Positions 1 to 64,000 of a stretch of DNA of 64,000 bases are shown here, piece after piece. Within the stretch, counting starts at the first letter, position 1. Each line of letters starts with the position of its first letter. The DNA comes from Candidatus Staskawiczbacteria bacterium (GTDB taxonomy: Bacteria > Patescibacteriota > Minisyncoccia > Minisyncoccales > Staskawiczbacteraceae), in NCBI GenBank assembly GCA_023245155.1, contig JAHFKV010000001.1, forward strand, positions 395,034-459,033, given 5' to 3'. The position numbers and the translations under genes were made by a program. The notes under the pieces are model-generated. The model ran no database searches, was not told the DNA's origin, and saw nothing but the letters and a program-made list of their open reading frames with translations.

Positions 1-1
1 C

Positions 2-307
2 TCGAAACTCGGGTATACGGTTCTTGGTATAAATTTGGCACTAATTTTAATATCAACTGTTGCTAATTTATTCTATGAACCGGGCTGGTTTGACTTTAGA
101 GATTTTGGATTTGCCATACTCTCATACCCGCTGATTATTTTTATACATTTCCAACCCGATCCAGAAATATTTTTTAAAAGAATTATTCTTTATCTAATTT
201 GTTTCGCTAATTTATCTATTATTACTTTTATTTTTGATTTGATTGGTCTAAGCTGCATAAAAATTTATAATTACACAAAAAATATAATAAATATTATTAA
301 AAAATAA
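2..307 (+). CDS. hypothetical small membrane protein, possibly 5'-truncated by the window edge
   Basis: ORF track 35..307 (TTG start). The same frame stays open back to nt 2. Very hydrophobic and AT-rich; no family recognised. Confidence 0.3.
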   Translation, partial: SKLGYTVLGINLALILISTVANLFYEPGWFDFRDFGFAILSYPLIIFIHFQPDPEIFFKRIILYLICFANLSIITFIFDLIGLSCIKIYNYTKNIINIIKK

Positions 308-311
308 AAAT

Positions 312-677
312 ATGCTGTCAAAAATACAAAAAATTGTGTTGTGGATCTTTGGTGCGATGTTTATCGTGCCGGAGGTACTTTGGAATCCAATCTTTAATTT
401 ATATTATGAATTTATTCAATCTGGCTATAGTACTAATGTTCAACCATTCAGAGATAATTTTCTCCAAAATTCTGATAATCTAGGTCATTTAAAATTCGTT
501 CTTTGTTTTCAATTTTTAGGCATAGCGCTTTTTTGGGTTTATTTTTTGATAAATAAGAAAAATATTAATTCTAGATTAGTATTCTGGATTGTCTTAATTG
601 TTGGCTTTTTGTTGTGTTGTGTAAGTTTTCTTGCCTTAGCATTCGCGCTCACGTTCAATCCTAGTTTCCCATTGTAA
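312..677 (+). CDS. hypothetical integral membrane protein
   Basis: ORF track 121 aa with several hydrophobic helices; no family recognised. Confidence 0.35.
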   Translation: MLSKIQKIVLWIFGAMFIVPEVLWNPIFNLYYEFIQSGYSTNVQPFRDNFLQNSDNLGHLKFVLCFQFLGIALFWVYFLINKKNINSRLVFWIVLIVGFLLCCVSFLALAFALTFNPSFPL

Positions 678-689
678 ACATAAAAATCT

Positions 690-3050
690 ATGAAAATTAA
701 AATACTCTCAATTTTTATTCTTGCTTCACTCATTACCCCTTCCTTCTCACAGGCACTCATTCTTCTTCCGACAGCTAACCTAACCATTATAATAAATACG
801 CAGGGCCAAGATAATTCTTTCATTTTTAATTTGAGTGACGGCGAGCAATTCACACTTCAAACAGATAATTTGTCTGCTTCACAAACGATAAGCGTAGTTG
901 CGTTTGGCAGTCAATATTCATTAAGCCAAGAAAGTGTTGATGGATTGAAAATTGGCAGCATTAATTGTGTAACTGATAATCAGAATGATAATATTTCCTA
1001 TGGAACAGACGCCGCATTCTTTTCACCAACTGTAGATGAAAATCTTACTTGTACGTTCAGCAATATAAAAGGGAGAACGCCGGTTTTGATTGTGCCAGGG
1101 TTAATGGGGACGGAATTAAAGAGTGGTAATGATTTATTGTGGGCAAATGTTTTTAATATGGTAATAAGTAGCGATGATAGTTTTATGGATCAACTAGCTT
1201 TTAACGGTGATCTAAAACCGAGTGACGGTAGTGTGTATTACGCAAATATCATTAAAAAAGTACCGCTATCAAACTATAGCGATGCTCTTATTGTTGAACT
1301 CCAATCCCAAGGTTACATCGAAAACCAAACGCTTTTTGTGTTTCCTTATGATTGGCGATTTGGGGTGACTGCAACATATGCCAATGGCAAAACTAATTCA
1401 GATTTATTGAAGGAAAAAATCCAAGATATTATGGCGCAAACTGGCTCGGATAAAGTGGATGTGGTGGCTCACAGTATGGGTGGATTGATTGTAAAAAAAT
1501 ATGTCATGGATAACGCTGTCGATAACTACATTGGTAAAGCCGTTTTTGTTGGTGTACCGGAACTTGGCGCAGTTAAAACAGTGAAAGCCTTATTATTAGG
1601 CGATAATTTTGATATTGATTTTAAGGGTTTTGGGTTGTCAGAAGCTGAAATTAAAAAGATTTCCGCCAACATGCCATCGGCCTATGATTTACTACCAAGC
1701 CAGCAATATTATGATGCCATGGGAAGTTTCGTAAGCGTTATCCAGCGGCAAAATTATACTTCTACTCAGAAAGATTTAAATTTCCAAGAATTTGAAAACT
1801 ATATGGCCGTTGACCACATTTTTAATCAACAAGCCTTGGTGAACTCTCAAAATTTACACACCAGCGCCTTTGATAATTTTGACATGCGCACGGCGGGAGT
1901 TGATGTGTATGCCATTGATGGTTGCAAAGCGGGCACGCTGGATAAGATTGTGGAAACCCGGCAAGAAACTCCACTGGGAAATATTACCGCCAAATACGAA
2001 ACCATAAAATTTAAGGATGGCGACGGTACAGTTCCCTTTAAAAGCGCGGCCAATTTACCAATTGACGCCAGCCACTTGTTTTATTCTCTGAATGGTGAGC
2101 ATGGAAAAATGTTAAGCCAAGACGGCAGTCGCCAAGAAATTGTGAATTTAATTTCAGGTAGTAGTTTAACTGTTTCCGATAAATCTATTACGCAAGACGT
2201 AAATAAATGCGGACTTAAAAAGGGAAAAGTAGTTGAAAAACACAGCCCAGTCAATATTTTGGCGGTTGACCAAACTGGCAATCAGTCTGGAGTAAAGCAA
2301 GATGGCAGTATCATTAATGATATCCCCAACGCTAGTTATGAAGCTTTTGGTGACCAAGGATATTTGTATTTGCCAACCGATGACGGTCAAACCTACGCCA
2401 TTACGATGCAGGGTACGGGCGCGGGAACGTATACGATAAAAACGGATGATATTCAGAATAACGAAACGGTAAAAACGCAAGTATTTAGTAATTTACCGGT
2501 AACCACCGACCTGACAGGTACGGTTAATCTGGGAACCGACGGAGCCAATGATTCTTTAACCGTCAAACAGAATGCAACCAATCAATCGGAAACTATTCTG
2601 CCCTCGCCTCCGGAAGTTATGATCCAATTTGACCCCGCAAAAAAAGATTTGGTATTTTCATCCTCTCGCGATGATGTTACGATTACTGACAACGACGACA
2701 CTATTACCTTAAAAGACCAAGCGGGGAATGTAACGGAGCTAAAACTAAAGGACAAGGACCGGAAAAAATCAATGTCGGCGGAAATAAAATCGCTAAAATA
2801 TAATGGAGTGACTGCTGACATTAGTAAAAATATCATGCAATATCGGTGGAAGTTGGATAAAAACAAGAATATGACGGATTTGACACAGCACGTAAAATCA
2901 AGGAAAGAATATAACGTAAACGCCGATTTTGACGGCAAAAATACCGTGTTTGAGGGCAAGGACGCTACGGGGAAAATCAAAAAATCGGTGGTGGGATTAA
3001 AAATTATTACCATTACCACCAACAAAGGAGACTTTACTTGGAGTTATTAA
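690..3050 (+). CDS. secreted LCAT/PGAP1-like alpha/beta-hydrolase (lipase/acyltransferase) with a long C-terminal extension
   Basis: N-terminal signal-like hydrophobic segment. Motifs PVLIVPGLMGTELK, FPYDWRF and the nucleophile elbow VVAHSMGG match lecithin:cholesterol-acyltransferase-like lipases. Confidence 0.6.
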   Translation: MKIKILSIFILASLITPSFSQALILLPTANLTIIINTQGQDNSFIFNLSDGEQFTLQTDNLSASQTISVVAFGSQYSLSQESVDGLKIGSINCVTDNQNDNISYGTDAAFFSPTVDENLTCTFSNIKGRTPVLIVPGLMGTELKSGNDLLWANVFNMVISSDDSFMDQLAFNGDLKPSDGSVYYANIIKKVPLSNYSDALIVELQSQGYIENQTLFVFPYDWRFGVTATYANGKTNSDLLKEKIQDIMAQTGSDKVDVVAHSMGGLIVKKYVMDNAVDNYIGKAVFVGVPELGAVKTVKALLLGDNFDIDFKGFGLSEAEIKKISANMPSAYDLLPSQQYYDAMGSFVSVIQRQNYTSTQKDLNFQEFENYMAVDHIFNQQALVNSQNLHTSAFDNFDMRTAGVDVYAIDGCKAGTLDKIVETRQETPLGNITAKYETIKFKDGDGTVPFKSAANLPIDASHLFYSLNGEHGKMLSQDGSRQEIVNLISGSSLTVSDKSITQDVNKCGLKKGKVVEKHSPVNILAVDQTGNQSGVKQDGSIINDIPNASYEAFGDQGYLYLPTDDGQTYAITMQGTGAGTYTIKTDDIQNNETVKTQVFSNLPVTTDLTGTVNLGTDGANDSLTVKQNATNQSETILPSPPEVMIQFDPAKKDLVFSSSRDDVTITDNDDTITLKDQAGNVTELKLKDKDRKKSMSAEIKSLKYNGVTADISKNIMQYRWKLDKNKNMTDLTQHVKSRKEYNVNADFDGKNTVFEGKDATGKIKKSVVGLKIITITTNKGDFTWSY

Positions 3051-3053
3051 AAC

Positions 3054-3686
3054 ATGTTTAGAAACAAAAAATCTATTATTGATGAGGCAAACATATCCAC
3101 TGCCCGGCTGGAAGCTTTAACTGATTCTATCTTCGCGGTGGCTATGACATTGTTGATTTTGGATGTGCATTTGCCCGTGATTACTGGAACAATTTCTTCA
3201 GATTCGTTGTGGCAAGGGTTGCTTGCCATTTTACCAAAACTGCTTTCCTTTGCGATTAGTTTTATTATTTTGGGAATGTTTTGGGTGGCGCATCACACCG
3301 AATTTCACTACATTGAAAAGCTGGACCACAAAATTATCTGGCTCAATATTTTTTATTTGCTGTTTGTTTGTGCGGTGCCGTTTTCGGCTGGGCTTCTGGG
3401 AAGCTATGCTGACAATCAAGTTGCGATTATCGTGTATGGATTTAATTTGATGATTTTAGTGCTGATTCACTTTGCCATGTGGCAGCACGCCAGTGAACAT
3501 AAAGATTTGATGGTCAAAGATTTGGATGTAAGGATTAATAAGCTGGTCAGTCGCATGACTTTTTTTGCTGTTGTGGGATATTTGGCCGCTATTCTTTTTT
3601 CTTTTTGGAGCAGGGAAGCGGCGTTGATTATTTACGCCATTGTTCCCTTGCCATATATTTTTGGCTGGACTTACAAATTAGTATGA
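3054..3686 (+). CDS. DUF1211 / TMEM175-like potassium channel family membrane protein
   Basis: N-terminal RLEALTDSIFAVAMTLLILD motif (the RxxxFSD-type helix-1 signature of DUF1211) and about 6 TM helices. Confidence 0.6.
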   Translation: MFRNKKSIIDEANISTARLEALTDSIFAVAMTLLILDVHLPVITGTISSDSLWQGLLAILPKLLSFAISFIILGMFWVAHHTEFHYIEKLDHKIIWLNIFYLLFVCAVPFSAGLLGSYADNQVAIIVYGFNLMILVLIHFAMWQHASEHKDLMVKDLDVRINKLVSRMTFFAVVGYLAAILFSFWSREAALIIYAIVPLPYIFGWTYKLV

Positions 3687-5092
3687 AAATAACTTTTTAC
3701 GGGGCGGCGCAGGGGGTGACGGGATCAAAACATCTGATAGAAACAGCAGGTGGCTTTAAGTTGCTTTTGGATTGCGGTATGCACCAGGGAAAGCGTTCCG
3801 AAGCCAATGCTTTAAATGCGAAATTACCTTTTAATGCGGCTAGTGTGGATGCGGTTATACTATCTCACGCTCATGCGGACCACTGCGGAATGTTACCCAT
3901 TTTGGTACGCGACGGTTTTAAGGGTAAAATTTACTGCACTGCCGCTACGGCTGACATTGCCAAGTTTATTTTAGAAGACACCGCTGGTATCCAAGAAAAC
4001 GATGCGAGGTATTTTAACAAGCATCGCTTGCCCGACCAAACGCTAATTGAACCGCTTTATACTGACCGTGATGTGAAAAAAGTGTATGGGCATTTTGAGC
4101 CTGTGCCGTATTTTAGATTAAGCCAACAATGGACACAACTAAGCCCACAAATTAGATTTAAATTTTATGACGCCGGACATATTTTGGGATCGGCTGTAAC
4201 TTTGCTGGAAATAAAAGACGGGGAACAAATTAAAAATTTAGTTTTCACTGGTGACTTAGGCCGGGATTTTTTGCCCATTTTGCGTGACCCGGAATTTGTT
4301 CAAGAGCCGGCAGAAACAATCATTATGGAAGCTACCTACGGAAACAGAATTCACCGGCCGGTAACAGATTTGGAAATTGATTTAAAGCAGATTATTAATG
4401 AGGCTGTAGCAAAAAAATCGAAAATTATTGTGCCGGCGTTTTCGTTGGGAAGGACGCAGGAATTGCTGTATATGTTGCACAAGCTGTTGGACAAAAAAGA
4501 AATTCCAAGCCTGCCCATTTTTGTGGACAGCCCGTTGAGCCAGAAAATTACTCGTGTGTTTGGCACGTACACATCAGATTTTGATGAGGATTTTTGGAAA
4601 GATTTTGGAGAAAAGGGCGAAAAAGCATTTATGTTTAACGCTTTGACGATAACCCACTCCATTGAAGAGTCTCAAAAAATTAATGATATGCAGGGGCCGC
4701 TGGTGGTGATTGCGGGAAGCGGGATGTGCGAGGGCGGAAGAATCTTACACCACTTAAAAAATAACATACAAGACCCCAATAATATTGTTTTAATTACCGG
4801 ATATCAGGCAGAGGGTACGCTGGGGAGAAAGTTGGTTGAAGGAATGAGTTCGGTAAAAATTTTTGGCCAAGAATACCAAATTAAAGCCCAGGTAAAAATT
4901 TTAAATGAACTTTCGGCGCATGCTGACCAAAAAGATTTATTAAATTACGTGGCGCACGTGCAGGGTCTTCAAAAAATATTTTTAGTACACACTGAAATGC
5001 CGCAGGCCGAAGGCTTTAAGGAAGCCGTTTTATTGGCGCATCCGAGCCTTTCCGTTGAAATCCCAATTCTTGGTCAAGGATTTGAAGTTTGA
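3683..5092 (+). CDS. metallo-beta-lactamase / beta-CASP family ribonuclease
   Basis: MKITFYGAAQGVTGS start and HxHxDH motif (SHAHADHCG), with a beta-CASP-like C-terminal half. The ATG at 3683 overlaps the upstream stop (ATGA); the 3605 start in the ORF track is likely a spurious extension. Confidence 0.75.
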   Translation: MKITFYGAAQGVTGSKHLIETAGGFKLLLDCGMHQGKRSEANALNAKLPFNAASVDAVILSHAHADHCGMLPILVRDGFKGKIYCTAATADIAKFILEDTAGIQENDARYFNKHRLPDQTLIEPLYTDRDVKKVYGHFEPVPYFRLSQQWTQLSPQIRFKFYDAGHILGSAVTLLEIKDGEQIKNLVFTGDLGRDFLPILRDPEFVQEPAETIIMEATYGNRIHRPVTDLEIDLKQIINEAVAKKSKIIVPAFSLGRTQELLYMLHKLLDKKEIPSLPIFVDSPLSQKITRVFGTYTSDFDEDFWKDFGEKGEKAFMFNALTITHSIEESQKINDMQGPLVVIAGSGMCEGGRILHHLKNNIQDPNNIVLITGYQAEGTLGRKLVEGMSSVKIFGQEYQIKAQVKILNELSAHADQKDLLNYVAHVQGLQKIFLVHTEMPQAEGFKEAVLLAHPSLSVEIPILGQGFEV

Positions 5093-5200
5093 CGCATTAC
5101 AAATAAAGTGCTAAAGTACTGGCAATTCTTCATTTGCTCGACAAACGTCGGCTGAAGGATAAGAAACCATTTTGTGGACGAAAGTCCCGAGGAGTCCAAA

Positions 5201-5680
5201 GTGAAGCGTAAAGAAAGGGAAAAGGAAATCCGGACGCTCCTGGGTCTGGACCTAGGCCAAGTCAATGCTCTCTTTGCGGCCGTCGCAGAGATCAACGAGT
5301 TGCTTGGTCAGTATGTCATGGAGCACATGGGTGGCCAAGATGACCCCGATTCTTGGCGGGTCTACAAAGGGGTGATTTTTAAGGGGAACCCGTGCTCCTT
5401 TTTCATCAGGTCGGAGGAAATGCCTGAATCTCCTGTCTTGGTGAAAAAACAGGAGCTGCAAAAGGATGGCACGTTCCTTTTTCAGCTGATCATTGATGTG
5501 GGCCTAGACCCATGGGTTGCTTATGGCAACTCACAAGAAGAGCTCGCGGCTCTCCTTAGGGACACCACCGAACCCAAGGGTGGGCGCTTGTCGATTTATC
5601 CGGCCATCAACTCGCGTATCCAGGCGGCGCAAGGGATTATCTCTGTCCTTGAACCCCTGTACGTTGTGCTTCAAGATTAG
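5201..5680 (+). CDS. hypothetical protein in a GC-rich unit
   Basis: ORF track 5174..5680. The GTG at 5201 is preceded by GAGGAG plus 6 nt. GC is visibly higher than the flanks, and a strong terminator follows. No family recognised. Confidence 0.4.
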   Translation: MKRKEREKEIRTLLGLDLGQVNALFAAVAEINELLGQYVMEHMGGQDDPDSWRVYKGVIFKGNPCSFFIRSEEMPESPVLVKKQELQKDGTFLFQLIIDVGLDPWVAYGNSQEELAALLRDTTEPKGGRLSIYPAINSRIQAAQGIISVLEPLYVVLQD

Positions 5681-5702
5681 GGTGGCGACACTCCAATCTG
5701 CA

Positions 5703-5735
5703 AGCTATCGGTAAAGTCCCACCGATAGCTTTTTT
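5703..5735 (+). terminator. intrinsic terminator
   Basis: 10-bp stem AGCTATCGGT/ACCGATAGCT with an 8-nt loop and a T-run. Confidence 0.7.
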
Positions 5736-5826
5736 CTTGGCTCTTGACTTCTAGAATGCTATCGGCTAGGATGAGGGTAACAAGAAAAACGGCCCGGAAG
5801 GGCTTTTTAAAAACCGGAAAATCGGT

Positions 5827-5841
5827 TACTATATAACTATG
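5827..5841 (+). promoter_or_regulatory. -10 box TACTAT placed 6 nt before the secE ATG (leaderless-mRNA candidate)
   Basis: TACTAT (5827-5832), then ataact, then ATG at 5839. No SD. Confidence 0.35.
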
Positions 5842-6033
5842 AGCGTTGTACAAAAAACCCAAACGTTTTTTAAGGAAGTGTATATTGAACTGCGCAAGGT
5901 GAATTGGTTAACCCGCAGCGAAGTTTTACGCTACACTATTATTGTATTAGTAGTTACCATTGTGGTGGCAGCTTTTTTAGGTGGGTTAGATTACCTGTTT
6001 TCAACTGGAATTCAAAAGTTTATAATCAAGTAA
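5839..6033 (+). CDS. secE: preprotein translocase subunit SecE
   Basis: 64 aa with one C-terminal TM helix and KEVYIELRKVNW, typical of SecE. Sits directly upstream of nusG. Confidence 0.8.
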   Translation: MSVVQKTQTFFKEVYIELRKVNWLTRSEVLRYTIIVLVVTIVVAAFLGGLDYLFSTGIQKFIIK

Positions 6034-6034
6034 C

Positions 6035-6583
6035 ATGGCTAAACAACTTATTGAACAATCAAAAAATTGGTACGTGATTCACACGTATTCGGGCTATGAA
6101 GATGCCGTGGCCAAGAATTTAAAGCAAAGAATTGAAAGTCTGAACATGGAGGGCAAGATTTTCAATGTGATTGTTCCCAAAGAAAAAAAGGTGAAGATTA
6201 AAAATGGCAAGCGCAAAACCGTGGAAGAAAAGATTTTTCCCGGATATGTACTGGTGGAAATGATTGTGGATGACGAAAGCTGGTATGTAGTGCGCAACAC
6301 GCCGCGGGTAACCGGATTTTTGGGGGCCGGAACCACGCCCATCCCCGTTTCCGAAAAAGACATGGCCGATTTGATGAAAAGGATGGAAGCCGGTGAGCCA
6401 GAATTCCAGATTGATTTTGAAGTGGGCGTTGCGGTAAAAATCATGGATGGACCATTTAAAGGGTTTGAAGGAAATGTTTCAGAAATTGACCAAGCGCGGG
6501 GTAAAATTAAGGTGCTGGTGAATATGTTTGGCAGAGACACACCCGTGGAATTAGATTCATTACAAATTAAGAAAGTAACATAA
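6035..6583 (+). CDS. nusG: transcription termination/antitermination factor NusG
   Basis: WYVIHTYSGYE NGN domain start, a C-terminal KOW region, and secE-nusG-rplK synteny. Confidence 0.9.
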   Translation: MAKQLIEQSKNWYVIHTYSGYEDAVAKNLKQRIESLNMEGKIFNVIVPKEKKVKIKNGKRKTVEEKIFPGYVLVEMIVDDESWYVVRNTPRVTGFLGAGTTPIPVSEKDMADLMKRMEAGEPEFQIDFEVGVAVKIMDGPFKGFEGNVSEIDQARGKIKVLVNMFGRDTPVELDSLQIKKVT

Positions 6584-6589
6584 AATAAC

Positions 6590-6689
6590 GAATAAGGTGT
6601 CGCAATGAAAATCAGGTTCAGCAGTAACGGTAGATAGAAATTTCAACCTGATTTTCAAAGTGAATTTCTCACTTCGTTCAAAATTCATG
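6590..6689 (+). promoter_or_regulatory. conserved two-hairpin 5' leader, copy 1 of 5 (upstream of rplK)
   Basis: GAATAAGGTGTCGCAA box. Hairpin 1 is TGAAAATCAGGTT (6606-6618) / AACCTGATTTTCA (6645-6657), followed by an AA spacer. Hairpin 2 is GTGAATTT (6660-6667) / AAATTCAT (6681-6688). The element ends at ATG 6687-6689. Confidence 0.8.
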
Positions 6690-7112
6690 GCAAAAGAAAT
6701 TAAGGTTATTGTGAAGGTGCAAATTTCAGCAGGAAAAGCCAATCCAGCGCCACCGATTGGTCCGGCTTTGGCTCCGCATGGATTAAATATTGCCGAGTTT
6801 TGCAAACAGTTTAACGATTTGACCAAGGATAAAATGGGAAACATTATTCCCGCCGAAGTTACCATTTACAAAGACCGAAGCTTTTCTATTAAGTTAAAAA
6901 CTCCTTTGGCAGCTGCACTTATTCGCAAGGCCGCCGGCGTAGAAAAGGGAAGCGGAGAACCGAATAAAAAGATTGTCGGGAAAATTACTAAAGCACAACT
7001 ACGCGAAATTGCAGAAATAAAAATGCCCGATTTAAACACGACCGATATTGACCAAGCGATGAAAATCATTGCTGGAACGGCCAAGAATAGTGGCATTGAG
7101 GTTAAAGGATAA
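6687..7112 (+). CDS. rplK: 50S ribosomal protein L11
   Basis: [32 protein letters not shown] is canonical L11. The 6660 GTG start in the ORF track lies inside the leader. Confidence 0.9.
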
Positions 7113-7121
7113 CGTTTTTCT

Positions 7122-7150
7122 AAAGGCGGCGCCCGTGGGCGCCGCCTTTT
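7122..7150. terminator. intrinsic terminator after rplK (A-run / T-run on both sides)
   Basis: GGCGGCGCC(C)/(G)GGCGCCGCC stem followed by TTTT. Confidence 0.75.
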
Positions 7151-7233
7151 AGTTGACTAACATATGTAAAAGTAATAGTCTGAATTTGGAATTACTAACA
7201 TCCAAAGTTCTTTTTCATGGAAAGAGGTGGAAA

Positions 7234-7886
7234 GTGGGAAGACCGCGACTTGCTATTTTCGCCTCTGGAACAGAAATAGAGGGTGGTTCTGGTGCTCGGG
7301 GCTTGGTGGTTGCCTCTCAAAAAGGCGTGCTTCTTGCTGACATTGCCGTGGTGGTTTCAAACCATGCCACTGGTGGGGTTTGCCAGATGGCGGATCAGTT
7401 GGGAGTTCCGTTTGTGCATTTTACCAAACCCCGGACCGCCGAAAGACACCAGGCGATTATTCGCCAGTATTCAGCTGATTTTGTCGCTCTTTCTGGATGT
7501 TTGTGGTTGGTTGAGGGATTGAATCCGCGACAACTTTCAACATTCATCCGGGTCCGTTACCGCGATTTGGTGGCAAAGGAATGCATGGTCGCCATGTTCA
7601 TGAGGCCGTACTTACCGCTTACAAGAGGGGCGAAATTACCAGTTCGGCGGTGACGATGCACTTTGTCACGCCACAGTACGATGAAGGCCCGGTTTTCTTT
7701 CATCTGCCTGTGCCAATCCTGCCAAGCGATACGGCTGAGACCTTGGGTAAGCGGGTGAATCAAGCGGAGCATCTGTTCCAACCACTCATTACTGACTGGG
7801 TAGTTCGAGGTATTATTTCGTGGGACGGAAAGAATAAAGATTCGCTTCGCGTTCCCGACAGGTACCGATGGCTTCCCAAGTCATAG
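7234..7886 (+). pseudogene. purN: PurN-like phosphoribosylglycinamide formyltransferase, frameshifted (GC-rich unit)
   Basis: The N-terminal half is in frame 1 (RLAIFASG...VVVSN...FVALSG). The C-terminal half is in frame 3 (NIHPGPLPRFGGKGMHGRHVHEAVL...). Twenty nt separate the last frame-1 homologous codon (7516-7518) from the N of NIHP (7539), implying a 1-nt loss or 2-nt gain in 7519-7538. The GTG at 7234 follows AGAGGTGG. Confidence 0.6.
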
Positions 7887-7895
7887 TAAAAAACA

Positions 7896-7929
7896 AGGTC
7901 CGATGGTGTTACTACCCTCGGATCTTTTA
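7896..7929 (+). terminator. intrinsic terminator after the purN-like unit
   Basis: AGGTCCGA/TCGGATCT stem (one G-U pair) with a T-run. Confidence 0.5.
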
Positions 7930-7998
7930 TTAATAATAGTTGTTGCATTTTAATGTTAGAATGAGTAGAATACAGGAACTAATTAATAATTGAAAACC

Positions 7999-8595
7999 AT
8001 GATTCTCTCCGATAAAGACATTAAAAAAGCGCTCAAGACTGGGAAAATTGGGGTGACGCCACTGTTTCCAAATTCTATTCAACCGGCGTCCATTGACGTG
8101 CACTTGGGCGCAGATTTTTTGGTATTTAAAAATACGGACAATGTTTGCATTGATCCCAAAGAGCCGATCGACGATATGATGGAAGCAACAACTATTAACG
8201 ATAAGCGCCAATTTATTTTGCATCCGGGTGAGTTTGCGCTGGGTATGACCTATGAAACGGTGGCCGTGCCGCATGACATGGTAGTGCAGTTAAATGGAAA
8301 GTCGTCATTGGGTAGGATTGGTTTGATTGTGCATGCAACGGCTGGTTACGTTGATCCAGGTAACACTCTGAAAATCACTTTGGAATTACATAATTTGGCG
8401 AATTTACCGATTAAACTATATTATAAAATGCCCATTGCCCAAGTGGTGTTTGTAAAGTTGACTGGTATGGTGGATGTGCCATACGGCAAAAAAAGCTTAA
8501 ATAGTAAATATTTTGGTAGTATGAAACCTATTGCCAGTCAGTATCACAAAAACTTCACCAAAAATAACGAATGGATTAAGTTTAAGAAAAAATAA
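7999..8595 (+). CDS. dcd: dCTP deaminase
   Basis: MILSDKDIKKALKTGKI...IQPASIDVHLG and GKSSLGRIGL motifs. The ATG at 7999 is preferred over the TTG at 7990. Confidence 0.85.
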   Translation: MILSDKDIKKALKTGKIGVTPLFPNSIQPASIDVHLGADFLVFKNTDNVCIDPKEPIDDMMEATTINDKRQFILHPGEFALGMTYETVAVPHDMVVQLNGKSSLGRIGLIVHATAGYVDPGNTLKITLELHNLANLPIKLYYKMPIAQVVFVKLTGMVDVPYGKKSLNSKYFGSMKPIASQYHKNFTKNNEWIKFKKK

Positions 8596-8596
8596 T

Positions 8597-8953
8597 ATGC
8601 CAGAAGAATTTTTAAAAAAGTACCAAGAAAACTGCACTAAAACCGCACAGTTTTTTGAAAACAAAAAACAAGAAATTTTGTCGTTAGGATTGGGCATTGC
8701 CGGGGAAGCCGGAGATGTGGCTAGTTGTATTAAAAAAACGTTTATCCACGACAATGACCAGACAACCGGTATTAAAGAAAATGTGGGAGATACGATGTGG
8801 TATATGGCAATGATTTGTAATTATTTTGGGTGGTCACTGGAAGATGTATTAAATGAGAATATAGAAAAGTTAAAGAAACGATACCCTGGCGGATTCACTA
8901 AGAAAGATGCGGGTAGAAATAATACTAAAATTGATTGGAATGAAAAAAGGTAA
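8597..8953 (+). CDS. MazG-like nucleoside triphosphate pyrophosphohydrolase
   Basis: GLGIAGEAGDVA...GDTMWY...KLKKRY is the pattern of small all-alpha MazG NTP-PPases. The ATG at 8597 comes right after the dcd stop. Confidence 0.65.
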   Translation: MPEEFLKKYQENCTKTAQFFENKKQEILSLGLGIAGEAGDVASCIKKTFIHDNDQTTGIKENVGDTMWYMAMICNYFGWSLEDVLNENIEKLKKRYPGGFTKKDAGRNNTKIDWNEKR

Positions 8954-9647
8954 ATTTTTTGTGCTAGAGGGCGTTGATGGATCGGGCAAGGCCACACAAA
9001 CTAAATTGTTGGTGGAGGCTTTGAAAAATAAAGGATTTTTGGTGGAGAAGGTTGATTTTCCGCAGTATACCAAGGCTTCTGCCGGAATGATTGAGAATTA
9101 CTTGAAAGGCATGTATGGCAGCTCGAAGGATGTGGGGCCGTATAAGGCATCTATCTTCTATGCATGCGATCGCTATGATATGAGTTTTAAAATTAGACAG
9201 TGGCTTGGTGAGGGAAGGATGGTGATTGCCGATAGATACATTGCTTCTAATATTGGACACCAGGGCGGAAAATTAATACGAAATAAAAAAGCGTGGGACA
9301 AATATATCGATTGGTTACATCATCTAGAATTTAGTATCTTTCAGATTCCAAAACCCGATTACACGCTAATTTTAAAAATTCCTCCAGAATTATCAATGAA
9401 ATCATCCAATAAAATTGTCGATAAAGATAAAGCTAAAAAACGTGCATCATATCTGGGAGATTCAAAAAAACAAGATATTCATGAGGCCGACAGATTACAT
9501 TTAGTAAATTCTTTAAAATCTTACATAGCTATTTCAAAAAAGTATCCCACAGACTATAGAATAATTGAATGCGAAGAAAAAGGGAAATTTTTGCCGCTTG
9601 AAGTCATCCATAAAAAAGTATTAACATTGGTTGAAGGAAAAATATAA
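8940..9647 (+). CDS. tmk: thymidylate kinase
   Basis: KGKFFVLEGVDGSGKATQ P-loop and a DRY motif. The start at 8940 overlaps the mazG-like end. Confidence 0.85.
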   Translation: MKKGKFFVLEGVDGSGKATQTKLLVEALKNKGFLVEKVDFPQYTKASAGMIENYLKGMYGSSKDVGPYKASIFYACDRYDMSFKIRQWLGEGRMVIADRYIASNIGHQGGKLIRNKKAWDKYIDWLHHLEFSIFQIPKPDYTLILKIPPELSMKSSNKIVDKDKAKKRASYLGDSKKQDIHEADRLHLVNSLKSYIAISKKYPTDYRIIECEEKGKFLPLEVIHKKVLTLVEGKI

Positions 9648-11311
9648 TGGAAACTGAAAAATTTGCGCCAAATGTTGAGCAATTGAATTTTACGGATGAA
9701 GAAAAGCACTTGGTGGCTCCTTTTTTTACCAACTTAAATGGGGGAGTGTTTGGCATTACCTTTTTGCCGCCGGAAGTAATTGGAGCGCTTTGTTCAAGAA
9801 CCAGCCGGGCTAAAGATGACTTACGAGCCGTTTTTTTGAAAGAATTTATGAAGCCGTTTTTGGAAGGGGACAGCACCTATTCAGAGTCTTTAAAAGCCTT
9901 AGTTGAATTTTTGCACAAGTACCCCGTAGAAGTTATTTTTTCTAACCCAAAAGCTCGGGATTTTTACATTACTTGGCTGGCCCAATTTGGCGATGATTCT
10001 ATTGCCCAGATGGCCGGAGCGCATTTGGTATTTTCTGGCATTTCCCAAATTGCTATTAAGCATATGGAAGACATGCGGGTGGGACTGGCGCCCATTGAAA
10101 AATCAACCAGGTATGTAGATTACTCAACAAAAGTAAATGGCAGCTACAGATACTACACTGATCCGACATTGGAAGGGATGGGGCTCAAAGAAGAATACGT
10201 AAAAGCCATGGATGGACTGTTTGAAACGTATACGGAATTAATGGGCCAATACATGGAATTTTTGAAAGTGAAATTCCCGGGCGAAGAAGAGCGAGTCCTC
10301 AAAACCAAAGCCTTTGATACATTGCGCGGATTATTACCAATGGCAACCTTAAGCCAAGTGGCATTTTTTGGTAATGGGCAGGCGTTTGAGTATATGATAA
10401 ATAGAAGCTTGGATCACAAATTGGGGGAAATTCGTTGGAGCGCTCAAAAATCTTTTGAAGAATTAAGCAAATTTATTCCCGCGTTTTTGCGGCGCGTCGA
10501 AACCGAGCCGGCCAAAGTGTATCGGAATTATTTGTCGGGCAAATCAGAAAGGGTGAGAGAGGCGATTACAAAATCCGGCTACCAAGCTCATATTCCCACC
10601 GCCAAAGAGCCGAATGTGAAGCTGCTTGAATTTGATGCTGATGGAGAGAATAAAATTATCGCCAGTCTCATTTTTAAAGAAACACATGAGCCGTTTGAAT
10701 TGGTACTGGGCAAGGTGCGAGACATGTCAGAAAGTCAAAAAGAAGACATTTTAAAAGCAGCCATTAAAGACAGAACCGTAAAGTATTTTAAAACTCCGCG
10801 AGCGTTTGAAAATAGTTTTTTACGTTTTGAAATTGTCATGAACATCGGTAGTTGGCGAGATTTACACCGGCACCGGATGCACACGCAAGAAAAACAGCTA
10901 TTTACTATTTACAATGGTTTTGATGTGCCAGAATCTTTGCGCGAGGCCGGGCTAGGTGGAAAATTTATTGCGGCTATTCAAAAAACTGAAGAGGTGTTTA
11001 AAAAAATTGAGGCCAAGGATAAAGATTTAGCGCAATATGCTACGTGTATGGCACATCGGGTGCGATTTATGCAATACCAAAATATGCGTGCTTTCTTTTG
11101 GGAAGCGGAATTGCGCACCATTGCCCAAGGACATCCGGATTATCGGGATATTGAGAAAGAAAAAGTGAAACTGGTCCAGAAAATTTACCCGTTGCTTTCA
11201 AAGTATTTATTGGCAGATATGGGGAATTATGATTTTGCCCGTAGGGGAGATACCGGTGCCATTCAAAGAAAAGAAGAAGAGTTGAAAAAATATTTTAGTG
11301 GGGGGAAATAG
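9647..11311 (+). CDS. thyX: FAD-dependent thymidylate synthase ThyX, long form
   Basis: WRDLHRHRMHTQ resembles the ThyX RHRxxS signature. At 554 aa it resembles the long ThyX forms. Context is dcd-mazG-tmk. Confidence 0.6.
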   Translation: METEKFAPNVEQLNFTDEEKHLVAPFFTNLNGGVFGITFLPPEVIGALCSRTSRAKDDLRAVFLKEFMKPFLEGDSTYSESLKALVEFLHKYPVEVIFSNPKARDFYITWLAQFGDDSIAQMAGAHLVFSGISQIAIKHMEDMRVGLAPIEKSTRYVDYSTKVNGSYRYYTDPTLEGMGLKEEYVKAMDGLFETYTELMGQYMEFLKVKFPGEEERVLKTKAFDTLRGLLPMATLSQVAFFGNGQAFEYMINRSLDHKLGEIRWSAQKSFEELSKFIPAFLRRVETEPAKVYRNYLSGKSERVREAITKSGYQAHIPTAKEPNVKLLEFDADGENKIIASLIFKETHEPFELVLGKVRDMSESQKEDILKAAIKDRTVKYFKTPRAFENSFLRFEIVMNIGSWRDLHRHRMHTQEKQLFTIYNGFDVPESLREAGLGGKFIAAIQKTEEVFKKIEAKDKDLAQYATCMAHRVRFMQYQNMRAFFWEAELRTIAQGHPDYRDIEKEKVKLVQKIYPLLSKYLLADMGNYDFARRGDTGAIQRKEEELKKYFSGGK

Positions 11312-11411
11312 AGAGTTTTGCAAAAAAAAGCCGCGCTCCTGATGGGGAGAGCGGCTTGTTGGTGTTAGAAATCTGGTAAAATCTTATCATTCAAAAAAGT
11401 GTCTGTCAATG

Positions 11412-11449
11412 TTTACGATATCGTTAAGCAGTGATAAAATTGAAACATG
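11412..11449 (+). promoter_or_regulatory. promoter TTTACG-17-TAAAAT with the gatB ATG 6 nt downstream (leaderless candidate)
   Basis: TTTACG 11412-11417, TAAAAT 11435-11440, tgaaac, ATG at 11447. Confidence 0.4.
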
Positions 11450-12862
11450 TATAAACCCACCATTGGTTTAGAAATTCATGCGGAGTTGAAGACCAACTCT
11501 AAGATGTTCTGCAGTTGTAAGAATGACCCGAATGAGCGGCGCCCAAATGTAAACATCTGCGAAGTGTGTACTGCCCAGCCAGGAACCTTGCCTGTTGCCA
11601 ACGAAGAGGCCGTTAAAAAGGTAATTAAGACGGGCATGGCTTTGGATTGCAAGATTGCCACGGAATCAAAATTTGACCGCAAAAATTATTTTTATCCAGA
11701 TATTCCTAAAGGCTATCAAATTTCCCAATATGATCAGCCAATGTGTGGCAAAGGTTATTTAAAAATTGGAAATAAAAAAATTGGCATTACGCGCATTCAT
11801 TTAGAGGAAGACACGGGAAGTTCACTGCATCCAGAAGGTACTGACTATTCATTGGTGAACTTTAACCGGGCAGGCGTACCGTTGATGGAATTGGTAACTG
11901 AGCCTGATATTACCAGTGGTAAAGAAGCCAGTGACTTCGCCAAAGAATTGCAGTTGATTTTCAGGTACTTGGGAGTTTCTGATGCTGATATGGAAAAGGG
12001 GTTGATGCGCGTGGAAGTGAACATTTCGGTGAGCAAAACGAAAACATTTGGCACCAAAGTGGAAATTAAAAATTTAAATAGTTTCAAGGTGGTGGAAAAA
12101 GCCATTGATTTTGAAATCACCCGGCAAACAGAATTATTGGAAAGCGGGGGAGTGGTGTTGCAGGAAACCCGCGGCTGGAATGATAAAAAAGAAATTACCT
12201 TCAGCCAGCGGGAAAAAGAAAGCGCCCATGATTACCGTTATTTCCCAGAACCGGATTTGCCGCCTTTGCATTTTGAAAAAGAGTATTTGCAGGTCATTCA
12301 GGCTGAAATTCCGGAGTTACCCGCAAAGAAGCGGGCTAGATTTAAGAGGGAGTATGACTTAGAGGAAGCACAAATAGAAATGTTTGTGGCGCAGAAAGAT
12401 TTAAGTGAATATTTTGAAAAAACGGCTTCAGAAGCCGGAAATGAAAAAGTGTATGGCTTGATTGCTAACTATCTTATTACGGATGTGAAGGGGCTTTTGG
12501 GAAATACGGAATTTGTGGAAGAGAAGTTTAAAATCACTCCGGAAAACTTTGCTGAGTTTATTGCCATGATTTATCAGAGCGAAATTAACAGCAAAACCGC
12601 AAAAATGCTGCTACTGGAAATGTTTAACACGGGCGGGGATCCTTCTCAAATTGTTGAGGCAAACAATTGGGGACAAATGAAGGATGATGGCGCTTTGGAA
12701 AAGGTGATTGCCGAAGTAATTGCCAAAAATCCAAAACCGGTGGCGGATTATAAGGCAGGTAATAAAAACTCGTTACAATTTTTGGCGGGGCAGGTGATGA
12801 AGGAAACTCGTGGTACTGCTAACCCCACTACGGTACAGGAAATTTTAAAGAAGTTGTTGTAA
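11447..12862 (+). CDS. gatB: Asp/Glu-tRNA amidotransferase subunit B
   Basis: MYKPTIGLEIHAELKTNSKMFCSC is a canonical GatB N-terminus, with a C-terminal YqeY-like tail. Confidence 0.9.
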   Translation: MYKPTIGLEIHAELKTNSKMFCSCKNDPNERRPNVNICEVCTAQPGTLPVANEEAVKKVIKTGMALDCKIATESKFDRKNYFYPDIPKGYQISQYDQPMCGKGYLKIGNKKIGITRIHLEEDTGSSLHPEGTDYSLVNFNRAGVPLMELVTEPDITSGKEASDFAKELQLIFRYLGVSDADMEKGLMRVEVNISVSKTKTFGTKVEIKNLNSFKVVEKAIDFEITRQTELLESGGVVLQETRGWNDKKEITFSQREKESAHDYRYFPEPDLPPLHFEKEYLQVIQAEIPELPAKKRARFKREYDLEEAQIEMFVAQKDLSEYFEKTASEAGNEKVYGLIANYLITDVKGLLGNTEFVEEKFKITPENFAEFIAMIYQSEINSKTAKMLLLEMFNTGGDPSQIVEANNWGQMKDDGALEKVIAEVIAKNPKPVADYKAGNKNSLQFLAGQVMKETRGTANPTTVQEILKKLL

Positions 12863-12867
12863 TTTTA

Positions 12868-12903
12868 ACCAAAAAACGCCCCGTACGGGGCGTTTTTTGG
12901 TTG
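12868..12903. terminator. bidirectional intrinsic terminator between gatB and the convergent regulator gene
   Basis: AACCAAAAAACGCCCC gtac GGGGCGTTTTTTGGTT. Confidence 0.8.
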
Positions 12904-13629
12904 CTATGGCCGCGCCATATGCCAGAGTGAATGAAAGTATTTTTTATAATTTTCCGCCACTTCTTCGCTTTCAATATCAATTACAATAGGATCTGCTGTC
13001 CATATGAGAATAGCAACGGTGTTATTGAAAATATTCGTGCTCGCTGTAACGTAGTGTTCGTCTGGTAAATATCTGAATTCTTTTAATGCTTTGAAACCTT
13101 CTTCTGGGTTTAATTTTCTTTGGTTTTCAAAAAAGACTGTTTTTCGGTGTATTTTCTTTTTTAATCTCCTTCGTTCAAGTTCTTCATGGAATTTACCCAT
13201 TACTTGGTAGTAACGATTATCTGAGCCTCCAATAACATAATAGGTGCCACCATGTTTAAGTTCATCAATTCCCCGGGCACGCAGGGATCTTACTGCCTCG
13301 TCTCCACGTGAAACGCGCACAATAGCCCCCTTTGATGGTTTTTGCATGGCTATTAAATCAGGAACTGCCTGGCGCAATTTATATAATTTTTCTTCCTCTA
13401 TTCTTTCCAGCTGTTTTGGGTTTTCAGCTGAAACGTAGATTTTATTCTTTTTACGAACGCTAATTACCAACTTTTTATCAATGAGACTATCGATAGTCCG
13501 ATATACTATTTGTGGGTGCGCCTTGGTGGCTTTAATAATCGAAGAAACAGGGGATTCGCCCATAGTGAGGAGTAATTTATACACTTCTGATTCTCTTTTT
13601 TTCAGGCCTATTTGTTTTAATATTTCCAT
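12904..13629 (-). CDS. TrmB-family HTH transcriptional regulator
   Basis: MEILKQIGLKKRESEVYKLLLTMGESPVSSI is a typical TrmB winged-helix N-terminus. The internal Met at 13629 is preferred. A perfect TTGACA-17-TATAAT promoter lies upstream on the minus strand. Confidence 0.6.
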   Translation of the reverse strand: MEILKQIGLKKRESEVYKLLLTMGESPVSSIIKATKAHPQIVYRTIDSLIDKKLVISVRKKNKIYVSAENPKQLERIEEEKLYKLRQAVPDLIAMQKPSKGAIVRVSRGDEAVRSLRARGIDELKHGGTYYVIGGSDNRYYQVMGKFHEELERRRLKKKIHRKTVFFENQRKLNPEEGFKALKEFRYLPDEHYVTASTNIFNNTVAILIWTADPIVIDIESEEVAENYKKYFHSLWHMARP

Positions 13630-13757
13630 GTGAAGGATTTGTTGAATTATGATTGATAATATGTAGTCTTTCATCACATTATATGTGAAACATTTGCCAT
13701 TGTCAAGGATTTCACTATACTGCACATAATTCTATAAAAAGTATTAAACATAAAAAA

Positions 13758-14765
13758 ATGAGTAAGACAACAAAAATTATAACTAGTGCAATGGTGATTT
13801 TGTTAATTGTGGTTGGATTTTGGTATGCTATTTTTCATTATCAAAACCTGGCACCGACGGAAACAATGAAAGTGAGAATTGCCAGTTTACCAAATGCCCA
13901 GGGATTACCGATTTATTTAGCCTTAGAAAAGGATTACTTTAAAGATGCTGGCTTAGATGTGGCATTGCTAAAGTTTGAAGCGCCCAATCAAATTATTGAT
14001 GCTCTGTTGCAGGGCCAGGTTGATTTGACTCATCCTGGGGGAGCAACAGGAATTGCCGGTATTGCTGATTTCAAAAATCCAGGAAAACTGAAAATCTATG
14101 CGCTCTCTGGCGGAGATATGACAGTTCAGAACGATGCTATTTTAGTGAAAAATAACAGTTCCATCACCTCAATCCAAGACCTGAAAGGCAAGAAGCTTGG
14201 CATTATGGCGGGTACGATTCAGTGGCAAACAATCGCTCGTGAAATCCTTGCTCAAAATAACTTAGAGTATGACAAAGACGTAAAAATTGTTGAAATAGCC
14301 CTGGGTTTGCAAGCCCAGGCGCTTGCTTCGGGGGATGTGGATGCCGTGCTTTGTATTGAACCGGTTCCTACGATAGTAAAGGCTAAGGGTATTGGCAAGG
14401 AATTAGTTCCATTTGCCGCTGCAAAATATATTTCCAACCCCTTTTATGGTGGCGCAGGAATCATTCGTGTAGATTTTGCCAAAAAAAATCCCAACACCAC
14501 GAAAAAAGTCTTGGATGTTATTGCCAAAGCTACTGATGAAATTAATCAAAATCCTGACGCCGCAAGACAATACTTGAAAGGGTACACCCAGCTTGACGAT
14601 ACTACAATTTCAAGGGTGCCGATTTTACACTTCAAAATGTATAGTAACTTTACTCAAGATGATATTAATGCGGTACAAAAGTTCTATGATATTTTTACGA
14701 AATACAACGTTGTTAATGGGCAAATGGATTTTAAACATCTTTTATATTCACCATTGGTAAACTAA
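13758..14765 (+). CDS. ABC transporter substrate-binding protein (NMT1/SsuA/TauA-like)
   Basis: N-terminal anchor and a periplasmic-binding fold pattern, followed by ATPase and permease genes. Confidence 0.65.
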   Translation: MSKTTKIITSAMVILLIVVGFWYAIFHYQNLAPTETMKVRIASLPNAQGLPIYLALEKDYFKDAGLDVALLKFEAPNQIIDALLQGQVDLTHPGGATGIAGIADFKNPGKLKIYALSGGDMTVQNDAILVKNNSSITSIQDLKGKKLGIMAGTIQWQTIAREILAQNNLEYDKDVKIVEIALGLQAQALASGDVDAVLCIEPVPTIVKAKGIGKELVPFAAAKYISNPFYGGAGIIRVDFAKKNPNTTKKVLDVIAKATDEINQNPDAARQYLKGYTQLDDTTISRVPILHFKMYSNFTQDDINAVQKFYDIFTKYNVVNGQMDFKHLLYSPLVN

Positions 14766-15515
14766 ATGGGTACTGCAATATCAGTTCACGGTTTAAAAAA
14801 GTCTTTTAACAACACTGAAGTCTTTACGGACTTCAGTGTTGTTATTGAACAAAATAAAATAACAGCTATTTTTGGGCCAAATGGTTCCGGTAAATCAACT
14901 CTTCTTAATATTCTTTCGGGAGTCACTTTAAAAGATGATGGAGAATATCATATTAAGGATTATAGCAAATTTCAATTTAGTTATATTTTCCAAAATTATC
15001 GCGAATCACTATTGCCTTGGAGAACAAATTTTGAAAATGTAGCACTGCCACTTCAAATACAAAAGAAAGGCAAAGAAGAGATAAAACAAAGGGTTGAAGA
15101 ATTACAAAAAATCTTTGAGTTTAAATTTGACTGGAATAAATATCCCTACGAATTAAGCGGGGGACAACAGCAAATCTTGGCTTTTATGCGCGCTCTTGTC
15201 ACCAATCCAAAGGTGCTCTTTATCGATGAGCCATTTTCTGCTTTAGATTATGAAAATAACTTACTCTTGCGAGAGCATCTGCAAAGGTATTATTTGGCTT
15301 TTAAACCTACTATTTTACTAATTACTCACAATATTGAAGAAGCAGTTCATCTCGCAGAAAAAATTGTAATTTTTTCTAAAAAACCGACTAAAGTTATCGA
15401 AACCATTGATAATCCTTTACCATATCCAAGAACAGTACAATCACTAAAAGATGAAAGTTTTCATAAGGTTAAAGATGAAGTGCTTTCGGTTTTCCAAAAA
15501 GCCGCAAATGTATGA
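14766..15515 (+). CDS. ABC transporter ATP-binding protein (nitrate/sulfonate/taurine type)
   Basis: Walker A GPNGSGKST, signature LSGGQQQ, Walker B LFIDEP. Confidence 0.85.
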   Translation: MGTAISVHGLKKSFNNTEVFTDFSVVIEQNKITAIFGPNGSGKSTLLNILSGVTLKDDGEYHIKDYSKFQFSYIFQNYRESLLPWRTNFENVALPLQIQKKGKEEIKQRVEELQKIFEFKFDWNKYPYELSGGQQQILAFMRALVTNPKVLFIDEPFSALDYENNLLLREHLQRYYLAFKPTILLITHNIEEAVHLAEKIVIFSKKPTKVIETIDNPLPYPRTVQSLKDESFHKVKDEVLSVFQKAANV

Positions 15516-16255
15516 AAAGGTATACTTTTATTGGGACAGTAATTTTAATCCTAATTTGGGTTGTTGTTTCTAAACTTGGGCTTATTGATACATTCTTTTT
15601 GCCAGATCCATTCACCGTCATCAAAAAACTCATTGAACTTCTAACCAGTGGCATTATTATTGGAGATATTCTGTCGACTCTTATTAGAGTGCTATTAGCT
15701 TTTGTTATCGCATTAGTAATTGGTTTGCCAATTGGTTTATTATTAGGAAGCAAGGAAAAGCTATATAAAAGTTTTGAATTTGTCATTGATTTTTTCCGTT
15801 CAACTCCTGCCACGGCTCTTTTTCCTCTTTTTCTTCTGGTTTTCGGCATTACAGATACATCGAAAATTGCTATTGCCGCTTTCGCATCAGCCCTCATCAT
15901 TATTTTTAATACCGCCCATGGTGTGATACACTCAAAAAAATCTCGGGTATTAGCAGCTCAAATAATGGGGGCAACAAAAACACAAGTTTTCCGATGGATA
16001 TTATTTTGGGAAAGCTTGCCGCAAACTTTTATAGGATTGCGAAGCGCAGTCAGCTTGTCTTTAGTGGTTATTGTAGTAACAGAAATGTTTATTGGCACTC
16101 CCTCTGGGCTTGGCCGAAAAATTATTGACGCCCAGATAACCTACGAAATACCAACCATGTATGCAGTTATTATTTTAACCGGTATCATTGGCTACCTGCT
16201 TAATTTATTTTTTATTCTTATTGAGAAAAGATTCCTGCATTGGAGCGGTAAGTAG
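15512..16255 (+). CDS. ABC transporter permease (BPD_transp_1 type)
   Basis: 6 TM helices. Its start overlaps the ATPase stop. Confidence 0.75.
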   Translation: MKRYTFIGTVILILIWVVVSKLGLIDTFFLPDPFTVIKKLIELLTSGIIIGDILSTLIRVLLAFVIALVIGLPIGLLLGSKEKLYKSFEFVIDFFRSTPATALFPLFLLVFGITDTSKIAIAAFASALIIIFNTAHGVIHSKKSRVLAAQIMGATKTQVFRWILFWESLPQTFIGLRSAVSLSLVVIVVTEMFIGTPSGLGRKIIDAQITYEIPTMYAVIILTGIIGYLLNLFFILIEKRFLHWSGK

Positions 16256-17197
16256 GTTTTTAATCAAATTTTCTGCTTCTTTTTGATTGGTGATCCAGCG
16301 GATGCGTTTATCGCGTTTAAACCACGTCATCTGGCGTTTAGAGAAGTGCTCGGATTCTTTTTGAATGTTAGCCATCATTTCTTGTAGGGTGGTTTTTTTC
16401 TGTATATATTGTGCGACAAAACGATACTCTAGGCCCAGTTCTTCTAAGCGCCGCCAAGATAAGCCGCTTTGGTGTAACTTTTTTACTTCGATTATCATTC
16501 CTTTGAGGCGCTGCCGTAATCTTTTTTGGATGGCTTTTTTTAGTTCCTCAGGAGATTTTTTAATGCCGATTTGTAATATATTCTGATATTCTTGAGAATG
16601 TTGGAACGTTGGAACGGGTTGGCCGGTAGTTTTTACAATCTCTATGGCCCGGATAAGGCGATGCGGATTTTTGGGGTCAATACCAGCCGCGCGAACGGGG
16701 TCAAGCTTTTTAAGCATTAAAAAAAGTTGGGCAGTGGATTTTTTGTCTAGCCGCGCGCGTAGCGCGCGGCTGGGGCGAACTTCCGGAAAAACTGTACCAT
16801 CAACAATGGATTGAATATAAAGCCCCGTTCCGCCAACTAAAAAAGGCACGTGTCCTCGTGCTTGAACTTTTTCAATTGCTTGCAATGCTCCCTTCTGAAA
16901 TTGTGCCACCGTAAATCGTCGTTTCGGATTAGCTACATCTAAAAGATGATGGGGGATGCCCCGCATTTGGCGCTGGGTAATTTTCCCTGAACCGATATTC
17001 AAACCCTTGTAAACCTGCCTGGAATCAGCCGAAATAATTTCACCATTAAACTTGAAAGCAAGCTTAATTGACAAATCGGTTTTTCCCGAAGCTGTGGGCC
17101 CTAAAATCACCACTAATTTATTTCCCGATGCCCCGATTTCATCGGGGATACGGGATCCCGACTGCACTATTTTATTATATATAGTACGTCGGGACAT
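16205..17197 (-). CDS. miaA: tRNA dimethylallyltransferase
   Basis: VVILGPTASGKTDLS P-loop and ISADSRQVYKGLNIGSGK. The TAATG junction overlaps the upstream gene. Confidence 0.85.
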   Translation of the reverse strand: MSRRTIYNKIVQSGSRIPDEIGASGNKLVVILGPTASGKTDLSIKLAFKFNGEIISADSRQVYKGLNIGSGKITQRQMRGIPHHLLDVANPKRRFTVAQFQKGALQAIEKVQARGHVPFLVGGTGLYIQSIVDGTVFPEVRPSRALRARLDKKSTAQLFLMLKKLDPVRAAGIDPKNPHRLIRAIEIVKTTGQPVPTFQHSQEYQNILQIGIKKSPEELKKAIQKRLRQRLKGMIIEVKKLHQSGLSWRRLEELGLEYRFVAQYIQKKTTLQEMMANIQKESEHFSKRQMTWFKRDKRIRWITNQKEAENLIKNLLTAPMQESFLNKNKK

Positions 17198-18777
17198 TAC
17201 CGCATTTCTTCTTTTTTGTCTTTGATAAAGTATCTCCAGCGTTCTAAAAATTCAATGAAGCCGGAAAAGGGCATATCAATTAAAGCGTTGAAAAAAGCAG
17301 TAATGGCGTTGTAGCGCTTCCATTTGTTACTCATCCATCTGCCAACGCCCGCAATGGGCAAGAGCAAAATGTCTGAAATAAACATGAAAATTCCACTAGA
17401 CTCATCTTCAATGGTAAGTTCTTCAGATCGTCCCCGGACCGCTGTACCCGCAAACAAAATCAGGGCGATAAAGATAATGTTAATGACAATAGAATGCAGT
17501 GGGAATTGTAAGGCGCTAAACGCCCAGTAAATCAAACTGAAAGAAATCACAGCTCCCAATAGATAAATAAACGAAAGTACCAACCGTGTAATCACACCTC
17601 TTTTTCGGGGGGATTTTATTTCATATATATCCGGTTTTTCTTTTTTGTAGACGATTTTCATGGTTTCCATGGTAGCCAGCGTCATGTTTTTGGCCGAAGG
17701 CGGTTTAATGGTGATAATCAGCACTGCCATTAATAGCGTAGGGATGAGCACATCGGCCGCCAGTGAAATAAAGCTGACATGCCCGCTGAACAGTTTTGCC
17801 AGAATAATTTCTAGAACTACCAACGACAAAATTTTAGTGATAAAAATAGAAGCTGTAGAATACACCGCCGCCCTGCGAATTTTTGTTTTTAACAAGCTTA
17901 ACCGTTTTGCGTAAGCATTGCGCACCGCTCCTTCCAAAGCTGACGGATCTTCCAGTTGGATGGTTTGATTTTTTGATAAAATGTCTCCCAGCAACAAATA
18001 CGGTGTGTCATATTTTTCGCAAATAGCATAGAATTTTTTGCCTAGAGGATGATTTAAGTCTCGTTCAATGTTCTGTAATATGGTAGAAATATTTTTGGAT
18101 ATATCCAAGAGTTCTTCTTGTGAAGGCCTGTCCCAATAGTTAAATTTATATTTTAACAAGTTGTAGCTGATAATGGGACTGTCAAACTTGAATAATGCCT
18201 GTTGAACGGCAATGTATATTTGCGTATCAGTTTCTTCGCGCTTGAGAAGGCCAGATGTATAAACACCGTCAGCAACCTTGATGCGTTCTTTCATGTAAGA
18301 AAACATAAAGTCTATCAGAGCCATTTCTTTTAACGAAGGGGCTAATGTCTCTTCAATTTCACAGGCGGCAATTTCCAAAAGCTGATTCTTAGTTTCAGCA
18401 TTGTTTTTTACAATAAAGACATATTTTTCAATAATGCGCTGAACATCTTGGATTTTTGATTCTTCAATCGTGTCATTGAGGAAAAATCCGCCACGGATAA
18501 ATTCCATCACCAAGGGCTCCGCCATGCCAGCTGCCGCGAAATTATTCAGTTCTAAATCTAAAAATCGGCGTTTGAGTTTCCGGATAATGGCCGCCCGGCG
18601 CATGAGATGTTCCTCTTTCCAGTCAATGATGGTGCGGATGTGTTCGTAAAAAGCGGCCACCCGTGAAGCCACTTCATCAACATGAATGGTACTGACACCT
18701 TCTTTTGGCTGGAGTGACGCTTGCCAAAAAGTATATTGCTCTATCAATTGCCTTGTTTTTGATGAAAGTTCGTTCAT
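17197..18777 (-). CDS. hypothetical multi-pass membrane protein
   Basis: 526 aa with a soluble N-terminal half and several C-terminal TM helices; no family recognised. Confidence 0.45.
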   Translation of the reverse strand: MNELSSKTRQLIEQYTFWQASLQPKEGVSTIHVDEVASRVAAFYEHIRTIIDWKEEHLMRRAAIIRKLKRRFLDLELNNFAAAGMAEPLVMEFIRGGFFLNDTIEESKIQDVQRIIEKYVFIVKNNAETKNQLLEIAACEIEETLAPSLKEMALIDFMFSYMKERIKVADGVYTSGLLKREETDTQIYIAVQQALFKFDSPIISYNLLKYKFNYWDRPSQEELLDISKNISTILQNIERDLNHPLGKKFYAICEKYDTPYLLLGDILSKNQTIQLEDPSALEGAVRNAYAKRLSLLKTKIRRAAVYSTASIFITKILSLVVLEIILAKLFSGHVSFISLAADVLIPTLLMAVLIITIKPPSAKNMTLATMETMKIVYKKEKPDIYEIKSPRKRGVITRLVLSFIYLLGAVISFSLIYWAFSALQFPLHSIVINIIFIALILFAGTAVRGRSEELTIEDESSGIFMFISDILLLPIAGVGRWMSNKWKRYNAITAFFNALIDMPFSGFIEFLERWRYFIKDKKEEMR

Positions 18778-20552
18778 ACTTTTTCTTCAACTTCTTTTTT
18801 AATTTTTTGAATGAACTCTTCTGCTGGCATTTGCCCTAAGTCTCCCTTACCGCGCTGGCGAACACCAACCGTATTGGCGGCAACTTCTTTATCTCCAACA
18901 ATCAAAAGATAGGGAATCTTCTGCATTTCGGCTTCACGGATTTTTTTACCTAAGGTATCACTTTCGCTTAGCACCGTTGGGCGCAGATTTTGCTGGCGCA
19001 AAATCTGCGCCATTTTTTCCGCGTATTCTGCATGCTTGTCTGAAATAGGGATAATGGCCACCTGCACGGGTGCCAGCCATACCGGAAAATTTCCAGCCAC
19101 GTGCTCAATGTAAACTGATAAAAATCGTTCAATGGAACCCATTAAAGCAAAATGGATCATCACCGGTGTTTGGGCTTTTCCGGCAGTATCAATATATTCA
19201 AGGCCAAACCGCGCAGGCTGTACGAAGTCTAATTGGGGAGTGGCCAGTTGCCATTCGCGGCCCAGCGAATCTTTGGCCATAAAATCTATTTTCGGCCCAT
19301 AAAACGCGGCTTCGCCTTCGGCCACGAAATAATCTAACTTATTTTTCTTGGCAATGTCCAGTAAAATATGTTCGGCTTTTTTCCAAAGGGAAACTTCACC
19401 CAAATATTTTTTAGGTTGCTTTGGATCACGGAAGCTAAGCCTTGCGCGCAGCGGCATACCCATTTTTTCATAGAAAGTCTTGGTAACTTCTATTAAATCC
19501 TGGTAAATGCCTTCAATTTGTTCTGGAGTACAAAAGGTGTGGCTGTCGTCTTGGGTGATGCTCCTTACGCGGGAAAGTCCTAAGAGTTCACCGGCTTTTT
19601 CATCTCGGTACACGGTAGTAGTTTCCATAAATTTGAGGGGCAATTCTTTATAGCTTCGTGGCTTGGAAGCATAAATTTGCTGGTGGTGCGGGCAGTTCAT
19701 GGGTTTCATGACCATTTCATCTGTAGTCTCCTGGCTTTTAACTAAAAATAATTCTCCGCCGAATTTGTCCCAATGACCTGAAATTTTGTATAAATCATTT
19801 TTAGTAATATGGGGACTCCACACCTTTTGCCAGCCTTTGCCCGCCCGCAGATTTTGAGAATAGTCATTCAGTAATTCGCGCACCAAGGTGCCTTTTGGGG
19901 TGAATAGCGGCAAACCCTTGCCCACATATTCAGAAATAGTAAATAGATCCAGTTTCTGACCCAGCAAGCGGTGATCCCGTTTTTTAGCTTCCTCAAGATT
20001 TTTTAAATGCTCATCTAATTCTTTCTGAGTGGCAAAAGCGGTGCCATAAATGCGGGTGAGCATTTTGTTTTTTTCATCTCCTTTCCAGTAAGCTCCAGCT
20101 ACCTTAAGTAATTTAAAATGTTGTAATTCTTTTTGGGGATCTTCAGAATGTCCGCCTTTGCACAAATCCAAAAATCCGCCCGGGTCGTTTTCGGTGATAG
20201 TTTTGCCCTGTTTGGAGAATTCTTTAATGAGTTCTAATTTATAGGGATTGTCTTTAAAATGTTTTTTGGCAATGGCAACCGAAACTTTTTTAACTTCAAA
20301 AGCGTGCCACGTCTTTAAAATCTCCCGCATTTTTTGTTCAATCTTGGGAAAATCTTCTTCGGAAATTTTAAATTTTCCCATGTCAAAATCCTGGTAAAAG
20401 CCATCTTCAATAGCCGGGCCGATGGCGTTGTGGGCGCCTTTGTAGAGTTGTTTTACCGCCGCAGCCAGTAGGTGGGCGAGCGAGTGGCGTATATGTTGCA
20501 TATCGCTATCCATGCTATTAGGTATTAAATGATTATTCAGGTATCCTACCAT
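18774..20552 (-). CDS. thrS: threonine--tRNA ligase (no N-terminal TGS domain)
   Basis: HIRHSLAHLLAAAV editing-domain start and class II core motifs. The exact start among several Met codons is uncertain. Confidence 0.9.
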   Translation of the reverse strand: MVGYLNNHLIPNSMDSDMQHIRHSLAHLLAAAVKQLYKGAHNAIGPAIEDGFYQDFDMGKFKISEEDFPKIEQKMREILKTWHAFEVKKVSVAIAKKHFKDNPYKLELIKEFSKQGKTITENDPGGFLDLCKGGHSEDPQKELQHFKLLKVAGAYWKGDEKNKMLTRIYGTAFATQKELDEHLKNLEEAKKRDHRLLGQKLDLFTISEYVGKGLPLFTPKGTLVRELLNDYSQNLRAGKGWQKVWSPHITKNDLYKISGHWDKFGGELFLVKSQETTDEMVMKPMNCPHHQQIYASKPRSYKELPLKFMETTTVYRDEKAGELLGLSRVRSITQDDSHTFCTPEQIEGIYQDLIEVTKTFYEKMGMPLRARLSFRDPKQPKKYLGEVSLWKKAEHILLDIAKKNKLDYFVAEGEAAFYGPKIDFMAKDSLGREWQLATPQLDFVQPARFGLEYIDTAGKAQTPVMIHFALMGSIERFLSVYIEHVAGNFPVWLAPVQVAIIPISDKHAEYAEKMAQILRQQNLRPTVLSESDTLGKKIREAEMQKIPYLLIVGDKEVAANTVGVRQRGKGDLGQMPAEEFIQKIKKEVEEKV

Positions 20553-20602
20553 TTTGGCTCAGGGCGGTAAACTATTGACAATTTCTTTATTTGTACAATA
20601 TG

Positions 20603-23600
20603 TTATCCCTCTTGCATAATCTCCTGCACATCGTCTGCTACAATTTTGATTTCACCATTTCTATCATCCACTCGGCCAGCAATAAACACAATTTTATTTT
20701 CCTGCAAAGCTGTCGGATTTTTTTCCATTAAATTCGGAAACACCACCACTTCGGTTTTGGCGGTTAAATCTTCAAACTTGATAAACAGCATGGGTTTGCC
20801 GGTTTTGGTGATTATTTTTTTGGTATTCGTAATCAGTCCGCCCAACAGGACTTTTTTATTGACCATAGCTTTATCAATTTTTGAGATGGCGGTAGTGCGG
20901 GTTTCAAATAATTTCCTAAAACCGTTCAAGGGGTGTGAAGAAACATACAAGCCCAATAATTCTTTTTCCCAGGTGAGTCTTTCTAACAGTTTTGCGGGAA
21001 CGGCAGCCTCCAGTTTTATTTCACTGGATTGCATTACCGTGGGTGCGCTGGCAAACAAACCAATTTGCCCGTTGTTTTTGTTTTTTTGATTTTCACGGGC
21101 GATTTCCAGTAATTTCTCTAAGTTTTGTAACAGCTGGTTTCTTTCGGCAAACTCATCAAAAGCTCCAGATTTGATTAACGCTTCCATGGACTTTTTATTC
21201 AAATCTTTGCTGGCTACGCGGTTAATAAAGTCACTAATGCTGGTAAATTTTCCGCCTGCTTTTACCTCTGCTACTACCGTGTCAATAATATTTTCACCTA
21301 CGTTTTTAATGGCCAATAATCCAAAGCGGATTTTCTGTTGGCCAGGAACGACGGTAAAATTTTTCAGCGATTCATTAATGTTGGGTGGTAGTACCTCAAT
21401 ATCCATTTTTTTGCATTCTTCGATTAATAAGGCGATGCGTTCTACGTCCGCTTTTTCGGAAGTTAAAACCGAAGCCATGAATTCCACCGGATAATGGGCT
21501 TTCAAGTAAGCGGTTTGATAAGCAATAGTTCCATAAGCCACCGAATGCGACTTGTTGAAACCATAAGAAGCAAACGGTAAAATCCATTGCCATAATTCTT
21601 CGCCGATCTTTTTACTGATGCCATTTTTTACTGCCCCGTCCACGAACTTTTTTTCTTGCGCGTCCAGCAGAGCTTTAATCTTTTTACCTACGGCTTTGCG
21701 CAACACATCCGCTTCACCCAGGGTAAAACCGGCCACTTCTTGGGCTAATTTCATGAGTTGCTCCTGGTAAATCATAATGCCTTGGGTATTGCGCAAAATC
21801 GGTTCTAGTTTTGGGTGGATATATTTTATTTCCTGCCGGCCGTGTTTGCGTTCAATGTAATCGGGGATAAATTGCATGGGGCCGGGGCGGTATAGCGCCA
21901 CCATGGCTACAATATCTTCAAATTCGGTGCTCTTTAAATCTTTCAGGTAGCGCTTCATGCCATCGGATTCAAGTTGGAACACGCACGTGGTCAGGGCGTC
22001 TTGCAACAGTTTATAGGTTTTTTTGTCATCAAAGGGGATTTTATCAATATCAATGGATTCGTGGCGGATAACGTAAATCCGGGCTAAGGTGTCTTCAATA
22101 ATGGTTAAGTTTTTCAAACCCAAAAAGTCCATCTTCAAAAGGCCTAAATCTTCAATCCCATGCATTTCATATTGAGTGATAATGTTTTCATCTTCTTTTC
22201 CCGGGGGATGTTGCAGAGGAACTAAGTTATCTAGCGGATCGGCAGAAATCACCACACCACAGGCATGGGTGGAAGCGTGCCTGGCAACGCCTTCCAGTTT
22301 TAATCCCAGATCAATGAGTTTTTTGGCTTGTGGGTCGGTTTTGTATAACTCTTTAAATTCAGTTACTTTTTCTAAAGTTTCGGTCAAATCCATCCCCATG
22401 GGAATCATTTTTGCCATGGCATCGCAGTAGCTGTAAGCGTATTGCAAAGCCCGGCCAACATCGCGCACCACCGCCCGGGCGGCCATGGTTCCAAAGGTGA
22501 TAATCTGGGCAACATGATCATGACCGTATTTTTCGCCCACGTATTTAATCACTTCATCGCGCCGCCGATCAGTAAAGTCCATATCAATATCGGGCATGGA
22601 AATGCGTTCGGGGTTTAAAAACCGTTCAAACAGTAAATCGTGTTGTAATGGGTCAACATTGGTGATTCCCGTGGTATAGCACACCAAGCTGCCTCCGGCG
22701 CTGCCGCGGCCGGGGCCCACCACAATCCGGTTATTTTTTGCCCAATTCACAAAATCTTGCACAATCAAAATGTAGCCGGCAAAACCGGTTTTGTTAATAA
22801 TTGAAAGTTCGTAGGCTAACCGTTCTTTTGCTCCCGCGGGAAGATTTTTTCCGTATCGTTTTTCCAGTCCCGCCTCAGAAAGTTCGGTTAAATAGCTTTC
22901 AGCTGTTTTGCCCGCGGGAACTTCAAAGTGGGGAAGTTTGTTTTTCCCCAGCTCAAATTCGAACTGGCACATGTCAGCAATTTTCTGGCTGTTGGCAATA
23001 GCTTCGGGCGTATCTTTAAAAATATCAGCCATTTTTTCGGGTGCCAACATGGAAAAATCATCGCCTTTTAAGGTGAGGCGCTCGGGGTCATTAGCATCAG
23101 AACCGGTATTAATGAGCATTAAAACGTCTTGGGCTTCGGCGTCTTCGGACCTTAAGTAGTGGATGTCATTGGTGGCAACGAGAGGAATGCCCGTTTTTTT
23201 ATTCAGGTCAATTAATAATTTGTTTAATTTTTGCTGTTCGGGAATATTTTGGTGATACTGCAGTTCCAAGTAAAAACTGTCTTTGCCAAAGAGTTTTTGG
23301 TAGTGGAGGGCAAGTTCTTCGGCCTCTTTGAGTTTTCCGGCGAGCAGCATTTTTGGAATTTTTCCATTCAAACAAGCGGAAGTTCCGATTAATCCCTCAG
23401 CATGTTGTTCTAAGATTTCTTCGTCTATTCTTGGCTTATAATAGTAACCTTCAAGGTGCGCCATGGTTACCAGTTTAACTAAATTTTGGTAACCCTTCTG
23501 GTTTTTGGCCAGCAAAATCATGTGCCAGCTTTTTGAATCTATGTTGGGGCGCTTTTGCAGCCGGCTTTCCGCAGCCATGTACACTTCGCATCCAATAATC

Positions 23601-23797
23601 GGTTTAATCCCTTTAGCTTTAGCTTCTTTGTAAAATTCCACCGCGCCGTACATAACCCCGTGATCGGTGAGGCCAACCGAATCCATACCCAATTCTTTGA
23701 CATAGTCAACTAATTCAGGAATTTTGGGTAGGCCGTCCAGCAGGGAATAGTGCGAGTGGGTGTGAAGGTGAGTAAATTTCATATTTTGATGTTTCAT
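20603..23797 (-). CDS. dnaE: DNA polymerase III alpha subunit
   Basis: FTHLHTHSHYSLLDG PHP domain, a palm/fingers region, and a C-terminal OB fold. The start could be 23797 or 23779. Confidence 0.9.
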   Translation of the reverse strand: MKHQNMKFTHLHTHSHYSLLDGLPKIPELVDYVKELGMDSVGLTDHGVMYGAVEFYKEAKAKGIKPIIGCEVYMAAESRLQKRPNIDSKSWHMILLAKNQKGYQNLVKLVTMAHLEGYYYKPRIDEEILEQHAEGLIGTSACLNGKIPKMLLAGKLKEAEELALHYQKLFGKDSFYLELQYHQNIPEQQKLNKLLIDLNKKTGIPLVATNDIHYLRSEDAEAQDVLMLINTGSDANDPERLTLKGDDFSMLAPEKMADIFKDTPEAIANSQKIADMCQFEFELGKNKLPHFEVPAGKTAESYLTELSEAGLEKRYGKNLPAGAKERLAYELSIINKTGFAGYILIVQDFVNWAKNNRIVVGPGRGSAGGSLVCYTTGITNVDPLQHDLLFERFLNPERISMPDIDMDFTDRRRDEVIKYVGEKYGHDHVAQIITFGTMAARAVVRDVGRALQYAYSYCDAMAKMIPMGMDLTETLEKVTEFKELYKTDPQAKKLIDLGLKLEGVARHASTHACGVVISADPLDNLVPLQHPPGKEDENIITQYEMHGIEDLGLLKMDFLGLKNLTIIEDTLARIYVIRHESIDIDKIPFDDKKTYKLLQDALTTCVFQLESDGMKRYLKDLKSTEFEDIVAMVALYRPGPMQFIPDYIERKHGRQEIKYIHPKLEPILRNTQGIMIYQEQLMKLAQEVAGFTLGEADVLRKAVGKKIKALLDAQEKKFVDGAVKNGISKKIGEELWQWILPFASYGFNKSHSVAYGTIAYQTAYLKAHYPVEFMASVLTSEKADVERIALLIEECKKMDIEVLPPNINESLKNFTVVPGQQKIRFGLLAIKNVGENIIDTVVAEVKAGGKFTSISDFINRVASKDLNKKSMEALIKSGAFDEFAERNQLLQNLEKLLEIARENQKNKNNGQIGLFASAPTVMQSSEIKLEAAVPAKLLERLTWEKELLGLYVSSHPLNGFRKLFETRTTAISKIDKAMVNKKVLLGGLITNTKKIITKTGKPMLFIKFEDLTAKTEVVVFPNLMEKNPTALQENKIVFIAGRVDDRNGEIKIVADDVQEIMQEG

Positions 23798-23911
23798 TTT
23801 ACGTTTTTCCAGAAGCCACTGCAAGCACTTGACAGAGGCTTATATATAGTTTACAATTAAGTTACGAGTAGTTTGAAAACCCAATAAATCCTAACCAGAA
23901 AGAGGTGGCCC

Positions 23912-24277
23912 TTGCGGATCATTTTTGTGGTAAACGATGAGCCTCAAATCCACAAACTGGTGGAAGCGGCTTTCCAGACCAAGTTCAAGGTGGTTCAAGC
24001 CCAAAGCTTGGCGGAGGCCAAAAGGGCCTTCCGGAGTATCAACACAAGCCTGTTGGCCGTCGTGGTCATGGATGCGTCTGTTGATAGCTCGGACGCAGTG
24101 GACACGGTTCCATTATTACAATGGATTCGTAAAAGTTTCGACGGCAACGTTCTTTGCAACTCAAGTCATCCGGAAAAAAATGACGTGCTCATGGAGCACG
24201 CCGGCTCACCTGCCTTTCGGCACGATAGCCCCACTGGATTGATTCAGGCCATTGCGGCCATTGTCGGGGAGGAGTAG
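23912..24277 (+). CDS. stand-alone receiver (CheY-like) domain protein with a degenerate acidic pocket (GC-rich unit)
   Basis: IIFVVNDEPQI...AVVVMDASV resembles REC beta1 and beta3. The start is TTG after AGAGGTGG. Its own TTGACA-17-TACAAT promoter (23829-23857) and a terminator flank it. Confidence 0.4.
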   Translation: MRIIFVVNDEPQIHKLVEAAFQTKFKVVQAQSLAEAKRAFRSINTSLLAVVVMDASVDSSDAVDTVPLLQWIRKSFDGNVLCNSSHPEKNDVLMEHAGSPAFRHDSPTGLIQAIAAIVGEE

Positions 24278-24287
24278 CCGAACCCAG

Positions 24288-24325
24288 ACCCTTGCGTGTT
24301 GTTCGCGACACGCAAGGGTTTTTTC
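24288..24325 (+). terminator. intrinsic terminator
   Basis: 12-bp stem ACCCTTGCGTGT/ACACGCAAGGGT with a T-run. Confidence 0.75.
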
Positions 24326-24354
24326 TTGGACCGAGTTTGTGCTAATATGTGGTA

Positions 24355-24975
24355 ATGAAACCGAATTTTTTGGAAGAAAAAAAGTTGTGGAAGCAGGGTT
24401 ATGTCCGCGTGGCGGGGTTTGATGAAGCGGGAAGGGGGCCATTGGCCGGCCCGGTAGTGGCAGCGGCAGTTAGTTTTAAGTTATCAAGTTATAAAGTTAT
24501 CAAGTTTCAAGGCATAAACGATTCCAAAAAACTTTCTGAAAAACAGCGGGAATTTCTTTATGAAAAATTGACTACGGATAAAAATATTACATGGGGGATT
24601 GGCATTGTTTCAGAAAAAATCATAGACAAGATTAATATTTTAGAAGCGTCAAAGCGCGCAATGCTAATAGCATCGCGCGCCCTCAAACCCGATTTTTTAT
24701 TAATTGACGGCAATTTCAAAATCAAATCCTTTATTCCTCAAAAAAGTATCGTCAGGGGCGACGCAAAAGTGTTTTCCATTGCCGCCGCCAGTATTATCGC
24801 CAAAGTAACCCGTGACCGTATTATGCGACAAGTACACCAAAAATATCCCCAATACAATTTCGCCAAACACAAGGGCTATGGAACCGCTTTGCACATTGCT
24901 CAACTGGCAAAATTCGGCCCGTGCCAAATCCATCGTAAAAGCTTTTGGCCCGTGAGCGGTATTGTCAAAACTTAG
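24355..24975 (+). CDS. rnhB: ribonuclease HII
   Basis: VAGFDEAGRGPLAGPVVAAAV and DSKKLS motifs. Confidence 0.85.
   Translation: MKPNFLEEKKLWKQGYVRVAGFDEAGRGPLAGPVVAAAVSFKLSSYKVIKFQGINDSKKLSEKQREFLYEKLTTDKNITWGIGIVSEKIIDKINILEASKRAMLIASRALKPDFLLIDGNFKIKSFIPQKSIVRGDAKVFSIAAASIIAKVTRDRIMRQVHQKYPQYNFAKHKGYGTALHIAQLAKFGPCQIHRKSFWPVSGIVKT
24473..24510 (+). repeat. tandem octamer GTTATMAA array inside rnhB
   Basis: GTTTTAA GTTATCAA GTTATAAA GTTATCAA GTTTCAA. The 21 nt AAGTTATCAAGTTATAAAGTT are identical to 56653-56673 in prmC. Confidence 0.7.
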
Positions 24976-25000
24976 TTTATTTGCTAATATCTACGATATG
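24962..25000 (+). promoter_or_regulatory. promoter TTGTCA-17-TAATAT with the rpmF ATG 7 nt downstream (leaderless candidate)
   Basis: TTGTCA 24962-24967, TAATAT 24985-24990, ctacgat, ATG at 24998. Confidence 0.5.
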
Positions 25001-25240
25001 GCAGTTCCAAGACATAAACATACTAGGGCAAGTGTCGGCCAGCGCCGGATGCACATTTTTATCAATCCGGCGGTTTTAACAACTTGTAAAAAATGTGGAA
25101 AAGCCGCAAGGCCCCATATGATGTGTGCCAACTGCGGATATTATAAAGACAAAGAAGTGATTAATGTGATGGCAAAGCTTACCAAGAAAGAAAAAAAGAT
25201 AAGGGAAAAAGAAATTAAAGAGACGGAAAAAGCACAATAA
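24998..25240 (+). CDS. rpmF: 50S ribosomal protein L32 with a Lys/Glu-rich C-terminal tail
   Basis: [19 protein letters not shown] and a CxxC...CxxC zinc ribbon. Confidence 0.85.
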
Positions 25241-25247
25241 AAAATGT

Positions 25248-25688
25248 ATGGCAAGCCGGCACCTTTCACGAAGTATCGTCATGCAAAGCTTATATGAATG
25301 GGATTTTTACGGTTTACCCGTGCACCCGGGTGCCAAGGAAAAGTTAGATACCATTGTTGAACGCAACATCAGAGACTTTGGCCCGGGGTTGGAAGATGTG
25401 AACTTTGTTAAAAGTTTAGCTGAAGGAGTTGTAACTCACCTGGCTGACATTGATAAGATTATTGAAAAGGCCGCCCCCGAATGGCCCATTGCCCAAATTC
25501 CCCTGGTTGATAGAAATGTGTTGCGGCTTGGTTTATTCGAATTGTTATATGCCAATAAAGACGAGGTGCCTCCCAAAGTGGCCATTAATGAAGCTATTGA
25601 ATTGGCAAAATCATTTGCCGGACCAATTTCAGGAAAATTTATTAACGGAGTGCTGGGAACTGTTTACAAACAAATCGAAGAACCATGA
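25248..25688 (+). CDS. nusB: transcription antitermination factor NusB
   Basis: [13 protein letters not shown]...[14 protein letters not shown]...NEAIELAK. Confidence 0.8.
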
Positions 25689-26377
25689 AAGAATTCGGAC
25701 TATTTGAAAAGAAATTAGGCTTGTCATTTAAAAATAAAGACCTGTTGCTGCAAGCGTTTGTCCACCGGTCATATTTAAATGAGAATCCTGATTTCAGACT
25801 TGAACAAAACGAACGGCTGGAATTTTTGGGAGACGCGGTGTTGGAACTGGTTATCACTGAACATTTATACAAAGAATATCCGAAAGAAGATGAGGGGCAG
25901 CTAACGAATTGGAGAGCAGCATTAGTTAATTCTAAAATGCTTACCCAGGTGGCTGAAGAATTGGGCTTTAATGACTTCTTACTGTTAAGCCGGGGGGAAA
26001 CCAAAGAATTAGGAAAAGCGCGCCAGTACATTTTAGCCAACACGTTTGAAGCATTGATTGGCGCGACGTACTTGGATGCGGGATACGAGCCTTGCGACCG
26101 ATTTATTAAAAAGCACTTACTGGCCAGGCTGCCCGAAATTATTGCAAGCAAGTCATATAAGGATGCTAAATCTCATTTTCAGGAAGAAGCTCAGGAAAAA
26201 GCCGGTGTCACTCCCATGTATAAGGTAGTGAAAGAATGGGGGCCCGATCATAAAAAGAAGTTCACCGTGACAGTTTCTTTAAGAGAAGAACAAGTGGCTG
26301 AAGGTGAAGGGTATTCAAAGCAAGAAGCAGAGGAGGAAGCGGCCAAAAGCGCATTACTAGTAAAAAAGTGGAATTAA
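25685..26377 (+). CDS. rnc: ribonuclease III
   Basis: [21 protein letters not shown] signature and a C-terminal dsRBD. Confidence 0.9.
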
Positions 26378-26379
26378 AC

Positions 26380-26480
26380 GAAATAAGGTGTCGCAATGAG
26401 AATCGGGCTGCAAGGTATCGTTAGATAATTTTCAGCCCGATTCTCAAAGTGAATTCATTCGTTTTACTCATAAATTCATG
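26380..26480 (+). promoter_or_regulatory. conserved two-hairpin 5' leader, copy 2 of 5 (upstream of rpsP)
   Basis: GAAATAAGGTGTCGCAA box. Hairpin 1 is TGAGAATCGGGCTG (26397-26410) / CAGCCCGATTCTCA (26433-26446), followed by AA. Then GTGAATT...AATTCAT. The element ends at ATG 26478. Confidence 0.8.
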
Positions 26481-26861
26481 TTAACTATCAGACTTACAAG
26501 AAAAGGGAGAAAGAACCAGCCATTTTTCAGGTTGGTGGTGATTGATAAGAGGCGCAGTTCCAAGGGTGGCCGGCCAGTGGAAGAATTGGGATACGTTGAT
26601 CCGCTCAGCAAAAAGAAATCTTTTGAAAAAGAACGCGTTTTGTATTGGATAAAAATGGGGGCACAGCCAACCGCCACGGTACATAATTTATTAGTTTCTG
26701 AAAAGATTATTGATGCTCCAAAAATAAAAAAGTTTAGCGTTTCGAAAAAAGCTAAGACTGAGGCTGTTAAGGCGGCAGAAGCCGTGGCCGCGGCTTCTGC
26801 CGCGCCAGCGCCAGCTCCCCAAGCTCCTACTGATGAGCCAAAAGAAGAACCCCAGAAATAA
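26478..26861 (+). CDS. rpsP: 30S ribosomal protein S16 with an Ala/Pro-rich C-terminal extension
   Basis: MLTIRLTRKGRKNQPFFRLVV is a canonical S16 N-terminus. Confidence 0.9.
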   Translation: MLTIRLTRKGRKNQPFFRLVVIDKRRSSKGGRPVEELGYVDPLSKKKSFEKERVLYWIKMGAQPTATVHNLLVSEKIIDAPKIKKFSVSKKAKTEAVKAAEAVAAASAAPAPAPQAPTDEPKEEPQK

Positions 26862-26941
26862 AACAAACCCCTTGACGGGAGTTTTTGCTTGTGCTATAAA
26901 GTAAACGTGGCGTTCTTCCAAAAATTGTTCAAGGAGCCATC

Positions 26942-27364
26942 ATGAAATACGTGCAACTTGCCGTGATTCTGGCGGGAATGATAGGAGTGCCGGCGGTATT
27001 GCTGTGGCTCCATGTACATTTCCGGTGGAAGAAGTACGGTAATATGGCAGGTCCGCCATTCGATGTTAAGGGTCTCCAGCTAAGGCTGGGAAATTTCCTT
27101 GGGACTGAACGTTCCGGGGAATATCAAGTAGACCCCAGGACCGAAGCTCGGGGAATCATCGTGTTTTTGCAGAGATTTAATGGTCCTGGAGCAAACATTG
27201 TGCGCGAGTATTGCGTGCAAACAATCCAGGCCGCGTGGCCGACTTTGCCCCTGGCTACCGATGTCAAGGCAGATCCGGATGAGTTTTGCCGGCGCGTTGG
27301 AGCCATCGGCGACGTTTGCCGGGAGGCTGAGGAAAAAAATACCGCGCTCAAGACTGTGGCGTGA
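26942..27364 (+). CDS. hypothetical N-terminally membrane-anchored protein (GC-rich unit)
   Basis: GGAG SD 5 nt before the ATG, a TTGACG-17-TATAAA promoter upstream, and a terminator downstream. No family recognised. Confidence 0.4.
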   Translation: MKYVQLAVILAGMIGVPAVLLWLHVHFRWKKYGNMAGPPFDVKGLQLRLGNFLGTERSGEYQVDPRTEARGIIVFLQRFNGPGANIVREYCVQTIQAAWPTLPLATDVKADPDEFCRRVGAIGDVCREAEEKNTALKTVA

Positions 27365-27366
27365 AA

Positions 27367-27409
27367 GGAGTGCGCGAGCGAAATGCTCGTGCACTCCCAC
27401 CCTTTTTTC
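27367..27409 (+). terminator. intrinsic terminator
   Basis: 13-bp stem GGAGTGCGCGAGC/GCTCGTGCACTCC (one G-U pair) with a T-run. Confidence 0.7.
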
Positions 27410-27417
27410 GCAAAGAT

Positions 27418-27445
27418 TTGACATAATTTTTAAAGTTGCTAAGAT
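27418..27445 (+). promoter_or_regulatory. promoter TTGACA-16-TAAGAT for the KH-trmD genes
   Basis: Hexamers at 27418-27423 and 27440-27445. Confidence 0.5.
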
Positions 27446-27498
27446 ATAACCAGCAGAAGGGTCGAAACTGCAGAATATAAAAAAATAACAGAAAGACC

Positions 27499-27828
27499 AT
27501 GGCACAAGAAATGGATCAAGAGTTTTTGGAATATCTTGTTAAGGCATTGGTTGACAACCCAAAAGACGTCAAAGTTACTCGTAAAGTTGACGAAATGGGC
27601 GTATTGCTTTCATTGACGGTGAACCCAGCTGATATGGGCCAGATCATTGGAAGAGAAGGTTCAACCGCCAAAGCTATTCGGAACTTGGTAAGAATTGTAG
27701 GTTTGAAAAATCACGCCCGGGTAAATCTCAAGATTGAGGAACCAGAGGGTGGAAGAGGTCCAAACCCAAGGCCAGCCGCCGATAAACCGGCTGCCGCGCT
27801 AGACGAAATTGAGAATATCTCTTTGTAA
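27499..27828 (+). CDS. KH-domain RNA-binding protein (YlqC/UPF0109 family)
   Basis: LEYLVKALVDNP...GQIIGREGSTAKAIRNLV has a GxxG KH motif. Usually a neighbour of rpsP. Confidence 0.8.
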   Translation: MAQEMDQEFLEYLVKALVDNPKDVKVTRKVDEMGVLLSLTVNPADMGQIIGREGSTAKAIRNLVRIVGLKNHARVNLKIEEPEGGRGPNPRPAADKPAAALDEIENISL

Positions 27829-27875
27829 TTGAAAAAAGCAGAAACTGTGCTATTATAAGCGCAGTTTTTGTTTGC

Positions 27876-28541
27876 ATGATTAAGTTTGATATTATTACCA
27901 TTTTTCCGGATATCTTGAGCTCTTATTTGAGTGAGTCTTTGATTGCGCGCGCGCAGGCGAAGAAATTGATAAAAATTCAAACTCATAATTTGCGGGATTT
28001 TTCAGATGACGTCCGTGGAACGGTAGATGGCCGGCCATTTGGTGGAGGATTAGGCATGGTGCTAAAACCTGAACCAATTTTTAAAGCGGTTAAAAAAATC
28101 CAGAGTCAGAAAACATCAAAAATTATTTTGTTCACTCCGCGCGGCCAAAAGTTCACCCAGAAATTAGCTACAAAGTTATCAAAATTAGATCAGATTATTT
28201 TTATTTGTGGAAGATATGAGGGCGTTGACCAGCGCGTGGCTGAAAAGATTGCGCATATGGAAATTTCCATTGGTGACTATGACTTAATGGGTGGAGAATT
28301 ACCAGCTATGGTAGTCATTGAAAGTATTTCGCGGCTGATTCCCGGTGTGCTTGGTAAAGAAGCCTTATTGAGAGAACGCATGACCAAAAGCGGAGGGTTT
28401 ATTGAATATGCCCAATATACCCGGCCGGAAGTTTTTGAACCGGTGAAAGGTAAAAAATGGCGGGTACCAAAAGTATTAATCCAGGGGGACCACAAAAAAA
28501 TAGAAGCTTGGAAAAAAGACCACGGAAAAGTTATTGAATAA
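27876..28541 (+). CDS. trmD: tRNA (guanine37-N1)-methyltransferase
   Basis: MIKFDIITIFPD...GRYEGVDQRV...IGDYDLMGGELPAMV. Confidence 0.9.
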   Translation: MIKFDIITIFPDILSSYLSESLIARAQAKKLIKIQTHNLRDFSDDVRGTVDGRPFGGGLGMVLKPEPIFKAVKKIQSQKTSKIILFTPRGQKFTQKLATKLSKLDQIIFICGRYEGVDQRVAEKIAHMEISIGDYDLMGGELPAMVVIESISRLIPGVLGKEALLRERMTKSGGFIEYAQYTRPEVFEPVKGKKWRVPKVLIQGDHKKIEAWKKDHGKVIE

Positions 28542-28571
28542 AGGAAATTGTTATGGTATTATGGTCTCATT

Positions 28572-28657
28572 GGGCAGTTGGCTGAGCAGCAAAGGCACTA
28601 GACTGTAAATCTAGCGGGTTCTACCCTTCGCAGGTGCAAGTCCTGCACTGCCCACCA
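28572..28657 (+). tRNA. tRNA-Tyr (GTA), long variable arm, CCA encoded
   Basis: Acceptor GGGCAGT/ACTGCCC, anticodon loop CTGTAAA, T-arm GCAGG/CCTGC. Preceded by a TGgTATTAT extended -10. Confidence 0.9.
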
Positions 28658-28662
28658 CGCGT

Positions 28663-28735
28663 GCCGATGTAGCTCAGCCAGCAGAGCACTTCCATGGTAA
28701 GGAAGAGGTCCGCAGTGCAAATCTGCGCATCGGCT
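28663..28735 (+). tRNA. tRNA-Thr (GGT)
   Basis: Acceptor GCCGATG/CATCGGC, anticodon stem CTTCC/GGAAG, loop ATGGTAA. Confidence 0.9.
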
Positions 28736-28762
28736 CAGAGAATATTAATAATATAGAAAAAC

Positions 28763-28924
28763 ATGGCTGCAAAAAAACCATTTTTGAAAGTTCAGTGCAC
28801 CGTTTGCAAAACCGTGAATTACTTCACCAAGAAATCCAAATTAATGGCTGACACTAAATTGGAAATTTCTAAATTTTGCAGCACGTGTCACAAGCACACC
28901 GTTCATAAAGAAGGTCGTAAATAA
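28763..28924 (+). CDS. rpmG: 50S ribosomal protein L33
   Basis: 53-aa ORF not in the track (under 60 aa): MAAKKPFLKVQCTVCKTVNYFTKKSK...KFCSTCHKHTVHKEGRK, a Cys4 zinc-ribbon L33. Confidence 0.8.
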   Translation: MAAKKPFLKVQCTVCKTVNYFTKKSKLMADTKLEISKFCSTCHKHTVHKEGRK

Positions 28925-28926
28925 AG

Positions 28927-29364
28927 ATGAGTCTTACCTCATATAGTGACATCTTTGTCAAAACAATCTTCGCTATGACCATAGTGTCCTTTTTGGTATT
29001 CAGTCTTTTTGGAATTGTCATTGTTATGAACGAGATGAAAATGGATAACCATGGCGCAATAAGTGACTGCTTGTTCATGACGGTAACATCACAATGTCCT
29101 ATTACATTCACGGGACATATCAACTTGTGGCAATTAATGTTTAATACATTACTGCCAGTTATCAGTTTAATGAGCGTTATTCTTTTGGCAATTACCCTCA
29201 CTTTTACAAAACTACTTTTCAACAACAATTCTTTTACTCAACCCCTCAAATTTTTGACTCTTCGGTATCGGCTTTACTTAAAACAACATCCTCTCGTTTC
29301 TCTCTTTGATTATCTCAAAGAGGCATTTTCTCAAGGTATTCTCAACCCTAAAATCTACGCTTAG
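28927..29364 (+). CDS. hypothetical membrane protein
   Basis: Three hydrophobic helices. First gene of the metal cluster. No family recognised. Confidence 0.4.
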   Translation: MSLTSYSDIFVKTIFAMTIVSFLVFSLFGIVIVMNEMKMDNHGAISDCLFMTVTSQCPITFTGHINLWQLMFNTLLPVISLMSVILLAITLTFTKLLFNNNSFTQPLKFLTLRYRLYLKQHPLVSLFDYLKEAFSQGILNPKIYA

Positions 29365-29430
29365 TATTTTTCAATCTTGCTTATTTTTCATGCAGGATTT
29401 TTTGTTGTACTATTGACCTAGAAACTTATC

Positions 29431-30465
29431 ATGAAAGAACAAACATATTTTGCAAAAGGCATGCATTGTGCCGCTTGTGAGATCTTAATTGAGAAAAAGT
29501 TATTGAAAATTGAGGGGGTTGCCTCAGTGGAAGCATCAACCAGTAACGGGAAAGTGACTATTGAATACGAAGCTCAAAAGCCCAATATTGAAGCGCTGAA
29601 TATTATTTTCAAAAAAGATAACTACACTTTCTTTGAAAATCAGCCTGCAATCACGGGAGACACCAAAAAAGAAGCGATGAATCCTACATTGCTTGGATTT
29701 ACGATTACCGCGATTATAATCGTCCTATTCTTGTTGTTAGACAAAGCAGGAATTTCCGGGTTTCTTAATGTAGGCTCAAAGTCTTCCTTGCTAACGTTTT
29801 TCGGCTTTGGAATATTGGCTGGTCTTTCAAGCTGTGCTGCCTTAGTTGGGGGAATAGTCCTATCAATGTCAAAGCAGTGGCAAGTACTTTATGCTAACGA
29901 ACAAAGCAGTTTCAAGAAATTCCAGCCACATATGCTGTTTAATGCGGGCAGAATTTTATCCTATGCTATTTTGGGTGGAGTCCTTGGCCTGATCGGAGGC
30001 AGATTGCAATTGTCCTTTACCATCACTTCATTCTTGGTCATTCTTATATCGCTTCTCATGATCGCCTTGGGATTGCAGATGTTGGGAATAAAAGCATTCC
30101 GCAGGTTTCAATTCTCTATGCCAAAGTTCATAACCAGAAAGATAGCTAACGAAAATAACTTTAACGGCAAATACATGCCATTTGTAATGGGAGCCCTGAC
30201 ATTCTTCTTGCCCTGCGGATTTACGATTACCGCCCAAACTTTGGCACTGTTGTCAGGTAGTCCAATGCAAGGCGGGCTAATCATGGGACTCTTTGCCCTT
30301 GGAACAATGCCGATGCTTCTGCTTATTGGTCTCTCAAGCACCGCATTCTTTTCAAGGCCGCACTTATCACTAATATTTTCTCAAGTGGCCGGATTTTTAG
30401 TGATATTTTTCGCCCTGTATAATATCTATAATCAAATCAACGTGTTGGGAATTATTATTAAATAA
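29431..30465 (+). CDS. HMA-domain fused to a DsbD_2/TauE-like polytopic membrane protein
   Basis: N-terminal GMHCAACE metal-binding motif followed by about 6 TM helices containing SSCA and FFLPCG. Confidence 0.6.
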   Translation: MKEQTYFAKGMHCAACEILIEKKLLKIEGVASVEASTSNGKVTIEYEAQKPNIEALNIIFKKDNYTFFENQPAITGDTKKEAMNPTLLGFTITAIIIVLFLLLDKAGISGFLNVGSKSSLLTFFGFGILAGLSSCAALVGGIVLSMSKQWQVLYANEQSSFKKFQPHMLFNAGRILSYAILGGVLGLIGGRLQLSFTITSFLVILISLLMIALGLQMLGIKAFRRFQFSMPKFITRKIANENNFNGKYMPFVMGALTFFLPCGFTITAQTLALLSGSPMQGGLIMGLFALGTMPMLLLIGLSSTAFFSRPHLSLIFSQVAGFLVIFFALYNIYNQINVLGIIIK

Positions 30466-30470
30466 AACAT

Positions 30471-30893
30471 ATGAACCAAAAAACTACACAATATCTCTTA
30501 ATAGCAATCATCGTTGTCTGTGTCGGTGTTTCGGGATACCTTATCCTAAAGCCTAATGGCAATCAAGCGGTAACGCAAGGTGCAAACGGATTGGCGCCAG
30601 TAGTTAACGGCAAACAGCTTCTGCAAATGACGGTCTATGCTACAAACTATTCGCCCAGCATCTTTACGGTAAAAGCCGGAATCCCTGTCAGATGGGAAAT
30701 TACTTCGTCCGGTCAGCCTGGGTGCGACAGCGGAGCCATTGTTGCCAATAATTTGGTGCCTGGCGGTTCGATTGTCCTCAATCCAAATCAAGGTCAAACG
30801 GTTGCTCAAGAATTTACTCCAGAGACTCCGGGAACCTATCGATTCGCCTGCCCCATGGGAATGGTTTGGGGAAGTATCAACGTGGTGAATTAG
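30471..30893 (+). CDS. membrane-anchored cupredoxin-like protein
   Basis: TM anchor followed by TVKAGIPVRWEI...GTYRFACPMGM, a cupredoxin-type C-terminal ligand region. Confidence 0.55.
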   Translation: MNQKTTQYLLIAIIVVCVGVSGYLILKPNGNQAVTQGANGLAPVVNGKQLLQMTVYATNYSPSIFTVKAGIPVRWEITSSGQPGCDSGAIVANNLVPGGSIVLNPNQGQTVAQEFTPETPGTYRFACPMGMVWGSINVVN

Positions 30894-30904
30894 CCCTACA
30901 ATAT

Positions 30905-31120
30905 ATGAAAACTATCATTACTGTTAAGGGAACTCATTGCAACGCCTGTCAGGCACTCATCGAAGATATCGCAAACGATATTAAGGGCATCCATGCTTGC
31001 GCGGTTGATTTTACCACCGGAAAAACTGAGATTGAATATGATAAAGATGCAAATTTGCAGGAATTCAAAAAAGAGGTTGAGGAGTTGGGAAACTATGCAG
31101 TCATGTTAAAAGATACATAA
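30905..31120 (+). CDS. HMA-domain metallochaperone (CopZ-like)
   Basis: MKTIITVKGTHCNACQALIE, a ferredoxin-like HMA of about 70 aa. The internal Met is preferred over 30866. Confidence 0.6.
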   Translation: MKTIITVKGTHCNACQALIEDIANDIKGIHACAVDFTTGKTEIEYDKDANLQEFKKEVEELGNYAVMLKDT

Positions 31121-31125
31121 AAACT

Positions 31126-31746
31126 ATGACTTCATTAGAATCAATTAAAAAGTTCTATAAGAACCAGAGCGTTTCTTATGAGGATAAGGTGAAACGATAC
31201 TGGAATTTTGATAGAACCCAAATTACAGATCTTTTGAAGGATTCAAAAAATATTGTTGAGTTTGGAGTTGGCACAGGATTAAATATTCCCTTTTATCCAA
31301 GCTCCGCTCATGTAACTGCGATAGATCTTTCTGAAGAAATGGTTGTGAAAGCTCGGTTAAAAGCCGGGGTTGCTCAACCTGTTCGGTTTCTTGTTGGGGA
31401 CGTATCGGATCAAAATATTTCTGTAGATACTTTTGATGGAGCATTGGCGACATACTATTTTAGCGTAACATCGAATCCGAATAAGGACTTGGAAACCTTA
31501 AAAGAGATATTGCAAAATGGCTCAACTGCTATTATTGTCGACCATGCTCAACATAGTCCCAATTTCAGCCAATGGCTTATAGGAAGTTTACTTTATAGAA
31601 TATTTTATTTTAATCCATATCGTGATTTGGAAAGGATGTTTTTATATCACGGTTTTCGAATTAATAAAAAAGTATATCTAGGCAGGCTTGGTAGGAAGTT
31701 GCAGCATGACACGTATTTATTCGTATTAGAAAATCAAAAAATATGA
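31126..31746 (+). CDS. class I SAM-dependent methyltransferase
   Basis: VEFGVGTGLN motif I and an acidic DLSEEM motif II. Confidence 0.6.
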   Translation: MTSLESIKKFYKNQSVSYEDKVKRYWNFDRTQITDLLKDSKNIVEFGVGTGLNIPFYPSSAHVTAIDLSEEMVVKARLKAGVAQPVRFLVGDVSDQNISVDTFDGALATYYFSVTSNPNKDLETLKEILQNGSTAIIVDHAQHSPNFSQWLIGSLLYRIFYFNPYRDLERMFLYHGFRINKKVYLGRLGRKLQHDTYLFVLENQKI

Positions 31747-34034
31747 TAAACAAAACATTTAAAGTTAAGGGGATGCACTGCGCTTCGTGCGCGGGTATCA
31801 TCGAACGGAAATTTAAAAAAACTGATGGGGTGGTTTCAGCCGAAGCTAATTATGGGAACGAATCAGTAAAAGTTTCTTTTGATGACTCAAAAGTAACGCC
31901 TGAGAATCTTTCAAAAAAGATAGAGCCTTTGGGGTATTCTTTAGTCATGCCGACAGCGCACGAAATGGGTATGTCGGAAAGCGAGCACGCTGCTCATCTT
32001 GGATTGAATCAATCAAAAGAAGAAAAGCTGAAAGAAATAAAAGCTCAACGGAACCAAGTATTATCCGCAATTCCGCTTGCCATTTTTAGCATTTTTGTAA
32101 TGGGATGGGAAATTTTGGCACAATTTAAGGTCACGCCGGGTATCCCATACTTTTGGTCAGAGTTTTTTCATCACCTGTTACCTTTGATGGCCACCTACAC
32201 CCTTTTTGTGGTGGGAAAACCTTATCTTCTCGGATTTTATAGATTTCTGCGATATGGCAAAGCAAATATGGACACTCTGATTGGCATAGGCACTTTTGTG
32301 GCCTATATTTACAGTTTTATTGTAACTGCTTTTGAGGCTCCGCTTTCTGCATTTATCAACACATCTCATACCTATTACGACGTTACGATCGTAGTTATTA
32401 CATTTATTGCACTTGGAAAATATCTTGAGGCAAAGTCAAAATTAAAGACCGGAGACGCCATAGAAAAGTTATTAAACCTGCAGGTAAAAACCGCGCTGGT
32501 GATCCGTGATGGCAAAGAGCAAGAAATTTCTGTTGACCAAGTGGTTCATGGTGAATTGATTATTGTAAAGCCGGCCGGTAAAATTCCAGTTGACGGAATT
32601 ATTACCGAGGGTTCTTCATTCCTTGATGAATCCATGATAACCGGTGAGCCAATGCCAATAGAGAAAAAAGTTGGCGATGCTATTGTTGCAGGAACCATCA
32701 ACACCAGCGGCTCATTTACATTTAAAGCTACTAAAGTCAGTTCTGAAACTATGCTGGCCCATATTATCCAAATGGTTGAGGAAGCCCAGGGAAGTAAAGC
32801 ACCGATACAGGCTTTGGCTGACAAGATTTCAAGTGTATTTGTGCCAATAGTATTAGTCTTGGCATTTTTATCTTTGGGAACTTGGCTTATTTTAGGAACG
32901 CAGTATCTTGGATTTTCGCAGGCCCTTTCCTTTGGACTGGTTTCCTTTGTGGGTATTTTGGTAATTGCATGTCCGTGCGCTTTGGGATTAGCAACGCCAA
33001 CGGCAATCATTGTAGGTGTCGGCAAAGGAGCAAAAGAGGGTATTCTCATCAAAGATGCTGCTACGCTTGAAAAGCTCCACAAAGTAAATGTGGTGGTGGT
33101 TGATAAAACGGGAACTATCACAAAAGGAAAACCAGAACTCGTATCCGTTAAAAATTTTTCTGATAAAAGTGATGAGGATTTAATTTCAATCCTTGCGTCT
33201 CTTGAGAATAAATCAGAACATCCAATTGCCCATGCCATCACCGCTTATGCAAAAGAAAAGGGATTGGTTTTGCTACCGGTAACCAATTTTGAAGCCGTAA
33301 AAGGCAAGGGCTTAAAAGGAATAGTTAATAAAAAAGAATATTTCGCAGGAAATACTAAATTATTAGAAGATTTACATATTTCTTTTGAGAAAAACTTGAT
33401 TGAAAAAGAAACGCTTGAGGGTAAAACTCCTATTATTCTTTCCACCAAAGAAACCGTGTTGAGCATAATCATGGTTGCTGACCCAATAAAATCTGAATCA
33501 GCTGAAGCTATTAAAAAATTGCATGCCTTTGGAATCAAAGTAATAATGCTTACCGGGGACAACAAAAACACGGCAAACTACATTGCCAATAAGGTTGGCA
33601 TTGATGAGGTGGTTGCAGAGGCCACTCCCGAAAATAAGATTGATAAGATAAAAGAGTTGCAAGCAGATGGCAGGCTGGTAGCAATGGCAGGTGACGGAGT
33701 AAACGATGCTCCAGCTTTAGCTCAGGCTGATGTTGGTATTGCCATGGCAACGGGAACTGATGTTGCGATTGAATCAGCCGGAATCACCTTGCTCCACGGA
33801 GATATTTCAAAGTTGGTAAAAGCTATCAAGCTTTCAAAGATGACCATGCGAGGCATCAAACAAAACTTGTTTTGGGCTTTTATTTACAATATTATCGGCA
33901 TACCACTGGCAGGGGGTTTGTTTTATCCAATATTCGGCTGGCTTTTAAGTCCCGTGTTCGCCGGTTTGGCCATGGGATTCTCAAGTGTTTCGGTTGTTAC
34001 TAATTCGCTCAGGATTAAGGGGAAAAAGCTGTGA
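31743..34034 (+). CDS. copA: copper-translocating P1B-type ATPase
   Basis: GMHCASCAG HMA, CPCALGLATP, DKTGTIT, GDGVNDAPAL. Confidence 0.9.
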   Translation: MINKTFKVKGMHCASCAGIIERKFKKTDGVVSAEANYGNESVKVSFDDSKVTPENLSKKIEPLGYSLVMPTAHEMGMSESEHAAHLGLNQSKEEKLKEIKAQRNQVLSAIPLAIFSIFVMGWEILAQFKVTPGIPYFWSEFFHHLLPLMATYTLFVVGKPYLLGFYRFLRYGKANMDTLIGIGTFVAYIYSFIVTAFEAPLSAFINTSHTYYDVTIVVITFIALGKYLEAKSKLKTGDAIEKLLNLQVKTALVIRDGKEQEISVDQVVHGELIIVKPAGKIPVDGIITEGSSFLDESMITGEPMPIEKKVGDAIVAGTINTSGSFTFKATKVSSETMLAHIIQMVEEAQGSKAPIQALADKISSVFVPIVLVLAFLSLGTWLILGTQYLGFSQALSFGLVSFVGILVIACPCALGLATPTAIIVGVGKGAKEGILIKDAATLEKLHKVNVVVVDKTGTITKGKPELVSVKNFSDKSDEDLISILASLENKSEHPIAHAITAYAKEKGLVLLPVTNFEAVKGKGLKGIVNKKEYFAGNTKLLEDLHISFEKNLIEKETLEGKTPIILSTKETVLSIIMVADPIKSESAEAIKKLHAFGIKVIMLTGDNKNTANYIANKVGIDEVVAEATPENKIDKIKELQADGRLVAMAGDGVNDAPALAQADVGIAMATGTDVAIESAGITLLHGDISKLVKAIKLSKMTMRGIKQNLFWAFIYNIIGIPLAGGLFYPIFGWLLSPVFAGLAMGFSSVSVVTNSLRIKGKKL

Positions 34035-34073
34035 TAGGCATGTTTAGAAAAAATCGCTTTTTAAGCGATTTTT

Positions 34074-34091
34074 TGGTATCATTGACCAATG
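34074..34091 (+). promoter_or_regulatory. extended -10 TGgTATCAT placed 6 nt before the ATG (leaderless candidate)
   Basis: TG 34074-34075, TATCAT 34077-34082, tgacca, ATG at 34089. Confidence 0.4.
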
Positions 34092-35555
34092 AAAAGGATT
34101 TCAATTTCAATGGGAGCTTTAATCGTTGTGGCCGTAGTAATTTTATTGTCGGGCGGGTTTTTTGTATATCACCATGTAACCTCCCCAAAAATAAGCCAGA
34201 TTTCTTTAACAGCATCTAACTTTACGAATACCGTAGTTCACCCAAATCAGATGACGTCCCAAGAACTTTCCCAAAGAAAATCTGTGTGTAAAAATTTACA
34301 AAACTCTGATGATCAGAATGCCTGTTATGGAAACTTAGCTATTGATGCAAATGATTTAAGTATATGCCAATTCTTTGGATCCAGAGTGTGCGGGTACTTT
34401 AATTTTATGTGGCATACGAGTCTTTGTAGTGATATACAGATTAATAAGCCAATCTATGGCCTTAGTAATGATCACGGAGTATTCGTAGATTTGAGCAGGA
34501 AGCAGGAATGCATAAAAAATATTGCGATAAGTACTAATAATGCAGACTTATGTAAAAATTTGTTTGATATGGCAGAAAATTGCCAAGATGCGGTCGCAAT
34601 TAATCTTGGCGATGCAAGTAAGTGTTCTAATGAAGGGAATCCTACTACTTATTACGGGAGTTGTGTCATGAAGATTGCGGTAAACAAAAAAGACATTACT
34701 ATTTGCGAAAGTAGGTATGATAAAGCTTGGTGCATTGTCGAGTTTCCAAGATTGTTGCAAACACCCAAACAAGATTTGCAATGCTATGTACCACCCATAG
34801 CCACAGATGACGGATATAGAGATGAAAACAACGTGATTAAATCAAGTGGTTACAGCTACCCCAATAATTATGATAACGGTGCGAATGATTATTCAAAAGA
34901 CTTAGCACCACAACCATATTTTAAACATCTGCTATCAATTCCTTTTAATAGTAGTAACTCAATACTCAGGGTTTATATGAGTAATGGTAACGCTGGCTTT
35001 GTACGCTTGATAAAATATTCTGCCTCTGATGGTTCATCAAAACTTATAGGAGATGTTTCATCGCAAGTTGGCGGGAATTGGGGAGGGATTTATGTACCCA
35101 TGGCAATTTCAAAAGATGACAGTCATGTGTTGTTTAATGCGCAGATGGGGTCTCCGGGTGCAGGCGGAGGCTCTACTACATTGGGATACGCGTCTTTATC
35201 TTTAACCTTTATAAAATATGATAACTGCGGGTATTTAAATCCTGAAAAAATTGCAAACCAAGCATATTTTTATGATAATTTTTCAAAGGTTTTGTTTTAC
35301 GCGGAAGCCGGTAATGTGCCCCCAAGCGAGAAGCCCGGTCCCAACTACAATTCTTCATTAAGATTTAGAAACATTGTTACCGCAGAAACAAAGACATTAT
35401 TACAGGAGTCAAACACAATTTACCAAATTATAAATATAGATGAGAAATCAGGAATTGTTAATTTTAAATCTTGTCCATGGCAGGAGCATAGATTTGAGTG
35501 TTTAAATTCAGATCCAACTACTCAAAACAGGTCGTTAAACCTTCCATTATATTAG
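34089..35555 (+). CDS. hypothetical membrane-anchored, Cys-rich repeat protein
   Basis: N-terminal TM helix and about 5 repeats of a C...IA(I/V)...D...C pattern, with a Gly/Ser-rich C-terminal domain. No family recognised. Confidence 0.45.
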   Translation: MKRISISMGALIVVAVVILLSGGFFVYHHVTSPKISQISLTASNFTNTVVHPNQMTSQELSQRKSVCKNLQNSDDQNACYGNLAIDANDLSICQFFGSRVCGYFNFMWHTSLCSDIQINKPIYGLSNDHGVFVDLSRKQECIKNIAISTNNADLCKNLFDMAENCQDAVAINLGDASKCSNEGNPTTYYGSCVMKIAVNKKDITICESRYDKAWCIVEFPRLLQTPKQDLQCYVPPIATDDGYRDENNVIKSSGYSYPNNYDNGANDYSKDLAPQPYFKHLLSIPFNSSNSILRVYMSNGNAGFVRLIKYSASDGSSKLIGDVSSQVGGNWGGIYVPMAISKDDSHVLFNAQMGSPGAGGGSTTLGYASLSLTFIKYDNCGYLNPEKIANQAYFYDNFSKVLFYAEAGNVPPSEKPGPNYNSSLRFRNIVTAETKTLLQESNTIYQIINIDEKSGIVNFKSCPWQEHRFECLNSDPTTQNRSLNLPLY

Positions 35556-35893
35556 TTGGGCCACAAAATGCGCCACACCATGCAAGCGGTAGAGGGAATG
35601 TAATAACAAGTGCGTTCGAGCTGGGGCCCGCGGGCCCCAGCTTTCTGTGCCATATCCAGAAATTTAATACTTTGCCGAGTGCTCATTTTGTTCGTCGCCC
35701 ATGCAAAGCACCATCCCGAATACACATCAATGAGCGTGTAGACGTAAATTCTCTTCTTCTCTGAAATCATCAGATGAATCGTATCCACCAGCACTAAATT
35801 ACCTGGCGCAAGGGCTATGGGACTCTCTGTGGACGGGTGAGTCGTTTCCGCCGACTTCTTTTGTGAATTTGGTTGACTTCCCCTAGAATATTA
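35552..35893 (-). mobile_element. degraded rve/DDE (IS481/IS3-like) transposase fragment
   Basis: The minus-strand frame reads ...APGNLVLVDTIHLMISEKKRIYVYTLIDVYSGWCFAW...STRQSIKFL, the first part of an integrase core. It has no N-terminal HTH, no proper start, and loses similarity after about 80 aa. Confidence 0.5.
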
Positions 35894-35962
35894 GCTAATC
35901 TAATCATGAGATAAGCGTTCTTTGTGTAGCTAGGCCACCATTCCTCACTTAAAGGAGCAACT

Positions 35963-36496
35963 ATGTCTCAGAAAGTTAAGCCAAAGCCGAAGCGCAAGCC
36001 GTCGCGAGTCAGGCCAGAGAGTCGACCAAAGCGGAAGAGCCAGCCAGAGCCGCAGAGTCAGTCTTTCACGCCAAGAAGCCGGCTTGAAGTTGAGGATTAT
36101 GGCCGGTACGTTATCGTCAACTTTTTGGACAGGAAGATTCTGGATGAAAGGGCTATTCAGAGAATCGGGGAAGATTTGTTCGCCCTCGTCGACCTGTACG
36201 ACCACAAGCAGATACTCCTGAATTTCTCCAACGTTGAGTATTTGTCCTCCGCCGCTCTGGGCAAGTTCATCTCACTCAACAAAAAGGTTCAGGGTAAGAG
36301 CGGCGAGCTCGTGCTGTCCAACATCAACGAAGACATATACGAAGTCTTCGAACTCACGCGCCTGGACCGGCTGTTCAAAATCGAAAAAGACGAGCAAAGC
36401 GGCGTGGATGTATTCACGGTGGAACGCCCCCGCCGGCCCCCAAAGAGGCCGAGGAAAACCCCTACCAAGGTTAAGCCAAGGAGGGGTAGAAAGTAA
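35963..36496 (+). CDS. STAS-domain (anti-sigma-factor-antagonist-like) protein with Lys/Arg/Pro-rich N- and C-terminal tails (GC-rich unit)
   Basis: Core VIVNFLDRKILDE...ILLNFSNVEYLSSAALGKFISL...LVLSNINEDIYEVFELTRLDRLF. AAAGGAG SD, a TTGACT-17-TAATCT promoter, and a terminator. Confidence 0.6.
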   Translation: MSQKVKPKPKRKPSRVRPESRPKRKSQPEPQSQSFTPRSRLEVEDYGRYVIVNFLDRKILDERAIQRIGEDLFALVDLYDHKQILLNFSNVEYLSSAALGKFISLNKKVQGKSGELVLSNINEDIYEVFELTRLDRLFKIEKDEQSGVDVFTVERPRRPPKRPRKTPTKVKPRRGRK

Positions 36497-36521
36497 TTCC
36501 GCTCTTTATTTTCAACAGACA

Positions 36522-36551
36522 GGGCCCCAAACTTCGGTGCGGGGCCTTTTT
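36522..36551 (+). terminator. intrinsic terminator
   Basis: GGCCCC/GGGGCC stem with a T-run. Confidence 0.6.
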
Positions 36552-36594
36552 GAACATTGAAAAAACAAGTATATGTGGTATAATTTTTACAACT

Positions 36595-36668
36595 AGGGGC
36601 GTGGTGAAATGGTATCATAAGGGTCTCCAAAACCCTTGGTCTGAGTTCGATTCTCAGCGCCCCTGCCA
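36595..36668 (+). tRNA. tRNA-Trp (CCA), CCA end encoded
   Basis: Acceptor AGGGGCG/CGCCCCT, anticodon stem AGGGT/ACCCT, loop CTCCAAA. A TTGAAA-17-TATAAT promoter lies upstream. Confidence 0.9.
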
Positions 36669-36677
36669 GGCACTATC

Positions 36678-37688
36678 ATGAAATTTAAAATTACTAAAAA
36701 CGTTAAAATTACCGCCATGGTTATCTTGGGCATTTTGTGCCTGGTTTTTGTTTGGGAAATTTTTGTGCCCCGGTCATTTACTCCGCAAGAACCTATTTTA
36801 TACAGTGCTCAAAAAGGCGAGGGTCAAAAAGATATTGCCCATGATCTTAAGGCCGAAGGCATCATTAAAAACGGTTTTTTCTTCCAGTTTTATTCTTTAA
36901 TTTCTGGTAGCGCCGGGAAACTGCAAGCAGGGATTTATGATGTTTCGCCCTCGATGTCTATTGCCGCCATCATCCAAAAGCTAGTTTCAGGAGACATCGC
37001 CAAAAAGAAGGTGGTAATTTTAGAAGGCTGGGACACCGGTGATATTTCTAAATACGCCGATGCTAAAAAACTCTATACTGCCAAAGATATTACATCGGCA
37101 TTCGCCCAAGATTTTACCGCCAATTTTTCGTTTTTAAAGAATAAGCCTAAAACCGCCAATTTGGAGGGATACATTTTCCCCGACACCTATGTTTTGCCTA
37201 TTGAAGCTTCTGCCCAGGATTTGGTGAAAGCCGCCCTGGCTAATTTTGATAAAAAGGTAACCCCGGAATTACGTACGACTATTACCAAGCAGCACAAAAC
37301 TATTTTCCAGATTGTTACCATGGCTTCTATTTTGGAGAAAGAAGTCCCTTCGCTGGAAGATAAAAAAATCGTGGCGGGAATTTTATGGAAGCGCATTGAC
37401 AATGGCATGCCTTTGCAAGTTGATGCAACCATTAACTACATTACCGGTAAAAGCGATGCCCGGGCCGCCAGCAAAGATACTAAAATAAATTCTTTGTATA
37501 ACACCTATAAATATTTGGGATTACCGGCCGGCCCCATTTCTAACCCGGGCATGGATAGCTTGTTGGCGGCCGTTTATCCCACCAAAAGCCCTTATTGGTA
37601 TTATCTTTCCGCCGATGGCACTGGGCAAACGGTATATAGCAAAACATTCGCTGATCACTCCCTGGCCATTTCAAAATATTTAAAATAG
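36678..37688 (+). CDS. mltG: endolytic murein transglycosylase MltG (YceG-like)
   Basis: N-terminal TM helix and the YceG pattern ...EGYIFPDTY...MASILEKE...NTYKYLGLPAGPISNPG. Confidence 0.8.
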   Translation: MKFKITKNVKITAMVILGILCLVFVWEIFVPRSFTPQEPILYSAQKGEGQKDIAHDLKAEGIIKNGFFFQFYSLISGSAGKLQAGIYDVSPSMSIAAIIQKLVSGDIAKKKVVILEGWDTGDISKYADAKKLYTAKDITSAFAQDFTANFSFLKNKPKTANLEGYIFPDTYVLPIEASAQDLVKAALANFDKKVTPELRTTITKQHKTIFQIVTMASILEKEVPSLEDKKIVAGILWKRIDNGMPLQVDATINYITGKSDARAASKDTKINSLYNTYKYLGLPAGPISNPGMDSLLAAVYPTKSPYWYYLSADGTGQTVYSKTFADHSLAISKYLK

Positions 37689-37782
37689 TTGTTTTTGCGT
37701 TTGAGGAATGTTCAGAAAGGATTTTGAAGATTTTTCAAATGTGAAAGCACCTTACTAATCCAAACTTTTTTCGGGGGGTTCC

Positions 37783-38406
37783 ATGGCAGTTGCGCAAGAC
37801 AATTGCACCGTGGCCAAGGGGCCTTCGCGCACTTGGTCAGTGCCGAACCTGCTAACGTACGGCAGGATTTTGGCAGTGCCGGCGGTGGTAGCCTGCTTCT
37901 ATCTGGAAGCACCGCTAAGCCACTGGGCCGGATGCATTGTGTTCACCGTAGCAAGTGTAACCGACTTCTTTGACGGTTACTTGGCCCGGGCCTGGCATCA
38001 AGAATCAAGGATCGGCCGGATGCTCGATCCAATCGCTGACAAAATGCTAGTTGGCGGGAGCCTGTTTATGCTCGCAGGAGCACAGGTTGTCGGCGGATGG
38101 TCATTGCTGGCGGGCGTGATCATTTTAGGCCGGGAATTCGCCGTCTCAGGCTTACGGGAATTTCTTACCGGTTTGCAGGCAGACGGTAGTGTTAAGGTAA
38201 CATGGTTGGCAAAATGCAAAACCGTAGTGCAGATGACTGCCATTGCGGTTTTGCTGCTGTCACAAGTGGCCGATCAATGGTTTCCGTGGTTGGTGGCTGG
38301 GCAAGGGGTGGCCAGCTTCATCGGCTTATCCTTGCTGTGGCTTTCGGCCATAGTTACCCTCATAACGGGGTACGGTTATTTCCGCGAAGGTTTGCGCCAC
38401 ACATAA
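37783..38406 (+). CDS. pgsA: CDP-diacylglycerol--glycerol-3-phosphate 3-phosphatidyltransferase (CDP-alcohol phosphatidyltransferase family), GC-rich
   Basis: DFFDGYLARAWHQESRIGRMLDPIADK matches D(x2)DG(x2)AR...G(x3)D(x3)D. Confidence 0.75.
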   Translation: MAVAQDNCTVAKGPSRTWSVPNLLTYGRILAVPAVVACFYLEAPLSHWAGCIVFTVASVTDFFDGYLARAWHQESRIGRMLDPIADKMLVGGSLFMLAGAQVVGGWSLLAGVIILGREFAVSGLREFLTGLQADGSVKVTWLAKCKTVVQMTAIAVLLLSQVADQWFPWLVAGQGVASFIGLSLLWLSAIVTLITGYGYFREGLRHT

Positions 38407-38410
38407 TCAT

Positions 38411-38455
38411 AACTCGCTGGGTTGGGCACCAAGTCCCACCAGCGAGTTTTTTTTG
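38411..38455 (+). terminator. intrinsic terminator after pgsA
   Basis: ACTCGCTGG/CCAGCGAGT stem with a T8 run. Confidence 0.7.
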
Positions 38456-38457
38456 TC

Positions 38458-38598
38458 TTGACAGTGAGTTAAATATAGATTAATATAACAGTGTATAGAA
38501 ATAAGCCGCAGACTACAGGTAGCCAAGGCGTAAATCCTGTAAGAGGCAAGCAATTTTTGTTTGTTTGAGTCTGCCCGGTCGGGCATTTTTATTTAACA
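38458..38598 (+). promoter_or_regulatory. promoter plus structured RNA plus short terminator: candidate L10(L12)-responsive attenuator upstream of rplJ
   Basis: TTGACA (38458-38463)-17-TAATAT (38481-38486), then about 70 nt containing ACAGG...CCTGT, then GCCC ggtc GGGC ATTTTTATTT (38573-38595). Confidence 0.35.
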
Positions 38599-38600
38599 AC

Positions 38601-38695
38601 GAAGTAATGTGTCGCAACAGAAATAAGGCCTCAAAGTAACGGTATAGTTTAGCCTTATTTCTGAAGTGAATTTCTCGCTTCGCTCCAAATTCATG
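38601..38695 (+). promoter_or_regulatory. conserved two-hairpin 5' leader, copy 3 of 5 (upstream of rplJ)
   Basis: GAAGTAATGTGTCGCAA box. Hairpin 1 is CAGAAATAAGGC (38618-38629) / GCCTTATTTCTG (38652-38663), followed by AA. Then GTGAATTT...AAATTCAT. The element ends at ATG 38693. Confidence 0.8.
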
Positions 38696-39190
38696 GCATT
38701 AACTAAAGAGAAAAAACAAAAGAATTTAACGGATATCAAGGCCAATATTGCCAAGCAAAAGTCAGTTATTTTTGCAGACTTTTCAAAGGTGAATTCGGCG
38801 GATTTGTTCAAGTTGCGCAAAGAATTGAAAGAACAGGGCTGCAATTTGAAAGTGGGCAAAAAAACCTTGATCAGAATCGCTTTCGGACAGTCGGGAATTT
38901 CTTTCTGGAGTAAAATGAAAAAAGCCGTTCCGGGTCAGCTCGCGCTGGTGTTTGGCATGGAAGACGAAGTGGCTCCGGCCAGAATTGCCCAAAAATTTGC
39001 TAAAACAAATGAAAATTTCAAGATCCTAGGTGGAATTTTCGAAGGCAGATTCATTGATCGGGAAAGGGCTTTGGTGTTAGCCGCTTTGCCAACCAAAAAC
39101 GAATTATTGGCAAAACTGGTTGGATCGTTGGCAAATCCTATATCTGGGTTTGTGAGAGTTTTAGATAAAATTAGTAATATTCAAAAATAA
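38693..39190 (+). CDS. rplJ: 50S ribosomal protein L10
   Basis: [19 protein letters not shown]...[19 protein letters not shown], followed by rplL. Confidence 0.85.
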
Positions 39191-39194
39191 TATT

Positions 39195-39617
39195 ATGGCA
39201 GAAGAAACAAAAACGGATACACCTGCAAAGATTGAAGTCCCAGCCAAGTTTGAAAAACTGGTTGCGGAAATTGAAAAAATGCCAGTGGTGGAATTGGCAG
39301 AATTGGTGAAAGTATTAGAAGGTAAATTTGGTGTTTCAGCCGCCGCTCCCGTGATGATGGCCGGCCCGGCTGCAGGCGCCGCCGCTGAAGAAGTTAAAAC
39401 TTCATTTAATATTGAATTGAAGGAAGTGGGAGCTTCAAAAATTGAGGTGATTAAAGTGGTGCGAGACATTACCGCCAAAGGCTTGAAAGAATCCAAGGAT
39501 TTGGTAGACGCCGCCGCCGCCGCTCCCCAATTAATTAAAGAAGGAGTAAAGAAAGAAGAAGCTGACGAAATCGCAAAGAAATTTACAGCTGCAGGAGCCA
39601 AAGTGGAAATAAAATAA
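39195..39617 (+). CDS. rplL: 50S ribosomal protein L7/L12
   Basis: Ala-rich hinge and a C-terminal domain [24 protein letters not shown]...AGAKVEIK. Confidence 0.9.
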
Positions 39618-39632
39618 CTTTCCCTACAACAG

Positions 39633-39658
39633 AAAACCGTTTGCAAAAGCGGTTTTTT
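39633..39658 (+). terminator. intrinsic terminator after rplL
   Basis: AAAACCG...CGGTTTT followed by TTG. Confidence 0.6.
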
Positions 39659-39731
39659 GTTGCAGTTGACATTGTGTTTTTAAGTAGTATTATCAATAAC
39701 ATGGGTTGAGGTCAGTTCTTCGGAGATTGCT

Positions 39732-39842
39732 ATGGTCAGACGCCTGGGTCAGTTCTTTGACAATTGGACCATGGAAATCTGGTTTATCACTGCCTTTGCC
39801 ATTGGGGTAGCTCCGGTGATTAAACAGATTTTTTGGTCCTGA
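39732..39842 (+). CDS. 36-aa hydrophobic peptide in a self-contained GC-rich mini transcription unit
   Basis: Not in the track (under 60 aa): MVRRLGQFFDNWTMEIWFITAFAIGVAPVIKQIFWS. GGAG sits 6 nt before the ATG. Promoter TTGACA (39666)-16-TATTAT (39688). Terminator AGCTTCGC/GCGAAGCT at 39883-39914. Confidence 0.3.
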   Translation: MVRRLGQFFDNWTMEIWFITAFAIGVAPVIKQIFWS

Positions 39843-39936
39843 GACGGAGTTGGCAAAAGCCAAGGTGGCGCCACCGTACTTGAGCTTCGCGTGCCCGTTA
39901 TGCGAAGCTTTTTGATTGCTTGTTTTCTATAAAAAA

Positions 39937-39954
39937 TGGTAAAATAATGATATG
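39937..39954 (+). promoter_or_regulatory. extended -10 TGgTAAAAT placed 6 nt before the ATG (leaderless candidate)
   Basis: TG 39937-39938, TAAAAT 39940-39945, aatgat, ATG at 39952. Confidence 0.4.
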
Positions 39955-40284
39955 TTGCCCAGGTATAAAAAACTGCATTGGACTGAACACTGCAAGCTAA
40001 AAATGCGCCAGTATGGGCTTTCGGCAGGAAAAATATTACAAGTCTTGCGCAAGCCTGAGCGCAAAGAAAAGGGGATTGCGCCAGGTTGCACAGCATTGAT
40101 GCAAACCAGAAAGTCGTTTTCTCGAGTTAAAAATCCTCCCGGAGAAATATGGCTCATGTATAAAGATGTAAAAGAGGCGCGGAGAATCATCAGTGCCTGG
40201 CGTTACCCGGGGATTTCAAGACCCGGGGAGAGTATTCCTATTCCCGCAGAAATTAAAGAAGAATTGCGTCATGGAAATTTCTAA
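39952..40284 (+). CDS. hypothetical small basic protein (weak DUF4258-like resemblance)
   Basis: 110 aa. WTEHCKLKMRQYGLSAGKILQVL loosely recalls the HA..RM..RGI pattern of DUF4258. Low certainty. Confidence 0.4.
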   Translation: MLPRYKKLHWTEHCKLKMRQYGLSAGKILQVLRKPERKEKGIAPGCTALMQTRKSFSRVKNPPGEIWLMYKDVKEARRIISAWRYPGISRPGESIPIPAEIKEELRHGNF

Positions 40285-40660
40285 AAAACATAACATTGTC
40301 CTTGCTTGGTTCTATTGGCACTTTGTGGAAGCGCCGGAATTCTTGCTGCAAGTATGGAAAAATTATTTGATGTTTGCGTTAGACTATTTTTCCATCCCGC
40401 TTTTGCTGGCGACGTTACTGGCTCCCTGGCGCCACTACCGATGGAATTATCCCAAGGGGTTTGATGTGGGCGGGTATGCAAGTACCTTTATTTCCAATAC
40501 CTTTTCGCGTTGCATGGGGGTTTTGTGCCGTCTCATATTAATTGTTTTGGGAATTATTGCTGAAGCACTAACGCTGGTGATTGGCCTGGCATTGATAGTG
40601 TTTTGGATATTTTTACCCCTGATTATCATCATGTTGGTTATTTTTTTCTTCCATGGTTAA
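40271..40660 (+). CDS. hypothetical membrane protein
   Basis: The internal Met (MEISKKHNIV...) is preferred over 40193. Two or three TM helices. Overlaps both neighbours. Confidence 0.45.
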   Translation: MEISKKHNIVLAWFYWHFVEAPEFLLQVWKNYLMFALDYFSIPLLLATLLAPWRHYRWNYPKGFDVGGYASTFISNTFSRCMGVLCRLILIVLGIIAEALTLVIGLALIVFWIFLPLIIIMLVIFFFHG

Positions 40661-43166
40661 CTTTGAAACCCGCACAACGCAAGTTTCAAGATCGTTGAAA
40701 TTGTGGTCATTCCCGCTGATAACCTATGCAGGCGTGTTGGCTTGGATATTTTTCTTTGGCTCCATTGCTTCGGTATTCTTTTTGGTAAAAATTCCCTTCG
40801 TGTTTTTTGCGCTATGGCTCATCTTTTTGGAAATAAGTTTGTTTGCTCATTCTTACTTAAAAAGGCCAAAAGTTTTATTAAAGCTTTCCGATGCTCTGCT
40901 CAACCCGGATCAGTATAACTTGGCCGAATTTTTAACCTTGGACGCTTGTGCCTTAGTGGAACGGGCCATCCGTGAATGCAAAACCCGCCGGCTTTCACAG
41001 GTTCCTTCAGAAGCTATTTTATATGCTGGCACTGCCCAAAACAAAGATATCCAAATGTTGCTGGGGCGGCTGGGTTTGGACGTAAAAAAGCTCAAGCAGG
41101 ATGTTAAAAACTTTTTAGAAAAACAAGAGCGCCAGCAGAAATTTAAATTATTGCTGGCTGATTCTTTCCAGAAAACTATTCTTGAGGCTGCGACAGTTGC
41201 CAATGAGCGGGGTGGTAATATCATTTCAGAAAAAGAATTATTGGTGGCCTTAGCCAAAGAAGATGATTTTTTAAAAAACCTCATGGTTGAGGCCGAATTG
41301 AAAGAAAAAGATGTGGAAGGTATCACGTTTTGGCTAGATACATTAGAACAAAACATTGCTAAAAGCCGGCAGTTTTGGGCCAAAGAAAGTTTGTTGCGGT
41401 TCGGGTCATTGGGTAAAGATTGGGTTTCTGGCTTTACCATTACCTTGGACCAATTTTCCGTTGACTGGACCACTATTGCCAAGCGCGCCATGTTCAGTGA
41501 AGTGATTGGCCATGAAAAAGAAATTCAAGCCGTGGAAACGGCACTAGCCAAATCTTCCCACAAGAACGCCTTAATTGTTGGGGCGGTGGGCTCGGGCCGC
41601 AAAAGCATTGTGCAGGCTGTGGCAGCTCGGGCTTCTTTGGAGGAAAGCCTTTCGGAAATAAACAGCAAGCGTTTAGTGGAATTGGATCTAGTTTCACTGC
41701 TGGCGAAGATTCAAGATTCAGAACAGGTGGAATCGCTGTTAGACCAAATTTTCCGCGAAGTCATTTCAGCTGGCAATGTTATTTTGATTATTGATGACTT
41801 GGAAAACTTTACAGGGAACGCTTCGCCCAGACCGGGTACCATTGATATTTCCGGGATTTTGGCAAAATATGTGTCGCTACCGGATTTCCAGTTTATTGGC
41901 ATTACTTCCTTTGACGGGCTGCATCAGAAGTTAGAAAACAACCCCTCGTTTTTGGAATATTTTTCTAAGGTTGAAGTGGGTGAAGTTTCAGAATTTGACA
42001 CACTGCGTATTTTGCAGAACATGGCTATTGGCTTGGAATATAAATACAAATTATTGATTTTGTACCCGGCTATCCGGGAAATTGTAAACTTAACCGCCCG
42101 TTATTTCCCTAGTGAGCCTTTCCCCAAAAAAGCCATCGATGTATTAGAAGAAGCGGTTTCTTATGTAAAATCATTGAAAGAAAAAAGGGTGGAACCGCGT
42201 CACGTCGCCAAGATTATTTCAGATAAGACACAGATTCCGGTGGGTAAAATGGAATTTAAGGAAAAATCCGTACTACTCAATTTAGAAAAACTCATCCATG
42301 AGAGAATTGTCAACCAGGCTGAAGCCGTTACTGAAATCTCCATTGCTATGCGCAGGGCTCGGAGCGGTATTTCCAATAAAAAGCGGCCCATGGGAAGCTT
42401 CTTGTTTTTGGGTCCAACGGGCGTGGGTAAAACTGAAACGGCCAAAGCCTTAGCTCAAATTTATTTTAACGGCGAAGATAAGATGATTCGGCTGGATATG
42501 TCCGAATTTCAGGCGATTGCCGATATTCCAAGGCTCTTAGGCGCGGTTTCACCGGTGGAAGAGCAAGGACTTTTAACTACGCCGGTGCGGGAAAATCCGT
42601 TTTCGTTGGTATTGCTCGATGAAATAGAAAAAGCGCATCCTAACATTTTGAATTTGTTTTTACAGGTACTAGACGAAGGTCACATTACGGACGGTCAGGG
42701 CAGAAAAATTATGTTTACCAACACGATTATTATTTGCACCAGTAACGCCGGCGCCGCCAACATTTTTGATGCGGTGGAAAAAGGCGTGGCGGTAGATAAA
42801 AAGGCATTGCTGGATAGCTTATTTGAAAAGGGAATGTTTAAGCCGGAATTTATTAACCGTTTTGACGCGACGGTTATTTTTCATCCACTCACTAAAGAAA
42901 ATTTAATGGATATCGCCCAGCTCACTTTGGCGGGTCTGGCTAAAAACTTAAAAGAGAAAGATATAGAGTTTATGATTACCGAGCCATTGAAAGTTAAAAT
43001 TGTGGAATTGTCTTATAAACCCGAGTTTGGCGCGCGCGAAATGCGCCGTGTGGTGCAAGATAAAGTGGAAAATAATATCGCCGAGGCGCTGTTGAGTGAC
43101 AAAATTGTAAGAGGTGACAAGTTTGAAATTAACTCAGAGAATTTTGAGGTGGTAAAATTGGGGTAG
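40653..43166 (+). CDS. membrane-anchored Clp/Hsp100-type double-AAA+ ATPase (ClpB/ClpC-like)
   Basis: N-terminal TM helices. D1 has VGAVGSGRKSIV and ILIIDDLE. D2 has the canonical GPTGVGKTETAKALA and VLLDEIEKAH, plus a C-terminal ClpB_D2-small region. Confidence 0.75.
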   Translation: MVNFETRTTQVSRSLKLWSFPLITYAGVLAWIFFFGSIASVFFLVKIPFVFFALWLIFLEISLFAHSYLKRPKVLLKLSDALLNPDQYNLAEFLTLDACALVERAIRECKTRRLSQVPSEAILYAGTAQNKDIQMLLGRLGLDVKKLKQDVKNFLEKQERQQKFKLLLADSFQKTILEAATVANERGGNIISEKELLVALAKEDDFLKNLMVEAELKEKDVEGITFWLDTLEQNIAKSRQFWAKESLLRFGSLGKDWVSGFTITLDQFSVDWTTIAKRAMFSEVIGHEKEIQAVETALAKSSHKNALIVGAVGSGRKSIVQAVAARASLEESLSEINSKRLVELDLVSLLAKIQDSEQVESLLDQIFREVISAGNVILIIDDLENFTGNASPRPGTIDISGILAKYVSLPDFQFIGITSFDGLHQKLENNPSFLEYFSKVEVGEVSEFDTLRILQNMAIGLEYKYKLLILYPAIREIVNLTARYFPSEPFPKKAIDVLEEAVSYVKSLKEKRVEPRHVAKIISDKTQIPVGKMEFKEKSVLLNLEKLIHERIVNQAEAVTEISIAMRRARSGISNKKRPMGSFLFLGPTGVGKTETAKALAQIYFNGEDKMIRLDMSEFQAIADIPRLLGAVSPVEEQGLLTTPVRENPFSLVLLDEIEKAHPNILNLFLQVLDEGHITDGQGRKIMFTNTIIICTSNAGAANIFDAVEKGVAVDKKALLDSLFEKGMFKPEFINRFDATVIFHPLTKENLMDIAQLTLAGLAKNLKEKDIEFMITEPLKVKIVELSYKPEFGAREMRRVVQDKVENNIAEALLSDKIVRGDKFEINSENFEVVKLG

Positions 43167-43425
43167 GGGGCTTTGCTCACCAGTTCCCATCGTTCAGCCA
43201 CCGCTTATCCTTACTTGGGTGATACGTGTCTCTGCCCGCAATCGGCGAATTATTTTGGTACAAATTTTGTGGAGTTCAGGCTGAACTCAAGGAACTGGCT
43301 CACTTCGCTTAGCGCCGAAAACGGTGTTTTTTATTGCAAAAAATCTGAAACTTTAGAATCAAATGTGAATAGACTGTGGATAAATAAGTCATTTTAAGAA
43401 CAAATACACTTTTTGATTACAAGTG

Positions 43426-43455
43426 TTGACCCGAGTGCTTGAAATGGGCTATAAA
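43426..43455 (+). promoter_or_regulatory. mraZ operon promoter TTGACC-18-TATAAA
   Basis: Hexamers at 43426-43431 and 43450-43455. Confidence 0.5.
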
Positions 43456-43464
43456 TACTGTGTA

Positions 43465-43494
43465 GTGGATAAATGTGGATAAATGTGGGAAAAG
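43465..43494 (+). promoter_or_regulatory. three direct 10-bp repeats GTGGATAAAT / GTGGATAAAT / GTGGGAAAAG (candidate MraZ operator; also DnaA-box-like)
   Basis: Repeats start at 43465, 43475 and 43485, just downstream of the -10. A fourth GTGGATAAAT lies at 43376-43385. Confidence 0.55.
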
Positions 43495-43520
43495 TCATTA
43501 AATAAGGGGATAACTAATGC

Positions 43521-43623
43521 GAATAATGTGTCGCAATGAAAATCAGGTCTCAAAGAATATCTTTGATAAAAATTAAACCTGATTTTCAAAGTGAATTTAT
43601 TCGCTTCGCTCCATAAATTCATG
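43521..43623 (+). promoter_or_regulatory. conserved two-hairpin 5' leader, copy 4 of 5 (upstream of mraZ)
   Basis: GAATAATGTGTCGCAA box. Hairpin 1 is TGAAAATCAGGT (43537-43548) / ACCTGATTTTCA (43577-43588), followed by AA. Then GTGAATTT...AAATTCAT. The element ends at ATG 43621. Confidence 0.8.
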
Positions 43624-44052
43624 CTCATAGGCCAATACCAACATACTATTGATGCGAAAAAACGTTTGGCATTGCCAGTGAGATTCAGGGGCGAACTTGG
43701 CGCCAAAGTAATTATCACCAAGGGTATTGAAAATTGTTTGGTGGTGTACACGCAAAAGGAGTGGGAAATTATGTCTAGCAAATTAGCGAACTTACCGGTA
43801 TCGCAGGGAGAAGCTAGAAGTTTTACCAGACACATTTTATCGAGCGCCACCGAAGTGGAATTGGATAAGCTAGGCAGGATATTGGTGCCGGATTATTTAA
43901 AACAGTATGCAGGGTTTTCAAAAAATGTGGTGATTGCGGGACTTTCTAACAGACTTGAAATTTGGGATGAAGCCAAGTGGCAGCAGTACAGTCAAAACGC
44001 CGAAAAAGGAGTGGAAGAGATCGTTTCAAAATTAGGGCCAATGGGAATTTAA
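43621..44052 (+). CDS. mraZ: transcriptional regulator MraZ
   Basis: MLIGQYQHTIDAKKRLALP... and a second SpoVT/AbrB-like repeat (DKLGRILVP). Confidence 0.9.
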   Translation: MLIGQYQHTIDAKKRLALPVRFRGELGAKVIITKGIENCLVVYTQKEWEIMSSKLANLPVSQGEARSFTRHILSSATEVELDKLGRILVPDYLKQYAGFSKNVVIAGLSNRLEIWDEAKWQQYSQNAEKGVEEIVSKLGPMGI

Positions 44053-44053
44053 T

Positions 44054-44971
44054 ATGGATCACATTCCTGTTTTGCAACATGAAGTATTACAGCACCTTGA
44101 TCCCAAACCCGACGAAAACATTATTGATGGTACCGTGGGAAATGGAGGGCATGCCAGTTTGCTGTTAGAAAAAACCGCGCCATTCGGAAAATTACTAGCC
44201 ATTGATGCAGATAAGCAACAAATTACCAATGCCCGCCATGCTTTAGAAAAATATAATGAACGGATTGTTTTGGTGAATGGTTCATATGCAAATATTAAAG
44301 AAATTGCCGAACGGGTAAGATTCAAGCCCATTCATGGAATATTACTGGACTTGGGATATTCTTCCTGGCACGTTGATCAATCTGGCCGAGGATTCTCGTT
44401 TTCCAAAAATGAGCCACTGGATATGCGGTATGGCCTGGCAGGGCTTAGCCTGCAAGGGCAGGATGCAGGTAAGGTGGAATTAACGGCTGAAAGAATAGTT
44501 AATGAATATAAGGAAAAGGAATTGGCACATATTTTCGCAGAATATGGGGAAGAAAAATTTTCAAAGCAAATTGCCAGGGCTATTGTGGGGCATAGAAAGG
44601 TAAAAAAAATCAGCACCACGTTTGATTTAGTGAAGGTGATTGAAGAAGCTGTGGGGATGAAATACCGCGGGCAGAATATTCATTATGCGACACGTACGTT
44701 TCAAGCGTTGCGCATAGTGGTTAATGGTGAACTGGAAAATTTAGAAAAAGCGTTGCCAGAAGCCCTTGAAATTCTGGCTTCGGGGGGAAGAATGGCAATT
44801 ATTTCATTCCATTCATTGGAAGATAGAATTGTAAAACATTTTTTCCAACAAAAAGAAAAAGAGGGGGTGATAACAATACTAACTAATAAGCCGGTAACTG
44901 CGTCTGACCAAGAGGTTATAAGCAATCTACGAGCCAGATCCGCCAAGTTGAGGGCTATACAAAAGATATGA
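44054..44971 (+). CDS. rsmH: 16S rRNA (cytosine1402-N4)-methyltransferase
   Basis: HIPVLQHEVLQHL...DGTVGNGGHA...LLDLGYSSWH...FHSLEDRIVK. Confidence 0.9.
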   Translation: MDHIPVLQHEVLQHLDPKPDENIIDGTVGNGGHASLLLEKTAPFGKLLAIDADKQQITNARHALEKYNERIVLVNGSYANIKEIAERVRFKPIHGILLDLGYSSWHVDQSGRGFSFSKNEPLDMRYGLAGLSLQGQDAGKVELTAERIVNEYKEKELAHIFAEYGEEKFSKQIARAIVGHRKVKKISTTFDLVKVIEEAVGMKYRGQNIHYATRTFQALRIVVNGELENLEKALPEALEILASGGRMAIISFHSLEDRIVKHFFQQKEKEGVITILTNKPVTASDQEVISNLRARSAKLRAIQKI

Positions 44972-45303
44972 CAACGATAGCATTGCAACATAAATTAAAA
45001 TCTGCAACCCTGCCGGCGGTTAATTTACGAATGGTGTATTTAATTGGTATCCCGATGTTGTTTTTGATGCTAGTGTTTTACATTTATTCTATCAATGTGT
45101 TAACGGGCGGTTCGTATGTGATTAAGAATTACAATAAGCAGATTGCCGCCTTGCAAGATGAAAACGCAGCTCTCCAAACTCGGTTTGCCGCGTCAGACTT
45201 TATGGGTATGGTGCAAAGCAAAGCCGGCGGCCTGGGCTTTGAAAAAACCGCGCAAGTAACGTATATTGAAGTAATAGGAAACGCTTTAGCGCAAGCTAAG
45301 TAG
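44968..45303 (+). CDS. ftsL: cell division protein FtsL-like (single TM plus coiled coil)
   Basis: Position between rsmH and ftsI, with one TM helix followed by a heptad region. Confidence 0.55.
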   Translation: MTTIALQHKLKSATLPAVNLRMVYLIGIPMLFLMLVFYIYSINVLTGGSYVIKNYNKQIAALQDENAALQTRFAASDFMGMVQSKAGGLGFEKTAQVTYIEVIGNALAQAK

Positions 45304-45310
45304 GTGCTTC

Positions 45311-47005
45311 ATGAAAATCTGGAGATCAAACGTTGTTGTATTAGTAATTTTTTTGTTAGCGGCAATTATCATTGGCCGCTTGTTTTATATCCAGGTGTTG
45401 CAAGGCAAATTTTATTCGGCGCAAGCCTTGGGCCAGCAGTCAGGATTCCAGGAAGTGACTGGCAACCGCGGCCAGATATATTTTTCAAAAAGTAAAGAAA
45501 GCCTGGGGGCAGCTTCATCGGGCGACATGAAAAGCCTGGCCATTAACGAAGATACCTATATTGTTTCGGCAGTTCCCAGAATGATTAAGGACCGGGAAGC
45601 TTTTGCCGCGGCTGCAGGCAAAGAATTGAAAATTACCAAGGCCGACATGTTGGCCAAACTTAAAGAAAGCGATTCGTACGTAATCATTAAAAAAAATGTG
45701 GGAACAAGCCAGGCAGACGCTTTGAAAAGTTTGCAATTGGCGGGGCTGACTCTCGAATCAATGGCTTCCCGTTATTATCCGCAGGAAAAGTTGGCTTCGC
45801 AGGTGGTGGGATTTTTGGGTGGCAAAGGAATGGGTCAGTACGGCCTGGAAGGCTATTATGAAGATATGTTGGCCGGTAAAAAAGGTATTCAGGAACAAAA
45901 ACGGGGACTGAATTTAATCGGCGCTGATGCCTTGCCCGCTGATTTAAACGGTTCAGATCTTTATTTAACCCTTGATTACAATATCCAATTTGAAGCTGAA
46001 ACCCTGCTGGCTCAGGCCAAGAAAGACATTAACATCGATTCGGGCCAGATTATTGTAATAAAGCCAGACACCGGCCGTATCCTGGCCATGGCCGGGTATC
46101 CCTCGTTTGACCCCAATACCTATTATCAGCAACACGATTTAGGGATTTTTCAGAACTCGGCGGTGCAAAAAATCTTTGAACCAGGATCCGTTTTTAAACC
46201 CTTTACCATGGCTATTGCTTTAAACGAAGGCAAAGTAAATCCTGAAACCACCTTTGTAGATACAGGGTCAGCAAAAATTGGCCCGGATACCGTTTACAAT
46301 TTTGACCGGAAAAGTTATGGGAAGCAAACCATGTCGGGGATTTTGGAAAAGTCCATTAATACGGGGGCGGTTTTTGTATCACAGCAATTTTCGCATCAAA
46401 CCTTCATGGATTATTTGGAAAAATTCGGTTTTAATGATAAAACCGGGATTGACCAGCAGGGCGAAGTGGTTTCGAAAAACATGTTGTTGAAAAAGGGTTC
46501 TGACTTTGGTTTTGCCACCGCTTCGTTTGGCCAGGGCATTGAAATGACACCTATCCAGTTGATCCGTTCCTTTGCCATGTTTGCTAATGGCGGGCATGTG
46601 GTGACGCCCTATCTGGTTGATAAAATTTCCCATGGGGGCGAAGAATCGGTTACCAAACCACACCTCTCTGACCAGGTTATTTCGCAAAAAACCGCTTCTG
46701 AAGTTACCGCCATGATGATCCAGGTGGTAGAACGCGGGTTTGGAAACATTGCCAAAATTCCAGGATACTATCTGGCCGGAAAAACCGGAACAGCCGAGGT
46801 GCCATTCCCCGATAAAAAGGGGTATTACCCTGATCGGACCATCCAAAGCTTTATTGGGTTTGGCCCGGCCTTAAAACCACAATTTTTAATTTTGGTGAAG
46901 TTAGATCACCCCAATGTGCCTAAATCCGCTCTTTCAGCCGCTCCGATTTTCAAAAAAATTGCCCAGTACATTATTAACTACTGGCAACTGCCGCCGGATT
47001 ATTAG
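45311..47005 (+). CDS. ftsI: penicillin-binding protein 2/3 family transpeptidase
   Basis: N-terminal TM helix and a PBP dimerisation region. Motifs are SxxK (GSVFKPF), SxN (KSINTG) and KTGT (GKTGTA). Confidence 0.8.
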   Translation: MKIWRSNVVVLVIFLLAAIIIGRLFYIQVLQGKFYSAQALGQQSGFQEVTGNRGQIYFSKSKESLGAASSGDMKSLAINEDTYIVSAVPRMIKDREAFAAAAGKELKITKADMLAKLKESDSYVIIKKNVGTSQADALKSLQLAGLTLESMASRYYPQEKLASQVVGFLGGKGMGQYGLEGYYEDMLAGKKGIQEQKRGLNLIGADALPADLNGSDLYLTLDYNIQFEAETLLAQAKKDINIDSGQIIVIKPDTGRILAMAGYPSFDPNTYYQQHDLGIFQNSAVQKIFEPGSVFKPFTMAIALNEGKVNPETTFVDTGSAKIGPDTVYNFDRKSYGKQTMSGILEKSINTGAVFVSQQFSHQTFMDYLEKFGFNDKTGIDQQGEVVSKNMLLKKGSDFGFATASFGQGIEMTPIQLIRSFAMFANGGHVVTPYLVDKISHGGEESVTKPHLSDQVISQKTASEVTAMMIQVVERGFGNIAKIPGYYLAGKTGTAEVPFPDKKGYYPDRTIQSFIGFGPALKPQFLILVKLDHPNVPKSALSAAPIFKKIAQYIINYWQLPPDY

Positions 47006-47108
47006 AATGCGTATCTTTACGACGAAGTTAGAAAATTTTTTGTATAAAAGATGCTTAATGTAAACTTTTTTGTGTTTTTAAGCTAATTTTGGTATTGTTA
47101 AATAAAAT

Positions 47109-47984
47109 ATGCCAGAAAAAATACCTCCGCCACAACCAGAGGAGCCACCTTCGCCGCAAGAAGGAGGACTAGATATGGAATTTATCAAGCAACTTGAGGC
47201 CTCAGGAGTTCCGGTGGAGAAAATTCCAGAAGATGAAAATAAAATATCTGCAGAAGATTATGATTTTCTGGTTGAATTGGGTTTTGATCTGGGGAATAGA
47301 AGAGAGGTACAAACTGACACAGGTGTTATGGTAGAAATACCAAGAACCGAAGGACTATCAGCTTTTGTAAAACCAGAAAATTTCAAAAAGTGGGTTAGCA
47401 ATTTAAAAGATGAGCAGGGATTGGCAGAGGCAAGAAAAGATATAGAAGATGCTTTTAAAGGTGAACGGGAGAAAGAAAAACCATCCGAAGATTCAGAGGT
47501 GGGTAAGGAGCAGTTAGAAAGTTTGAAAAATAACTTTTACGATTTAACTGAGTCAATAAAAAGATTATACTATGAACTTTCTGAGCGAGAGGGGAACAAT
47601 ATGGATCCTTTAATTGATTCAGGAAATATAGATAAATTATTGGGTTCAGCTCAAAGTCTGGAAAGTATCCTCGATAATATAAAAGCCAATGAAGCGTATT
47701 TGAATGGTGCAATTAGTAGCATTAGGCAAGCGCTAGAGGAAATTGGGAATGTGAGTCAAAGATCAGGCCTAAATGAAAATGAAGATAGTTTGGGAAAAGT
47801 TTCATTTCTCCTGGGTAATATTGAAGAGCGCTGTAACGATGTTTTAAATGCTTTTGGAAAAATAGATAAATATGATACAACATCGTTAAGAGCATCAATT
47901 AATACATTGTTTGAGACGGCACAAGATAGAAAATTTCGTGTTGTCAGGAAATTAGAGGCTTTTAGGGATTATAGTAATAGTTAA
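47109..47984 (+). CDS. hypothetical acidic, coiled-coil-rich protein
   Basis: 291 aa with no TM helix or signal peptide; no family recognised. Confidence 0.45.
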   Translation: MPEKIPPPQPEEPPSPQEGGLDMEFIKQLEASGVPVEKIPEDENKISAEDYDFLVELGFDLGNRREVQTDTGVMVEIPRTEGLSAFVKPENFKKWVSNLKDEQGLAEARKDIEDAFKGEREKEKPSEDSEVGKEQLESLKNNFYDLTESIKRLYYELSEREGNNMDPLIDSGNIDKLLGSAQSLESILDNIKANEAYLNGAISSIRQALEEIGNVSQRSGLNENEDSLGKVSFLLGNIEERCNDVLNAFGKIDKYDTTSLRASINTLFETAQDRKFRVVRKLEAFRDYSNS

Positions 47985-48002
47985 AAAATGTAAAACTCGA
48001 TT

Positions 48003-48473
48003 ATGACTACTGTAAGGTGGATCACAAATATGAGCGAGGAAGAGAGGCAATTATTAGCACAGAGATTTACCGATGCGTTGGTTGATCTTACACCCGCTCA
48101 ACGAGATGAAGTGATTGCTGGAATTGAAATCAATGTTGCACATGAAACAATTAATGCTATTGCGGGGAAGTTGTCACTCAAAGATAAAGAAGAGATAGAG
48201 AAAATTGTGGGTATGGATATTGAAAAAGTAGGTGTGAAATCATATGATATTAATAAAGAGTGGCGAAAGGGCAACATGGGTGCCGCAGAGGCTCAAAAAA
48301 AGTACTCAAAAATAACTACTCCTGAAGCCGGGGTTAAACTCTTTGATTATCTTTCAGGAAATGTTAAAGAATTTATTCCAACATACAAAGAACTGTTGAA
48401 CAAAAAATTAGAAAAATTAGAAGAGATAAGAGCTACGTATCTTGCGAATTCTAAAAAATATTTGAAGAGATAA
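48003..48473 (+). CDS. hypothetical protein
   Basis: 156 aa; no family recognised. Same operon-like spacing as its neighbours. Confidence 0.45.
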   Translation: MTTVRWITNMSEEERQLLAQRFTDALVDLTPAQRDEVIAGIEINVAHETINAIAGKLSLKDKEEIEKIVGMDIEKVGVKSYDINKEWRKGNMGAAEAQKKYSKITTPEAGVKLFDYLSGNVKEFIPTYKELLNKKLEKLEEIRATYLANSKKYLKR

Positions 48474-48477
48474 AATT

Positions 48478-48906
48478 ATGGGAGAAAGACAACAAGACAA
48501 CAAAGGGCAAGAGTTGGTAGGTTTAAAAATTTCTGAAATAGAGCCAATTGAAGAAAGTTATGGACAACCTTTTGCCAGCGAAGCGGAGATTGATAAGTAT
48601 ATAGAATTACCACTCGTAAGCTCTGTAAAGGATTTGTATAGAAAAAATATTTTCACTATTAGTTGTAGTGCCAATAGAAAAGATTTTTATTCTGGGTATG
48701 GTTATATCGTTATTGATTTTCATCGTCTTTCTTCTCATAATAAAGAAGTCGCCCTACAGCTTGGAAAGCTTTCGGGGGACGGTACAAGTATTTTACTTGA
48801 AATTCCGATGAATAAAAATTCCACGGTTGAGGAGGTTAAAGCCTTTGCAGAATTTACTGTTGCCAAATTCGGCCAACAAGATCTAAGCGACCCCACGGGG
48901 ATTTGA
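48478..48906 (+). CDS. hypothetical protein
   Basis: 142 aa; no family recognised. The last 19 nt overlap the antisense tRNA-Glu. Confidence 0.4.
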   Translation: MGERQQDNKGQELVGLKISEIEPIEESYGQPFASEAEIDKYIELPLVSSVKDLYRKNIFTISCSANRKDFYSGYGYIVIDFHRLSSHNKEVALQLGKLSGDGTSILLEIPMNKNSTVEEVKAFAEFTVAKFGQQDLSDPTGI

Positions 48907-48962
48907 ACCCCGGTTACCAGAATGAGAATCTGGTGTCCTAGGCCGGGCTAGACGATAGGGTC
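48888..48962 (-). tRNA. tRNA-Glu (CTC)
   Basis: The reverse complement gives acceptor GACCCTA/TGGGGTC (one G-U pair), D-arm GTCTAGCCCGGCCTAGGAC, anticodon stem CCAGA/TCTGG, loop TTCTCAT, and T-arm CGGGG/CCCCG. Confidence 0.85.
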
Positions 48963-49033
48963 ATGGATTTTCTATATCACAAAAGTCGGGTTTTATCCAC
49001 ATGTTTGACATATTTATTTGGCATTAAAAAGGG

Positions 49034-49048
49034 TAAAATGTAGTAATG
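49034..49048 (+). promoter_or_regulatory. -10 box TAAAAT placed 6 nt before the ATG (leaderless candidate)
   Basis: TAAAAT 49034-49039, gtagta, ATG at 49046. Confidence 0.35.
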
Positions 49049-50167
49049 CTAAAAAATATTTTCAAACACTACGTTTATCCGGTTGCTACGTTAGCGAGCA
49101 GCATCATTGGAGTTGGTTTTTTATCTTTACCCTATATTGCGTTGAAAATCGGTATCTGGCCGATGAGTTTTTATTTTGTAGCGCTGACCACTCTGGTGGT
49201 ATTTATTCATATTATTTTGGGCCAAATTAGTTTGAGAACCCCCGATTTTAAGCGTTGGCCAGGTTTTGTTGGATTTTATTTGGGCACATGGCCAAAGCAG
49301 ATTATTATGGTAACTATGACGGCAGGAATTTTTGGCGTCATGCTGGTGTACTTGATTGTCGGCAGTCAATTTTTGTCAGTGGTATTCAGCCCGATTTTCG
49401 GGGGAAATGCTTTAACCTATGTGTTGGTATATTTTGCCATCGCTGCCCTTTGCTTGTATTTTGGGGTAAAAACTATTTCCAAGGTTGATTTCTTGGCTTT
49501 GCTGTTGTTGGTGATTATTTTAGGCATTACCTTTTTTGAGGGGTTCTCGCACATTCGTGCTAGTAATTTTTTCTTGCATACTGCTAATTTCCAAAAGAAC
49601 TTTTTTTTACCCTATGGCGCCCTCCTCTTTTCTTTGTGGGGAGCCGGTTTTATTCCAGAAACCGAAGAAATGGTCCGGGGAAATAAAAAAGTCCTGAAAA
49701 AAGTAATCATCCTTTCCACGCTCATTCCTGCCATTTTCTATTTTCTGTTTACCTTTTTAATCGTATCAATTACAGGTTCTGGCACGACTGAATCGGCCTT
49801 GGTGGGGCTTAAGAACTTTTTAAGCCCGGGGGTTATATCAGTTGCGCTTTTGATGGGGGTGATTACTACCTTTATCGCTTTTATTGCTGAAGGGTTTTTG
49901 TTAAAAAAGATTTTCATGTATGACCTCGGCGTGAAAGAGTTTCACTCATGGGTGCTGGTGTGTTGCGTGCCCTTACTATTGTTTTTATTGGGAATTAACT
50001 CTTTCATCCCATTAATATCATTTATCGGGGGAGTTCTCTTGAGCATTGACGGGATATTAATCATGTTGATGTACAAAAAAATTGGGGGCAAGCCGATTAT
50101 TATTTATCCGTTGGTTATCTTTTTTGTTCTGGGGATTATGTATGAATTAATCTATTTTTTGAAATAA
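49046..50167 (+). CDS. amino-acid permease-like polytopic membrane protein
   Basis: About 11 TM helices. The general pattern resembles the Aa_trans / Trp-Tyr permease families. Substrate unknown. Confidence 0.45.
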   Translation: MLKNIFKHYVYPVATLASSIIGVGFLSLPYIALKIGIWPMSFYFVALTTLVVFIHIILGQISLRTPDFKRWPGFVGFYLGTWPKQIIMVTMTAGIFGVMLVYLIVGSQFLSVVFSPIFGGNALTYVLVYFAIAALCLYFGVKTISKVDFLALLLLVIILGITFFEGFSHIRASNFFLHTANFQKNFFLPYGALLFSLWGAGFIPETEEMVRGNKKVLKKVIILSTLIPAIFYFLFTFLIVSITGSGTTESALVGLKNFLSPGVISVALLMGVITTFIAFIAEGFLLKKIFMYDLGVKEFHSWVLVCCVPLLLFLLGINSFIPLISFIGGVLLSIDGILIMLMYKKIGGKPIIIYPLVIFFVLGIMYELIYFLK

Positions 50168-50168
50168 C

Positions 50169-51131
50169 ATGCCCGTGTATTTTATTGTAATTATTTTTGT
50201 GGTTTCATGTTGCTTGCTAAGTTGGCTGTCTAGTCGCCTGGTAAAATCCTTAGTGCAAATTGCGCGGTATTTGCAATGGAGAGAATTTATTATTGCCTTT
50301 TTTGTAATGGCTTTTGCCGCTTCTTTGCCCGATTTGTTTATTGACGTGAATGCAGCCTTGCAACACAAGCCTCTGTTGGCCCTGGGAGATATTTTGGGCG
50401 GCAATTTGGTAGACTTAACTTTGGTGCTGGCTATTGCCGTTTTTTTCAGTAAAAAAAGCTTGTCAGCGGAGTCGGAGATGGTTCAAACATCCGCCTTTTT
50501 TACCACTGCTATCGCCGTGCTTCCCTTGTTACTGATTTTAGATGGCAGATTAAGCCGGATTGACGGAGTGATATTAATTGCAGCTTTCTTTCTGTATTCT
50601 GGTTGGCTGTTTTCTAAATCCCAACATTTTAAAAAAGTATACAAAAAAACCAAAGAGAGCGCAGTCGTGGGATTTAAAACCTTTTTATGGAACATCCTAA
50701 AAATTATTGTTTTAATAGGTTTACTGCTAGCTGCTTCTCAGGCGGTAATCACCTCGGCCCAGTTTTTCAGCAACAGTTTTGGGATTTCCCTGGCCTTGGT
50801 AGGAATTTTAATCGTCGGCTTGGGCAACTCGTTCCCTGATTTATATTTTTCCATTATTTCTGCCCGCAAGAATGAAAACTGGCTAGTGTTGGGCGAGTTA
50901 ATGGGCTCGGTTATTATTTGCGCCACCTTGGTATTAGGATTGGTGGCCTTATGTTTCCCATTTGATATCATTGACTTTGCCCCCTTTTTCACCGCTCGGA
51001 TTATTCTAATTGCAGCAGCCGTTTTGTCATTCATCTTTATAAAAACCGGCCGGAAAATCACTAAAAAAGAAGGGCTGGTGCTTTTGTTTCTTTACATTAT
51101 ATTTTTGATTATAGAGATTTTTCTTACATAA
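50169..51131 (+). CDS. Ca2+/cation antiporter (CaCA, YrbG-like)
   Basis: Two alpha-repeat-like segments (GDILGGNLVDLTLVL and VGLGNSFPDLYFSI) and about 10 TM helices. Confidence 0.6.
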   Translation: MPVYFIVIIFVVSCCLLSWLSSRLVKSLVQIARYLQWREFIIAFFVMAFAASLPDLFIDVNAALQHKPLLALGDILGGNLVDLTLVLAIAVFFSKKSLSAESEMVQTSAFFTTAIAVLPLLLILDGRLSRIDGVILIAAFFLYSGWLFSKSQHFKKVYKKTKESAVVGFKTFLWNILKIIVLIGLLLAASQAVITSAQFFSNSFGISLALVGILIVGLGNSFPDLYFSIISARKNENWLVLGELMGSVIICATLVLGLVALCFPFDIIDFAPFFTARIILIAAAVLSFIFIKTGRKITKKEGLVLLFLYIIFLIIEIFLT

Positions 51132-53561
51132 ATGAATTCTCAAGCTTCGGGTCTTTCAGAGCAAGAGGTCCAAGAGGGGCTCAAAAAATATGGTTTCAAT
51201 GAGGTGGCTGTCCACGAGCATCGGGCACTGGATATTTTTTTACGCCAAATAAAGTCACCTTTTGCTTATTTGCTCTTTACCGCGGGAATTCTTTCCCTCT
51301 TCATCGGCGAAAAAATTGATAGCGCAGTGATTATAGCCTTTGTGACGGTAAACATTATTATTGGGTTTTTCCAAGAATACCGCGCGGAAAAAACAGTTTC
51401 CTTGTTGGCCAAGTTAGTCCCCCAAAATGTAAAGGTAGTTCGTGATGGAAAACAGCAAACTATTGAAAAAAAATTCCTGGTGCCCGGAGACATCGTTTTG
51501 CTGGCGCCGGGAGATATTCTGCCAGCCGAATTAAGAGTTCTTGAATGCCAGAATTTTTTGGTTGACGAATCGGCCATGACGGGTGAATCATTTCCCGTTG
51601 CCAGGGCTGCAGATGATGCATTGTTTGCCGCAACCACGGTGGTTTCTGGAAAAGCTACCACGCGGGTAACTGCCACCGGGAAAAACACTAAGCTTGGGGG
51701 TATTGTGGTTTCAGTGGCTGGACACCGCCACGGAGGGGTTTATGAAAAAAATCTGCTCTATTTTTGCCGGCTGATTTTAAAAATCGTGGTGGCAACCATC
51801 GTAATCATTTTCATCGCCAATTTCATTATCAAAGGTGGCGAACACGCGTTTGAATTTTCCTTTTTTTGCATTGCTTTGATTGTCAGCATTTTACCGGAAG
51901 CCTTGCCGGCCATTGTGGTATTTGCCCTAAGTCGCGGCAGTTTGAAAATGGCAGAAGATAACGTGGTGGTTAAGCGTTTGGAAGCCATTGAAGATTTGGG
52001 CAATATTGAAATATTGTGTACCGATAAAACCGGAACTCTCACCCAAAACAAGCTTGTATTGGAAAAAATCGCCACTTCTGACAAAGACAAAGCTTTGCTT
52101 TATGCATTATTGGGGTCTGACAAGGAAAGTATAGATCCCTTTGACTTGGCATTTGTTTCGCGTGCCAGTTACGGGATTTTAGAACAGGTGAAAAAATATA
52201 AAAAAATATCCCAGTTACCGTTTGATTCTTTCAGAATGCGCTCAAGCGCGTTATTGGAAAACCAAAAGGCCGAAAGATGGCTAATAGTAAAGGGGGCGCC
52301 AGAAGTAGTGGTAAAATTATGCACTAATTTCGGGCGCGCTTTTGACAAAAAAGAAGTACTTGAAGATTGCAAGCGTGAAGGGCAAAATGGCAAGCGTTCG
52401 CTGGCCATTGCCTATAAAAAGTTTGAAGGAGAAAACATTGCCGCCAAAGATGAGAAAGGGCTGATGTTTCTAGGATATTTTGTGTTTGAAGATCCTCTGA
52501 AAAGCACGGCTGAAGAATCCATCCGCCTTTCAAAAAAACTGGGTTTGCAGATAAAAATCATCACGGGCGATTCAAAAGAGGTTGCCGGGTACGTGGCTAA
52601 AAAAGTGGGGCTGATTACCACCTCTGAAAACGTTATGTTGGCTGAACAGTTAGAACGTATGGCGCCAGATGATTTTGATGAAGCATGCCAAGAAAACGTG
52701 GTGTTTGCCCGCATTTCCCCCGATGTTAAACACAAGATTATAACTTCACTCCAGAAAAAGTTTGAAGTGGGTTTTTTGGGTGAGGGGATTAATGATGCTC
52801 CCGCCCTAAAAACGGCCGATGTGGGCATCGCTGTGGCTGAAGCTTCCGATATTGCCCGTGAATCAGCTGATATTGTGCTGCTCAAAAAAGATTTACGGGT
52901 GATTGTCAATGGTATTAAAACCGGGCGTAACATTTTTGCTAACATTAATAAATACATCAAGTGCGCGCTGGCTAGTAACTTTGGAAATTTTTATTCTATT
53001 GCGGTCATTTCGCTCTTTGTGCCATTTTTGCCCATGTTACCGGTGCAAATTTTGCTGGGAAATTTACTGTCTGATTTTCCCTTAATTTCTATTGTGTCTG
53101 ATTCAGTTGACGTGGAAGAATTACGAAAACCCAAGGCATATCAATTGCACAATGTCCTGCCTTTAATTATTGCCTTGGCGCTAGTGAGCACCGTTTTCGA
53201 CTTTATTTTTTTCACTATTTTTTACCATCAACCGGCCGGTAATATCCAGACACTGTGGTTTATTGAAAGCATTTTAACTGAAATTGTCTTGATCTTTATT
53301 ATTCGTACGCGTAAGCAATTTTGGAAAGCCAAGCGCCCGAATTTCTGGTTGTTTTTCTTTACCATCATTGACGGCGCGGTGATTCTTGCCTTGCCATTTT
53401 TCAAATTCGGCCAGGATTTTTTCCACTTTGTAACGCCGCCGGTTTTACCTTTACTGGTTGTATTTTTCCTAGTTGGTTTGTATTTTATGGCCAGCGAAAT
53501 GGTAAAGCTAGTATATTTTCACTACTTTAAAATTCCAAAGACTTCAATTGACTCGCGTTAG
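51132..53561 (+). CDS. cation-transporting P-type ATPase (type II/III, Ca2+/Mg2+-like)
   Basis: N-terminal GLSEQEVQEGLKKYGFNEV, TGES, CTDKTGTLTQN, TGDS, GEGINDAPALKTADVGIAV. Confidence 0.85.
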   Translation: MNSQASGLSEQEVQEGLKKYGFNEVAVHEHRALDIFLRQIKSPFAYLLFTAGILSLFIGEKIDSAVIIAFVTVNIIIGFFQEYRAEKTVSLLAKLVPQNVKVVRDGKQQTIEKKFLVPGDIVLLAPGDILPAELRVLECQNFLVDESAMTGESFPVARAADDALFAATTVVSGKATTRVTATGKNTKLGGIVVSVAGHRHGGVYEKNLLYFCRLILKIVVATIVIIFIANFIIKGGEHAFEFSFFCIALIVSILPEALPAIVVFALSRGSLKMAEDNVVVKRLEAIEDLGNIEILCTDKTGTLTQNKLVLEKIATSDKDKALLYALLGSDKESIDPFDLAFVSRASYGILEQVKKYKKISQLPFDSFRMRSSALLENQKAERWLIVKGAPEVVVKLCTNFGRAFDKKEVLEDCKREGQNGKRSLAIAYKKFEGENIAAKDEKGLMFLGYFVFEDPLKSTAEESIRLSKKLGLQIKIITGDSKEVAGYVAKKVGLITTSENVMLAEQLERMAPDDFDEACQENVVFARISPDVKHKIITSLQKKFEVGFLGEGINDAPALKTADVGIAVAEASDIARESADIVLLKKDLRVIVNGIKTGRNIFANINKYIKCALASNFGNFYSIAVISLFVPFLPMLPVQILLGNLLSDFPLISIVSDSVDVEELRKPKAYQLHNVLPLIIALALVSTVFDFIFFTIFYHQPAGNIQTLWFIESILTEIVLIFIIRTRKQFWKAKRPNFWLFFFTIIDGAVILALPFFKFGQDFFHFVTPPVLPLLVVFFLVGLYFMASEMVKLVYFHYFKIPKTSIDSR

Positions 53562-53616
53562 TTGATATGGTACAAATAATCGCAGCAACAATCACACACT
53601 CAAAAGAGAGGTCGTT

Positions 53617-53931
53617 ATGGCTTGCAGAACATCCAAAATCCTTGACGGGCCTTCTCCAGAGGAATTACTTACGGCGCTGAATTCTTCCTTGCCGGTGCAA
53701 TTCATGTGGTTTGGCTGGGATATGAAAAACTCGGAAAGTGTGCTGATGTCAATGGATATTTACCTCCTTAAGGTCGTGTTGGGGTTTTCCTTTGAGGGCG
53801 ACACAGCCATTCAGGGGTATACTACAGCCGTTAATTCTTCGTCTGGAAGACGGCCATGCTGGCTGATATTTAACCCGGCGCCCCGCGACAGCATCCTTGG
53901 GAAGGGTATCATTTTCTGGCTGGACGATTGA
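53617..53931 (+). CDS. hypothetical protein (GC-rich unit)
   Basis: AGAGAGG SD 5 nt before the ATG and a terminator at 53952-53979. No family recognised. Confidence 0.4.
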   Translation: MACRTSKILDGPSPEELLTALNSSLPVQFMWFGWDMKNSESVLMSMDIYLLKVVLGFSFEGDTAIQGYTTAVNSSSGRRPCWLIFNPAPRDSILGKGIIFWLDD

Positions 53932-53951
53932 GTCAGCCCCAAGAATCAACA

Positions 53952-53979
53952 AAGTGTTGGTCGTTCCAACACTTTTTTC
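53952..53979 (+). terminator. intrinsic terminator
   Basis: AAGTGTTGG/CCAACACTT stem with a T-run. Confidence 0.7.
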
Positions 53980-53993
53980 TTTCCTAAAAAGTG

Positions 53994-54012
53994 TGTTAGA
54001 ATAATGGCAATG
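53994..54012 (+). promoter_or_regulatory. extended -10 TGtTAGAAT placed 7 nt before the second ATG of rmuC (leaderless candidate)
   Basis: TG 53994-53995, TAGAAT 53997-54002, aatggca, ATG at 54010. Confidence 0.4.
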
Positions 54013-55044
54013 GATATTTCAATTTTATTTTACATTTTCATCATTGCTGGCATTGGGGCCGTGATTTTTTTACAGACAAGAAGAAAAGAAGAGCCCAAAA
54101 AAGACGATGGGCAATTATTGATGTTGCAACAGCAGTTAAATCATGTGTCGCAGGTACTAGACCAAAAACTGGCCGAACAAAATAAAAATTCGCAGTTCCA
54201 GTTTGCCGAGTCTTCAAAAATAATTGGTGATGTGCGCGAAAGGCTGGCCAAATTAGATGAAACCAACAAGCAGGTGGTAAATTTTGCCGGGCAACTGCAA
54301 AATCTGCAAGACATTTTAAAAAATCCAAAACAGCGGGGGATTTTGGGCGAATATTATTTGGAAACGGTTTTAAAAAATGTCCTGCCACCGGGGAGTTATC
54401 AAATGCAGTATGGGTTTGCCGATGGCGTGATTGTGGATGCCGCTGTTTTTGTGGACAAATTAATTATTCCGATTGACTCAAAGTTCAGCCTGGAAAATTA
54501 TAATAGAATGGTTGAGGCCACTGACCCGCAAGAAAAAAAGCGGCTGGAAATGGCATTTATTTCTGATTTAAAACTGCGCATTGATGAAACGGCCAAATAT
54601 GTAAAACCGGAAGAAAAAACTACCGATTTTGCTTTTATGTTTATTCCATCCGAAGCAGTGTATTATGATTTGCTAATTAATAAAGTGGGCGTCATTGCCG
54701 ATGATAACCAAAATTTAGTGTATTATGCGGGCAAGAAAAAAGTGGTAGTAGTTTCGCCAACTTCTTTTTTAGCTTATTTGCAAACCGTTTTACAGGGCAT
54801 GAAAAATCAGAAAATTTCTGAGCAGGCGCAAATGATTATCAAAGAAGTGGAACGATTGGGTAAGCATATGTTTGCGTACAGCGAATACGTCAACCGGATG
54901 GGGGACAATCTGGATAAAACTGTCAGCAGTTATAACAAAGCCCGTGCCGAATTTTTGAAAGTGGACAAAGATGTGGTTAAAATTACGGATGGGGATAGCA
55001 AGGTAAAAATTGATGAAATCGCGCGGCCCAACATTGACGAATAG
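54004..55044 (+). CDS. rmuC: DNA recombination protein RmuC
   Basis: N-terminal TM helix, a coiled coil, then QRGILGEYYLETVL...IIPIDSKFSLENY. The start may be 54010. Confidence 0.8.
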   Translation: MAMDISILFYIFIIAGIGAVIFLQTRRKEEPKKDDGQLLMLQQQLNHVSQVLDQKLAEQNKNSQFQFAESSKIIGDVRERLAKLDETNKQVVNFAGQLQNLQDILKNPKQRGILGEYYLETVLKNVLPPGSYQMQYGFADGVIVDAAVFVDKLIIPIDSKFSLENYNRMVEATDPQEKKRLEMAFISDLKLRIDETAKYVKPEEKTTDFAFMFIPSEAVYYDLLINKVGVIADDNQNLVYYAGKKKVVVVSPTSFLAYLQTVLQGMKNQKISEQAQMIIKEVERLGKHMFAYSEYVNRMGDNLDKTVSSYNKARAEFLKVDKDVVKITDGDSKVKIDEIARPNIDE

Positions 55045-55069
55045 AGCTAATTTTGCTAGTATGATTAAT

Positions 55070-55163
55070 GAATAAGGTGTCGCAACAGAAATAAGGCCTC
55101 AAAGTAACGGTATAGTTTAGCCTTATTTCTGAAGTGAATTTCTCACTTCGTTCCAAATTCATG
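55070..55163 (+). promoter_or_regulatory. conserved two-hairpin 5' leader, copy 5 of 5 (upstream of rplU)
   Basis: GAATAAGGTGTCGCAA box. Hairpin 1 is CAGAAATAAGGC (55086-55097) / GCCTTATTTCTG (55120-55131), followed by AA. Then GTGAATTT...AAATTCAT. The element ends at ATG 55161. Confidence 0.8.
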
Positions 55164-55475
55164 ACATTTGCAGTTATTAAGACTGGCGGGAAACAGTATT
55201 TGGTTTCCCCTGGTGACAAATTAGAAGTGGAATTATTGGATGGCGCTGTTGCAGGTAAGGAAGTTAGCTTCCCCGAGGTTTTACTGTCTGAGAAAGATGG
55301 AAAATTACAGATTGGCGCGCCGCTGGTCAAGGGAGCAGAAGTAAAAGCGAAAGTATTAGGCCAGACCAAGGGAGAGAAACTCATTATTTTTAAATATAAA
55401 CCCAAGAAACGATACAGGCGAAAAATCGGACACCGTCAGAAGTTTACCGAAGTGGAAATTACGTCAATAAATTAA
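55161..55475 (+). CDS. rplU: 50S ribosomal protein L21
   Basis: MTFAVIKTGGKQYLVSPGDKLEVE...FKYKPKKRYRRKIGHRQKFTEVEI. Confidence 0.9.
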   Translation: MTFAVIKTGGKQYLVSPGDKLEVELLDGAVAGKEVSFPEVLLSEKDGKLQIGAPLVKGAEVKAKVLGQTKGEKLIIFKYKPKKRYRRKIGHRQKFTEVEITSIN

Positions 55476-55500
55476 AACCCGCTCGTTGCGGGTTTTGTTT
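55476..55500 (+). terminator. intrinsic terminator after rplU
   Basis: AACCCGC tcgtt GCGGGTT TTGTTTT. Confidence 0.7.
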
Positions 55501-55508
55501 TAAAGAGC

Positions 55509-56414
55509 ATGCATATTATTGATACTAGACAATTCTCAAGAGAGTTCATGGATAAGATTTTTGTTTTGGCGGAAAAGATGAGACAGATAGTGTTATCACG
55601 CCAGCCTTCAATTATTTTAAAAAATAAAAAAATGATAGCGTTATTCCATGAACCTAGTACCAGAACCCGGCTTTCTTTTGAGATGGCGATGTCGTATCTG
55701 GGCGGGCATTTTTTTTCAACTCCAAATGCTAGCGAGTCCTCTTCCGCTAGTAAGGGGGAAACTGTGGAAGACACGATAAAGGTGTTACAAGGATATGCTC
55801 TGGACGTAATTGTATTAAGACACCATGAAGATGGATTTGCTGCCAGGGCCGCGCAGGCTTCTTTAGTTCCCATTATTAACGCTGGCGATGGAAAAAACCA
55901 ACATCCCACGCAAGCCTTAATTGACCTTTATACCATGCAAGAAAAATTTGGTAAAATTGATGGTTTGCGTGTTGCGATGGTGGGAGATTTGGCTCATTAC
56001 CGGAGTATCAGGTCGCTTTGTTTCGCGTTGGCTAAATTTAAAAAAATAACAATATATTTGGTATCGCCCGTGAGCTTTCGGATAAAAGATGATGTTAAAA
56101 ACTATTTAACAAAGCATGAGGTTTGGTTTTTGGAATCTGATAATTTACAAAAAGTTGCGCCGTTGGTGGATGTGATATATCAGACTAGAATCCAAAAAGA
56201 ACGGGGCATTCATTTTGACAACACGGATTTTATGATTAACAAAAAAATATTAAGTCTCATGAAAAAAGAAGCAATCGTGATGCATCCGCTGCCGCGAGTA
56301 GATGAAATCTCACTTGACGTGGATGAAGACCCGCGTGCTTATTATTTTAAGCAGGCTGAAAATGGATTGTATGTCAGAATGGCTTTACTCAAAACAATGC
56401 TCGTGAGAGAATGA
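55509..56414 (+). CDS. pyrB: aspartate carbamoyltransferase catalytic subunit
   Basis: HEPSTRTRLSFEMA, HPTQALIDLYT and MHPLPR are ATCase-type rather than OTCase-type motifs. Confidence 0.75.
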   Translation: MHIIDTRQFSREFMDKIFVLAEKMRQIVLSRQPSIILKNKKMIALFHEPSTRTRLSFEMAMSYLGGHFFSTPNASESSSASKGETVEDTIKVLQGYALDVIVLRHHEDGFAARAAQASLVPIINAGDGKNQHPTQALIDLYTMQEKFGKIDGLRVAMVGDLAHYRSIRSLCFALAKFKKITIYLVSPVSFRIKDDVKNYLTKHEVWFLESDNLQKVAPLVDVIYQTRIQKERGIHFDNTDFMINKKILSLMKKEAIVMHPLPRVDEISLDVDEDPRAYYFKQAENGLYVRMALLKTMLVRE

Positions 56415-56418
56415 ACCC

Positions 56419-57171
56419 ATGCGTAATTTACAAAATCAAATTCGATGGATTTTGCAAGAGAAATATGCTGGCAAAATGACGGCTGGTGCCAGAAAAGATA
56501 TTGCACGGCTAAAAACGGGGGAGCCGTTGGACCACATTATTGGTTTTGTAGAGTTTTTGGGGTGCAAGATTTTGGTGAATAAAGACGTGCTGATTCCGCG
56601 GTTTGAAACAGAGTTTTGGGTGGAAAAAGCTGTAGACGAGTTAAAGGTTATCAAGTTATCAAGTTATAAAGTTTTGGATATGTTTGCGGGATCGGGGGCG
56701 GTCGGGATAGCTATTATGCGACACGTGAAAAATACGCGCGTAGTTTTTGCAGAATCAGAAAAAGAGGCAGTCAGAAAAATAAAAATAAATTGTAAAAAGA
56801 ATAAGATTCCAGAAAAAAGATACGAAATTATTCAGTCAGATATTTTCGAGAAGGTGAAGGGTGGATTTGATTATATTTTTGCTAATCCGCCGTACATACC
56901 TAATAACCAAAAAACAAGAAACAAGATACAAAAATCCGTGATTGATTATGAGCCACATGCGGCATTGTTTGGCGGGAAAGATGGGTTGCTATATATCAGG
57001 AAATTTTTGGCATCCGCCAAAAATTTCCTTAATCCGAACGGCAAGCTCTACATAGAATTTGATTCTCTTCAAAAACCGGCTATTGCCAAGCTTTTACAAC
57101 AAAACGGCTACAAGAAATGGGATTTCCACAGGGACCAATATGGCAAGTGGAGATACGTAGTGGTACAATAG
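56419..57171 (+). CDS. prmC: release factor glutamine N5-methyltransferase (HemK/PrmC)
   Basis: VLIPRFETE, DMFAGSGAVGIA and the FANPPYIP motif. Confidence 0.75.
   Translation: MRNLQNQIRWILQEKYAGKMTAGARKDIARLKTGEPLDHIIGFVEFLGCKILVNKDVLIPRFETEFWVEKAVDELKVIKLSSYKVLDMFAGSGAVGIAIMRHVKNTRVVFAESEKEAVRKIKINCKKNKIPEKRYEIIQSDIFEKVKGGFDYIFANPPYIPNNQKTRNKIQKSVIDYEPHAALFGGKDGLLYIRKFLASAKNFLNPNGKLYIEFDSLQKPAIAKLLQQNGYKKWDFHRDQYGKWRYVVVQ
56647..56678 (+). repeat. tandem octamer GTTATMAA array inside prmC
   Basis: GTTATCAA GTTATCAA GTTATAAA GTTTTGGA. Shares 21 identical nt, in the same reading frame (KLSSYKV), with rnhB 24478-24498. Confidence 0.7.
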
Positions 57172-57177
57172 ATCAAT

Positions 57178-57765
57178 ATGAAAAATAATCAATCTGGTTC
57201 CATCTCAAGGGGCCTTATCATTATCGCGGTGGTAGTGCTTTTGGCGATTGTGTTTGTGTATGGCATTATTAAATACACCGCAAACCGTAAAGCCCAGCAA
57301 GTTTCAAAGGCAGAGGCTGAAAAAACTGCCAATGAACCCCCTAAACCCGTGTATGACCTAACCTTGGGCGATACCCGATTTTTATTTGATTCAGCGGTTG
57401 ACTTGGGTCCAGTGATTAAGGCAGAAACCACGTATCAGCAAGATTTAACCACTACCGAACGCTTTATCCAGGTTAGCGTACGCGCCCAAAATAAAGGCAA
57501 AATTGACACCATGGCCTATTCCTGGGATATTGGTAACATTATTGATTCTAACGGGCGCAATTTTATCCCCGATGATAATGCGTATTATTTTTTACCGCGG
57601 CCGAATTTGTGCGGTGCCGTTTTAAAGCCCGAATTTGAACCAACCCCTTGTGTTAAAATTTATGAAGTTTCGAAAGTTTCCACCCATCTTAAAATAGAAG
57701 TGAACATGACTCCCACCAATTCCGCCAAAAAACAAGAAGGCTTTTTAGATTTAAATGTGCAGTAA
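57178..57765 (+). CDS. membrane-anchored extracellular protein (DUF4352-like beta-sandwich, tentative)
   Basis: N-terminal TM helix. RFIQVSVRAQNKGK...WDIGNIIDSNGRNF resembles DUF4352. Confidence 0.35.
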   Translation: MKNNQSGSISRGLIIIAVVVLLAIVFVYGIIKYTANRKAQQVSKAEAEKTANEPPKPVYDLTLGDTRFLFDSAVDLGPVIKAETTYQQDLTTTERFIQVSVRAQNKGKIDTMAYSWDIGNIIDSNGRNFIPDDNAYYFLPRPNLCGAVLKPEFEPTPCVKIYEVSKVSTHLKIEVNMTPTNSAKKQEGFLDLNVQ

Positions 57766-57770
57766 ACCAT

Positions 57771-58151
57771 ATGCCAGCCATACCAAACAATAATGATGAA
57801 AAAAATAAGGACTACCTGGAAGTTGCTCCAGCCCCAAAAACGCCAGAGGTGGTAGAGGCCTCCCCCGGAAAAGAAAATTCCATGCCTGAGCAAGAACCCG
57901 ACCAGCAAGAATTAAGGGAAGCGATGGAGAAATTGGGTTTAGATGACGCGGCTCCCGTAAAGGCAGCTGCTGCCCCCAAAGCAGATACTAAAGTGCAGGA
58001 AGAAAAAATCCGTAAATTAATGGATGTGGCAAAAGAAAAGGGAGTGATTTTTGCGGTGGCTTTAGCCAAAAGAATGGATGACCCTTACATGTTAGACATG
58101 TTCCATGACGCCCTGGCCCAACACGGGCTTTACGAGAAGTTTAAAAAATAG
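57771..58151 (+). CDS. hypothetical acidic protein
   Basis: 126 aa; no family recognised. Confidence 0.4.
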   Translation: MPAIPNNNDEKNKDYLEVAPAPKTPEVVEASPGKENSMPEQEPDQQELREAMEKLGLDDAAPVKAAAAPKADTKVQEEKIRKLMDVAKEKGVIFAVALAKRMDDPYMLDMFHDALAQHGLYEKFKK

Positions 58152-58153
58152 TT

Positions 58154-60625
58154 TTGCACATGCCTTTTATTTTACTCGGCCTCATTATTGTCTTTTGCCT
58201 GGTTATCTTGGCCCTGGTGATTGCGCTTTTTTCTGAGCAGTCAGAGAAAAATGCGGTTTTTGGCGGATTGGAAACAGTCTTGTTTTTGGTGATGATGCCC
58301 AAAAACGAATCCAAGCAGGAAGGCGAAGAAAAAAAAGAAGAAAAATTGATTATTTCCCAGATGGAGCAAGTGCTGGCTAATTTTTTGTATTTAAAAAAAC
58401 CGAAGCTGTTTGGCTTAAAACCTTCGGTGGCATTGGAAATTGCTTCGCAAATCGGCAGTTCTGATATTTCTTTTTATGTGTGTGTTCCAAAATATTTAGA
58501 GAGCGTGTTTGAAAAGTATGTGCAAGGAGTGTATCCGCGGGCGGTGGTTGATAAAATTCCCCAAGATTACACGATTTTTGAACCCCAGGGCAAAACTGCC
58601 GGCGCCTACTTAAAGTTGCGGGAAAACGCCTTGTTCCCCATTAGTACGTACCAGAAGTTGGAAAAGGATCCTATTTCTGCTATTACCAATAACCTGAGTA
58701 AAATAGCGCCTAATGAGGGCGCGGCTATCCAAATTATGATCCGGCCGGCTTCGGGTTTTAACTTGCGCAAAAAAGGCGAAAAGGTGCTGCAAAAAATCCG
58801 GGAAGGCAAATCTGTGCGCATGGCGGTGGCAGAATCCGAGCATGGGATTTTCCGCCAACTGCTTTCAGAATTATTTAAGCCATCCCCCAAAAAACCTAAA
58901 GATCCCCAAGCCCTTGAGAAAAAAGAGCAGGGGTTTGACCAGGTGGCTTATGATGCGGTGCAAAGCAAAATACAAAAGCAGCCATTTGAAACTAATGTGC
59001 GTATTATGGCTTCGGCCCAAACCAAAGAACGGGCTGAAGATATTTTGAGCCACTTAATCGGTTCGTTTAACCAGTTTGCGCTTTCAGCCATTAACAGTTT
59101 GGAGGCGGTAGAAATGAAAGGCAGCTGGCTGAAAAAGTTCGTCTATGACTTTTCTTTCCGGTTATTTAGTGATCGCCAAAAAAACATTTTAAATACCGAG
59201 GAACTGGTCAGTTTATACCATTTCCCAACCCATTGGATTGAAACACCTTACATCAAGGCAGCTAAATCCGCGGCTGCTCCGCCCCCGGCTGATTTGCCTG
59301 AAACCGGTCCTTTGCTCATGGGCAAAGTAGATTTTCGCGGCGAAGAAAAAAAGATTTATTTTGCCTCAAGGCAAGATCGGCGTCGCCACTTGTATGTAGT
59401 TGGGCAAACGGGTACGGGAAAATCCACCTTTATGGAAGAAATGGCTATCCAAGACATTAAAAATGGGGAAGGAGTCGCTATTGTTGATCCGCACGGCGAC
59501 TTTGTGGAACACGTGCTGGCTAATATTCCCAAAAACCGGGTGGATGACGTAGTTCTTTTTGAACCGTTTGACCAAACTAGGCCTATGGGCTTGAACATGC
59601 TTGAATATGAAACGCCCGAACAGAAAGATTTTGCCGTGCAGGAAATGATTGCCATTTTTTATAAGCTATTTCCACCCGAAATCATCGGCCCCATGTTCGA
59701 GCACTACATGCGTAACGCTATGCTGGCGTTAATGGCCGATCCCGCTAATCCGGGTACCTTAGTGGAAATTCCTAAAATGTTCACGGACCCGGTCTTTTTA
59801 CAAGAGCGCTTGGCAAAGGTGACTGATCCTGTGGTGCGGCAGTTCTGGGTTAAAGAATGGGCCGCCACCACCGGAAACACGCGGAGCGATATGTTGGGGT
59901 ATGTGGTTTCTAAAGTTGGCCGGTTTATTGAAAACGAAATGATGCGCAATATTATCGGTCAGAGCCGCAGCGGTTTTGATTTGACCAAGATTATGAATGA
60001 AAAGAAAATTTTCCTGGCCAATTTGTCAAAGGGCCAGACCGGCGAGGTAAATAGCAGCTTACTAGGCCTGATTTTGGTTTCTAAAATCCAGATGGCAGCC
60101 ATGCGTCGGGCCAGTATGAAGGATGAAGACCGCGTAGATTTTTATTTATACATTGATGAATTTCAAAATTTCACCACCGACAGCATTTCAACTATTTTGT
60201 CAGAAGCTCGGAAATACAAGCTGAATTTAATTATGGCTCACCAATTTATTCCCCAGTTGACTGACGAAATCAAGAATGCGGTGCTGGGCAACGTGGGCAG
60301 CATAGGAGCCTTCCGGATTGGCGCTGAAGATGCCGAGTTTTTAGAAAAACAGTTTGAACCCGGCTTCAGCCGCTTTGACCTGGTGAACTTGGATAACTTT
60401 ACTCTGGTGATGAAAATGATGTTGAATAACAAAATTTCCACGCCATTTAAAATGCAGATTTATCCGCCAAGCAATGGCCGGCCGGAAATTATTGAGCCGC
60501 TCAAAAAAATCTCAAAATTAAAGTATGGCAAACCCAAAGCCATAGTGGAAGCAGATATTCTTAAACGTTCGTTTACGTCCACGCCCGTGGCACCACAAAC
60601 TCCACCGCCGTTGTCAAAAAGATAA
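58154..60625 (+). CDS. membrane-anchored TraD/TrwB/VirD4-like (DUF87/AAA_10-type) P-loop ATPase
   Basis: N-terminal TM helix, Walker A VVGQTGTGKST, Walker B FYLYIDEFQNF, then LIMAHQ. Confidence 0.5.
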   Translation: MHMPFILLGLIIVFCLVILALVIALFSEQSEKNAVFGGLETVLFLVMMPKNESKQEGEEKKEEKLIISQMEQVLANFLYLKKPKLFGLKPSVALEIASQIGSSDISFYVCVPKYLESVFEKYVQGVYPRAVVDKIPQDYTIFEPQGKTAGAYLKLRENALFPISTYQKLEKDPISAITNNLSKIAPNEGAAIQIMIRPASGFNLRKKGEKVLQKIREGKSVRMAVAESEHGIFRQLLSELFKPSPKKPKDPQALEKKEQGFDQVAYDAVQSKIQKQPFETNVRIMASAQTKERAEDILSHLIGSFNQFALSAINSLEAVEMKGSWLKKFVYDFSFRLFSDRQKNILNTEELVSLYHFPTHWIETPYIKAAKSAAAPPPADLPETGPLLMGKVDFRGEEKKIYFASRQDRRRHLYVVGQTGTGKSTFMEEMAIQDIKNGEGVAIVDPHGDFVEHVLANIPKNRVDDVVLFEPFDQTRPMGLNMLEYETPEQKDFAVQEMIAIFYKLFPPEIIGPMFEHYMRNAMLALMADPANPGTLVEIPKMFTDPVFLQERLAKVTDPVVRQFWVKEWAATTGNTRSDMLGYVVSKVGRFIENEMMRNIIGQSRSGFDLTKIMNEKKIFLANLSKGQTGEVNSSLLGLILVSKIQMAAMRRASMKDEDRVDFYLYIDEFQNFTTDSISTILSEARKYKLNLIMAHQFIPQLTDEIKNAVLGNVGSIGAFRIGAEDAEFLEKQFEPGFSRFDLVNLDNFTLVMKMMLNNKISTPFKMQIYPPSNGRPEIIEPLKKISKLKYGKPKAIVEADILKRSFTSTPVAPQTPPPLSKR

Positions 60626-60693
60626 AATAATGGTAGTATGAGCGTAGAACCTTCGCGCGTGCGTTGGATTAGTTTCTTTGGTGGGAGATTCCC

Positions 60694-61134
60694 ATGAATC
60701 AGGCTGAGATCTACGAGAAGGTGTCCGCGACCCTGGTTGACGCGCTGAACCTTGACCAGGACGAGATTAAGCCAACCTCGACGTTGCAAGGCGACCTGGG
60801 AGCCGAATCAATCGACTTCCTGGATGTCATCTTCCGCCTGGAGCGTGAGTTCGCCATCAAGATCCCGCGCAACGAATTGTTTCCGGAATCGATTTTTCAA
60901 GGCGACCCCGAATACTTTGACGAAAACGGGCTGGTCAATCAAAAGGGTCTGCAGTTACTGCGCGAGAAGATGCCCTTTGCCGACATCAGTAAGTTCGAGA
61001 GGAACCCCGAGTTGTCGGCTATCAGCGACCTGTTTACGGTTGACATGATCTGCAGGTATATCGAAAGCAAGCTTGGCTGTTCCCGCGCGGATAAGCCACG
61101 GGTCGTTCGTAGGCTAGACAGCGAACATTTTTAA
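60694..61134 (+). CDS. acyl-carrier-protein-like protein with a C-terminal extension (GC-rich unit)
   Basis: LQGDLGAESIDFLDVIFRLEREFAIKIP aligns with the ACP helix II region (GADSLD...LEEEFGIEIP) and keeps the Ser. GGTGGGAG SD; terminator at 61152-61197. Confidence 0.5.
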   Translation: MNQAEIYEKVSATLVDALNLDQDEIKPTSTLQGDLGAESIDFLDVIFRLEREFAIKIPRNELFPESIFQGDPEYFDENGLVNQKGLQLLREKMPFADISKFERNPELSAISDLFTVDMICRYIESKLGCSRADKPRVVRRLDSEHF

Positions 61135-61151
61135 GGTTGGAAGTCGCTCTG

Positions 61152-61197
61152 AACCCTGGTCTTCAAGTCGCGTCGCGTGACTTAACCAGGGTTTTTC
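61152..61197 (+). terminator. intrinsic terminator
   Basis: AACCCTGGT/ACCAGGGTT outer stem with a T-run. Confidence 0.65.
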
Positions 61198-61232
61198 TTG
61201 CATTAAAAAACGGGCCTTTCGCCCGATTTTAA

Positions 61233-61799
61233 TTATTCACTGGCTCTCTTTACGTACTCTCCCAGTTCGGTGTTGATTTCAATCACGTCGCCTTCTTCAA
61301 TAAAGAGGGGAACTTGGATGACCGCTCCGGTTTCAAGTATCGCTTCCTTGGTTCCGCCTTGAGCTCTGTCTCCCTTAACTCCCGGAGCTGCTTCCTTCAC
61401 TTTCAAAGCCACTTTAATGGGGCTTTTGACGGTAATGATTTTTTCATCAAATAGCATGCCTGTCACCAAAGAGTTGGGCTTGAAGAATTTTGCGCCCGAC
61501 CCAAAAAAATCTTCGGTAAATGAAAAACGTTTCGAAGGGTTATTAGGTTCGCAAAACCAGTATTCTCCGCGGTTTGAGTACAAAAATTTAATTTCTTTCT
61601 TTTCTAAATTAGCTTCGTTAAACATGTCGCCCTGCTGGAACGTTTTTTCTTGCACAGATCCATTAATCAAATTCTTGATTTTAGTTTGCACCACTGGGCG
61701 TCTCTGGGCCATTTTCACATGCAAAGAATCCAACACTTCATAGGGCTGGTCTTCGAAAATAAATTGAGTTCCTTTTTTTAAATCTGTATGGGTTAACAT
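61233..61799 (-). CDS. efp: elongation factor P
   Basis: Full-length alignment by eye to EF-P (LKKGTQFIFEDQPYEVL..., GVKGDRAQGGTKEA, GAVIQVPLFIEEGDVIEI). The loop reads HVKMAQRRP in place of VKPGKG. Confidence 0.85.
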   Translation of the reverse strand: MLTHTDLKKGTQFIFEDQPYEVLDSLHVKMAQRRPVVQTKIKNLINGSVQEKTFQQGDMFNEANLEKKEIKFLYSNRGEYWFCEPNNPSKRFSFTEDFFGSGAKFFKPNSLVTGMLFDEKIITVKSPIKVALKVKEAAPGVKGDRAQGGTKEAILETGAVIQVPLFIEEGDVIEINTELGEYVKRASE

Positions 61800-61811
61800 G
61801 CGCGTATTTTT

Positions 61812-62468
61812 TTAATCAATTATTTTCCATTCAATTTTGGATTCTTTATCCATGAATTGTAACCATTCACCGTTTTTATTGATAACGTACCATTTTTTCT
61901 TGGATTCTACAAAAACCATCGGGTCGCCCAAATAAAACGGCTTTTTGACAATTTCTTTGGGCTTTAGCCTATCCAATTCTAGCCATTTTTTGAAAACCGT
62001 TTCAATGGCGTAGTCTAATTTGCGGCTATTTGCCCAGGTTGCCACCGTATCAATGGCTTTTTTTGCAGGCTCCACTCCGCCAGCCAGTTCAATTAACTGT
62101 TTGGCCGGCTTGGTGAATCTTGAATAAATTATCTTTCTCTTTTTAGCATTATTTTTCAATTCTTGCAAGCCAAGCCCTTTGCTTTCAAAAAAATGGGTGA
62201 TGATTTGACGGATGCCGGTTTCTTCTTTTAATTTTTCAAAAGAAGTTACTTTTTTACGTTTTAAAAATTCTTCAATTTTTTGCATAGACGAAGTCCCAAC
62301 ACCTTTTATTTTTGGCAACTGGTCTTTTTTTATTTCATAAGGGAGGGCGCGTAAAATTCTGGCCACATTTTTATTGGCATTAATTCGATACGCCGAGTCT
62401 CCCTTAATTTCCAGGAGTCTGGCAATTTCTTCAAAGATGTGTGAAATCTCCTCATTCATTATTTTCAT
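61812..62468 (-). CDS. helix-hairpin-helix protein with a Pol X 8-kDa-like N-terminal domain
   Basis: MKIMNEEISHIFEEIARLLEIKGDSAYRINANKNVARIL...LPKIKGVGTSSMQKIEEFL. The internal Met at 62468 is preferred; the upstream part of the track ORF runs through a GC-rich patch. Confidence 0.5.
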   Translation of the reverse strand: MKIMNEEISHIFEEIARLLEIKGDSAYRINANKNVARILRALPYEIKKDQLPKIKGVGTSSMQKIEEFLKRKKVTSFEKLKEETGIRQIITHFFESKGLGLQELKNNAKKRKIIYSRFTKPAKQLIELAGGVEPAKKAIDTVATWANSRKLDYAIETVFKKWLELDRLKPKEIVKKPFYLGDPMVFVESKKKWYVINKNGEWLQFMDKESKIEWKIID

Positions 62469-62545
62469 CCTACCATTTTTTAAGCAAGAAAAAAGCCCGA
62501 ACGCGCGCGTGGCGTGCGGGCTCCTTCTTCTCTTCGGCAAGAGGG

Positions 62546-62713
62546 TTACAAGGGCTGTACCCCATTGACCAAGAGAAGGGTCTCGTTTCGCTTTTTTGCG
62601 GCAGCAGCTGCTGCCGCACAGGCATCTCCCCGAGACCAACAATTGTCAACCAAGAAGGCTTCCGTGCCAACTTCGCCATTAGTCTTCGTGACCAGGCAGA
62701 AAACGCGGTACAT
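62546..62713 (-). CDS. 55-aa hypothetical protein (GC-rich unit)
   Basis: AAGGAGG 7 nt before the ATG at 62713 (minus strand). Minus-strand promoter TTGACA-17-TATTGT and a terminator at about 62484-62522. Contains an Ala7 run encoded by a 22-bp perfect palindrome. Confidence 0.35.
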   Translation of the reverse strand: MYRVFCLVTKTNGEVGTEAFLVDNCWSRGDACAAAAAAAKKRNETLLLVNGVQPL

Positions 62714-62804
62714 AATGCGTCCTCCTTGGTGAGGTGTACAACTACGCAATTTAACAATATCATTTAGATAATTTCATGTCAATAGTGAAGCGCAGAAAAT
62801 TATT

Positions 62805-62822
62805 TGTTAGTATAAAAATATG
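62805..62822 (+). promoter_or_regulatory. extended -10 TGtTAGTAT placed 6 nt before the thpR ATG (leaderless candidate)
   Basis: TG 62805-62806, TAGTAT 62808-62813, aaaaat, ATG at 62820. Confidence 0.4.
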
Positions 62823-63392
62823 CAAAAGCGGCACCGGGTTTTCATTGCTATAAACCTGCCCAAAGAAATTAAAAACTTTTTGGGGCATTATGAGCAAAAG
62901 TTTTCGGAGCTTCCAGCCAAATGGACACTGGAAGAAAATTTACATATTACCTTAGTTTTTTTGGGGGATTTGACGGATGTAGAGCTGGGCGAAGTGTGCA
63001 TAATTGCCAAAGAGGTTGCGCAAAGACATCCGGTGTTGGATATTAATTTAAACAGCATAGAATATGGCCCCGATGGTAAGATTCCGCCTAAGATGCTTTG
63101 GGCTTCCGGAGAGAAATCGCAGGCCTTAATGGATTTAAAAAATGATTTACAAGAGGCTTTATTAGAAAAAATTGTTAATTTTGACCCGGACAAAAAAGGC
63201 TTTGCTGTGCACGTGACCATGGCCAGAATTAATGCTACGGCTTGGCGGCAGATTAATCCGGAAGAACGGCCGGAAGTTGCCGAAGAGGTCAATTTACCGT
63301 TTACCATCGAAACGATTGATGTGATGGAGTCAGAAATGGGTCGCAGTGGGCCAAAGTATAGTATTATTGAATCAATTGAATTAAATTCATGA
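62820..63392 (+). CDS. thpR: RNA 2',3'-cyclic phosphodiesterase / 2'-5' RNA ligase (2H family)
   Basis: Two HxT motifs (LHITLVFLG and VHVTMARI). Confidence 0.75.
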   Translation: MQKRHRVFIAINLPKEIKNFLGHYEQKFSELPAKWTLEENLHITLVFLGDLTDVELGEVCIIAKEVAQRHPVLDINLNSIEYGPDGKIPPKMLWASGEKSQALMDLKNDLQEALLEKIVNFDPDKKGFAVHVTMARINATAWRQINPEERPEVAEEVNLPFTIETIDVMESEMGRSGPKYSIIESIELNS

Positions 63393-64000
63393 AAATACAT
63401 TTTATTGGTATTGGGGGTATTGGGGTTTCGGCTTTGGCACAATATTATTTAGAAAAAGGCTGGCAAATGAGCGGCTCAGATTTGGCGGCTTCGGAAATTA
63501 CGGAATTTTTTTTAAAAAAGGGGGTGAAGGTTTTTATCGGGCAAAAATCCGAGAATATCTCAGCCGGCATAGATTTGGTAATACATAGCCCGGCCGTAAA
63601 ACCTGAGAATCCAGAATATGCTGCCGCCAAAAAAATGGGGATCAAAACGCAAAGTTACCCCGAGGCTTTGGGTGAATTGACGCTTCAATACAAAACGATT
63701 GCCATTTCTGGTAGCCACGGAAAAAGTACAACGACGGCGATGACGGCGCTGGTATTGATAAAAGCGGGGATTGATCCGACAGTAATTGTGGGGACGAAGT
63801 TGGCGGAATTTGGCAATACTAATTTTAGAATGGGTAAATCAGAATGGTTGGTGATTGAAGCCTGTGAATACGACGGTTCGTTTTTAAATTACCAGCCGCA
63901 GATTGCCGTGATTACCAATGTAGATAAAGAGCATTTGGATTATTTTAAAACATTTGCCAATGTCAAAAAAGCGTTTCGGGATTTTGTAAAAAAGTTGCCA
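63389..64000 (+). CDS. murC: UDP-N-acetylmuramate--L-alanine ligase (partial; continues past the window end)
   Basis: My translation of frame 2 gives MKIHFIGIGGIGVSALAQYYLEKGWQMSGSD...ISGSHGKSTTTAM. Not in the ORF track because no stop falls within the window. The ATGA junction overlaps the thpR stop. Confidence 0.8.
   Translation, partial: MKIHFIGIGGIGVSALAQYYLEKGWQMSGSDLAASEITEFFLKKGVKVFIGQKSENISAGIDLVIHSPAVKPENPEYAAAKKMGIKTQSYPEALGELTLQYKTIAISGSHGKSTTTAMTALVLIKAGIDPTVIVGTKLAEFGNTNFRMGKSEWLVIEACEYDGSFLNYQPQIAVITNVDKEHLDYFKTFANVKKAFRDFVKKLP

Follow-up and report, generated by a model that had tools for sequence, protein, structure and literature searches.

A recurrent cassette, proposed as a translation leader, abutting the start codons of unrelated genes in Candidatus Staskawiczbacteria

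The stretch of DNA analysed here, a window of 64 kb, comes from Candidatus Staskawiczbacteria, a member of the CPR. It contains five sense-strand copies of a 95-105 nt cassette that end at the ATG of rplK, rpsP, rplJ, mraZ and rplU. Judging from related genomes, the cassette is lineage-specific to Candidatus Staskawiczbacteria (Parcubacteria, CPR). We tentatively suggest that it is a portable leader for translation initiation or control, independent of a Shine-Dalgarno (SD) sequence and acting in cis on the sense strand. It may offer a view of how translation is begun or controlled in bacteria that do without the usual ribosome-binding signal.

Copies in the window

A first-pass annotation had described a five-copy, two-hairpin leader, and all five segments were found where it placed them, on the plus strand and with the layout it gave. 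Its 5' boundary needed correction, as the conserved block begins 1-2 nt earlier, at (A)CGAAUAAGG. In brief, the cassette starts with a conserved single-stranded 5' motif, (A)CGAAUAAGGUGUCGCAA, followed by a scaffold hairpin of 12-14 bp (hairpin 1) that is maintained by compensatory changes, and an AA linker. The third part is an AU-rich inverted repeat, GUGAAUUU/AAAUUCAU (hairpin 2), whose 3' arm finishes with the A and U of the AUG. Within the loop of hairpin 2, 7-10 nt 5' of the AUG, lies the conserved pyrimidine motif UCGCUUCGCU.

Copy 1 (6588..6689; covariance model score 95.9 bits) follows the nusG stop codon (6581-6583) and ends with the rplK ATG (6687-6689). Its 5' motif, GAATAAGGTGTCGCAA, is located at 6590-6605, the arms of hairpin 1 at 6606-6618 and 6645-6657, the AA linker at 6658-6659 and the arms of hairpin 2 at 6660-6667 and 6681-6688, with CUCACUUCGUUC as the loop-2 motif. 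Copy 2 (26380..26480; 104.8 bits) begins 3 nt past the rnc stop codon (26375-26377) and ends with the rpsP ATG (26478-26480); its hairpin 1 has 14 bp (26397-26410 and 26433-26446) and its hairpin 2 arms are at 26449-26455 and 26473-26479. Copy 3 (38601..38695; 95.4 bits) ends with the rplJ ATG (38693-38695), with hairpin 1 at 38618-38629 and 38652-38663 and hairpin 2 at 38666-38673 and 38687-38694. In copy 4 (43519..43623; 105.1 bits), which ends with the mraZ ATG (43621-43623), the arms of hairpin 1 are at 43537-43548 and 43577-43588, and those of a 10-bp hairpin 2 at 43591-43600 and 43613-43622. Copy 5 (55069..55163; 94.9 bits) ends with the rplU ATG (55161-55163) and has hairpin 1 at 55086-55097 and 55120-55131 and hairpin 2 at 55134-55141 and 55155-55162.

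Every window copy finishes in ...AAATTCATG, and the ATG is the true start of L11, S16, L10, MraZ or L21, products that were confirmed by Pfam and have canonical N-termini. The sequence GTGTCGCAA occurs five times in the window, always within a cassette copy. A covariance model made from 11 copies detected no sixth copy in the window; its next match scored 18 bits, against 95-105 bits for the genuine copies.

Known RNA families and transcribed context

Rfam gave noise only, both in a scan of the window at gathering threshold and when copies 2, 3 and 4 were scanned by E-value, and no known RNA or ribozyme family matched the cassette. In agreement with the first-pass annotation, it is thus not a described RNA family. 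Nor is it a protein-specific ribosomal-protein leader, again in agreement with that annotation, since the same cassette precedes at least 10 different genes in several genomes. Autoregulatory leaders such as L10_leader (RF00557) and L21_leader (RF00559) resemble it as structured 5' UTRs before ribosomal-protein genes, placed to affect initiation. They are, however, specific to one operon and mimic the rRNA site of the protein, whereas the genes behind the cassette are unrelated.

A genuine L10 leader is present separately, immediately 5' of copy 3. This gene-specific element (38488..38600, plus strand; RF00557, 30.6 bits, E 0.002, below the gathering threshold of 44) includes a terminator-like hairpin at 38573-38590 and lies outside the cassette. 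The family is found above gathering threshold upstream of rplJ in the relatives L059, L063 and L068. Likewise, copy 4 is preceded on the plus strand by a promoter-like TTGACC-17-TATAAA (43426-43456) and three MraZ-box-like GTGG(A/G) repeats with 10-nt spacing (43465-43489), both read from the sequence. MraZ boxes also occur in L063, L064 and L066, there without the cassette. That rplJ and mraZ have upstream elements of their own was therefore rightly noted before.

Upstream of copy 5 we found a sigma-70-type promoter, TTGACG-17-TAGTAT with a TG extension (55034..55062, plus strand), with a predicted start at about 55069, the 5' end of the cassette. Copy 5 is the entire 5' UTR from this predicted start to the rplU ATG. 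In L063 the promoter at rplU is kept and a plain 29-nt leader takes the place of the cassette. Copies 1 and 2 occupy intercistronic gaps, and copy 3 lies downstream of the L10 leader. The transcribed context of copies 1, 2, 3 and 5 is in line with a role as a leader.

Shine-Dalgarno use

Most genes in the window lack an SD, their upstream regions are A-rich and several look leaderless; the SD-poor context described in the first-pass annotation is therefore real. The rplA gene is missing after rplK, and Parcubacteria that lack uL1 are reported to be mostly without an anti-SD motif (PMC9297842). This context favors an SD-independent leader. Since the ribosomes of this clade would not rely on SD:anti-SD pairing, the cassette may supply a self-contained initiation region.

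We consider it very improbable that the cassette is instead a split SD, in which AGGUG in the 5' motif would serve as the SD and the two closed hairpins would shorten its effective distance from the AUG to 8 nt (UCGCAA + AA). The parallel would be the split ribosome-binding sites of phage T4 genes 38 and 25. Three of the five copies in the window have AGGUG, as do all six canonical ones known from relatives, at a spacing of 8 nt once the hairpins are left out. In copies 3 and 4, however, the sequence is AAUGUG, in subfamily B it is GCGGCA or AAUGUU, and AGGUG is predicted to pair with loop 2. Almost no other window gene uses an SD, and the clade, which belongs to the Parcubacteria without uL1, probably lacks anti-SD pairing.

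Hairpin structure and the competing pairing

Hairpin 1 is proven by covariation to be a real structure. Among 11 distinct copies, taken from the window and from relatives, both-sided changes were seen in 9 of its 12 pairs and 99% of cells pair, compared with 25-48% in a control with the partner columns slid; none of 500 shuffles reached the covariation score. The earlier claim that hairpin 1 is kept as structure by compensatory changes was thus borne out.

The sequence of hairpin 2 (GUGAAUU/AAUUCAU) is invariant, and covariation therefore neither supports nor contradicts it. Its complementarity is retained in 14 of 14 copies, with G.U replaced by A-U in two of them, and in subfamily B one base pair is lost on both arms together (AUGAUUUAU/AUAAAUCAU). 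The 5' motif can also pair with the 5' arm and loop of hairpin 2. This competing pairing is preferred by nearest-neighbour folding and by RNAalifold, is kept in 95% of cells, against 27-43% in a slid control, and is predicted to be 2.3-6 kcal/mol more stable than models retaining hairpin 2; when it forms, the AUG is predicted to be free. The rigid two-hairpin picture of the first-pass annotation is thus incomplete, while its hairpin 1 stands. Its covarying apex pair in hairpin 2, A..U versus G..C, is a single two-state change that the alternative fold explains about equally well.

Based on the folding models, a two-state layout of the cassette is possible, with the AUG closed or free. With the 5' arm of hairpin 2 paired to its 3' arm, the start codon would be closed. 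If that arm paired with the 5' motif instead, both the AUG and the A/U-rich stretch that precedes it would be accessible, and this open form would be the more stable state. The balance could be shifted, and the output thereby set, by a trans factor that recognises the conserved UCGC-type motifs, either a protein that binds RNA or a component of the ribosome. We infer that the cassette is co-transcribed in the mRNA of its gene, affects translation and acts as a switch. The retention of both the hairpin 2 complementarity and the competing pairing, together with the reality of hairpin 1, speaks for such a portable leader. Against it, statistically supported covariation was found for neither hairpin 2 nor the competing helix, and, as start sites without an SD normally lack structure, an enhancer would hardly be expected to place a hairpin across the AUG of ribosomal-protein genes.

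Riboswitch and thermometer platforms (sequestor/anti-sequestor, fourU, ROSE) likewise use two mutually exclusive pairings to decide access to the start region. The cassette differs in having no SD to sequester and, as the loop of hairpin 1 is variable, no conserved ligand-binding core. In the MS2 replicase operator and the E. coli rpsO and thrS operators, hairpins or pseudoknots that contain the start codon, the AUG likewise lies within a weak hairpin or at its base, the loop is conserved, and an alternative fold could gate ribosome access. Unlike these, the cassette is multi-copy and portable, and its AUG pairing is putative.

Across genomes whose L10 proteins are only 72-85% identical, hairpin 1 has drifted while the 5' motif, both arms of hairpin 2 and its loop have stayed nearly invariant. 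Conservation of single-stranded motifs and loop 2 beside a drifting stem points to selection on more than foldability and argues for a sequence-specific partner. One such arrangement, which we regard as unlikely, is an operator for one global RNA-binding regulator. The protein would read UCGC/UCAC motifs (the 5' motif and two in loop 2), lock hairpin 2 over the AUG and co-repress ribosome, division and core-metabolism genes. The conserved single-stranded sequence, the operator-like position of the AUG, the growth-related targets and the alternative pairing as a ready on/off platform would all suit it. The window also encodes a KhpA-type KH-domain protein (27499-27828, downstream of rpsP), which could speculatively be the regulator. 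rpsP-khpA synteny is common in bacteria and carries no information here. The operators of an established regulon should furthermore be conserved at orthologous genes, which the cassettes are not, and the unrelated hairpins at the same sites in relatives (see below) lack these motifs.

The preferred predicted fold, the competing helix plus hairpin 1, is an irregular hairpin of about 25 bp with internal loops. It resembles the RNase III sites of phage T7 early mRNA (R1.1 etc.), irregular hairpins with internal loops between cistrons, and rnc is present. As a processing or stability signal, it would be a substrate of RNase III or another endonuclease, whose cut would separate the cistrons and leave a defined, stable 5' end near the AUG or, if made at UUC/AUG, a leaderless mRNA. 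The intercistronic position of copies 1 and 2 and of copies in relatives would agree with this, as would leaderless starts apparently in use elsewhere in the genome and the 30-50 bp perfect hairpins of relatives, which would be ideal RNase III substrates. We nevertheless find such a signal improbable. Stability or processing needs no exact end at the ATG, and the T7 sites have no such requirement; the cassette helices are also shorter than those of T7. The rnc gene beside copy 2 is unremarkable and known ribozyme families do not match. A leaderless cut would fall inside a 7-8 bp AU-rich stem, fitting no known nuclease rule, and nothing speaks for the earlier suggestion that cleavage yields a leaderless mRNA.

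A coding role, with the GTG of hairpin 2 as the real start adding about 9 residues or with a small translated upstream ORF, is scarcely credible. Copies 1, 3, 4 and 5 have the GTG in frame, and copies 1, 3 and 5 would encode the same peptide with differences at third codon positions. Frame analysis contradicts this reading: the GTG is out of frame in copy 2 and in four copies from relatives, a stop interrupts the frame in L054 and the peptide of copy 4 differs. L10 homologues begin with MALTKE, none with this extension, and the upstream ORFs are different in each copy.

Distribution among relatives

Nine further copies were found in related Staskawiczbacteria, ahead of rplJ, rplL, rpsH, lysS, a gpm-like gene and an H+-pyrophosphatase gene. 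Eight of these end with the ATG; in the rplL copy of L046 the hairpin stops immediately before it. In total, at least 7 genomes contribute 14 complete copies; every one is on the sense strand of the following gene and 13 end at its true ATG. The products downstream (L11, S16, L10, L7/L12, L21, S8, MraZ, LysRS, a Gpm-like protein and H+-PPase) are unrelated but abundant or highly expressed. This exact abutment and choice of genes favor the portable leader, which would have been copied recently to the exact 5' side of such start codons. The suggestion that it is a generic module on the first genes of operons does not hold, as copies 1 and 2 begin 3-7 nt past the nusG and rnc stop codons, and in relatives the cassette also stands before rpsH, within the spc operon, and in the gap separating rplJ from rplL.

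Clean empty sites at rplJ and mraZ (L064) are found in a relative with a 90% identical L10. Because orthologous sites fail to keep the cassette even at this identity, sequence comparison indicates that it is a young, recently spreading repeat and not an ancient regulator or old regulon. Copies within a genome are more alike than orthologous copies: copies 3 and 5 are identical in hairpin 1 and its loop, copies 1 and 4 also share a hairpin 1, and L033, L037 and L046 have another type in common. A Logan contig breaks inside the cassette. We also observed reverse-transcriptase genes near copies in relatives.

The main rival to the portable leader, and one we hold to be rather unlikely, is a tolerated selfish REP/MITE-like hairpin repeat, one of many families colonising the transcribed intergenic DNA of Staskawiczbacteria. 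Insertion preference and purifying selection would account for its ATG position and orientation, and it would at most affect mRNA stability. REP/BIME, ERIC/IRU, Neisseria Correia elements and pneumococcal BOX are similar multi-copy hairpin elements of about 100 nt, patchy between close relatives, homogenised within genomes and co-transcribed in operons and 5' UTRs. The patchy distribution with clean empty sites, the assembly break and the nearby reverse-transcriptase genes would fit such a repeat, and near-identity of copies within a genome is something that it would show as well. The cassette is moreover dispensable, and rplL and other abundant genes in the window manage without it, which weighs against the leader. 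Unlike those elements, however, the cassette is strictly oriented, abuts the start codon and has conserved single-stranded motifs. Neutral insertion would not give this abutment, since ATG triplets are everywhere. We found no terminal inverted repeats in the cassette and no transposase linked to its copies, and the empty rplJ site, set against the occupied one, showed no target-site duplication.

At the corresponding place, 3-15 nt upstream of these start codons, sister genomes have long hairpins unrelated to the cassette; these are perfect, 30-50 bp long and, being rich in G.U pairs, sense-strand specific. In L073 such hairpins are found at most S10-spc junctions (gaps over 40 nt), whereas the tightly packed spc operon of L070 has none. 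Several hairpin families at the same spots, abundant in one genome and absent from another, would suit selfish repeats, and their absence from L070 speaks against a needed leader. The niche that these hairpins share with the cassette is in turn consistent with a portable leader.

Distribution of the cassette

The window carries five copies of a structured leader of approximately 100 nt, the cassette, made up of a 5' motif, hairpin 1, an AA linker and hairpin 2, which reaches into the AUG. Copies 1 to 5 precede rplK, rpsP, rplJ, mraZ and rplU, respectively. All five segments are present as the first-pass annotation described them, and the ATGs at which it placed them are the true starts of L11, S16, L10, MraZ and L21; as an observation its case stands, and its interpretation is only partly supported. 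The five copies can be aligned from approximately (A)CGAAUAAGG to the ATG with a mean column identity of 77%, and the resemblance ends at both borders. Copy 1 begins 7 nt past the stop codon of nusG and copy 2 begins 3 nt past that of rnc. The sequences GTGTCGCAA and AAGTGAATT occur five times each in the window, on the plus strand only and restricted to the cassettes. A covariance model searched over the window gave 95-105 bits for the five copies and at most 18 bits elsewhere, except where the palindromic hairpin 1 is echoed on the reverse strand.

A pattern scan in which each species was represented by one genome yielded 50 matches, 4 real and 46 due to chance, and all four real matches are in Candidatus Staskawiczbacteria MAGs. 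The same kind of scan of metagenomes gave 8 matches (5 real loci, 3 chance), and a search of phage contigs for further cassettes gave a single chance match only. In the relatives found by pattern scans, the cassette precedes rplJ, rpsH (within the spc operon), lysS, a gpm-like gene and a H+-pyrophosphatase gene, every time with its terminus ...AAUUCAUG at the canonical N-terminus. The covariance model added diverged copies before rplL in the related loci L046 and L063 and before rplJ in L066, and a regex search turned up a minimal one in front of rplO of L037. A truncated copy at L058:1-122 has a large hairpin 1 loop with a UCGCUACGCU motif. The L10 protein of the window shares 72-93% identity with the members of a large L10 set, several source-named members of which are labelled Staskawiczbacteria.

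The random orientation or position relative to genes that the first-pass annotation had proposed to look for was not seen in the loci examined. All 14 complete copies, counted as distinct loci of the window and related loci, are in sense orientation with respect to the downstream gene and abut its start codon. Thirteen terminate at the start codon itself, and in the remaining one, before rplL in L046, hairpin 2 stops directly before the ATG (...TTCATATG).

Secondary structure

Hairpin 1 was assessed on 11 distinct copies, in which 98.5% of cells are paired and 9 of 12 pairs show changes on both sides. None of 500 shuffles matched its covariation score, and pairing falls to 25-48% when the partner columns are slid. 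The helix is thus established as a real structure, and the earlier claim that it is kept as structure was upheld by the both-side changes and the shuffles. Its loop is variable, 20-29 nt long and also differing in sequence. Copies 3 and 5 are identical in hairpin 1 and its loop, copies 1 and 4 have the stem in common, and the 5' variants and loop 2 variants are assorted differently among the window copies. The 5' motif, the arms of hairpin 2 and loop 2 are strongly conserved while hairpin 1 drifts.

Hairpin 2 does not vary among the 11 distinct copies. With three diverged copies added, a G.U pair became A-U in two copies, and in L066 one base is gone from each arm together, giving AUGAUUUAU/AUAAAUCAU, the arm type also found in the minimal copy of L037. 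Complementarity of the arms is retained in 14/14 copies, with no double substitutions. Because only two kinds of change occur in the 14 copies, hairpin 2 is best described from the alignment as a conserved inverted repeat without support from covariation statistics. Of the two hairpins originally claimed, the first is therefore borne out by covariation, and the second is a putative helix with complementary arms.

Single-sequence folding, energy evaluation and RNAalifold alike favour a competing fold. In this predicted fold, the partner of UCGC in the 5' motif is GUGA, with which hairpin 2 begins (its first four bases), and the partner of AGGUG is CRCYU in loop 2. It would merge with hairpin 1 into one long irregular hairpin, leaving AAAUUCAUG single-stranded, and is predicted to beat the best fold containing hairpin 2 by 2.3-6 kcal/mol. 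Hairpin 2 could pair the AUG, at a predicted equilibrium probability of at most 0.03. The competing helix has 95% of cells paired, against 27-43% when slid. It is not established by covariation, since a double change is found in one pair only and 30 of 500 shuffles reach its score. An 'apex pair' had been claimed as a further covarying pair of hairpin 2; the covarying change is there, but it is one two-state change that both fold models explain, and in three copies it also lies at third codon positions of in-frame GTG.

Every copy retains some complementarity between the 5' flank and loop 2, in a register that differs between copies. The mean energy is -7.1 kcal/mol for cognate duplexes and -5.5 kcal/mol for non-cognate ones, with shuffle p values from 0.008 to 0.29, which is suggestive only of a possible long-range pseudoknot. 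As modelled, the 3' half of the cassette would offer two rival partners for one strand, the anatomy of an on/off platform.

The exact junction at the AUG, the sense orientation and the sequence conservation together argue for selection on RNA at the initiation site. We tentatively suggest, as the best-supported reading, that the cassette is a portable leader acting in cis on the mRNA for SD-independent initiation or its control. The two rival pairings would make it simple to expose or occlude the start codon, and a partner reading UCGC-type motifs might set the balance between open and closed. Downstream of rpsP lies a gene for a KH-domain RNA-binding protein of the KhpA type (window 27499-27828), and the order rpsP-KhpA is the usual synteny. 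We speculate that KhpA is a candidate reader of UCGC/UCAC motifs. That the cassette is instead the operator of a global regulator we consider improbable.

Comparison with known RNA classes

The first-pass annotation did not recognise the cassette as a described RNA family, and a comparison with Rfam agrees: no known family matches it at the gathering threshold. Scanning the window with the 4227 models of Rfam 15, counting scores at or above each family's gathering threshold, returned 4 tRNAs only. E-value scans of copies 2, 3 and 4 gave sub-threshold hairpin noise of miRNA or snoRNA type only.

These three copies gave no match to self-cleaving ribozymes (hammerhead, twister, pistol, hatchet, HDV-like or similar) at E values up to 10. 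A role as a processing or stability site appears rather doubtful, a shade more so than that of an operator. RNase III requires approximately two turns of dsRNA; the preferred fold is predicted to have approximately 24 pairs with internal loops, and rnc is present in the genome.

A match to the L10 leader (RF00557) lies directly upstream of copy 3, at 38488-38600, with 30.6 bits against a gathering threshold of 44, and includes a terminator-like hairpin at 38573-38590. The match ends just where copy 3 starts, so the cassette itself is not this leader. Upstream of rplJ in the related loci L059, L063 and L068 the L10 leader scores above threshold, and this CPR clade thus seems to possess the classical autoregulatory leader of L10/L12. 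In L059 and L063 it is followed by a different, non-cassette hairpin before the ATG.

That the cassette is not a protein-specific ribosomal-protein leader, as claimed from the window, is confirmed by its range of genes, since one and the same element precedes L11, S16, L10, L7/L12, L21, S8, MraZ, LysRS, a Gpm-like protein and H+-PPase. It is also missing at rplJ and mraZ of several close relatives. A riboswitch was rejected because there is no conserved ligand-binding core; the hairpin 1 loop varies in length and sequence, and the conserved nucleotides are confined to the putative expression platform. A promoter within the cassette was rejected as well: TATAAT-like words occur in hairpin 1 loops, yet manual inspection found no usable -35, and a promoter scan of copy 5 placed promoters upstream of the cassette only, with the 5' end of its transcript predicted at about 55069, where the cassette begins. 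A coding role, as an N-terminal extension or upstream ORF, is hardly credible, as reading frames disagree between copies and L10 homologues begin with MALTKE. The cassette is an undescribed and unusual element and falls broadly among cis-acting leaders and repeats.

Translation context

Genes in the window have A-rich upstream regions in which SD motifs are almost absent, and several look leaderless. The -10-like hexamers TAGAAT, TATAAA, TAAAAT and TATCAT stand few nt before the ATG at the gene starts 54004, 62820, 47109 and 34089, in line with an earlier remark on leaderless starts, and this placement suggests that these genes have leaderless mRNAs.

No rplA (uL1) follows rplK and its strong terminator (7125-7150) at 7113-7998 of the window. 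The region was left uncalled by the gene caller and holds a formyltransferase-like gene split over frames, whose ORF 7581-7886 corresponds to the C-terminal portion of Formyl_trans_N. By its lack of rplA the genome falls among the uL1-lacking Parcubacteria. About half of the Parcubacteria lack the anti-SD motif, largely coinciding with the uL1-lacking group, and h26, which contacts the SD helix, remains conserved for unknown reasons (Tsurumaki et al., PMC9297842). This literature suggests that the clade has lost its anti-SD; neither the window nor any related locus scanned contains a 16S rRNA gene.

A split SD within the cassette would rely on AGGUG, which is found in 9/14 copies. Five of the 14 lack it, the anti-SD has apparently been lost from the clade (PMC9297842), and we regard a split SD as very improbable. 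An SD-like role of loop 2, with UCGCUUCGCU at -7 to -20, was rejected because the motif is not found before other genes of the window.

Downstream of the mraZ promoter stand three GTGG(A/G) boxes with 10-nt spacing (GTGGATAAATGTGGATAAATGTGGG, window 43426-43489). They are conserved in the related loci L063, L064 and L066 and, judged by their sequence, would be the expected MraZ operator.

Possible mobility of the cassette

Five copies in 64 kb, with presence and absence differing among close relatives, is a REP- or MITE-like trait. In L064, whose L10 is 90% identical, the rplJ site is empty (...ttattacaac|ATGGCA), and the window has ...tatttaacaac, the 95-nt cassette and ATGGCA. The comparison reads as a clean insertion precisely in front of the ATG, with no target-site duplication. 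The cassette is also absent at mraZ of L064, and L063 retains the rplU promoter of copy 5 with a plain 29-nt leader instead of the cassette. The cassette is thus not conserved at orthologous sites.

The Logan short-read contig L074 carries an identical 786-aa protein, apparently from the same or a near-identical strain, and ends within the cassette after nusG (10430-10467). Its hairpin 1 loop there is that of copy 4, not copy 1, which reflects either an assembly break at the repeat or a strain difference. Because of the empty orthologous sites, shared hairpin 1 types, assorted variants and contig break, the cassette bears the marks of a young repeat, spreading or homogenised by recombination.

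A classical MITE was rejected, as there are no target duplications and no terminal inverted repeats (the ends CGAAUAAGG... and ...AAAUUC are not inverted repeats). Ends of the IS200/IS605 type were rejected on the same grounds, and the two hairpins of the cassette are unrelated to each other. None of the 14 complete copies shows the either-orientation, variable-distance placement of REP or MITE elements, and no transposase of RAYT or IS200/IS605 type was seen in the loci examined. RVT_1 reverse-transcriptase genes lie near rplJ-rplL in two relatives (L059:1-587 and L060-L062:12491-13498), with no shown link to the spread of cassettes or hairpins. The main rival to a functional leader is a tolerated selfish hairpin repeat, which would account for the patchy distribution and leaves the exact placement at the ATG and the conserved single strands unexplained; we find it unlikely, though a serious contender.

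Unrelated hairpins in sister genomes

In relatives, unrelated hairpins are found 3-15 nt before the ATG of rplJ, rplL, mraZ, ftsL-like and PBP genes. They form several families with stems of up to 30-50 bp, built of short repeated units, and are often G.U-rich and would thus fold in the sense RNA only. Examples are L059:9909-9995, 10520-10580, 13700-13795, 15150-15220 and 15585-15655, L060:9915-9996 and 10510-10583, L061:18350-18441 and L067:265-345. In L073, a hairpin occupies most of the S10-spc operon junctions between 2184 and 12821 (those with gaps over 40 nt); in L070 the same operon is tightly packed and has none. Since unrelated hairpins stand at the same spots in relatives and at most L073 junctions, it looks like a trait of the clade, represented by several sequence families, that abundant genes have a hairpin right up against the start codon. 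Among these families, that of the window cassette is the one whose single-stranded motifs are conserved.

A further repeat family, at L046:2140-2201 and L073:12735-12805, is a GC-rich hairpin of the form CAUUGCGAG...GUCGCUACGCU(C/U)CUCGCAAUG. The following gene in L046 has the closing AUG of this hairpin as its start codon, and the family contains a UCGCUACGCU motif resembling loop 2 of the cassette.

Start-site selection and gene annotation

Lineages without anti-SD sharpen the question of how CPR ribosomes find start codons. The cassette offers a handle on it, being approximately 100 nt long, defined in sequence, located exactly at the start codon of the most abundant mRNAs and having one proven helix; it is also a plausible on/off platform. 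Should it drive or gate initiation, it would be a portable, SD-independent module for ribosome entry or control, of interest for translation research and synthetic biology. As a long shot, an mRNA-borne helix at the start codon may help start-site selection on abundant mRNAs in Parcubacteria lacking anti-SD and uL1, by docking where the SD:anti-SD duplex normally sits (platform/h26 region). The cassette would then be one form of such a helix and the unrelated long hairpins of sister genomes others, a new and categorically different way for bacteria to initiate translation, with mobile cassettes as its carriers. If selfish, the cassette and the sister hairpin families would represent a new way for repeats to inhabit essential operons.

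Under either reading, the cassette coincides with an assembly break in L074, and gene callers place false starts inside it. In L037:3658-4092 (minus strand), the longest S8 ORF begins within the cassette, so that the predicted protein has a false extension at its N-terminus, MLKLRSEFARLARKF-M.... Seven L10 homologues (P0023, P0055, P0074, P0078, P0080, P0084 and P0094) likewise have N-terminal extensions ahead of MALTKE, presumably because their starts were called within leader hairpins upstream.
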